From positions 1-32,579 of IMG/VR virus record IMGVR_UViG_3300048848_000286: a DNA stretch of 32,579 nucleotides; one strand, 5' to 3'. A program made the position numbers and the translations under genes. Of this stretch, positions 1 to 32,579 are shown piece by piece. Numbering within the stretch: position 1 is the first letter of the stretch; every line of letters begins with the position of its first letter. The notes beneath the pieces are model-generated. The model worked only from the letters and a program-made list of their open reading frames with translations. It was not told the DNA's origin and made no database searches. This DNA is from a virus. Taxonomy: Duplodnaviria; Caudoviricetes.

Positions 1-1353
1 ATGCTCAAGAATGCCTCGATAACGGCTTTGCAGAATCGGCCTTGGCTCTACAAGCATGAACATGATGGCGCGAACCCAGGGCGCATTGTCGAATTCGATC
101 CTTCGGGGAAGATCAACGGGTACAACGGCGAGCAGGAGGCGCGTTGGCTCATTGAGGACGGGGTCCTCTGGTTCGTCAATGTCCACGGCAACCGCTCTAT
201 TCGGTTCCACACGTCTTATCGCAGCTTGGGCAGGCTGGTTATTGAAGGTGAATTTGTTCATCCAGGGTTCAACGGCTTGCAGGTCAGGCTTGACGAAGGG
301 CAGGGTGTTGAGAGGATCAGCTCGATTGATGCTCAAAATTTTGCTTCCAAGACCAGTCGGGCTTTCGAAGAACGATGGGTCCCGTATTCGCCAACGACGT
401 ATGGTGATACGAGCCTCGACGGCGAAGGCTACATGGCACCCCCTTTCGATCTCATGCAATTGCCGGACGTGCAGTTCGCGTCAAGGTTCGGTGCCTTGAT
501 CAAGGATCGCCTCCTGGTGAGTGAGACATCCTTTCAGCACCCCTTCTTCCTGTGCCCGCGCATCACCGAGGACAAGCACGGCGCCTATCTTTATCAGACT
601 GTGGGAAGCACAAGCTCCATAGAGAAGGCTCTCTATGTGTGCGGAGGGATGTACTCGAATTTTTATCACTGGCTGATGTTCCTGATGGCGAAGATCCGGC
701 CTGAGTTCATCGGCGACAACAGGACGGTGGTCGTCTCCGAACCGAAGACGGAGTTTCAGAAAGCCGGACTGTCGGCTCTGCTTGCCGCTTATGGATTGGA
801 AGCGATATACTTGCAGGACAACGCCAGTCTTGCTGTAGAAGATCTTGCGTTCCCACATCAGCGAGATACTACAGGTGTAGACCCGCATCCCTGCATTGCC
901 GACACTTTCGCAAGGCTAAAGCGGAGCTTGGTCCCCTCCTTTTCTCCTTTGCAAAAGATCTACGTCAGTCGGTCTGATACCAACGAACGACGTCTGATCA
1001 ACGAACGCGCGATCGAGGAAATGCTCGCCGCACAAGGATTTACGATCGTATCGCTGACCGGTAAGACTCTTAGAGAGCAGATTTCACTCTTCCACAACGC
1101 AACGGACATTATTGGTGCTCATGGTGCCGGTTTGACGAATGTCGGATTTGCTAAGCCTGGCACGAGAGTGCTCGAATTCCAGAACCCTACACACGTCAAC
1201 TGGTGTATGAAGAAGATTGCAGCCATTTCCGGCTGTAATTATGGGTATCTGATGGGACATCAAATTGGTCAAGAAAAGGATTTTGAGCTTCCCGAATCCG
1301 CGGTGGCCAATGCCGTTGAGCAGATGCGGTCTCTTTCGATGCGATCCGCATAG
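1..1353 (+). CDS. Glycosyltransferase family 61 (DUF563-like) protein, outside the att site
   Basis: 450-aa ORF with NFYHWL, KIYVSRSD..RRLINE, LREQISLFHNATDIIGAHGAGLTN and PGTRVLE motifs typical of GT61; extra N-terminal domain; visibly lower GC than the phage core. Confidence 0.85.
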   Translation: MLKNASITALQNRPWLYKHEHDGANPGRIVEFDPSGKINGYNGEQEARWLIEDGVLWFVNVHGNRSIRFHTSYRSLGRLVIEGEFVHPGFNGLQVRLDEGQGVERISSIDAQNFASKTSRAFEERWVPYSPTTYGDTSLDGEGYMAPPFDLMQLPDVQFASRFGALIKDRLLVSETSFQHPFFLCPRITEDKHGAYLYQTVGSTSSIEKALYVCGGMYSNFYHWLMFLMAKIRPEFIGDNRTVVVSEPKTEFQKAGLSALLAAYGLEAIYLQDNASLAVEDLAFPHQRDTTGVDPHPCIADTFARLKRSLVPSFSPLQKIYVSRSDTNERRLINERAIEEMLAAQGFTIVSLTGKTLREQISLFHNATDIIGAHGAGLTNVGFAKPGTRVLEFQNPTHVNWCMKKIAAISGCNYGYLMGHQIGQEKDFELPESAVANAVEQMRSLSMRSA

Positions 1354-1431
1354 CTAATCAAGTTTCGCCCCACTCTGCTCACACGCAAGCGATCTATCTG
1401 TAAGGGGGATCTCTCGAATCGATCAGTGTTG

Positions 1432-1479
1432 TGGTGATCCCGACTGGACTCGAACCAGTGGCCTACAGATTAGGAATCT
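1432..1479 (-). tRNA. 3' fragment of tRNA-Arg(CCT), probable prophage att core (attR-type)
   Basis: Minus strand reads AGATTCCTAATCTGTAGGCCACTGGTTCGAGTCCAGTCGGGATCACCA: anticodon loop with CCT, T arm (ACTGG-TTCGAGT-CCAGT) and CCA end. No D arm or 5' acceptor strand upstream. Confidence 0.85.
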
Positions 1480-1517
1480 CTGCCTAAGTGTTGGGATTAT
1501 ATGCAGGCGTTCCCTTG

Positions 1518-1552
1518 AAAAAGCGCGTTCCCGGATATCTCTGGGAACGCGT
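1518..1552 (-). terminator. Intrinsic terminator ending the lysis operon
   Basis: Minus strand ACGCGTTCCCAGAGATATCCGGGAACGCGC hairpin followed by TTTTT, 2 nt after the stop of 1555..1971. Confidence 0.75.
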
Positions 1553-1554
1553 TC

Positions 1555-1971
1555 TTATTTCGGCCTGAGGCTGCCGGGCTGTGGTTTCTCGGAGAAGGTG
1601 TCGATCTTCGAGCCAAGCACCTCGACCTTCGTGGAGAGGCCGGCGATGTCCTTCCGGATTGCCTCCTGAGAACCAAGGATGGCATCGGCCAGCCGGTCGA
1701 CACGATCGTTCAGCGCCTGGGTCTTCCCCTCTTGCGCGCCCATTCGATAGGGCAGGTCGCTCATGTTCTTCAGGGCAGAGTTGACGTCAGCAAAGTTCTT
1801 GTCGGTCTGGGCGCTGCGCGTCGTCTTGTAGCGATCGTTCTCGTCGAGATGCGCCTTGATGTTCGCGTTGTCCTGGGCCGTGTACCAGAACAAGCCACCG
1901 ATCGCGATGATGGTAGGGATATTCCCTTTGACCCAATCCCAAGTCATGGACGTGTTTCCCGCATCGCTCAT
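1555..1971 (-). CDS. Phage membrane-anchored coiled-coil protein (last gene of lysis module; holin-like candidate)
   Basis: One N-terminal hydrophobic segment (IPTIIAIGGLFWY) followed by a heptad-rich region; follows the spanins. Confidence 0.6.
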   Translation of the reverse strand: MSDAGNTSMTWDWVKGNIPTIIAIGGLFWYTAQDNANIKAHLDENDRYKTTRSAQTDKNFADVNSALKNMSDLPYRMGAQEGKTQALNDRVDRLADAILGSQEAIRKDIAGLSTKVEVLGSKIDTFSEKPQPGSLRPK

Positions 1972-2042
1972 CGAAGTCTCAACCCTAAACGTTCGTCAGG
2001 AGTTGTTCGTTCAACCCCGATAGTGCATTCGGCTATCCGCCG

Positions 2043-2261
2043 TTACTTCCAACAATTCTGCCGGATGCCGAGCGCATTGTGCGCCGCGACCTGATTTGCA
2101 AACGGCCTATCGTCCACCACGATCTTGACTGCCGTTTCCAGCGTCGGCGTCAGTTTCTCGAAGCCTGTGCACGCACTCGTCGTGGTCTTTACTCCCTGGC
2201 AGGAAGAGAGAGCGGCACAGGTCAGAAGCAGCAGAGGTAGAGATTTCAGCATCGAGTTCAT
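2043..2261 (-). CDS. o-spanin (Rz1-like lipoprotein); start may be 2252
   Basis: Lipoprotein signal MLKSLPLLLLTCAALSSC with extra Cys; overlaps the 3' end of the i-spanin in another frame. Confidence 0.75.
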   Translation of the reverse strand: MNSMLKSLPLLLLTCAALSSCQGVKTTTSACTGFEKLTPTLETAVKIVVDDRPFANQVAAHNALGIRQNCWK

Positions 2262-2418
2262 TCCTCAAGCGCAGGATGACGACGGAGTTTTCGAGTGCGG
2301 CGACGGCGGCCTGCTGACGGCCGGCCGACTTGCCGTACAGATACGCCGGGCCGGAGATGAGCGCGGCGAGGACGATCGCGCCAACCCCGAGCTTGAGCCC
2401 GTCCAGCAGGCCGATCAC
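2107..2418 (-). CDS. i-spanin (Rz-like)
   Basis: N-terminal transmembrane helix, then a helical periplasmic region with Cys; GTGA overlap with the endolysin stop. Confidence 0.7.
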   Translation of the reverse strand: MIGLLDGLKLGVGAIVLAALISGPAYLYGKSAGRQQAAVAALENSVVILRLRNELDAEISTSAASDLCRSLFLPGSKDHDECVHRLRETDADAGNGSQDRGGR

Positions 2419-3263
2419 ACAGGCACCTTGTCGAGCGCGTCGGCGAGCTCAGCCTTCTTGCGGGTGGCGTACCAGCGATAGGCCACACCGCCGATGGTGA
2501 GCACCGCGGTGGCGATCACCAGCCCGGCGACGACATGGCCGATGAGCGCGCTGCCGGCGCTGAAAGGAGTGAGCTGTTCCTGCACCTGCTGCAGGGTGGC
2601 GGCCAGGGCGCCCGAGCCAACACCGCCGCCGGTTGCTGCATCCGCGATGCCCTTGGTGGGCGCTGTCTTGGCGTCCTCGATGCGCGCCTTGACGTTGGCC
2701 TTATCGATGAAGGAGATCTCGGGGCCGACCGAGCCAGAGGCCCATGCTTGGCCGATGGCGCGCACGTCGTTGACGCGGCTCGTCCACCCCCTGCGATAGG
2801 TGGGCCACGTCTTCAGGTTCTTGAGGAATGTCATGCGGCGGTCAACGATGCGGGCAACGAGCGCGTCGTGGTCGTTGACCCCACGCAGTGCCGCCAGCGT
2901 GCTCGGGCCGATGACGCCATCGACGGCGGCGCCAGTGATGCCGAGCGCGCGCTGCAGCCACATGGCGGACTGCTTGACGCCCGAGTTCACGGCGCCGTCG
3001 AACACCACGTAGCCGATGCCGGCCGGCAAGCTGTCACCCTTGATAAGCGCCCAATACCGCATGCGGTAGATGGAGTCGCGCTCGCCGTTGGTCATGAGCT
3101 TAATGCTCTGGGTCTTGACGCCGAGGTTGCGCCGATAGTCGTCATAGACGCGTTTCGTCACGCCCTGGTTCGTCTCTCCACCCGGGTCGCGCGGGTCATG
3201 CACATACCCGCCTTCGTGGACCAGCACCTTCGCCAGTGAGCGTTCGAATTCGTTCATCGCCAT
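2415..3263 (-). CDS. Endolysin, glycoside hydrolase family 108 with peptidoglycan-binding domain and C-terminal hydrophobic extension
   Basis: HEGGYVHDPRDPGGETNQGVT catalytic motif, VFDGAVNSG, WLQRALG...VDGVIGPSTL, RGWTSRV. Confidence 0.92.
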   Translation of the reverse strand: MAMNEFERSLAKVLVHEGGYVHDPRDPGGETNQGVTKRVYDDYRRNLGVKTQSIKLMTNGERDSIYRMRYWALIKGDSLPAGIGYVVFDGAVNSGVKQSAMWLQRALGITGAAVDGVIGPSTLAALRGVNDHDALVARIVDRRMTFLKNLKTWPTYRRGWTSRVNDVRAIGQAWASGSVGPEISFIDKANVKARIEDAKTAPTKGIADAATGGGVGSGALAATLQQVQEQLTPFSAGSALIGHVVAGLVIATAVLTIGGVAYRWYATRKKAELADALDKVPV

Positions 3264-3283
3264 CGCCTCGTTTCGATGGCCGG

Positions 3284-3320
3284 ATAATCGGCGTCACGAG
3301 GCGATGGCGCAAAGCACAGG
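3284..3320 (-). promoter_or_regulatory. Late promoter with CCTGTGCTTTGC box (lysis module)
   Basis: Box at 3309-3320; TTGCGC-17 bp-GATTAT upstream of the endolysin. Confidence 0.65.
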
Positions 3321-3328
3321 AGAGCAGG

Positions 3329-3357
3329 TTGCACCATGCTTTCTGGGCGAGTATGGG
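3329..3357 (+). promoter_or_regulatory. Putative sigma70-like promoter of the glycosyltransferase moron
   Basis: TTGCAC-17 bp-TATGGG, back to back with the lysis promoter, upstream of GGAGAGGG and the ATG at 3383. Confidence 0.35.
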
Positions 3358-3382
3358 TGCAATCAGAAATATGGAGAGGGTC

Positions 3383-4327
3383 ATGATTGGCTACGACTGG
3401 AACGACGGCGGTATCAACAATCAAAAGCTGGCGTTACTCGGCCTCTTTTCATGCGCCGCGAATAGCGACGACAAGAGACTCTACCTACCGAAAATCTACA
3501 GCAAGGATCAGCACGACACCCTGTCAGAAGTATTTCCGCTTGAAGTAATATTCGATTTAGGCGCCGTCGTGAAGCTTGCTAGCCGCTGGGGTATCGAGAT
3601 TTGCGAAGCGCCCGTAGGGGTTACTTATGCCGACCGGATCGACCGATGCGGATGGAACTATTTTGGTGAAGGCGCAGGAGCCGTGGGAAACGCCGCGAAG
3701 GATGTCGAGGCTGGCCATTCCAGCTTGGCGGCGGATGTCCTCAGATCCCTTGTCCCACTGGCGCGCGATTTGCCATCGACAAAAAGACTTATGGGGTCCG
3801 TCTTCGGGCATTACGATATTGATACTGTTGTACAACTGAGAATTGAAGAAGATTGGGTAATTCACAGCAACAATCACATGAAACTCGTCGTTCACCAACC
3901 AGAAGATTACAATATAACCGCGCCTCAGATCATCTTAAAGCTGAAAAAAACATTCCCCGAATGCGAGCGCGCTTACGTCACTTGCGATGAGAGATATATA
4001 TTTGCGCCAAAGCAGCAGATTTCGCAGGATGTTCGCAATGAAACCGGTGTGGAAATTATATGGAAAAGCGATATTCTATCCGTGGAGGAGTTTCAGTCCT
4101 TGCCGCCCGTCACCACATCACTGGTCGATTTCGAGATCGCAAAGACGGCTGATCGTTTCGTTGGGCTGACAAGGTCCACCTTTGCAAACCTCGTAACATT
4201 TGAGAGGTTTGCCCGCTCTTTTCGAGACTGCGGGCGAGACTTCGCTTATAACGTGCCCGGCAAACGTCTAGCCAGACGGACGGATCGCGGTGGCCAGGAC
4301 AACCCTTACGCAGCGTGTGCGCTATAA
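3383..4327 (+). CDS. O-fucosyltransferase-like glycosyltransferase (GT-B fold), antisense moron; alternative start 3371
   Basis: GGINNQ, VQLRIEEDW, AYVTCD and VDFEIAKTADRFVGLTRSTFANLV match the O-FucT/NodZ-like GDP-sugar transferase pattern; AT-richer than flanks and opposite in strand. Confidence 0.8.
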   Translation: MIGYDWNDGGINNQKLALLGLFSCAANSDDKRLYLPKIYSKDQHDTLSEVFPLEVIFDLGAVVKLASRWGIEICEAPVGVTYADRIDRCGWNYFGEGAGAVGNAAKDVEAGHSSLAADVLRSLVPLARDLPSTKRLMGSVFGHYDIDTVVQLRIEEDWVIHSNNHMKLVVHQPEDYNITAPQIILKLKKTFPECERAYVTCDERYIFAPKQQISQDVRNETGVEIIWKSDILSVEEFQSLPPVTTSLVDFEIAKTADRFVGLTRSTFANLVTFERFARSFRDCGRDFAYNVPGKRLARRTDRGGQDNPYAACAL

Positions 4328-4331
4328 CCTG

Positions 4332-4517
4332 TCACTCCGTCTGCGTCGGCAACGCGACTTCACTGGACGCAGCAAGTCGAAGATCGTACTCCGCCTGCTC
4401 TTTCGAGCAAAGGCTCCCCGCGAGGTTCTCGCGCACAGTAGTAGAGATGGCGCGCATATGCTCACCCATTTTCTCCCGTGGGTTTTCTAAGCTGGCAGCA
4501 CCTTTTTTCTTGGTCAT
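4332..4517 (-). CDS. Small hypothetical protein
   Basis: 61-aa ORF coupled by an ATGA overlap to the upstream gene; no recognisable motif. Confidence 0.35.
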   Translation of the reverse strand: MTKKKGAASLENPREKMGEHMRAISTTVRENLAGSLCSKEQAEYDLRLAASSEVALPTQTE

Positions 4518-4687
4518 TTCGCCGACGCTCCTTTTTTGCGCGCCGAGACCTTGCGCTTCAACTTCGCGACCTCTTCCTCGAGTTCGGCAATGCGGGCGTC
4601 TCGATCGGCAATGACGATTTCAGCTTCGCACATGCTCATAGACATGGCCCCGAGGCGATCCTTCACAATGTCATTCATGGTCTTCAT
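4514..4687 (-). CDS. Small coiled-coil protein, possible tail-fibre assembly chaperone
   Basis: MKTMNDIVKDRLG...RIAELEEEVAKLK; AAGGA RBS overlapping the fibre gene stop. Confidence 0.6.
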   Translation of the reverse strand: MKTMNDIVKDRLGAMSMSMCEAEIVIADRDARIAELEEEVAKLKRKVSARKKGASAK

Positions 4688-4698
4688 GGTTGAGTTCC

Positions 4699-5736
4699 TT
4701 AAAGTGGGTAGCACGGGATTTTGATGTAGCTCCCGTTGATCTTGATCGTGGAATAAAAGGCAGGAGCCACCGGAAGCGCAGAAGCGGCGCCGGCGGTAGC
4801 GGAGGCGGTGGTTACAACACCCCCGAGATCGAAGGCCGTTCCGTCGAAGCCGAAGCGCGCCTGAATGGAGGAAAACAGGCTGTCTGCCCACTCGATATTA
4901 TAGCCGGGCTTTATCTTCATTACAGACTGCCCGCGCGTGTTGCTCATCGTCGTGAAGTTGAGAGCTGTATAAGCTGCGCAGTCGAAGTTAATTGCTGCCT
5001 TGAGCAGGCACTGCGACGGCGGAGCGCCGAAGGTGATGCCGTACGTGACTTCGTTGGTGCCGCCCTGGTTGGCCGGAGCGGATCCGAACGCGAGCAGAAG
5101 GCCGAAACGCTGGTTGTTCGGGTCAAGACCCTTGGCGCCCATCGTCAGCTCAAACCCGATCGTCGCAGTGTTCGGGTTCGCGACCTGATCAGAAACCCCG
5201 ATGTTGGCGCCCCACATGCCCGCATTGGCCTTTTTGGTGCCGCCGCCAAAGATCACGACATGCTCAGAATTTGGAGAGGCCTGACCATCGGCAGGGTCAT
5301 ATGTCAGCAACACCGTGAGGGGCCACTGAAACGTTGTCACGCCGGACTTCTTGATTTCGGTACTGATGAGCACTGCTGCTGACGTGAGACCCTGCACGTT
5401 GTCGCCGGTCGCATCAGGATCAATCGTGCGAGTAACCTGCAGCGTCGCATAGTCGCTGATCTTGTCCTTGTCGTGCTTGATCCAGATACGGCCGTCGTTC
5501 TTGACGCTCAGGCCTTGAAGGTCAGACCCCAGAAAGCTTTCATAGACAAGCGCGTTGCCGGGGTTACGCCCCGGTGACGCGGCCACCTGAAACACGTTTC
5601 CTCCCGCGTCCTTCGAATAGAGCTTTCGATCAACCGCATTTAGGCCAAGCTCATAATTAAGCAGTTCACTTGCTGAGAAGACCTTGCCGGCTGTGTTCGT
5701 GCGTCGCGTCTGATATCGCGATGGTTTGGTGACCAT
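4699..5736 (-). CDS. Tail fibre / receptor-binding protein with a gp34/Mtd_N-like N-terminal docking domain
   Basis: N-terminus YQTRRTNTAGKV...ELGLNAVDRKLYSKDAGGNVFQV; beta-rich body; C-terminal TASATAGAASALP...IKINGSYIKIPCY typical of fibre ends. Confidence 0.72.
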   Translation of the reverse strand: MVTKPSRYQTRRTNTAGKVFSASELLNYELGLNAVDRKLYSKDAGGNVFQVAASPGRNPGNALVYESFLGSDLQGLSVKNDGRIWIKHDKDKISDYATLQVTRTIDPDATGDNVQGLTSAAVLISTEIKKSGVTTFQWPLTVLLTYDPADGQASPNSEHVVIFGGGTKKANAGMWGANIGVSDQVANPNTATIGFELTMGAKGLDPNNQRFGLLLAFGSAPANQGGTNEVTYGITFGAPPSQCLLKAAINFDCAAYTALNFTTMSNTRGQSVMKIKPGYNIEWADSLFSSIQARFGFDGTAFDLGGVVTTASATAGAASALPVAPAFYSTIKINGSYIKIPCYPL

Positions 5737-7157
5737 TACACGGTCCCTCCGTCAAGAGTGTCGAAAGCTGCTTCCTTCGCCGCAATGGCGTTCAGGATCG
5801 TGGTGGCGAAGTTGGGGTCATCGCCAAGAGCAGCGGCGAGTTCGTCGAGCGTGTCGAGGGCGCCGGGGGCGGCCGCCACCAGAGCATCGAGCCCGGCCTT
5901 CAGCGCGGCCATCGTGGCGATCTGTGTGGTGTTCGTTCCAACGGCTGCTGTGGGTGCGGTGGGCGTGCCGGTCAGGGCAGGAGACGCGAGCGGCGCTTTC
6001 AGGTCTAGCGCGGCAGACACCGTCGTTGCGCCATAGGTGATCTGCAAGGCGTTGTAATCGCCATTTGCCGACACGATGGGGCCCGTGCGTCCGAACACGG
6101 AGGGCACGGCGTCGGAACTCGGGATGCGCTGCCAAGCCGTCCCGTTCGATCGAAGCTGATCCCCGACACCAAATGCCGTGGATGAACCGGTGACGGACTG
6201 AGTGCCTGCCACTGAGACGATGTAGAAGGCCCCATTGGGAGCGGGCGTGGTGGTCAGAGCAGGGGCGTTAGTGCTGGCGTTCCATGTCCCAAGATACGAA
6301 CCGCTGACCGGCAGGAAAGAACTGGGAACGAGGTTGTCAGGGCCAAGCGGCGTATATCCATTCGCAACTCCCTTAAGGTTTTGTGTCTCGACAAGAGCCC
6401 CGCTTACTGCAGGGCGGACACTTAGCGACACTTGTCCGGTCGTGGGATCAATCGTGAAGGGATTGTCGAGGAACGTGCCAGTGGCGTCGTATCGCCCAAT
6501 AGCGAACATAGTGGCCGTGTTCACGTAGTGCATGAAGCGGCGGACGCCCGCTTTTCGGTATTCGAGGGCCGCCGTGTTTGCCGCAGGAGCGTCGATCGTC
6601 AGAGTGGCGTTTGCACTGTCATGGCTGACCGTGAGCCCTTTGAAAAACCCACCGAGCCATCGACGGGCGGTCGCGCCCAAAGACTGCCCGCCGTCTGTGG
6701 CCGGGCCGCCCACCTGTGCATAGCGAGCGTCAAGCGTCGCCGGCTCAACCCCAAGGTTCGTCTGTCCCTGCGTCTTCTGCCCCGTCGTCAGCGTCTGGCT
6801 CGCGTCAAGACGGAGGCGGTTGCCAAGCGCCGTCGAAATCGTCGTGGCAAAGTTCGGATCATCGCCCAGGGCGTTTGCAAGCTCATCAAGTGTATCGAGC
6901 GCAGCCGGAGAGCTCGCCACGAGAGCGGCAATGGCAGTCGCAATATCGGCAGGCGTGGCTTTCGCCGCCAGCGCGGTGATTAGCCCGGTGATCGTCGACA
7001 TTGGTTGCTCGCCGGTATGCGTCCCGCGGTCGCGAAGCTGTTCGTCGGTCGCGTTCTTCGTCGCCTGCGTTGCAATGCCTGCGAGCTTGGCACGCTCAGC
7101 AGTAAGCTCGTCACGCAGCGACCCTGCCGATGATGTTTTCCGAGACGGAGTCACCAT
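5736..7157 (-). CDS. Tail fibre protein with a duplicated LDTLDELA.ALGDDPNFATT module
   Basis: Fibre motifs QLRDRGTHTGEQ, YLGTWNASTNAP, VPSVFGRTG, KAPLASPALTGTPTAPTA; ends in LDGGTV. Confidence 0.85.
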   Translation of the reverse strand: MVTPSRKTSSAGSLRDELTAERAKLAGIATQATKNATDEQLRDRGTHTGEQPMSTITGLITALAAKATPADIATAIAALVASSPAALDTLDELANALGDDPNFATTISTALGNRLRLDASQTLTTGQKTQGQTNLGVEPATLDARYAQVGGPATDGGQSLGATARRWLGGFFKGLTVSHDSANATLTIDAPAANTAALEYRKAGVRRFMHYVNTATMFAIGRYDATGTFLDNPFTIDPTTGQVSLSVRPAVSGALVETQNLKGVANGYTPLGPDNLVPSSFLPVSGSYLGTWNASTNAPALTTTPAPNGAFYIVSVAGTQSVTGSSTAFGVGDQLRSNGTAWQRIPSSDAVPSVFGRTGPIVSANGDYNALQITYGATTVSAALDLKAPLASPALTGTPTAPTAAVGTNTTQIATMAALKAGLDALVAAAPGALDTLDELAAALGDDPNFATTILNAIAAKEAAFDTLDGGTV

Positions 7158-7954
7158 TAGACCGATCCTCCGTCGAAGATGTCTGACGCTGTGCCGTAAA
7201 CCTGGGCAACGCGCACAAGCAGACGCGCCGTGTTTGTAGTCGACATCGCGTCAAAGGAGGTGATGGGGCTGGTAAGGACGACATGCACGCCGTCCGTTGC
7301 CGTCCAGTCAGATCCCTCCTCCATCACAGAACCGTTCAGGATCACCTCGAAAATACCGTCACTGCCGTAACCGCCGGCAATGGTCACTGTGTCTTCGCCG
7401 ATCGCGAGGCTGAAGCTCTGCGGCTTTACCGGAGCGAGAGATGCGCCGGGCTGCAAAGCCGTGTCGGCGCGGCCACCTTGAACCGAGGTCGCGAAAGCGC
7501 TTGCTTCCTAGAAAGCTGCTGACCGAATTGTCGCGACAATTGCCACAGCATCGATCAGCTCCTCAATGCTCAATTGCGAGCCGTCGAGGCTGTTCAGAAG
7601 CGCACGATCAAGGTCTCGATGCATCTCCTGCATCTGAGCTGTGAGCACATCCATCGCGAGGTTCTGGTCGCGGGTCGGAAGCGGTGCACCATCATTGAAA
7701 CGAGACTGTCGGCGGGGGAGACGATAGCCGAGGACGGACAAGGCGCCGGTGATCCCAGAGGAGAAGACGACGCGGCCATTACTGGATTTTCCTGCGGCGA
7801 AATCTGCCAGAACCCCGAAGTCATATCGGCGGACGCCATTGTGATAAACAGCAAGATCCCCGACATCGTAGAGATCGAATCCTAGCGTGAACGTCGTCGT
7901 GGGGGACGTCGGCGCAAATGTCGAAATACGATTGTCGGGCGTGGTCGTAGACAT
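7157..7954 (-). pseudogene. Tail-fibre adaptor (T7 gp17 N-terminal-like) interrupted by an in-frame TAG at 7508-7510 (nonsense allele or readthrough)
   Basis: ORFs 7508..7954 and 7157..7456 share a frame; the junction reads IRSAAF*EASAFATSVQGGRADTALQP; N-terminal part has LPRRQSRFNDGAPL...NLAMDVLTAQMQE. Confidence 0.72.
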
Positions 7955-7960
7955 GGCGCG

Positions 7961-7997
7961 AGATTGCCCGCGCCAGCATTATGCGGCAAAGCACAGG
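7961..7997 (-). promoter_or_regulatory. Late promoter with CCTGTGCTTTGC box (tail-fibre module), probably leaderless
   Basis: Box at 7986-7997; TTGCCG-17 bp-CAATCT, then 6 nt to the ATG; no Shine-Dalgarno. Confidence 0.7.
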
Positions 7998-10430
7998 TCA
8001 CTTGCCGGCGATGTTGCCGATGGCAGGCGCACGGGTCGGAAGCGGGTCACCTGGGCCCCACCAGAACGATTGCCCGAACTCCTTCTTCATCCGCCGCTCA
8101 TAACGCGAAAAGGTCTGGCGATAGTTCGGGTCGACCATGGCCTGCACGTTGTCGAACAGCAGACGATCGGTCGCGATCTTGGAGAACCAGAGCGAAGAGC
8201 CCGGCGTCCACGCCTTGACGTGCTGGGCGAGCATCTTGCCCGTCATCTCCTTGTTGCCGGACACCGCCTGCATGAAGTCGCCCGCGCCAGAGAAGATCGC
8301 GCCCGGCCCTGGTCCCATGGCATATTCTGTCAGGCCGTCGCCGCCGCGCGTCGTCGAGCTGTAGACGAGATCGCCGAGCATGCCGCCGCCGCCGCCGCGA
8401 ATGAACGCCTGCGTCCAGAACTCTTGCGTCGCCATGTCCTGCGGATCGCGCCCGGCAATGATCGACTGCATTTGCGATGCCACACCGCCGGCAAGCGTCA
8501 TCAGCGTGACGAGCTTGAGCCCGGCCGCCGTCTTGCCCCATGCGCCATCCTGGATCGCGGTACGCATGATGTGCGTCATCATGAAGGTCATCGGAAAGCT
8601 CTTGAACTGCGTCGCCGAGCGGACGATCTCACCCATGAAGGTGCCGCGCTGCAGGCCCGCTGTCATCGCGCCGCGTACCCGGGCGTCCGGCTCGAGGATC
8701 GCGAACCGTCTTTCGTCAAGGATGGCCGACATGAGCCGATCTGCAAGGGCCTGATCCTCGACACCGTTCACGTCGAAGAACTTGGCACCATCGGCCTCGA
8801 TCGGCGGCGTGATGCGCAGCTTGTCCCACTGCTCCGGCGTGAACCCGTAGCGCTTGAGGAAACCAGAGAAGGCAGGATCGAGCCTTTCGAACGCCGTCTC
8901 TGCCTGTCGCGCAATGAAGCCGTTGAACTCCATGCCCCAGGCGCGCTTGAGACCTTCAGTCCACACGTTGATGCCCGTCATGCGCATCGTGGTGTCGGCC
9001 ACACGCCCGGTCAGCCCTTGCCCGACCACCTCGTCAGAGAACCGCTTCGAGCCTATGGCGTGATCCATGACCGACGCGGCAGTAAGGTTGATCTGCCGGG
9101 CAATTGCCTCCGAGCCTTCCCTGTTCGTCGTGAGGTCCTTCACCAGCCGGCCGAGCACGGCAGTGGCCGGGATGCCGTTGACGTTGGCAGCGAGAGCGGC
9201 CGTGAAGCTGTCCCCGGGAAGCGCGGCAATGGTGGCCGACCCGAGGCGGGCGGCTGTCTGGATATTGCGCAAGCCTCCGCCGATGCCCGCGATGAGCTCG
9301 TTCTGCGCCATGCCAAGCTTGCCTGTGGCCGCATCGAACGTGCGCTGCACCGCCGCCGGGCTGTTGAGCGAGATCGACCGACCGAACCGCTTGCCGATCG
9401 TGTTGTTGCGCAGCGTGTCGTCTTTGCTGGCGACTTCGAGCAGGCGCTTGAAATTGTCCTGATAGTTCGGCCCCAGGATCTCGACGCTGGCGATCTCCCG
9501 GCCCATGCCGCCGAAGTGCCCCATCATCGTGTTGTAGAGCCCACCGTCGCCGATGCCGTATTTCTTCATCAGCCGGATATAGGAGTCCGGCGATTGAAAG
9601 CGGAACACGCGGAGCTGATTGGAGAAGCCACCGGCGCCGCCTCCGCCCGAGCCGCCGAGCGTGATGTCGTTGTACGCGTTCCCGATGATGCCGCCCACGG
9701 CCGCCCGCGGCGCGTCGCCCTGTCCCTCGGCATCCATGACACGCACGTTGCCCGCCTCGAACTCGGTCATTAGGTCATTCGTGAACTCGGCCTGCGAGAA
9801 CTTGCGCAGCCGGTTGCTGTCCCAGCTCTGCGGCAGGCGCCAGTCTTCGAGCACCGACAGCGGCTTGCCCGCGCGCTTTACCCGCTCGACGGCATAGGCT
9901 GTGGTGTCGGTCCATCCCTTTGCCGCCGCCTTTGCCGCCTGATCGCCGGTATCCTTGCCGAACAGTTCGCGCACGATATTCCAGATGGATTCGGTGTCTT
10001 GGCTCAGTCCGGCAAAACGCGACGCATACGGCTCCATCGCACCGTTCATCATGCCGAGCAGCCGCTTCGTCACGTTCTCGCTGTGGCCGTCGATGTGGAT
10101 GGCGTTGCCCATGGCTTCGCCGCCTTCGAGGTTGTCGCGCACGAGCATGCTCTGCAGGCCGACCGTCAGCCCGTTCGGGTGCTGCTGCATCCGGTTGAGC
10201 GCGGTCGAATAGGCGATGGCCTGCTTCGATGCCATGAGCTTGCGGCGTTCGGCCGTCTCCTTCATGACACGGGCAGCTTCGAGCGCGCCGGCAGCCTCGG
10301 CAGACGCCGGGCCCATGGCCGGATAGAGCCGCCCCTGAATGCCCTCATGCAGGGCAAGGGCATCATCGGCCTGCTTCTGGGAAATGCGCTTCGCCTGGAC
10401 AAGGCGCGTCAGGCAGTTGGCAATGCTCAT
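7998..10430 (-). CDS. Large internal virion (ejection) protein
   Basis: 810-aa Ala/Gly-rich helical protein with C-terminal hydrophobic segments; last of four coupled genes between tail tubular B and the fibres. Confidence 0.75.
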   Translation of the reverse strand: MSIANCLTRLVQAKRISQKQADDALALHEGIQGRLYPAMGPASAEAAGALEAARVMKETAERRKLMASKQAIAYSTALNRMQQHPNGLTVGLQSMLVRDNLEGGEAMGNAIHIDGHSENVTKRLLGMMNGAMEPYASRFAGLSQDTESIWNIVRELFGKDTGDQAAKAAAKGWTDTTAYAVERVKRAGKPLSVLEDWRLPQSWDSNRLRKFSQAEFTNDLMTEFEAGNVRVMDAEGQGDAPRAAVGGIIGNAYNDITLGGSGGGGAGGFSNQLRVFRFQSPDSYIRLMKKYGIGDGGLYNTMMGHFGGMGREIASVEILGPNYQDNFKRLLEVASKDDTLRNNTIGKRFGRSISLNSPAAVQRTFDAATGKLGMAQNELIAGIGGGLRNIQTAARLGSATIAALPGDSFTAALAANVNGIPATAVLGRLVKDLTTNREGSEAIARQINLTAASVMDHAIGSKRFSDEVVGQGLTGRVADTTMRMTGINVWTEGLKRAWGMEFNGFIARQAETAFERLDPAFSGFLKRYGFTPEQWDKLRITPPIEADGAKFFDVNGVEDQALADRLMSAILDERRFAILEPDARVRGAMTAGLQRGTFMGEIVRSATQFKSFPMTFMMTHIMRTAIQDGAWGKTAAGLKLVTLMTLAGGVASQMQSIIAGRDPQDMATQEFWTQAFIRGGGGGMLGDLVYSSTTRGGDGLTEYAMGPGPGAIFSGAGDFMQAVSGNKEMTGKMLAQHVKAWTPGSSLWFSKIATDRLLFDNVQAMVDPNYRQTFSRYERRMKKEFGQSFWWGPGDPLPTRAPAIGNIAGK

Positions 10431-12778
10431 TCTGCAGCGCTCCCGATGGTGCAGGCCTCGATCTCGCCAGCGGCGGCGATCTCCTCGTCGGCTTCGTTCA
10501 TGATTTCCTCGAGCGTGCGCTCGCCCCGGCCGTCGCCGATGTCGATCCGGATAGGTTCGGCCTTGCCGGCAACCACCTGCTCCTCATTGTCTGCCACGAG
10601 TCGCAGACCATCCATGATCGAAGCCTCGACCGTTTCGGGCGCCTCTGCAAGCTTGTCGATCGCGGAAGGCGTCAACCGCTCCTCTGCCACCTGCATGAGA
10701 TCCTGCCGGCCGACGCGATCAAGCGAGGACTTCAGGATATCGGAAGCGCCCAGAGCATCGCCGAATAGGCGCGGGCCGGAGTCGTTCTTCATGGCCTCAG
10801 ACGCATAGTCGCGCAGGAACGCCGCCATTTTCGCGCGCCCGACAGGCCGCTTCATGTCGGCGTCGCTGAACAGGGACCGGGCTACGATCTTCGCCAACTC
10901 GTCAGGGCCGCCGAACATTTCAGCTTGATGGACTAGCTCGCCGACCGGCCGCCCCTCGTCGCGGGCGCGCATGACCATCTTCACCGCGTTCAACAGATCG
11001 TCGGTGATGTCCATTCCGGCGGGGATCTCGCCCCGGGCCACTGCATCACGCATCATCGACCAGGGCGCCGAGCTGTCTGCCAGCGCGCCCGCAATGGTCT
11101 TGATGTTGTTGTCGGTGTCCTCAAGCGCGCGGCCGAGCAGGACTGGCTCACCATAGGCGCGGCCCATCAGCGCCGCCGTTATCCGCCGCTCGCCCTCCTG
11201 CGACAGGAATCCATCCTTGTCGATAAGCGAGCCCTGCTCAGCGCGGGGAAGCTTCGCCATGAATCCGCGTGCGAATGCCTGATTGCCGCTGGCCTTGACG
11301 TCGGCACCATCCAGCCGGCCGAGAAGATCGGGATCAAGCAACCGGGCATCGGCAAGCGCCTGCTCGGAAGCCCCGAGGCGCATGGCGGTGGAGCGGTTGG
11401 CCGCATTAACGAACCCGACGCGAGCCTCCGGGTCGAGGTCCGTCACGCGCCGGGCGATCAGAACGGGGTTGCGCATGGCGTCGACGTCGAAGTTCTGGGC
11501 CTTGAGAAAGCTGCGATAGTTGGATGCCGGCACATCATTCTGCTGATAGGCACGACGCAGCGCCATGACGCGCCCGTTGCCGGATTCGACAAGACCATCG
11601 GATCCGACGATCGGAGCTCCGGACTCTGCCTGGGCAGAGAAGCCAAGGCGTTCAGGCTGCAGGTTCGCCGCGATGCCTGCAATCTGGTCCTGCGAAAGCG
11701 CCCGGCTGCGGTCGCGCGGCTGAAGCTCGGGAGGGAAAGCCGGATTCACACCGAGATCGTCGAGGTGAGACGTCACCAGATCGTCGGCCTCGACCACCTC
11801 GTAGCGCACGCCGATGTCGTTGCCGTCTGCGTCATAGACACGGCCCGGGCGGGTGTTCGCCTGCGTGAAGGCTTCCGGCGGGAGCTCAACAGGCCGACCG
11901 CGGTGGATATCGTCGGCCGCCTTCATCACCGCCGCACGGTGCGCGCTGTCCCCGGCAACCGTCTTCTCGAACCGAGACGTCGGGATCGTCGCTTCGCGTG
12001 TCAGGACTGCGCCTGTATCGCGTACATGAGACGGCCACGAACCTGTCTTTGCCCGGCTCCATGCTGCTGCAAGCCCCTTGAGGCCTCCACCAAGCACCGC
12101 GCCGCCCACGCCGGCCGCGCCAACCTCATAGAGGGCATCGGACATGCCGAAAGACGGGTCGGCCTTCTGCTTGTCACCCAGCGTCAACGCCTGGATCGCG
12201 CTTTCAGATGCGAGGTTTACGCCGCCCTCGATCATCGCCGTGCGGAGAATGCCGCTTGCCAAGCCCCCCGACACAGCACCGACCACGGTTGCTGCAATGT
12301 TCACCGGGTCCGTCATGGCGGCGGCCGCCGTGCCGAGAAAGCCACCGACGCCGGAGCGCATGCTGTTCGACCGAGCCTGCAGGCTGTTGCCCTCATTCCG
12401 GGCGCCACCCATGCGCCGTAGAGCTTCAGCCTCCATGGTCTCGGGCGTCGGGAATGCCAGATCCGCCGAGGGGTTCCGGCCTTTCCACTGCTCGAACCAC
12501 TGCTGTGCCTTCTGGTCACCTTGCCGGATCAGCGTCGCGCCGCCACCGCCCACCCACTGACGGGCTTCGAGGTCGCCCTTCTCATAAAGCTGCTGGATGA
12601 ACTCGCCCTGCACATCGCTTGTGTGCCGCGACATGGCATCGGAGTTGGAGAAGTCGCGCATTGCGGAATAGTCGGATTCGAAGCGGCCGAGAAAGCCCGG
12701 ATCTGCCCCCTGAAACGGAGACTTCGCCGCGAGCTGCAGAGCGCCGGCCATGTCCTTTTCCTGAACGATCATCGGCAT
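10427..12778 (-). CDS. Internal virion protein carrying a DdrB-like ParB domain
   Basis: RYEVVEADDLVTSH...NPAFPPELQPRDRSR...GAPIVGSDGLVESGNGRVMALRRAY resembles the ddrB-ParB family; Gly-rich hydrophobic N-terminal region. Confidence 0.78.
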   Translation of the reverse strand: MPMIVQEKDMAGALQLAAKSPFQGADPGFLGRFESDYSAMRDFSNSDAMSRHTSDVQGEFIQQLYEKGDLEARQWVGGGGATLIRQGDQKAQQWFEQWKGRNPSADLAFPTPETMEAEALRRMGGARNEGNSLQARSNSMRSGVGGFLGTAAAAMTDPVNIAATVVGAVSGGLASGILRTAMIEGGVNLASESAIQALTLGDKQKADPSFGMSDALYEVGAAGVGGAVLGGGLKGLAAAWSRAKTGSWPSHVRDTGAVLTREATIPTSRFEKTVAGDSAHRAAVMKAADDIHRGRPVELPPEAFTQANTRPGRVYDADGNDIGVRYEVVEADDLVTSHLDDLGVNPAFPPELQPRDRSRALSQDQIAGIAANLQPERLGFSAQAESGAPIVGSDGLVESGNGRVMALRRAYQQNDVPASNYRSFLKAQNFDVDAMRNPVLIARRVTDLDPEARVGFVNAANRSTAMRLGASEQALADARLLDPDLLGRLDGADVKASGNQAFARGFMAKLPRAEQGSLIDKDGFLSQEGERRITAALMGRAYGEPVLLGRALEDTDNNIKTIAGALADSSAPWSMMRDAVARGEIPAGMDITDDLLNAVKMVMRARDEGRPVGELVHQAEMFGGPDELAKIVARSLFSDADMKRPVGRAKMAAFLRDYASEAMKNDSGPRLFGDALGASDILKSSLDRVGRQDLMQVAEERLTPSAIDKLAEAPETVEASIMDGLRLVADNEEQVVAGKAEPIRIDIGDGRGERTLEEIMNEADEEIAAAGEIEACTIGSAAE

Positions 12779-15627
12779 CAGCGGCCCCTCAAGTCGAGAA
12801 CGAACACGGATGGCTGCCCGTAGCTGCCGGGCGATGGGCGCCGGAGCGCGTAGCTCGGGCTTTCCGCACTGCCAAACTCAAGCAGGTACCGGCCATCGGC
12901 GACAGCACGCAAACGGCCCTGATCGCGGAAGTCGTCAGCCCGCACCGATGTGCCGGCTGAGGTCATGGCGGCGCTGATGTCCTGGTCAGAGATCGCCTCG
13001 ACCGTCTTGTCGAAGTCGTCCTGTGACATGCCGTATCGCGGCGCCACGATCTGGCTGCCGTTGAACTCCAAGATGCCGCCGGTGATCTCCTTGACGGACT
13101 GCTCCATGCGATCAGCGTTCAACTCGCCGCTCGTGTCGCCAGCCTGGGCCGACAGGTCAGCGTAGCGCGCGGTAGCAGCATCGAGCAGGCCCTGCCGCGC
13201 ACCTTCCAGCGTTGGGGCAAAGACGGACGGCGGAAGGATGTCGTTGATGGCAACCGTGTTGTCGTCGTTCCGCTTCGGGGCGAGCAGCGGGTTTTCCTTG
13301 AGGAGCTGCTGCCCGCGCAGCACGCCCTCGGCCGCTTCTGGATTGTTCGGCACCAGCGCGCCGGCAGCGGCCGCCGCTCGGGACTGGCCGGACGAATAGA
13401 GCGCAGCCATCGTGGCGCTGTAGGTGTCGGGGCTGAGGTTCGCAGCCATTGAGCCGAGAAGCTGCACAGCTTCCTGCGGTGGCGCCGAGGTGAGCACGCG
13501 AGAGACCTGGGCCTGCATCTCCGGGCGCAGCGCCGAGATCGTTCCTACCTGACCGCGCGCCTTCATCACATCCGCGCCGTTCTGCAGCGCGGAGAATGTG
13601 CCGGCCCATGTGTCCGGCTGGCTGAGATCGAGCGGCGGGGGTGCGGAAATCATGCCCTGCCGCACACCGAACCCGATCGGGTCATCCTTCAGCGCCTGGG
13701 TGCGGGCCTTCTCCTGCGCCTCGATGCCGCTGATGATCTGGGCTTGCGCCGCTGTGGCGCCATCGGCCGCGTCCGCGCGAAGCGACGAGACCAAGCTTTC
13801 GACCTGTGCAGGCTGCATGCCTGCGGTCTGGGCAATGCCAGACTGCGCAGTGAAATAGTCCGCCACTTCCCGCCGGAGATCCTGATCATCGACAACGGCG
13901 AGCTGCCGGGACAACAGGTTGATGTCGGCGACAGCCGGCGTCAGGTTCTTGTCATAGCCGGCCTTGATGTCGGTGAAGAGCTGCTTGGCGTCAGAGGTGA
14001 CTTCGGAACGGTACTCTTTGATGAGCTCCGGATTGATGGATTGGCTGGACGCGCCGCCCATCTTCTTGTCGGCCCACGCACGCAGATCAGAGGCGGTCTT
14101 GCCGGCGAGGAACTTGTTCGCGTTCACGGCGTCCTGCCCGACGATGCTGGCGACAGAGGCGTTCGGGTCAGCCTTCAAGATCTGCGCTGCCCCGCGCGGC
14201 CCAAGGAAATGCGCCAGATACACATTGCCGTCAGTTGCGGCTACTCCCTGGTTCCTGAGAAACGAGGCGTTCTCCTCGGCATATTTGCCGGTCATCTCGC
14301 GAGAAAGCGCGCCGTCCTTCTTTAGTGCAATCAGCTCGGACGACGACTTTCCGGCGGCAACATCAGGCCGGTACTTCTTGACCATGTTGAGCCATGTGGA
14401 GTCGATGAACTGCCCGGCGCCTCCGGCGGATGAGTTGGGATTCTGCGCAGCGTCATTGCCGCCGCTCTCAACACCGACGATCTTGCCGACGATACCCGTC
14501 CCGGCGTTCGCACCCTTGATGGCACCTTCTGCCATCCCGACTTGAGCGGCGTTGTCCGAAGACTTGAAGCCCTGCAGCGTGCGCGCCATCGCTCGAGCGG
14601 AATAGAGCTCCATGGCGCCGGACATGTCACCGCCGGCGGCAAGCTGGCGTGCCGTCGTGTCGATGTCGTCGAGGTCGAGGCCGACCCCTTCCTTGAGCCG
14701 CTTCTGAATGACCGTCGACTGGTCCTGCACCGGCTTGAGGTTGGCCTTCGTCTGCGCCACGAATCCATTGATCCGCTCTCCGGCAAGCCCGGCATACTGC
14801 CGGCGCTCGGCTGGCGATAGGGCGAGACTCGTGTCGGTCGACATGCGCTCTGCGATCTTGCGCGCCTCGGCAATGCCGCCGGTCTGCAGCGCGCGGTCAA
14901 CGGTACCGAGCATGGCCTCGGACATGTGCCGGGACTCCATGCGCTTTACCGCAATATCCGCTTCCTGCTTGCCGACTGTGAAATCTGGGTTTTCGGCCAG
15001 CTGGCCATAGAGCGTGCGGGCCTGGGCCTGCTTCTCCTTGTATGCGCTCGTGCCGGTACCGCCGCCGCGCGCCAGCGCCGACATGTCATCGTCGAGAAGC
15101 TGGATTTCCGCTTTGACGTTGCCCTCGAACTCCTTGAGGTCCGTCGTCCGCTTCTGCTCGGAGACGCCCATGGCGAAGCGCGGCCCCTCGGTATCAAGCA
15201 TGGTGGTCACGGCGCCGCGGAAGTCTTTCGGTACCGACGTCAGGGTCTGGTCTCGAAATGCTTTCCAGCTCGCATTGAAGGACTCGATGTTGCCCTTGGA
15301 TTCCGTCGTCAGCGCCGTGCCCCGTGCCCGGATATCACCCGCCAGCCGGGCAGCGTATCCCTGCTGGGCCGCTGCATTATACGAGCGCCCGGCGGCCGAG
15401 AAGTTCGAGCGGGTGTCGACCTTTAGGTTCCCGGCATCGTCACGATAGACCGCGTTCTGCCCGTCGTTCTGGGCTTCGGTGACCTCCTGCTTCTCAAACG
15501 CCTGTCCCGTCATCGACAGGGCATTCGCGATCTGCTGATACGGGTTCGCGATTTCGGCCGAAGATACGGACGACTGCGGGCCCCGCGTGACGGCGCCGCG
15601 CTGCTGGATCTCGGGAAGTTTCGCCAT
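12778..15627 (-). CDS. Internal virion protein with a lytic transglycosylase / lysozyme-like domain (about 14055-14495)
   Basis: IVGVESGGN...NPNSSAGGAGQFIDSTW...YLAHFLGPRGA motif set within a 949-aa helical protein. Confidence 0.82.
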   Translation of the reverse strand: MAKLPEIQQRGAVTRGPQSSVSSAEIANPYQQIANALSMTGQAFEKQEVTEAQNDGQNAVYRDDAGNLKVDTRSNFSAAGRSYNAAAQQGYAARLAGDIRARGTALTTESKGNIESFNASWKAFRDQTLTSVPKDFRGAVTTMLDTEGPRFAMGVSEQKRTTDLKEFEGNVKAEIQLLDDDMSALARGGGTGTSAYKEKQAQARTLYGQLAENPDFTVGKQEADIAVKRMESRHMSEAMLGTVDRALQTGGIAEARKIAERMSTDTSLALSPAERRQYAGLAGERINGFVAQTKANLKPVQDQSTVIQKRLKEGVGLDLDDIDTTARQLAAGGDMSGAMELYSARAMARTLQGFKSSDNAAQVGMAEGAIKGANAGTGIVGKIVGVESGGNDAAQNPNSSAGGAGQFIDSTWLNMVKKYRPDVAAGKSSSELIALKKDGALSREMTGKYAEENASFLRNQGVAATDGNVYLAHFLGPRGAAQILKADPNASVASIVGQDAVNANKFLAGKTASDLRAWADKKMGGASSQSINPELIKEYRSEVTSDAKQLFTDIKAGYDKNLTPAVADINLLSRQLAVVDDQDLRREVADYFTAQSGIAQTAGMQPAQVESLVSSLRADAADGATAAQAQIISGIEAQEKARTQALKDDPIGFGVRQGMISAPPPLDLSQPDTWAGTFSALQNGADVMKARGQVGTISALRPEMQAQVSRVLTSAPPQEAVQLLGSMAANLSPDTYSATMAALYSSGQSRAAAAAGALVPNNPEAAEGVLRGQQLLKENPLLAPKRNDDNTVAINDILPPSVFAPTLEGARQGLLDAATARYADLSAQAGDTSGELNADRMEQSVKEITGGILEFNGSQIVAPRYGMSQDDFDKTVEAISDQDISAAMTSAGTSVRADDFRDQGRLRAVADGRYLLEFGSAESPSYALRRPSPGSYGQPSVFVLDLRGR

Positions 15628-15629
15628 GG

Positions 15630-16031
15630 TCAGGATCCGAAGAACTGAGGAAGGGAGGATGCGACGCCGCCGATCAGCGCCGTGCGGGCGGCCGACTTCC
15701 GGAACCGAGCGTCGGCTTCATCTTGGGTGGCCTGCATGCGCTTCGAGCCGACCTCGATCTTGCGGTCGCGGTCGCTGCGCTTCTGCTGCTCGGCTTCATA
15801 AGCGACACCGGTGGGCGAGACCGCCTCGACGCCGGCAGAGGCACGGATCGCGCGAATGTTCGAGATCGTGCTGTTCAACTCGTCGCGATAGCTGGCGTCA
15901 ACCTGATCGGCCTGGATCTTGCCGACCTCGGCCGCCTGCTTGGATTGCGCGGCTGCGTGCTGTCCGGCCTGGAACTGTCCGTACGCGCTGACAAGCGACC
16001 CGATCCCCGTAAATGCTGCTGCGACACCCAT
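15630..16031 (-). CDS. Small internal virion protein (gp14-like)
   Basis: Hydrophobic Gly/Ala N-terminus (IGSLVSAYGQFQAG), Q/A-rich helix, RASAGV motif; follows tail tubular B. Confidence 0.7.
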   Translation of the reverse strand: MGVAAAFTGIGSLVSAYGQFQAGQHAAAQSKQAAEVGKIQADQVDASYRDELNSTISNIRAIRASAGVEAVSPTGVAYEAEQQKRSDRDRKIEVGSKRMQATQDEADARFRKSAARTALIGGVASSLPQFFGS

Positions 16032-18142
16032 TAGACTGTAATCCTCGTGGTGAGCTCGATGAGCTTGAAAGCGCAGGGGAAGGTGGATGCGATCGGCACG
16101 ACAGGGTCATAGGATCGCCCGGTCTCGCGATACCGATATGTGTCATCGCGCTTGGGCACCGGCTGGCTCATGTCCTCGCCGCCGCGATAGCTGCCGAAGA
16201 TCCGGTTCCCGACCTGGAACTCCTGCGTCTCGCGAACGGTGATCATCATCTTCTCAATCTTGCGCTTCTGCTCGCCCTGGCCCGATGCCTGCCCGCCCTC
16301 GAAATTGGAGAACAGCGGCGATAGGGACCAAGGAAAATCGAACCCGATCGTGATGGACGGATAATCCGAGAAGCCGGAGATCAAGCCCGATCCGCCGACC
16401 TGCGCCTTGCCGAGATAGAAGCCGCCGCCGAACACATCGACCTCGCGGCCGTAGTAGAGGTCTGGCGTGATCGTGCCGCTCATCGTTGTGGCGCCATCAC
16501 ACAGGAGGCTGTAATCGAGCTCTTCCGCAATGCCGAACTCAGCCCCGTTGAAGACGTAGACCGACATGAAAACGACGGTGCCATATGCGCCGGCTACGCT
16601 GCGAACGGCGCTATCGCCCTCCCAGCGGAACCACCCGACATACTCGCGATCGGGATTGAACTGCCCGGCGACCACCGATCCGTCGCCATTCACCGCGAAT
16701 ATCTGACGCGACGGGAATTCGCTCGTGGCCGAGATGACGGCCAGCGACTTGACGTTCTCGAAGAGGTGCCGGTTCAGCCGGTTGATCTCGTTGGCGATGT
16801 AGGGGCGCGCTGTCTGGCCGGTCGCGCTGATCGCATAAAGCCCGGTCGCGGACTTATCGAGGAAGATCAGCCCCTCGGTGACCTCGACGGGGCGGATAGA
16901 AGAGATCTCGCTCGTGAAGACCGGGCGGAACTCGACACTGCCCGGCTGCAGCGGAGTACCGACAGACACCGGAATGTAGAAGATGCCGCGATCAGTGACC
17001 GCGAACTCGTCGTAGCCGCCGACGACGTGGAAAACCTGACACTCCGCGCTGATGGATTCGACCATGGCGTTGTCCGGATCGCCGCCGATGAGCCCGTCGC
17101 GGTTGCTGCCGGCTGCCAGCCAGAAAATAGCGTTTTTCTTCTGGCCGAAGTTCGTCATGATCAGGCGCTGACGGTCTTTCGAGACAGACGCCGGCCAACC
17201 GCGGGCGTTCGAGACGAATTGCTCCTCCCACTGCAGGGTGGCGCCGATCGAAGTAGAGCTTGCGATCTCCTGAATCTTCGTGACAGCCGTAGGGCCGACA
17301 AGCTTCTCGTTCTCGATAGGAGCGGTCAGCGTGCCGAGCAATGTCACAGCAATGCTGTTGGGCGCCAAGAGGTCTACGCTGACCACCTCGCCCTTCACAT
17401 TGGTCTGGTCCGTCTCGACGATCTGGCCAACCGCGAACCCGGCGGAGCTTTCCACGGTGAAGCGGTACGTTTTCGGCAGCTCTTCCAAGACTTGGGCGCG
17501 CATTGTCGTGCCGTTCGTCACAGTGGTGCATCGAAGCTGCCGCTGTGAATATCGAAAGACAGTGCCCGCATGGCCGGCGGTCAAGAACGACTGCGAGAAG
17601 ACGACATCGATGTTTCCGACGAGTGCGCTGGGCCGCATCGTGACGCCGATCGTATCCTCGAAACGGTAGAACGGCACACGGAACGTCCCATCAAGCCCCT
17701 GATCGAAGGCGTAATCGAAGATCGACCAAGTGCGGGTTCCCTTTGAGACTTTCAGTACCTTGGTTCTGCCGCCCCAGGCGACGAACATCTCGTTCTCCAT
17801 GGGCTCGAACACGAGGCTGTCGAGGTCGTTGGCACCCCAAGGCGCGGACAGCGAAGCAAGCAGAGTGCCGCCCACCGAGCGCACCCGCACGCCGCCGGCG
17901 GTGAACACCACCTTGTATGTGACGTCGTTGAACGGCTTGAAGTCTGCGACGATGCCGGTATCGCGGAACAGCAGGCGACGGCCAGGCCGCCGGGTCAGTG
18001 CGCCGGTATGGGTCGAGACCAGATTGCGCGCGCGACGCACCGCCGACTTCAGAATTTCAATGTCATCCCGGCGGATCGCATCGGGCTCGACTTCGCCGGC
18101 CGAGAAATCCCGCTGACGGATGATCAGGTCTTGGATGCTCAT
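16031..18142 (-). CDS. Tail tubular protein B (nozzle)
   Basis: QRDFSAGEV...NLVSTHTGALTRRPG N-terminus and RGWPASV..DRQRL motif; 703 aa, beta-rich. Confidence 0.82.
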   Translation of the reverse strand: MSIQDLIIRQRDFSAGEVEPDAIRRDDIEILKSAVRRARNLVSTHTGALTRRPGRRLLFRDTGIVADFKPFNDVTYKVVFTAGGVRVRSVGGTLLASLSAPWGANDLDSLVFEPMENEMFVAWGGRTKVLKVSKGTRTWSIFDYAFDQGLDGTFRVPFYRFEDTIGVTMRPSALVGNIDVVFSQSFLTAGHAGTVFRYSQRQLRCTTVTNGTTMRAQVLEELPKTYRFTVESSAGFAVGQIVETDQTNVKGEVVSVDLLAPNSIAVTLLGTLTAPIENEKLVGPTAVTKIQEIASSTSIGATLQWEEQFVSNARGWPASVSKDRQRLIMTNFGQKKNAIFWLAAGSNRDGLIGGDPDNAMVESISAECQVFHVVGGYDEFAVTDRGIFYIPVSVGTPLQPGSVEFRPVFTSEISSIRPVEVTEGLIFLDKSATGLYAISATGQTARPYIANEINRLNRHLFENVKSLAVISATSEFPSRQIFAVNGDGSVVAGQFNPDREYVGWFRWEGDSAVRSVAGAYGTVVFMSVYVFNGAEFGIAEELDYSLLCDGATTMSGTITPDLYYGREVDVFGGGFYLGKAQVGGSGLISGFSDYPSITIGFDFPWSLSPLFSNFEGGQASGQGEQKRKIEKMMITVRETQEFQVGNRIFGSYRGGEDMSQPVPKRDDTYRYRETGRSYDPVVPIASTFPCAFKLIELTTRITV

Positions 18143-18723
18143 ACCCGGCGTCTCCCGCGGGCAGCAGCAATCTTCGACTTGTAGATGTTCCGGGCCGGGT
18201 TCTGCTGGTCATTCAGTGGCCGAGCCTCTTCGAGCAACCCCTCGGCTCTCTGTTCCCGGCGAGCGGCCTCGCTGAAATCCTCGTTCAGACCGCGCAGGCA
18301 TCCGGCCTCGACATAGATGGTCAGGATCTCCTCGGCGAGGGGGTGCCAACGCTCTTCCGGCGCCTCCTTGACCGACATGGCATAGACGTCTGAGTCGTAA
18401 TTGCACGACAGGACATTGCCGATGATCTCGTAGTCGGTCAGGGGCGTAGTGCCCCGATAGACCTCCTTTACATGCAGCGTGTTCGGCGCGAGGCGGAAGG
18501 CATTGCGGGAAAACCGCCGCGACTTGTTCTCAGCATCCGGGATCCGCTCAAGCAAATCGCTCGTGGTGGCGAACGGCCATGTGTGCCGCGCGGTCAGGAA
18601 GCGCACGGCGCGATCGAAAGCCCCGTTCGAGACGAGATATTCGTCGGTGCCATCGTTGAGCACGTTCAGCGTGTTGTTGCCGGTCGCGCGGAGGGCGTTA
18701 TTGAGGATCGTCAATTTGTCCAT
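18139..18723 (-). CDS. Tail tubular protein A (head-tail adaptor)
   Basis: MDKLTILNNALRATG...RHTWPFAT motif; start reassigned to the ATG at 18723. Confidence 0.82.
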   Translation of the reverse strand: MDKLTILNNALRATGNNTLNVLNDGTDEYLVSNGAFDRAVRFLTARHTWPFATTSDLLERIPDAENKSRRFSRNAFRLAPNTLHVKEVYRGTTPLTDYEIIGNVLSCNYDSDVYAMSVKEAPEERWHPLAEEILTIYVEAGCLRGLNEDFSEAARREQRAEGLLEEARPLNDQQNPARNIYKSKIAAARGRRRV

Positions 18724-18730
18724 GACGGCG

Positions 18731-18767
18731 AGCATGGCTCTTGGGCCAAAGCCGGGCAAAGCACAGG
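18731..18767 (-). promoter_or_regulatory. Late promoter with CCTGTGCTTTGC box (tail module), probably leaderless
   Basis: Box at 18756-18767; TTGCCC-17 bp-CATGCT, then 7 nt to the ATG; directly after a terminator. Confidence 0.7.
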
Positions 18768-18772
18768 ACATG

Positions 18773-18802
18773 AAAAAACCGGGGAAGCGGTGCCTCCCCG
18801 GT
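18773..18802 (-). terminator. Intrinsic terminator of the head module
   Basis: Minus strand ACCGGGGAGGCACCGCTTCCCCGGT hairpin followed by TTTTT. Confidence 0.8.
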
Positions 18803-18840
18803 CTCTGCAATCAGCCGGTCGCGATGATGAGCGACTGACC

Positions 18841-19422
18841 TCAGAGCTTGGCGGTTTCCGACTTGACGTAATCCGCCTTGTCTTCGTCCGAGAGTTCGTT
18901 GAACGAGGCAGCTTCGGGCTTGCGAATGGCGCCGCCGATCTGCGTGCCCTTGCTGTCGAAGATGCCCCACCAGCCCTGGCCCTTGTCACGGGCTTCGAAC
19001 GGCGCGGTCGGAGCTTCGAGAGCAGGAACTTCGCTCGGGATGTGACCGACCTTGAATCCGTCGTTCGTGATCGGGGGAGAGAGAGGGCCGCTCGAAATGC
19101 CGCTTTCGCGGGCTGCTTCGTCGGCCAGACGTTTCGCTTCCTGCTGATCGGCAACGCGCGCGGCTTCGATATCCCGCTCGGCCTGATCCTGGGCAGCTTT
19201 CTCGTCGGCGGCACGGCGAGCGGCGGCCAACTCGGCCGTGCGCTGCGCGTTCGCTTCGGCGCCGGTGCCTTTCGCCTCGGCCTTGGCGGCCTTGACGTAT
19301 TCTTCCGGGAACGGTGCAGCCGACCATTCCGAAGGGTGATCCACAAGAGCGCGGCGTGCGTCGACAGAATCCATTTCGGCAGTCGAGCCGGTCTTGTAGT
19401 GAAGCGTCATTTTGTCAGGCAT
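18841..19422 (-). CDS. Hypothetical head-module protein
   Basis: 193 aa with AGGAG RBS; Ala/Glu-rich linker between two small domains. Confidence 0.7.
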   Translation of the reverse strand: MPDKMTLHYKTGSTAEMDSVDARRALVDHPSEWSAAPFPEEYVKAAKAEAKGTGAEANAQRTAELAAARRAADEKAAQDQAERDIEAARVADQQEAKRLADEAARESGISSGPLSPPITNDGFKVGHIPSEVPALEAPTAPFEARDKGQGWWGIFDSKGTQIGGAIRKPEAASFNELSDEDKADYVKSETAKL

Positions 19423-19454
19423 TGATCTGGTCTCCTGTGACGGTCGCCGGGCGC

Positions 19455-19886
19455 TTAGTAGCGCTCGGCGATGAATGCCTTGAGGGTGATCGACGGGGCG
19501 GTACCGGCGACGTCGATGTAAAGCCGTTCCCAGGGGTACGACACATCGTGCTGCTCGGTGACGAACGGGATCTCGTAGCGCCCGATCACGGAAGTGACAG
19601 GCGCACCCGGACGGGCAGCGCCGGCGCCGAGCGTCAGCTGTGCGACCGTTTCCTTCGTGGCGAAGGTGTTGTCCGTGCCGCCCTGCAGAAGCAGGTGGTA
19701 CAGCTCATCGCCGGCCGACGTCTTGATCGCCGTAACGTCGATGACGAGAACGCCCTCGAAGCGGCCCGGGCCGAGCTGCTTGGAGACATTCGCGCTGGCG
19801 ACCTGCGAAACGCTGTCGGCGGTGACTGCTGCCAGACCATCGGCCAGAAGCAGTTCGATATCGATATTGTAGACTCTCTGACCCAT
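19455..19886 (-). CDS. Capsid decoration / cement-like protein
   Basis: 143-aa beta-rich protein right after the capsid gene; GGGAG RBS. Confidence 0.65.
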   Translation of the reverse strand: MGQRVYNIDIELLLADGLAAVTADSVSQVASANVSKQLGPGRFEGVLVIDVTAIKTSAGDELYHLLLQGGTDNTFATKETVAQLTLGAGAARPGAPVTSVIGRYEIPFVTEQHDVSYPWERLYIDVAGTAPSITLKAFIAERY

Positions 19887-19907
19887 GGGTCCAAACTCCC
19901 GTTGTGG

Positions 19908-19930
19908 AAAGACCCGCCTCGCAGCGGGTC
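19908..19930 (-). terminator. Weak hairpin terminator or attenuator after the capsid gene
   Basis: GACCCGC-6 nt-GCGGGTC followed by TTT on the minus strand. Confidence 0.45.
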
Positions 19931-19939
19931 ATTGTTGCG

Positions 19940-20884
19940 TCACGCGGCGATCGGAAGATCTGCGATCGAATCCAGCCGCGTCGCGGAGTAGTCACCCTCC
20001 ACAACGACACCGACGTCCCAGGAGACGTTCGTCTTGTAGAAGACGCCATCCTCCTTGGAGAGGCCGAGGTCGATCGCCTGCATTTCCTTGAGCTGGATGC
20101 CGGCGACGCCCATCTCGCTGAAGCTGACCACGAAGAGCGAGGTCGTGACGGCAGCGCCGCCGCCGGCCGCGACTTCGTTGAAGGGCAGCACCGCCGTGTG
20201 GCGGTCCTTCGGGTAGCCCGAGAGGATTGGAAGGCCGGCATAGCTGACCATCGGACGGCCCATTTCGTCCTTCGTCATCTCGACGTTGCCCATGAGGGTC
20301 TGGTTGCGCATCAGGGCGATGAACTTGCGGCGCTGGCCACGGCTCATGATGATGTGCGTGGGATCGCGCGTGTTGTCGATCGCTTCGTCGAGGGCTGCGA
20401 GCGAGAGCGCGGCACCACCAGAGGCGACAGAGTTGCGGATCAAACGGCCGTTGCCGACCGTGCAACGGGCCTTGAGGCCGTTGAACTCCTTCGGGTTCGT
20501 CGAGTTGTCGCCGGAGATGAAGGTGTCGGTGAAGAGCCGGGACTGGCGCTTCATCTGCATCGCTTCTTCCGTCGCACGACGGCTCTCGCCATGGCGCAGG
20601 ATGATAGCCTTGTCGACCTTCAGCAGCACGTCGATCGGAAAGCTGGTTTCCTGGAACGCGGTGATCTTGCCCTGAGACGTGCTCGGGCCTTCGTTGATCG
20701 CGCGGAAGGCGGCGCTGCCGATATCGGTCTCGCGATACCCCTCGTAAGCGGCGCCGGAGAAGCCCTTGAACGGCAGAGCCTGGATGATGTCCGACTCTGC
20801 GGCAAAGGTCTCGATCAGCGGACGCTCGATCGAGGTCTTCTCGAGACCCTTGGCATATTCGGGAAGCGTCATTACGTCGGGCAT
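19940..20884 (-). CDS. Major capsid protein
   Basis: MTLPEYAK...IETFAAESDIIQALPF, FRAINE, FISGD..NPKEFNGLKAR motifs; AAGGAG RBS. Confidence 0.9.
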   Translation of the reverse strand: MPDVMTLPEYAKGLEKTSIERPLIETFAAESDIIQALPFKGFSGAAYEGYRETDIGSAAFRAINEGPSTSQGKITAFQETSFPIDVLLKVDKAIILRHGESRRATEEAMQMKRQSRLFTDTFISGDNSTNPKEFNGLKARCTVGNGRLIRNSVASGGAALSLAALDEAIDNTRDPTHIIMSRGQRRKFIALMRNQTLMGNVEMTKDEMGRPMVSYAGLPILSGYPKDRHTAVLPFNEVAAGGGAAVTTSLFVVSFSEMGVAGIQLKEMQAIDLGLSKEDGVFYKTNVSWDVGVVVEGDYSATRLDSIADLPIAA

Positions 20885-20904
20885 TGAAAGACTCCTTCAG
20901 GCCG

Positions 20905-21837
20905 TCACTGTTTCGAGTTCTGACGGGCGTAGTTGATGCGAGCGGAGGGAGACATCTTGTTGTACTCCTCGTCCGACAGTTCTGTTTTTCCGACATCGCG
21001 ACCCGCACCGGGATTGCCCTGAACGGTACCTCTGTTGAGACGCATCAGCGCCTCGAACGCTTCGACCTGCTTGGCCGTGTACATCATCGGCGCCAGCGCC
21101 TGAGCAGCGTCGCCGCCGAGCTTGGCACCGAGCCAAGACGTCACGGCATTGACGCGCTCGACCGCCTTGGAGCCCAGAAGCTCCTTCTGCGCGGCGAGCG
21201 ATTCCTTGAGGCGGCCCTGCTCGGCCATGTCCATCTGCGCACCGAGGGCGATCATGCCCTCGAACTGCGACTGGCTCATCTGGTTGGCGTGGGCGAAAGA
21301 GCGGAGATCGGCGACGCGCGGGTCTGCATCGTCGATGATGGACTCCTGACCTTCCGGCAGCTTGACGCCATCGGGCAGTTTGAAGTCCTTCGGCAGCGCG
21401 ACCTTGTAGCCTTCCGGCTTGTCGGGCACCTGCGCGAGATTGGCGTCGTGCTCGGCCTTGAAGGCGACGAGCGAATTCAGATCATCGGCCTTGAAACCCT
21501 TTTCCGCGTCCCAGAAGGACTCGGGGATATAGTCGGGGCGCTCGGCCTTCGCGGGTTCTGCCGGCGCTTGGGGCGCGGCGGGAGATGCGGGGGCGGCAGG
21601 CTCATTGGCGGCCGGTGCAGCGGCTGCAGCGGCAGGGGCCGGAGTAGCCGGCGCGGCAGGAGCAGCACCGCCAGAAACCGGGCCGCCTTCCGGGGCGAGC
21701 GTGGCGCGCGGGCCAAACGGCGACGAGAACGCGAAAGCGCCGGGGCTACGCCCGACCAGCGGGACCGGCCCGCCTGCTTTTTCGCTGTTTCCCTGGTGCG
21801 CCATGCCGTCGCTCATCCGTTCCGTCTTCTGGTCCAT
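20905..21837 (-). CDS. Capsid scaffolding protein (start uncertain)
   Basis: Pro/Ala-rich N-terminal region, ERPDYIPESFWD, VPDKPEGYKVALP, C-terminal YNKMSPSARINYAR; precedes the capsid gene. Confidence 0.8.
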   Translation of the reverse strand: MDQKTERMSDGMAHQGNSEKAGGPVPLVGRSPGAFAFSSPFGPRATLAPEGGPVSGGAAPAAPATPAPAAAAAAPAANEPAAPASPAAPQAPAEPAKAERPDYIPESFWDAEKGFKADDLNSLVAFKAEHDANLAQVPDKPEGYKVALPKDFKLPDGVKLPEGQESIIDDADPRVADLRSFAHANQMSQSQFEGMIALGAQMDMAEQGRLKESLAAQKELLGSKAVERVNAVTSWLGAKLGGDAAQALAPMMYTAKQVEAFEALMRLNRGTVQGNPGAGRDVGKTELSDEEYNKMSPSARINYARQNSKQ

Positions 21838-22042
21838 CGCTCTTTTCCGCCTCTGTCATCGCAATCAGATCGGCCGCGAATGTGCGGCGAGCGTTGTGAG
21901 CGTGCAAAGCACAGGTCTCTAACGGGCCGATCTCCTCGACCACGGACTGCAGAAGGGCGAAAAAAGCGACGCCCTCGCGCTGGCGGGAGAACCAGTTGAG
22001 GGCGGCTTTCACTTCAGGATCGGAGAGCTTGATACGGGTCAT
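21746..22042 (-). CDS. Small conserved head-module protein (Bbp19-like position)
   Basis: MTRIKLSDPEVKAAL...ALHAHNARRTFAADLI; lies between the portal region and the scaffold. Confidence 0.6.
   Translation of the reverse strand: MTRIKLSDPEVKAALNWFSRQREGVAFFALLQSVVEEIGPLETCALHAHNARRTFAADLIAMTEAEKSDGPEDGTDERRHGAPGKQRKSRRAGPAGRA
21879..21915 (-). promoter_or_regulatory. Late promoter with CCTGTGCTTTGC box (scaffold/capsid), inside the upstream CDS
   Basis: Box at 21904-21915; TTGCAC-17 bp-CACATT. Confidence 0.65.
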
Positions 22043-22048
22043 GAGCCG

Positions 22049-22085
22049 AGGATAGCGATCGGCTGATGAGAGGGAAAAGCACACC
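22049..22085 (-). promoter_or_regulatory. Variant late promoter (GGTGTGCTTTTC), probably leaderless
   Basis: TTTCCC-17 bp-TATCCT, then 6 nt to the ATG at 22042; no Shine-Dalgarno. Confidence 0.55.
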
Positions 22086-22088
22086 TCG

Positions 22089-23405
22089 TCAGGCGGCCAT
22101 CGCCTTCAACGCAGTGAGGCCATGCCTTGCAAGACGCTCCCCGATATGACGAGAGCCGTTGACACCTGCGGCATGCAAACTGTCGGCGCCAATGACACCA
22201 ACGCTTGGCGCAGACTCGAACAGACTTCCGGGGAGCCATATAAGCCGTGGATCCCCTTGCGCTGCTGCAGCAAAGCCGTTGCGAAACGCAGCGGTGCGAG
22301 AGGCGATAGCAGCAATGGTATTGAACTGCTGGGAAGCCCCGAAGATGATGGCACGGGGCTGTGCGATCATAAGAGCTGCGATTACTGCCTGATAGGCGCT
22401 CTGAACAACAGCGTCTCCGTCAGGGCTCACGATGCCGCCGTTTGGCGTAAGGCCATCGTTGACACTCGGGAGCGCAAAGATGGCATCCAGGTGGCCGATG
22501 CGGCTTGCATCGAAATCACCAGCAGCAATACGGGCGCCGAATGTGCTGTAGTTTGAAGCGCCCGCCGTCGCGATGACCCCGGTGGACGCGACCGCGTTTA
22601 CATAGGGGTTGTTGCAACCGAATACGCCAGCCAGCCAGTCGGCCACGGCCAGTTTGAGATTGAGCGTCGTATCGTTCATGATGCCTTCGCCGAAGCTATC
22701 CCAAAGGACACCCATGCGAGGCTGATACGCCAAATCAGCGGGCCAGATGCTGTATCCGGTCGGCACGTTGATGCCGCCGAAATTGCCGCTGAGGCTGGTA
22801 TAGATTTCGATGAGCCGGCCAGAGGGAGCCGTCGACCCAAAGTCGAGCTTGTAGTAGTTGAGGTTCGGAAACGCTTGGACGCGATCGGCCGCTGAGATGC
22901 GGGCGCGAACACCGTCCGGGGTTGTCACATATGCGATCCATCGAGCGCCGATGCACCGCAAAGCGAAATCCACGACTTGCGCATCAGTGTAGAATGCGAT
23001 GCACGCACTGTGGCCCTGAAGACGAGCCCCCGCCTGGCGCGTCATGGTCTGGATGCGGTTCCCAGCCGTTGCGTTGACGTTGATGATCGGCCCGCCAAAG
23101 GGCGTAACCTTCGTCGCGTCCAATGAGCTGAACATCCCGGCGTTGTAGGCCTGCGCGGCTTGCACCGTGGAATTGGCTGCATCCGACACCGGATCTGTGA
23201 TCGTGGGCGGGGTCGCCATGACTGCGCTCAGGTCGCCGAGAGGTTTCTGCGCTGCGCTGATAAGGCGTCGGGCAATGGCCGCGCGAGACTCGAAGAGGTT
23301 GGCGACAGAGAGTTTGCCCTCTCGGCCATCAACATCATGTCCATATAGAAGCGTGAGATCACGCTGATGGCGGTACCGATGAAAGTCGTCGCGCAAATCG
23401 CCCAT
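22089..23405 (-). CDS. SGNH/GDSL hydrolase-domain protein coupled to the portal gene
   Basis: Start MGDLRDDF at a TAATG overlap with the portal stop; SGNH blocks VLWDSFGEG, NAVASTG, PSVND and DSLH. Confidence 0.75.
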   Translation of the reverse strand: MGDLRDDFHRYRHQRDLTLLYGHDVDGREGKLSVANLFESRAAIARRLISAAQKPLGDLSAVMATPPTITDPVSDAANSTVQAAQAYNAGMFSSLDATKVTPFGGPIINVNATAGNRIQTMTRQAGARLQGHSACIAFYTDAQVVDFALRCIGARWIAYVTTPDGVRARISAADRVQAFPNLNYYKLDFGSTAPSGRLIEIYTSLSGNFGGINVPTGYSIWPADLAYQPRMGVLWDSFGEGIMNDTTLNLKLAVADWLAGVFGCNNPYVNAVASTGVIATAGASNYSTFGARIAAGDFDASRIGHLDAIFALPSVNDGLTPNGGIVSPDGDAVVQSAYQAVIAALMIAQPRAIIFGASQQFNTIAAIASRTAAFRNGFAAAAQGDPRLIWLPGSLFESAPSVGVIGADSLHAAGVNGSRHIGERLARHGLTALKAMAA

Positions 23406-24997
23406 TACTGGCCTCCTGTTGGTATCATGCCGGCCTGTTGCGCGGCGCCGAGAACGGTCTGCACCAGTTTGGCGGTCTGCTTTTCGTCGCGCAGCACAAT
23501 CACCTCGTCCTTGAGGAGACGCTGCAGATTCTCGGCCGTGGCGCGTTCGTCGATCGCGGCCTGCGACGTCTCCGGGAAATAGCTCTTGAGCATGGTCAGC
23601 AGGTTGCCTGCGACCTGGACCTTCTGATTGTCCGCTGCCTGGGTAGCCGGGTTGTTCGGCACCAGAGTGAGCTTCTGACCGTTGATCTTGATGTCCGCGA
23701 TCTTGCCGTCTTTTTCGAGAAGCCACTCGAACCGGCGGTAGATCGCATACGGGCCCTCACGCCAGAACTTCTTGCCGGGCGTGCCGATCCGGCGTTGCGC
23801 TTTCACCATCTCGTCGGCCCACTGCGTGGCGGTCGGCGGCGTGTCGCCCTTCTGCTCGGGATAATCGGCGAAGTGCTTGCGGCGGATCCGGCGTTCCAGA
23901 TCCGTCGCGGTATAGAATCCGAGGTCGGCGTTACCCTCGAAGTACAGGGGCTTGATGTCCTTTCCGGAGCCCGGGCGCATGGCATACGCCTTGCCGCTCT
24001 CAAGCCCGTTCTCGAAGTCCATCACGCCGTCGTCGGGATAGCCCATCGGCGGGTTGATCGCGATGTCGACGCGATCCTGCGTGGCGGCTGTAATGACGTC
24101 CAGCACGCGGTAGTCCTGCAGCGCCTTGATCGAGGGACCGAAGCCCCAGGCATATTCGTTGTCGGGTGAGAACCGGGCAATGATCAGCGGCAGGCAGCCC
24201 TCACCACTGATGCTGTCCTCCTTCACCGCCATGCGGTCGACGAGGAGAACGTGCTTCCACACCTCATCTTCGGGCTTCGACCAATCCCGCCAGTAGCCCC
24301 ACACCACCTCGATCGTGCAAGACTTCTCGTCGCGGATCTTCTTGGCAATCTTTTCCGGGAGCGTGATATCGCCGATGACGGATTTCAGCTTGGTGCCGCG
24401 AACATGCCGGACGCGGAACCGGTCGCCCACCGAACCATCGGCTTCGACATTGAACTCGAGCTCGCGCGGCGGTACCGAGCTGCAGGAGATCGGCCGCGTG
24501 TTGTACGGCTTCTCGATCCACCACGCGACGGTGCCAACGGCGGCATGCGGGTCGAGCGTTGAGCCGAGCTCGGACTCGAAATTCGAGGCGCGGATCGCGG
24601 AAAAGATGATCTTGTCGCGCGCCTTGCTCTCGTCCTGCAGGTCCTTAAGCTGGGGCGGCTCTATGTCGCCGAGCTCGGACTCGTCGAGCCCGTTTGCTAC
24701 CCAGTCCGTCCCCTGCGGGAAAAACGCGGAAACCACCTCTGTCGCAAAATCCTCTGACACTTCAGAGCCAATGCCGGTCGCAAGATCTTCCTGCTCCGCA
24801 TCCCGCCTCCTGCTCGCTTTCACGGTGGATTCGATGTTCCAGGACAGGCGCGGCCGCGTGAAGAAGTAGGCCTCCTGCAGATCGGCGCGAGCCTCAGTCT
24901 TCTGAGCGCGGGCGTCCTTCAGACGCTGGTTCGCGTCCTCTGCGACCTTCGGGTCTGGGAAGCTTGACGCTTCCTTGTTGGGAGGCAAGGTTGCCAC
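23405..24997 (-). CDS. Portal protein (podoviral head-to-tail connector)
   Basis: 530 aa; PLIIARFSPDNEYAWGFGPSIKAL and DTPPTATQW motifs; lies after terL. Confidence 0.9.
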   Translation of the reverse strand: MATLPPNKEASSFPDPKVAEDANQRLKDARAQKTEARADLQEAYFFTRPRLSWNIESTVKASRRRDAEQEDLATGIGSEVSEDFATEVVSAFFPQGTDWVANGLDESELGDIEPPQLKDLQDESKARDKIIFSAIRASNFESELGSTLDPHAAVGTVAWWIEKPYNTRPISCSSVPPRELEFNVEADGSVGDRFRVRHVRGTKLKSVIGDITLPEKIAKKIRDEKSCTIEVVWGYWRDWSKPEDEVWKHVLLVDRMAVKEDSISGEGCLPLIIARFSPDNEYAWGFGPSIKALQDYRVLDVITAATQDRVDIAINPPMGYPDDGVMDFENGLESGKAYAMRPGSGKDIKPLYFEGNADLGFYTATDLERRIRRKHFADYPEQKGDTPPTATQWADEMVKAQRRIGTPGKKFWREGPYAIYRRFEWLLEKDGKIADIKINGQKLTLVPNNPATQAADNQKVQVAGNLLTMLKSYFPETSQAAIDERATAENLQRLLKDEVIVLRDEKQTAKLVQTVLGAAQQAGMIPTGGQ

Positions 24998-25006
24998 GAG
25001 TGACCC

Positions 25007-25189
25007 TTACTTGCCGACGAGCGGCGAGACGCGGGCGGTCCCGGCGAGCGCGCTGCGGGCGCCAAACATGCGCAGCGACTGGTCCGTATCAGTCGTCAGC
25101 CGCTCGCGCATCGTGTTGATTTTCTCCTGAGCCGCCGCTGCCTTCTGGCGGGCGAGCTCCGGATCTTCCTTTGGCTGCTGCTGCTTCAT
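25007..25189 (-). CDS. Small phage protein upstream of the portal
   Basis: MKQQQPKEDPELARQ...; 60 aa in a typical pre-portal position. Confidence 0.6.
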   Translation of the reverse strand: MKQQQPKEDPELARQKAAAAQEKINTMRERLTTDTDQSLRMFGARSALAGTARVSPLVGK

Positions 25190-25631
25190 GACCGCCGCTT
25201 TCGTCGATAATTTCGCCACCGTTAGCGAGACATTGACGAAAAAGGGCGTCCGGCCGCAAAGCACAGGACTTCAGGCCGAGGATGTGCGCGGCCGCCGGCA
25301 CGCACCACAGGCCCACCGACATATTGAGGTTCAGCTCCTGCCCGATCGGTCTCGCCATGCGCACAATCGTGTTTCCGGCTGCGAAGTGGCCGAGAGCGGC
25401 GTCAGCCTCGTGGTTTCCGATGAGGTAGATCCGGGATCGGTCCATCTGGAAGTCGAAAAACGCCCAGGTCTGGGCTCGCGGCACGAATCCCATGACCGAA
25501 ACGTGCTTGAACCGGCCACAGGCCAGCCAGCGCACCCACCATGTCGGCGAATCCGGGTGGAATGCGACGAACCAGTCGGTCGGCTCGCAATCAGCCAGCT
25601 TCAAGCCGTCTCCAAATCCGTCAAAACCCAC
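25089..25631 (-). CDS. Hypothetical protein, possibly a permuted papain-like (His before Cys) fold; start uncertain
   Basis: WFVAFH...GRFKHVSVMG...GLWCVPAAAHILG; GTG at 25631 overlaps the end of terL. Confidence 0.6.
   Translation of the reverse strand: MGFDGFGDGLKLADCEPTDWFVAFHPDSPTWWVRWLACGRFKHVSVMGFVPRAQTWAFFDFQMDRSRIYLIGNHEADAALGHFAAGNTIVRMARPIGQELNLNMSVGLWCVPAAAHILGLKSCALRPDALFRQCLANGGEIIDESGGHEAAAAKGRSGARPPEGSGGSGENQHDARAADD
25230..25267 (-). promoter_or_regulatory. Late promoter with CCTGTGCTTTGC box (portal module), inside the upstream CDS
   Basis: Box at 25256-25267; TTGCGG-18 bp-CAATGT. Confidence 0.6.
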
Positions 25632-27216
25632 CGCGGCGCCTCGATTTCTTGTGAACCTTGATGTCAACCGGCGCGCGGTGGCCGGTATGGCTGCCACCGG
25701 TGACGGCGCGGCCTTCGCCAGCACCGAGCACCATGTATTGCGTCGCGTCGGCGATGTCGGAATACCGATCTTTCTCCGGAGTCTCCTTGTGCCGGGACGT
25801 GCCCTTGATGCGGGCGAAGTGATAGCCGCCGGCCATGGCCACTTTCAGCGTCCGGCAGTTCACGCCGCACACCAGAAGCCGCGGCATGCCGTTCACCATC
25901 GTGATCATGGCATATTCGACCGCGTTGATACGGGTCTGGATGTGGTTGTTCTTCACCGGCGCCGGCCGCACCGGCATGCCGAACGAGCGGAACACATCAT
26001 AGGCCGTCGTTTCGTCCGACTGCGTGCCATCCTCGCCCTTCGGATCCCCGAAGAACTCGACCTGGAAGCCGTTGAACTCTGTGTGGCGCGATACCGGCTG
26101 CCAGTCACCGAGCCGGCGATCAAGCAACTGCTTCACCAGCGGCGCGAAGATCGACGCCCCGACGCCGCGCGCCGTGATTTCGGCGAAGATCCGCCACCGG
26201 TTGTTGACGAGCTGCCCGACCACGCAAGCCGGATTCCGACCGAAATCCAGCCCGACATAGACAGGCCAGCCCGGAATGGGCTCGAGCGCCGTCTTCGACA
26301 CATGGCTGTCGGCGTTGAACTGGTTCCAGACCGGCTTGCCGTCGACGAAAACCGTGATCTTGTTCAGCACGCGGCTGTCGATCCACTGCTTCGTCTTGCC
26401 CTTGATCTTTTCCGCGTAATAGCCCGGTTTCAGCCATTTCGTGTTCTCGGCCAGCGGGTTCATCCGATAGCCCGTCAGCGTGCCGGCGGCGTCCTTGATC
26501 TCAAGCATGGCCGGCGGCTGCACATGGTAGCCCCAATTGTCCGGCCGCTTGAACGCAAGCCGCTCCTCCTCCGTCCAGTCGTCCGGCAGCGGAACCTCAC
26601 CCATCATCAGCGGGATGAAATGATCCTCGCGCGGCGCGTTCATGTCCGCGATCACGCCGTCCCAGGTCGCCCCGCCATCCTTAACCGCCGGGTACCGGCC
26701 CGTCCGGCTTTCAGCCTCATCGACGATCGCCTTGTCGATGAATTCGAGCTCGTTGAACCAGATGCCGGTGAACTCGAACGAGCGCAGCTTGCGCACATCG
26801 TCCTCGGTATCGAGCGCCAGGAAGATGATTTCCATCTCCACGTCGCCGAGCCGGATCATGTGTCGATAGGGCCGATCCCAATAGAACCGCCCGTACATCT
26901 CCTCTGGAAACCAGTCGAGCCACGACTTCACCGTCGTGTTCTTCAGATCCGGAAACGTGTTGCGGCAGACCGCCCAGCGCGTCTTTCGCAGCCCGTCGTC
27001 GTTCGGGCGCTGCTCACACGAGATCAGCCACATCTTCATGATGCAGGCCGTCGAAGTGCCCGAGCCGATCGAGCCGCGCACGATGCTCACATGCTTCCGG
27101 CATTCGATGAAATCGCACAGCACATTGCCGTCCGGCGCGTAGATCTTGCGACCATCAGGGGCGAGCTCGATCTTCGGAAGAACGACCGGGCGATCCGGTT
27201 CGATGATCTCAAGCAT
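25621..27216 (-). CDS. terL: Terminase large subunit
   Basis: P-loop-like IVRGSIGSGTS, Walker B-like GIWFNE, nuclease motifs VYVGLDFGRNPA and SDIADATQY. Confidence 0.92.
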   Translation of the reverse strand: MLEIIEPDRPVVLPKIELAPDGRKIYAPDGNVLCDFIECRKHVSIVRGSIGSGTSTACIMKMWLISCEQRPNDDGLRKTRWAVCRNTFPDLKNTTVKSWLDWFPEEMYGRFYWDRPYRHMIRLGDVEMEIIFLALDTEDDVRKLRSFEFTGIWFNELEFIDKAIVDEAESRTGRYPAVKDGGATWDGVIADMNAPREDHFIPLMMGEVPLPDDWTEEERLAFKRPDNWGYHVQPPAMLEIKDAAGTLTGYRMNPLAENTKWLKPGYYAEKIKGKTKQWIDSRVLNKITVFVDGKPVWNQFNADSHVSKTALEPIPGWPVYVGLDFGRNPACVVGQLVNNRWRIFAEITARGVGASIFAPLVKQLLDRRLGDWQPVSRHTEFNGFQVEFFGDPKGEDGTQSDETTAYDVFRSFGMPVRPAPVKNNHIQTRINAVEYAMITMVNGMPRLLVCGVNCRTLKVAMAGGYHFARIKGTSRHKETPEKDRYSDIADATQYMVLGAGEGRAVTGGSHTGHRAPVDIKVHKKSRRRGGF

Positions 27217-27463
27217 TGGGGTCGCCGTCCATGATCAAATGCAGACGATGAAGCAGCCTTGACACACCCGAAAGCCGACGATGCGCATCATCCGTGTGCG
27301 TGAACCCCGTGATCACGGCTCCGTCGACCATGGCGGCCGAGAACGTCAAATCCACGATTTCCCCGGCCTCAGCTTGCGCAAGCAATTCCCGCAGGCGATC
27401 AACCACCTCAGTTTTCCGCCCTTGCGCCGGGTCGAACTGGACAACCTTCAAGTCAGCCATCAA
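27209..27463 (-). CDS. Hypothetical phage protein
   Basis: 84 aa overlapping both neighbours; VVDRLRELLAQAEAGEI pattern. Confidence 0.65.
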   Translation of the reverse strand: MMADLKVVQFDPAQGRKTEVVDRLRELLAQAEAGEIVDLTFSAAMVDGAVITGFTHTDDAHRRLSGVSRLLHRLHLIMDGDPNA

Positions 27464-27714
27464 GCCACCTCGTAAGTCGCCGCGAAGATATCCCCCTTCA
27501 CAGGGTAGATCTCGCCCTCGGCACCCCGAACAATCCAGTCGCCGGGCTCAGCCGTCAGTATCCCGTTCAGCGTCGAGATCGCCACGACACCCGCCGACAG
27601 CTTGATCACCCCATATTCCGCCGCCTCGACTGCCCAGGCAGGTTCGACCGGCAGCAATGGGCCGTTCCACTGGATTGCCTCAACGACAACGGGGAGCTTT
27701 CGGAACATGGTCAT
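27460..27714 (-). CDS. PGDYG-like small phage protein
   Basis: FRKLPVVVEAIQW...TLNG..AEPGDWIVRGAEGEIYPVKGDIFAATYE; GGAG RBS before the ATG at 27714. Confidence 0.78.
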   Translation of the reverse strand: MTMFRKLPVVVEAIQWNGPLLPVEPAWAVEAAEYGVIKLSAGVVAISTLNGILTAEPGDWIVRGAEGEIYPVKGDIFAATYEVA

Positions 27715-27743
27715 GGCGTTTCTCCAGAGCGATCGTCTCAACA

Positions 27744-27771
27744 GAGGCGGCGAGCCGGAACCCGCCGCCTC
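27744..27771 (-). other. GC-rich hairpin between the Acb2/Tad1-like and PGDYG-like genes
   Basis: GAGGCGGCG...CGCCGCCTC inverted repeat with no clear U tract. Confidence 0.5.
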
Positions 27772-27778
27772 ATCAGCA

Positions 27779-28018
27779 TCAAGCCGTGACGTGCTTCACA
27801 GCCCACATGACCGACTGCTCGGCATTCGTCAGAGCCAACGACAGTTCGCGGCTCTTGCCTGTCTCATTGATGATGTCGATCAGCGCCTGACCGGCATCCT
27901 TGATCTTCACCATCTGCGCCTTCTCGGCATCCGACAGCACCCGGTACTGATGACGGACCGTGTTGTTCGCCGTCCGCTGATCGCCCGCGCTGTCGACCAT
28001 GTTCTTCTGCTCGCTCAT
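27779..28018 (-). CDS. Acb2/Tad1-like helical hairpin protein (candidate cyclic-nucleotide sponge)
   Basis: QYRVLSDAEKAQMVKIKDAG resembles the Acb2 N-terminal helix; SRELSLALTNAEQSVMWAVK resembles the Tad1/Acb2 C-terminal helix; GGAG RBS. Confidence 0.72.
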   Translation of the reverse strand: MSEQKNMVDSAGDQRTANNTVRHQYRVLSDAEKAQMVKIKDAGQALIDIINETGKSRELSLALTNAEQSVMWAVKHVTA

Positions 28019-28183
28019 TGCCGTTCTCCGTTTCTGTGGTGGTGAAAAAAATCCAGACCGTGATCTCCTCAGTGGTTCGAATATTGTGGGAGGGTGGAAC
28101 TGGAAGACTCGAGCCCAATTTTGCCCCCACCCCCCTTTGGCAGGCGCCCGAACGAGAACGAAGGGGGTACGGGGGCGCGTTCC

Positions 28184-28720
28184 TCAATCATCCTCGGGAA
28201 CGTCCTGCATATGCGGTAACGGGTTGCCCTCGCCTTTCCCCAGATGCTCTATCTGTGCGCCGCCTGATCGATCCAGCTTGACCATGTATCCAGGCGTCAC
28301 GTTGGTGGTGTTGTTCACCTGCACATTGATCTGCGTGGCGCCGATCGTGTGCTGCCCTCGGTTCTGCCCGTCCAGGTATTCAGCGGCCTTGAAGCGCACT
28401 GTCCCTGTCTCCTTCTCGTCGAGCAGTTCACCCATGGTGTGGAGCGCACGAGGGCGGAGGCTATTCCGCAACACCTCCTGAAGCTCGTTCAGATAAGCAA
28501 GCACCTCTGTTTTGCGCAGAGCGAGGCGAAGGGTATCGTCGTGAATTCCGGCCTCTTTTGCAGCGTCGGTGCGCTTCCGCCCTTCGAAGACCATGAGCTC
28601 GATAGCTGCCTTGGTCTTGGGGGAGATCGAGAGCTCTTTTTTTTGCTTGCTGAGGAGAGCGGCGGCTTTCTGAGCTTTGGCGCTGTGAGCCGATACCGTC
28701 TGCTTGGAAGGCATGACCAT
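28184..28720 (-). CDS. terS: Terminase small subunit (putative)
   Basis: HTH-like RKRTDAAKEAGIHDDTLRLAL, then RFKAAEYLD and INVQVN; first gene of the late region, upstream of terL. Confidence 0.7.
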   Translation of the reverse strand: MVMPSKQTVSAHSAKAQKAAALLSKQKKELSISPKTKAAIELMVFEGRKRTDAAKEAGIHDDTLRLALRKTEVLAYLNELQEVLRNSLRPRALHTMGELLDEKETGTVRFKAAEYLDGQNRGQHTIGATQINVQVNNTTNVTPGYMVKLDRSGGAQIEHLGKGEGNPLPHMQDVPEDD

Positions 28721-28820
28721 GCTGCTGTCTCTGCGCCTCTGCTGATCTCTCGGAATGCGCTGACCTGTTTAGAAAGAAGGATGCGCGCGCGAAGCTTGTA
28801 ACCGGAGGGCGGAAATGGAC

Positions 28821-28832
28821 GCAAAGCACAGG
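28821..28832 (-). promoter_or_regulatory. CCTGTGCTTTGC box upstream of terS
   Basis: Exact 12-mer 100 bp upstream of terS; the -10 element is less clear. Confidence 0.6.
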
Positions 28833-28901
28833 ATGCGGATGCAATGATTACAGTGAGTTGCGAGGATGGCCGGAGAGGGCGCGAATTAGCCGTGTCGGAT
28901 G

Positions 28902-29031
28902 AACGTGCATATATTGCACTTTTGCCTTTCCAGCCGGATGGGGGGATTCGGTGTGCTTTGGCGGATGCTGGGCACCGGCTGTAACGTGCAACATATGCAG
29001 GTTCAGTGGCGCTCAGTATGCGACTGTTGCA
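28902..29031. promoter_or_regulatory. Operator-like TGCA-N5-TGCA palindromes and a plus-strand variant box (GGTGTGCTTTGG, 28950-28961)
   Basis: AACGTGCATATATTGCA (28902-28918), AACGTGCAACATATGCA (28983-28999), TGCGACTGTTGCA (29019-29031). Confidence 0.5.
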
Positions 29032-29058
29032 CATTGCAGGCGATGAAGGGCACCACCT

Positions 29059-29358
29059 ATGGAACGACCGCTTGAGAGCGAACCTGAACACCTGAAATGC
29101 AGATACTGGCGCAGCGAGATCGTGAAGCTGACAAAGGCGCAGGTGGCGCAGGAAACGGGGTTCAGCGTGTCGTCGATCACGGACATCGAGAATGGCGAGA
29201 ACCGGACGACGAAGAAGCCGATCGATAAGCAGGTGATGAAGCGGTACCGGATGGCATGTGCTGCGGTGAGCTTAGAAGCGAACTTCACGTGGCTGACGTT
29301 GGACCTTGAGACCGCCATGCCGATGAAGATGACGATGAGTATGTGGATAAGGAGATGA
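29059..29358 (+). CDS. XRE-family HTH transcriptional regulator
   Basis: LTKAQVAQETGFSVSSITDIENG. Confidence 0.82.
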   Translation: MERPLESEPEHLKCRYWRSEIVKLTKAQVAQETGFSVSSITDIENGENRTTKKPIDKQVMKRYRMACAAVSLEANFTWLTLDLETAMPMKMTMSMWIRR

Positions 29359-29726
29359 CGATGAGCATGATCGAGCGCGTTGCTGCAGCCCTTGAGGACG
29401 TGCAGTTGTTCATCAATACGGTTGGTACTGAGGAGGTGCAGATATGCCGCCGCGAGAAGGACGGTGGGCACAGTGTGGTCAGCCGCCATCCGTATGACGC
29501 TGATGGCGTTGTGGAGCTGCGTGCCGCTGTGCGTCGAGAGACGGCCAAGGCTGCGATTGAGGCCATGCGAGAACCGACCCTTACCATGCGGCAAGCTGGC
29601 GCGTTCAGATGGCGTCTCGTAGAGCTTAGCAATGGCTCATCGGTCGAAGTGCCGGGCTTTGGCGATCATCCCATCACGAGCTACGGCAAGATGATCGACG
29701 CTGCACTGATCGAACGCGGAGAATAG
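29355..29726 (+). CDS. Hypothetical phage protein (MIERVA...AAIEAMREPT...MIDAAL family)
   Basis: ATGA overlap with the XRE gene and AAGGAG RBS. Confidence 0.7.
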   Translation: MTMSMIERVAAALEDVQLFINTVGTEEVQICRREKDGGHSVVSRHPYDADGVVELRAAVRRETAKAAIEAMREPTLTMRQAGAFRWRLVELSNGSSVEVPGFGDHPITSYGKMIDAALIERGE

Positions 29727-29733
29727 CGGCATC

Positions 29734-29925
29734 ATGGCCAGACCTAAAGCAACAGGCAGAGAACTCCTTGATCAGCGCATGGTGGTCATGATGTCGCCCT
29801 CCGAACTGAAAGCTATAGATGATTGGGGGTTCGAGCGTCGCATAAGATCCCGAGGCGAGGTCATCCGCATGCTATGCCAGATTGGCATGACCGAAGGTGG
29901 TCACCGTGGAGAGGACAAGCAATGA
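29734..29925 (+). CDS. Ribbon-helix-helix DNA-binding protein
   Basis: QRMVVMMSPSELKAIDDW...RSRGEVIRML; GGAG RBS. Confidence 0.75.
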   Translation: MARPKATGRELLDQRMVVMMSPSELKAIDDWGFERRIRSRGEVIRMLCQIGMTEGGHRGEDKQ

Positions 29926-30182
29926 ACATGATAGAGAAGGTTGCACGAGCTATTGCGCAGATTTCGATAGCCGACGCGAGAGGGGAGTTCGGCGTGGACG
30001 AGCTTGCTGTGTTGGTGGACGCGCAGTGGCAGGATTATATGCCCGAGGCCACAGCAGCCATTGCGGCGCTGCGTGATCCCACGGCTGACATGCTTATAGG
30101 ATCATGGGCAATGGCCGGCATGACCGAGGATCGTTGGCAGGCGATGATTGACAGAGCCCTGAACCCGGACATTCCATTCTGA
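29922..30182 (+). CDS. Hypothetical phage protein, paralog of 29355..29726
   Basis: MNMIEKVARAI...AAIAALRDPTADM...WQAMIDRAL; GAGGA RBS and ATGA overlap. Confidence 0.7.
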   Translation: MNMIEKVARAIAQISIADARGEFGVDELAVLVDAQWQDYMPEATAAIAALRDPTADMLIGSWAMAGMTEDRWQAMIDRALNPDIPF

Positions 30183-30490
30183 TGACCGAGCCCTATCAGC
30201 CCAAATACGCCTGGAAGCGCACGCAGCTCGACGAGAACGATCCGCCGACCGATCTGGATTGGCAGGGGTTCGACAGCGACGGGTATGTGGGCAGGATCCG
30301 GAAAGAGACGAACGGGCCGACCAAGGGCAAATGGCAGTGGTCAGGCGGATATCCGCGGACGCATGGTGGCCGGCCGCCGACACCGAACACGGGCTGGGTT
30401 GAGACAGCGCGTCAGGCCACGCAGAAATGCGAAGAGTATTGGGATCTGGCGCACAAGGTGATGACGCCGCTGGGGGCCGGGAACGAGTGA
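30182..30490 (+). CDS. Hypothetical Trp-rich protein
   Basis: 102 aa, TGATG overlap; YVGRIRKE..GPTKGKWQWSG. Confidence 0.7.
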   Translation: MTEPYQPKYAWKRTQLDENDPPTDLDWQGFDSDGYVGRIRKETNGPTKGKWQWSGGYPRTHGGRPPTPNTGWVETARQATQKCEEYWDLAHKVMTPLGAGNE

Positions 30491-30528
30491 GGCGCCGCGC
30501 AGTTCATGCTCAATTAGGGAGTAGAACC

Positions 30529-30786
30529 ATGGACGTCTTTTCACCGAAGCACCCGAAGAGTCATTTCGATTACAGCCTCGAGTGCGAGGAAGCACTCGAC
30601 CTGCCACTGCAGGAGCTGATCGACATCGCTGTGCAAGCTGGCTGGGACACACGCACTGTGATCAAGGCGTTGGAGAGCGTCGCGCAGAACAAAGCGATTG
30701 CCTATGAGCAGGATCCGGACCCAGAGGATGATCCTAGCGAGGCAGAGCTTGTCGCACAGGCTCTTGAGCAAGGCGCTAACGCCTAG
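30529..30786 (+). CDS. Small acidic hypothetical protein
   Basis: AGGGAG RBS; MDVFSPK...LECEEALDLPLQELIDIAVQAGW. Confidence 0.7.
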   Translation: MDVFSPKHPKSHFDYSLECEEALDLPLQELIDIAVQAGWDTRTVIKALESVAQNKAIAYEQDPDPEDDPSEAELVAQALEQGANA

Positions 30787-31148
30787 TTTCACACAGGCCC
30801 CTCCATCAGTTTTTGTCCACAGAATTTCAGGGAATATCGGGGATAACCACGAAGTTGCTGCTGCAACCTATTGATTTCGCTAAGTCACGCGATTTTCGCG
30901 CGTCTCCACAAGATATAGTCGCAGGTGGATGAGGACGCGCAAGCTCTTGATAAACGAGCGTGATGCTGACTAAGCTGATGCTATCAACAACGAAGGGAGA
31001 CCATCATGGTCAAACAGCTGGTGTTGATAGCAGCGTTCTCGGTCGTGGGGATCTATTACTTCCACCACGCCTGGACCGAACTGAAAGAGGCCGTGTCGAT
31101 TTCTCAACACGGCCCCGATGATCCAAAACGGTAATAGCTCTGCTATCA

Positions 31149-31177
31149 AGGGGGTCGGTGTGCTAGCACCGGCCCCT
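31149..31177. terminator. Hairpin between convergent transcription units
   Basis: GGGGTCGGTG-TGCTAG-CACCGGCCCC. Confidence 0.5.
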
Positions 31178-31255
31178 ACCGATTTTGTAAGCATACCTTT
31201 CATCCAAACGGCAGAACTGTCAACGCCGACATGCTGACCGAGCTGTTGATAGCCC

Positions 31256-31744
31256 TCACGCCGCTGCCCTCTTCCTCGGCTTGCGCGGCAGATCCACCAG
31301 CACCAGCCCAACCTTGAGCCCACCCAGCCACAGCGGGAACATGTCAGGTCCGAGCCCACGCCCTTGAGGACGGCCATAGTTCTCGAGCTTGGACGTGTAG
31401 CCCTCCTGCATGCCGCAGCGTGCATCGAGCTCCATGCTTGAAATGTCCATGCTGTTGCGGCGGGCGATCAGCGCGTCGACGAGCTGTTCGTATTCAGTGA
31501 TGACGCCCGAGACAGGTTTGAGGCCGATCACGCGGCTCTCAGTGTCGGGATCGGCGCCACCTCGTGCGGCTTCCCACTTCGACAGGTCATAGTCCGACCA
31601 GTAATCGCGGTTGTTCAGCCGGATCGGGATCGGGAAATCCTTCTCGTCCTTGATCCAGCGCATGAGGGTCCACCGGCTTATGCCATACCGCAGCAAAACG
31701 TCGGGCCGGGAGAGATATCGTTCGTTTTTTGTGCGTGCGGTCAT
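31256..31744 (-). CDS. Double-HTH DNA-binding protein (AlpA/excisionase-like wHTH plus XRE-like HTH)
   Basis: YLSRPDVLLRYGISRWTLMRWIK..DFPIPIRL and ISSMELDARCGMQEGYTSKLEN. Confidence 0.75.
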   Translation of the reverse strand: MTARTKNERYLSRPDVLLRYGISRWTLMRWIKDEKDFPIPIRLNNRDYWSDYDLSKWEAARGGADPDTESRVIGLKPVSGVITEYEQLVDALIARRNSMDISSMELDARCGMQEGYTSKLENYGRPQGRGLGPDMFPLWLGGLKVGLVLVDLPRKPRKRAAA

Positions 31745-31779
31745 GGTGCAATCCGTAGCTAAGTGTTGCAGGCAGTAGC

Positions 31780-32352
31780 TTACCAATCGAGGTCAGCAGG
31801 CGCCGGATCGGGAACCTGTTGAGCCGGCAAAGGAGCACCCGCCGAGCCTTGCGGCCCATAGGCTGCACCGAGGATGGCGCAGTAGATGCCGCCGGTGGGC
31901 AGCTCACCCTTGCGAGCGAGAAAGCCGGGATGCGAGGTGACGGTGAACAGCAGCGCGCGGCCTTCGTCGAGCATGCGCTGCTTGGCGTCGGCGATGCGAT
32001 CCACGAGCAGCTTGGGCTTCACCAAGATCGGCCGCTTGTCTTCGAGCTCTCTACGTCCGACCGCGAGCTCGATCTGCTTGTTGACGTATGCCATCTCGTC
32101 GCGAATGGCCTGTGAGAGCTCGGGAGGCGTGGGCGAGAACGTCTTCGAGATGCCGTCGATCTCGCCGCGAATGACCTTGACCACGACCGTGTCCAGGGCG
32201 TGGAAGCTGGCACCGCGCAGTGCGATCAGATAACCCTCAAGCTGCCCGTCAACGTCGCCCTTGCGAAGCGGCAGGGCCGAGAACAGCCTGCGGAGCGCGA
32301 TCGTAAGCTCCATGCTCGTTGCTTCCCTCAATCGTCCGTCGTTCATCTGCAT
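31780..32352 (-). CDS. Hypothetical replication-module protein (possible helicase-loader-like); start uncertain
   Basis: YLIALRG...FSPTPPELSQAIR; directly follows the replication gene. Confidence 0.55.
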   Translation of the reverse strand: MQMNDGRLREATSMELTIALRRLFSALPLRKGDVDGQLEGYLIALRGASFHALDTVVVKVIRGEIDGISKTFSPTPPELSQAIRDEMAYVNKQIELAVGRRELEDKRPILVKPKLLVDRIADAKQRMLDEGRALLFTVTSHPGFLARKGELPTGGIYCAILGAAYGPQGSAGAPLPAQQVPDPAPADLDW

Positions 32353-32579
32353 TTCGCTGTCCCATTCCGTTCATGAGTTCGTCGAGGCGGTCCACCATGG
32401 CGTTGCCGGTACCGGACGGCGGGGCCTGGGAGTTGCCGCGCGGCCGGCCGGCGTTCCGCATCCAGTTCCGCCACGTCGCCTCCCAATCGAGCTTGGTGGC
32501 GTCCTTGCCGCTCTTGCCGATCCAGAAATCCCGGAACTTGTCCGCTTCGAGCCGGATGGTTGCGTCGGAATGGCCCTGA
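32249..32579 (-). CDS. C-terminal part of a phage replication protein (5' end outside the window)
   Basis: Frame open from the window edge: EADKFRDFWIGKSGKDATKLDWEATWRNWMRN. Confidence 0.72.
   Translation of the reverse strand, partial: QGHSDATIRLEADKFRDFWIGKSGKDATKLDWEATWRNWMRNAGRPRGNSQAPPSGTGNAMVDRLDELMNGMGQRNADERRTIEGSNEHGAYDRAPQAVLGPAASQGRR

Follow-up and report, generated by a model that had tools for sequence, protein, structure and literature searches.

In our reading, the repeated 12-mer CCTGTGCTTTGC marks late promoters that are used by the host RNA polymerase with sigma70, that would be activated by a phage-encoded HTH protein and to whose switch a family of satellite-like elements seems to be wired as well; we assign this reading as a whole a probability of roughly 0.6. 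The box was studied in the window, i.e., the whole stretch of 32,579 nucleotides, which is likely derived from a temperate Rhizobiaceae podovirus, and in related phages, prophages, and satellites. No prior description of the box, the activator, or the satellite family was found in the literature searched (subscription papers and supplements lay outside its scope), and late control in this widespread podovirus group is undescribed there. That a phage activator works through sigma70 promoters of its host is familiar logic; what appears to be new is the site, together with the protein family and the satellites.

The Repeated Box in the Window

Six exact copies of CCTGTGCTTTGC start at positions 3309, 7986, 18756, 21904, 25256, and 28821, all on the minus strand, which is the late strand, and precede the lysis, fibre, tail, scaffold/capsid, portal, and terS blocks, one each. 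The initial annotation had reported these copies at module starts, and all six were re-found at their positions. In a de novo count of the window the box is the top-ranked 12-mer, seen six times versus 0.003 expected under a third-order Markov model (log10 P of about -17.8 before correction for the words tested). With up to two mismatches, nine matches are obtained versus a mean of 2.81 in shuffled sequences, and none of 100 shuffles reaches nine. The box is not palindromic. A general repeat search of the window did not return it, and a generic consensus promoter scan scored none of its sites. Two copies had been said to be kept inside coding sequence, which holds for those at 21904 and 25256, both reading C-A-L in frame; the other four exact copies lie in no such frame and their flanks have diverged. 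The variant boxes already proposed were also recovered, TGTGCTTTTC at 22074 on the minus strand and TGTGCTTTGG on the plus strand, the latter placed at 28952.

Predicted Promoter Architecture

The TTG of the box stands at -35, and in five of the six exact copies a -10 hexamer of the form xAxxxT follows 19-20 nt from the box end, which corresponds to TTGCnn, 17 or 18 nt, and xAxxxT. Among 242 distinct box-like sites in relatives, which are related by descent and represent about seven independent classes, 128 have xAxxxT at 19 nt and a further 48 have it at 20 nt (176 of 242 at these two spacings), the background being 3.9% per position. Position -12 is C in 66% of the relatives' sites, and an ATG lies 6-7 nt beyond the -10 in 53 of the 178 sites having one. 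Conservation is bipartite, consisting of the box and the -10 with a free spacer of 19-20 nt, and no single block runs through the start; positions -43 to -36, which adjoin the -35, are conserved across sites, but the flanks are not. This layout differs from that of T7-type promoters, which had been discounted before.

The likely terS/terL promoter (28795..28832, minus strand) combines the box at 28821-28832 with TACAAG at 20 nt (T-12 and A-11, no T-7), the ATG being at 28720. The six -10-like hexamers listed in the initial annotation are all present, TATCCT belonging to the variant at 22074; the terS copy at 28821 is the one that has no xAxxxT. In most relatives the terS promoter also lacks T-7, and several of their terS copies (L004, L012, and L019) read ...CTTTGACA, a perfect -35. 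The box of the likely portal-block promoter (25230..25267, minus; box 25256-25267) is situated inside the gene after terL, with CAATGT at 20 nt and the next ATG at 25189, and that of the likely scaffold/capsid promoter (21879..21915, minus; box 21904-21915) inside the pre-scaffold gene, with CACATT at 19 nt and an ATG at 21837. The variant TGTGCTTTTC with TATCCT at 19 nt (22049..22083, minus) likely forms a leaderless start after an inserted gene, the ATG at 22042 following 6 nt on. Leaderless starts are also likely for the tail promoter (18731..18767, minus; box 18756-18767, CATGCT at 19 nt), 7 nt before the ATG of tail tube A at 18723, and for the fibre-block promoter (7961..7997, minus; box 7986-7997, CAATCT at 19 nt), 6 nt before the ATG at 7954. 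The likely lysis promoter (3284..3320, minus; box 3309-3320, GATTAT at 19 nt) precedes the ATG of a GH108 endolysin at 3263. Directly upstream of the tail box, a hairpin with a T-run resembles an intrinsic terminator (18772..18799, minus), and 25 of the 27 relatives that have a box at this place show a terminator-like hairpin just in front of it. The plus-strand variant TGTGCTTTGG (28952..28987) is followed by TAACGT at 20 nt and faces the divergent XRE gene, as do box variants in the relatives L088, L090-L093, L095, and L114.

The pre-portal in-gene box is kept in all 37 loci of relatives, where its Leu codon is TTG in 37/37 and its Cys codon TGT in 30/30, the Cys under the -10 being TGT in 31/32. 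As controls, TGT is used in 7/35 cases at another Cys and TTG makes up 6% of Leu codons in the late genes of the window. The pre-scaffold in-gene box is likewise kept in 36/36 relatives, with Leu as TTG in 36/36. Codon usage thus indicates that the two in-gene boxes fix rare codons in relatives.

In sigma54 promoters, a GG at -24 stands ten bases upstream of a GC at -12; no GG at -24 is seen here, the bases before the six boxes being ct, ga, gt, ga, gt, and at. Pfam and PHROG scans of the 41 window ORFs and 56 early genes (of G006 and of phage Mwe-JY08) gave no match to a T7-type single-subunit RNA polymerase; the corresponding profile PF00940 matched none of five records, a result to be read with its positive control, which also remained without match. 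Sigma region 4 (PF04545) was found in none of five records, including a scan of four near-complete relatives, while the control matched 14/14. The proposal of a regulon of host RNA polymerase promoters with a phage factor is supported by the fixed-spacing bipartite box and -10, the leaderless ATGs, the restart after a conserved terminator, the near-confinement to prophages, the codon freezing, and the lack of a sigma-4 domain. Nothing was found that points to sigma appropriation in particular, which had been suggested as well.

Distribution of the Box

Box matches in host genomes fall mostly into prophages, i.e., 6 of 7 in G001, all 12 in G002 (in two prophage copies arranged in tandem), and 2 of 3 in G004. 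It had been considered that the motif might be equally frequent in host DNA; outside prophages, it occurs there at chance level. Among 401 Rhizobiaceae genomes, at least two distinct sites with box and -10 on one contig are found only in G001, G002, G004, and G208, all of which belong to the seven out of 400 genomes with a full AlpA+HTH gene; the remaining three of these seven are satellites whose HTH operon is preceded by a box. The core GTGC[T/G]TTG is found again at corresponding positions in most close and distant relatives, is kept down to about 40% TerL identity, and is unchanged in phages from 32% to 68% GC, low-GC phages included, which often have no xAxxxT at 19-20 nt. The complete isolate Mwe-JY08 carries seven boxes, and only one close box-bearing isolate was found among 50,697 phage records. 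Neither the HTH nor a repeated box was found in BPP-1, BcepC6B, HTVC010P, MEP301, and SI2.

A Candidate Reader of the Box

The last gene of the replication operon (31256..31786, minus strand) encodes a candidate late activator with an N-terminal AlpA/excisionase-like winged helix and a C-terminal HipB/XRE-type HTH, and this HTH protein is probably the activator of the late promoters. BLAST searches identified homologs in 21 of 23 phage records; the match in a 22nd is weak, and the 23rd record begins too late to hold the gene. In a fold search, the C-terminal domain matched HipB chains best (TM 0.83-0.86, with E values of only 0.03-0.06), and a broad HTH alignment used as query matched only G001 among 401 Alphaproteobacteria genomes. 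HTHs of the HipB and C-protein type are usually dimers on dyad sites. The base at -36 (T or G) follows the HTH clade, a covariation which is weak because it largely reflects one clade split. The core GTGCGTTG is also kept in G022, whose putative recognition helix (GLSDRRITQLLS) is strongly different, and in low-GC phages with only weak XRE matches (E of 1e-4 to 1e-7). Two loci, L169 and L256, have an HTH homolog and no box with -10 in 15-21 kb.

Other regulators were considered as activators. The complete, box-bearing Mwe-JY08 has the HTH gene and lacks both the GcrA-like gene (Pfam GcrA), which is absent from all satellites too and was rejected, and the divergent XRE-type HTH gene (29059..29358, plus strand). 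The latter is likely a regulon member; as it is missing from Mwe-JY08 and from the satellites it is likely not a required activator, and it was discarded for this distribution. Family 19, the gene after cro, was discarded since it is missing from G025 and G017, whose records include that region. Separate cI and cro genes are present. The terminase small subunit (28184..28720, minus strand) is a minor rival reader, TerS homologs being present in every tabulated box-bearing helper and satellite record, a co-distribution with the box as wide as that of the HTH.

Satellite-Like Elements

Six satellite-like elements (G026-G029, G402, and G324) have no TerL, portal, capsid, or tail tube, and in all six an HTH homolog is encoded behind a box promoter. 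An integrase is seen in G026/G154, G027, G028, G029, G402, and G324; AlpA was not seen in the record of G027, which ends at the integrase. The satellites' box stands before the HTH operon and not before terS, and four of the six HTH-operon promoters lack T-7. In four satellites, the box is followed by a gene for a helical protein of 221-238 aa, the HTH gene, and a small gene. The predicted structure of this protein is all-helical, with only generic hairpin fold matches. Five satellite HTHs fall within the HTH clade found in phages with T at -36, and the boxes of these satellites have T too; the HTH of G324 is outside this clade and its box has G. One element, G029, comprises 16,271 bp with a 127-bp terminal repeat, which suggests a complete unit outside the chromosome, as seen in one record only. 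More tentatively, and less likely than not, one ancient code for late promoters (GTGC[T/G]TTG plus weak -10) might extend across a large podovirus family, from Rhizobium prophages to low-GC relatives of pelagiphage Hodr, and be read by an undescribed HTH family. A new family of satellites of 12-20 kb would have acquired this code on three or more occasions and reached a P4 layout independently, with box, helical scaffold-like protein, activator copy, and small gene in this order, while also contributing TerS, ejection proteins, and fibre of its own.

Proposed Mechanism and Alternatives

Spacing and conservation make it very probable that the repeat constitutes the upstream half of late promoters belonging to one host sigma70 class. 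The phage activator is predicted to bind CC-T-GTGC-K (about -43 to -36). TTG(C/A) is the likely -35, and the -10 located 19-20 nt downstream is weak, mostly showing C at -12 together with A-11 and T-7. With one promoter per late module, recruited host RNA polymerase would start all modules in parallel instead of producing one antiterminated transcript. The HTH protein would be made with the early-lytic transcript, bind beside the -35 and, by analogy with restriction-modification (R-M) controller proteins, contact sigma region 4. Because satellite-like islands encode the same HTH downstream of a box that belongs to them, an induced helper would switch them on, and their HTH may then amplify or retune the late programme of the helper, like P4 delta with P2.

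The same late promoters might be read by another phage protein, be it TerS in a positive feedback or a small gene unrecognised across the family, the HTH being a co-travelling regulator. The ubiquity of TerS homologs in the tabulated helper and satellite records and the persistence of the box in G022 and low-GC phages, where it outlasts the recognition helix of the HTH, speak for this possibility, which we regard as unlikely, given that terS itself lies behind a box promoter, that the box of the satellites precedes the HTH operon, and that Mwe-JY08 has neither GcrA nor the divergent XRE, while G025 and G017 lack family 19. We think it quite unlikely that the HTH is instead a repressor or timer acting on the box in the lysogen or early in induction, with the satellite copy interfering with the helper. 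In favour of it, the closest folds of the HTH, HipB and C proteins, can repress (PMC2504287, available part), and the box overlaps the -35. Against it, the promoters are weak on their own (-12 is C in 66%, and the consensus scan accepts none), the HTH gene ends the replication operon, which is the place of late activators, and cI and cro exist separately.

Even less probable is that the box is read by a conserved factor of the host, either an activator working with sigma70 or an alternative sigma, and not by any phage-coded protein. Such a factor would fit a core that is the same at 32% and 68% GC and a TTG which at -35 is a host element, but not the chance-level occurrence in host DNA outside prophages or the missing sigma54 GG at -24. 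That the box is no promoter at all, but serves packaging or recombination, acts at the RNA level, or is an artefact of coding for C-A-L, is highly improbable, because the C-A-L frame accounts for two copies and not for the four others with their diverged flanks, nor for the fixed 19-20 nt to xAxxxT, the leaderless ATGs, the synonymous freezing, and the place right after a terminator.

Comparison with Known Systems

The P4 operon has the order sid-delta-psu, and the Ogr site is a dyad further upstream of the -35. As in P2 Ogr and P4 delta, several late host RNA polymerase promoters would share an activator site here, and a copy of the candidate activator is encoded by the satellite itself. In contrast to these systems, the helper is a podovirus, the candidate is an HTH and not a zinc-finger protein (no Ogr/Delta Pfam match), the box is asymmetric and overlaps the -35, and the satellite helical protein shows no match to Sid, neither in Pfam, PHROG, or PDB sequences nor among the fold matches listed. 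For P4, delta transactivates the late genes of its helper P2, and roles of delta and Sid are described in the accessible text of PMC12239096.

The TGCTT core and the combination of a phage box with a host -10 recall T4 middle promoters (MotA/AsiA), but the likeness to the MotA box drawn in the initial annotation is superficial. According to the part of PMC2988021 at hand, the MotA box lies 12+/-1 bp from the -10, replaces the -35, and needs an excellent -10, whereas here the distance is 20-21 bp, TTG is kept at -35, -12 is mostly C, and G is tolerated in the core. MotA and AsiA had no Pfam or PHROG match in the 41 window ORFs or the 56 early genes of G006 and Mwe-JY08. Similarly to the Ltr activators of Gram-positive phages (RinA, ArpU, LtrB, and LtrC), for which the available text of PMC3753634 describes a small gene that ends the early/replication region and turns on terS, the candidate is a single small gene at the end of the replication region; in contrast to Ltr, which binds direct repeats at the terS promoter, the candidate would serve six to seven individual promoters with a single box each, and it belongs to a different protein family. 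R-M C proteins, which activate via sigma70 contact at -35 (PMC2504287, same part), and HipB are the best folds for the C-terminal domain of the candidate but are autoregulators on dyad operators and not phage late activators. Finally, GafY of the Caulobacter GTA is, as the candidate would be, an alphaproteobacterial factor for virion-gene sigma70 promoters, many of which it activates through sigma domain 3-4 (PMC11150451, available part). The position bound by GafY is far upstream of the -35, unlike what is predicted for the box, and no box-like consensus for GafY was found in the available part of that source.

The box supplies exact, testable promoters together with a named candidate activator, and it marks a satellite family apparently connected to this switch as well. 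Such a connection would amount to convergence on the strategy of P4, here with a podovirus. If true, short-tailed phages would have a transactivating pair of helper and satellite comparable to P2/P4, and a compact, inducible combination of activator and promoter would become available as a part for rhizobia. The cultured box-related set comprises prophages of Rhizobium sp. PP-CC-3A-592, Ferranicluibacter rubi, and Gellertiella as well as the isolate Mwe-JY08.

A Probable Late-Promoter Box and Its Phage

Six exact copies of the 12-letter word CCTGTGCTTTGC, at positions 3309, 7986, 18756, 21904, 25256 and 28821 and exclusively on the minus strand, are confirmed in the sequence under study, an entire virus record of 32,579 bp, and the word ranks first among the de novo 12-mers of the window (6 seen vs. 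0.003 expected). In family scans, the minus strand comprises a podovirus late region encoding TerS, TerL, portal, major head protein, tail tube A and B, ejection proteins, fibre, and a GH108 endolysin. As the initial annotation had proposed, one box is situated ahead of each of terS, the portal block, scaffold/capsid, tail tube A, the fibre block, and the lysin. The window breaks off within the replication operon. Its nearest relative is G006, a provirus of Rhizobium sp. PP-CC-3A-592 (portal 93%, TerL 97%), and since the gene set of G006 includes integrase, cI, cro, RusA, GcrA-like, and DUF1376 genes, the window phage is probably temperate in Rhizobiaceae.

The phage specificity claimed for the box is borne out by its frequency in host DNA, as 6/7 matches of the exact word in genome G001, 12/12 in G002 (two tandem copies), and 2/3 in G004 lie in prophage. 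The exact word is absent from the G003 genome, whose prophage uses CCAGTGCTTTGC instead. The G002 prophage (C37; L002, L003) is present as two tandem copies with starts separated by 46,233 bp and with identical box contexts, reflecting either a tandem lysogen or an assembly duplication. A pattern of box plus -10 matches in 55 of 401 Rhizobiaceae genomes, nearly always as a singleton and in a number similar to that of a control pattern; at least two distinct sites on one contig are encountered only in G001, G002, G004, and G208. The in-gene box preceding the portal is kept in 37/37 loci (TTG 37/37, TGT 30/30) and that preceding the scaffold in 36/36; the match pattern demands TTG by construction, and every locus was nevertheless retained. 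The Cys codon under the pre-portal -10 is TGT in 31/32 cases vs. 7/35 at a control Cys. In-gene boxes thus fix rare codons, and the box is real and conserved, neither chance nor a host word.

Distribution of the Box

With at most one mismatch, the word is present in 20 of 22 records, and the remaining two use GTGCGTTGC at identical module starts. The isolate Mwe-JY08 (PP395640) has seven copies on the late strand. Among TerL-distant loci (at least 9 kb, <60% identity; 62 of 160 fetched, duplicates retained), GTGC[GT]TTG[ACT] yields 70 matches on the late strand and 17 on the opposite one in 37 low-GC loci, and 61 vs. 9 in 25 high-GC loci, at the familiar module-start places. Variants are GTGCGGTGC in L285 and ATGCGTTGC in L276. 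No clear box was detected in the scanned TerL-distant loci L169, L178, L188, L195, L210, L235, L256, L289, and L308, and no repeated box in the scanned genomes of BPP-1, BcepC6B, HTVC010P, MEP301, and SI2, while Hodr has degenerate sites only. The low-GC phages L191, L202, L217, L179, L172, and others retain TGTGCGTTG at module starts; there, xAxxxT at 19–20 nt is often missing and the -10 rule differs. TerL of L191 is 66% identical to that of pelagiphage Hodr. PP395640 (L081) is annotated as 'Microcystis phage Mwe-JY08'. Its 66% GC, a GapR-like gene, and a gene order and box as in Rhizobiaceae prophages point to an alphaproteobacterium present in the culture as the likely true host.

Anatomy of the Proposed Promoters

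In the window, TTGC of the box falls at -35, with a spacer of 17–18 nt to the -10. A -10-like hexamer had been assigned to every copy; xAxxxT is found 19–20 nt downstream in 5/6 copies, the exception being terS, where T-12/A-11 are present and T-7 is absent. Among 242 distinct box-like sites from relatives, which comprise every regex match including chance matches, xAxxxT is located at 19 nt in 128 and at 20 nt in 48 (background 3.9%); these sites share descent, leaving roughly seven module positions as independent units. The 64 sites devoid of xAxxxT at 18–20 nt are chiefly terS promoters and chance matches, and some terS copies of relatives read TTGACA. At the 178 sites with a -10, C occupies position -12 in 66% and T in 6%; an ATG follows 6–7 nt past the -10 at 53 of them, which are likely leaderless judging by this spacing. 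A T-run hairpin directly precedes the tail box in 25 of the 27 loci having one, two more loci without a box inside the examined stretch being outside this count. T-7 is missing from most alphaproteobacterial sigma70 promoters according to PMC8407463. Box promoters mostly retain T-7 and mostly do without T-12, which suggests that they are weak and in need of help. The likeness to T4 MotA promoters suggested in the initial annotation does not hold up against the promoters described in PMC2988021.

Candidate Activator

The gene at 31256–31786 (-), the final gene of the replication operon, is the most widespread non-virion gene (21/23 records by gene clustering) and encodes a helix-turn-helix (HTH) protein. 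We consider this protein the candidate activator of the box promoters, with a probability of roughly 0.6. Its constant part is the C-terminal HTH, the AlpA-like N-terminus being missing in G016, G017, G025, and Mwe-JY08, and its structural model resembles HipB and C proteins, at weak E-values. It matches 182 clusters (50% identity); of ten looked up, two bear a name, 'hypothetical protein' in both cases. The complete, box-bearing Mwe-JY08 possesses the HTH and lacks both GcrA and the divergent XRE gene (29059–29358 (+) in the window), which makes the divergent XRE unlikely as the required activator and the phage GcrA homolog unnecessary for the box regulon. In most close relatives this homolog (L007, 857–1426 (+)) adjoins a methylase-like gene. 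The five box-less isolates BPP-1, BcepC6B, HTVC010P, MEP301, and SI2 gave no HTH match. Speaking against the HTH as reader, its recognition helix is very different in G022 and in low-GC phages whose box core is identical, and L169 and L256 have the HTH without clear boxes. A minor rival is TerS, whose distribution coincides with that of the HTH, as box reader in its place. A search for a sigma-4 domain, covering four near-complete relatives plus one satellite, was negative, and a T7-RNAP search, run without a working control, returned nothing.

With the HTH protein as activator, induction would most likely turn on the replication operon and thereby production of the HTH, which would bind GTGC-K adjoining the -35 and recruit host sigma70 polymerase to six to eight weak promoters simultaneously. 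C proteins act in this way, through sigma70 at -35 (PMC2504287). A class of late promoters accounts well for the box. The system would work like Ogr/delta or like Ltr-type late activation (PMC3753634), although the HTH belongs to another protein family than either; it is not GafY-like (PMC11150451). Mu C and P1 Lpa are possible further analogs. A literature search, with supplements outside its scope, retrieved no description of the box, the HTH protein, or the satellite family.

Satellite-Like Elements

The most surprising part of our findings is a set of satellite-like elements. Of the 36 loci that the HTH search yielded, four have neither TerL nor portal; with two more found in genomes, these make six distinct elements: L120 (G029), L121 (G028), L122 (G027), L097/L151-L152 (G026/G154), L154 (G402), and L155-L156 (G324). 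They carry integrase, TerS, and ejection and/or fibre genes of the podovirus family, with AlpA in five, and no TerL, portal, capsid, tail tube, GcrA, or divergent XRE was found in them. G029 is a unit of 16,271 bp carrying terminal repeats. In each element a box is located about 700–800 nt upstream of the HTH gene, separated from it in five (a count excluding G324) by a gene for a 221–238 aa helical protein with no specific match to Sid; a small excisionase-like gene comes after the HTH in the operon. A second box precedes a fibre-block gene in 4/6. Supplying ejection proteins of their own, as these elements do, seems an unusual trait in satellites. The full HTH gene occurs in 7/400 genomes (4 helpers, 3 satellites), a search in which HTH-only forms may be missed because nine candidates were scored per genome. 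An 82-column tree, with few columns and many open forks, requires no fewer than three separate origins for the satellite HTHs; five of these fall within the T(-36) clade and go with T boxes, whereas that of G324 lies outside the clade and its box has G. Satellites would answer to the helper HTH and then contribute their own copy. According to PMC12239096, the delta gene of P4 transactivates P2 late genes and Sid shrinks heads; the HTH-bearing elements mirror P4 as a satellite with its own copy of the putative activator.

Additional Genes in the Window

Between terS and terL, 27779–28018 (-) encodes an Acb2/Tad1 hairpin-domain protein (Pfam PF24729, E 3e-18), likely an anti-defence sponge under control of the late promoter. 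A large ORF inserted between portal and pre-scaffold gene (22089–23408 (-)) gave no match in Pfam or PHROG scans; the variant box 22074 at its end may restart transcription behind it. Lower-GC glycosyltransferase-like genes (GT61, O-FucT-like) on the opposite strand, 1–1353 (+) and 3236–4327 (+), the latter overlapping the lysis promoter, are likely morons for surface modification. The ejection-block gene at 10427–12778 (-) holds an internal ddrB-like ParB domain (PF18763).
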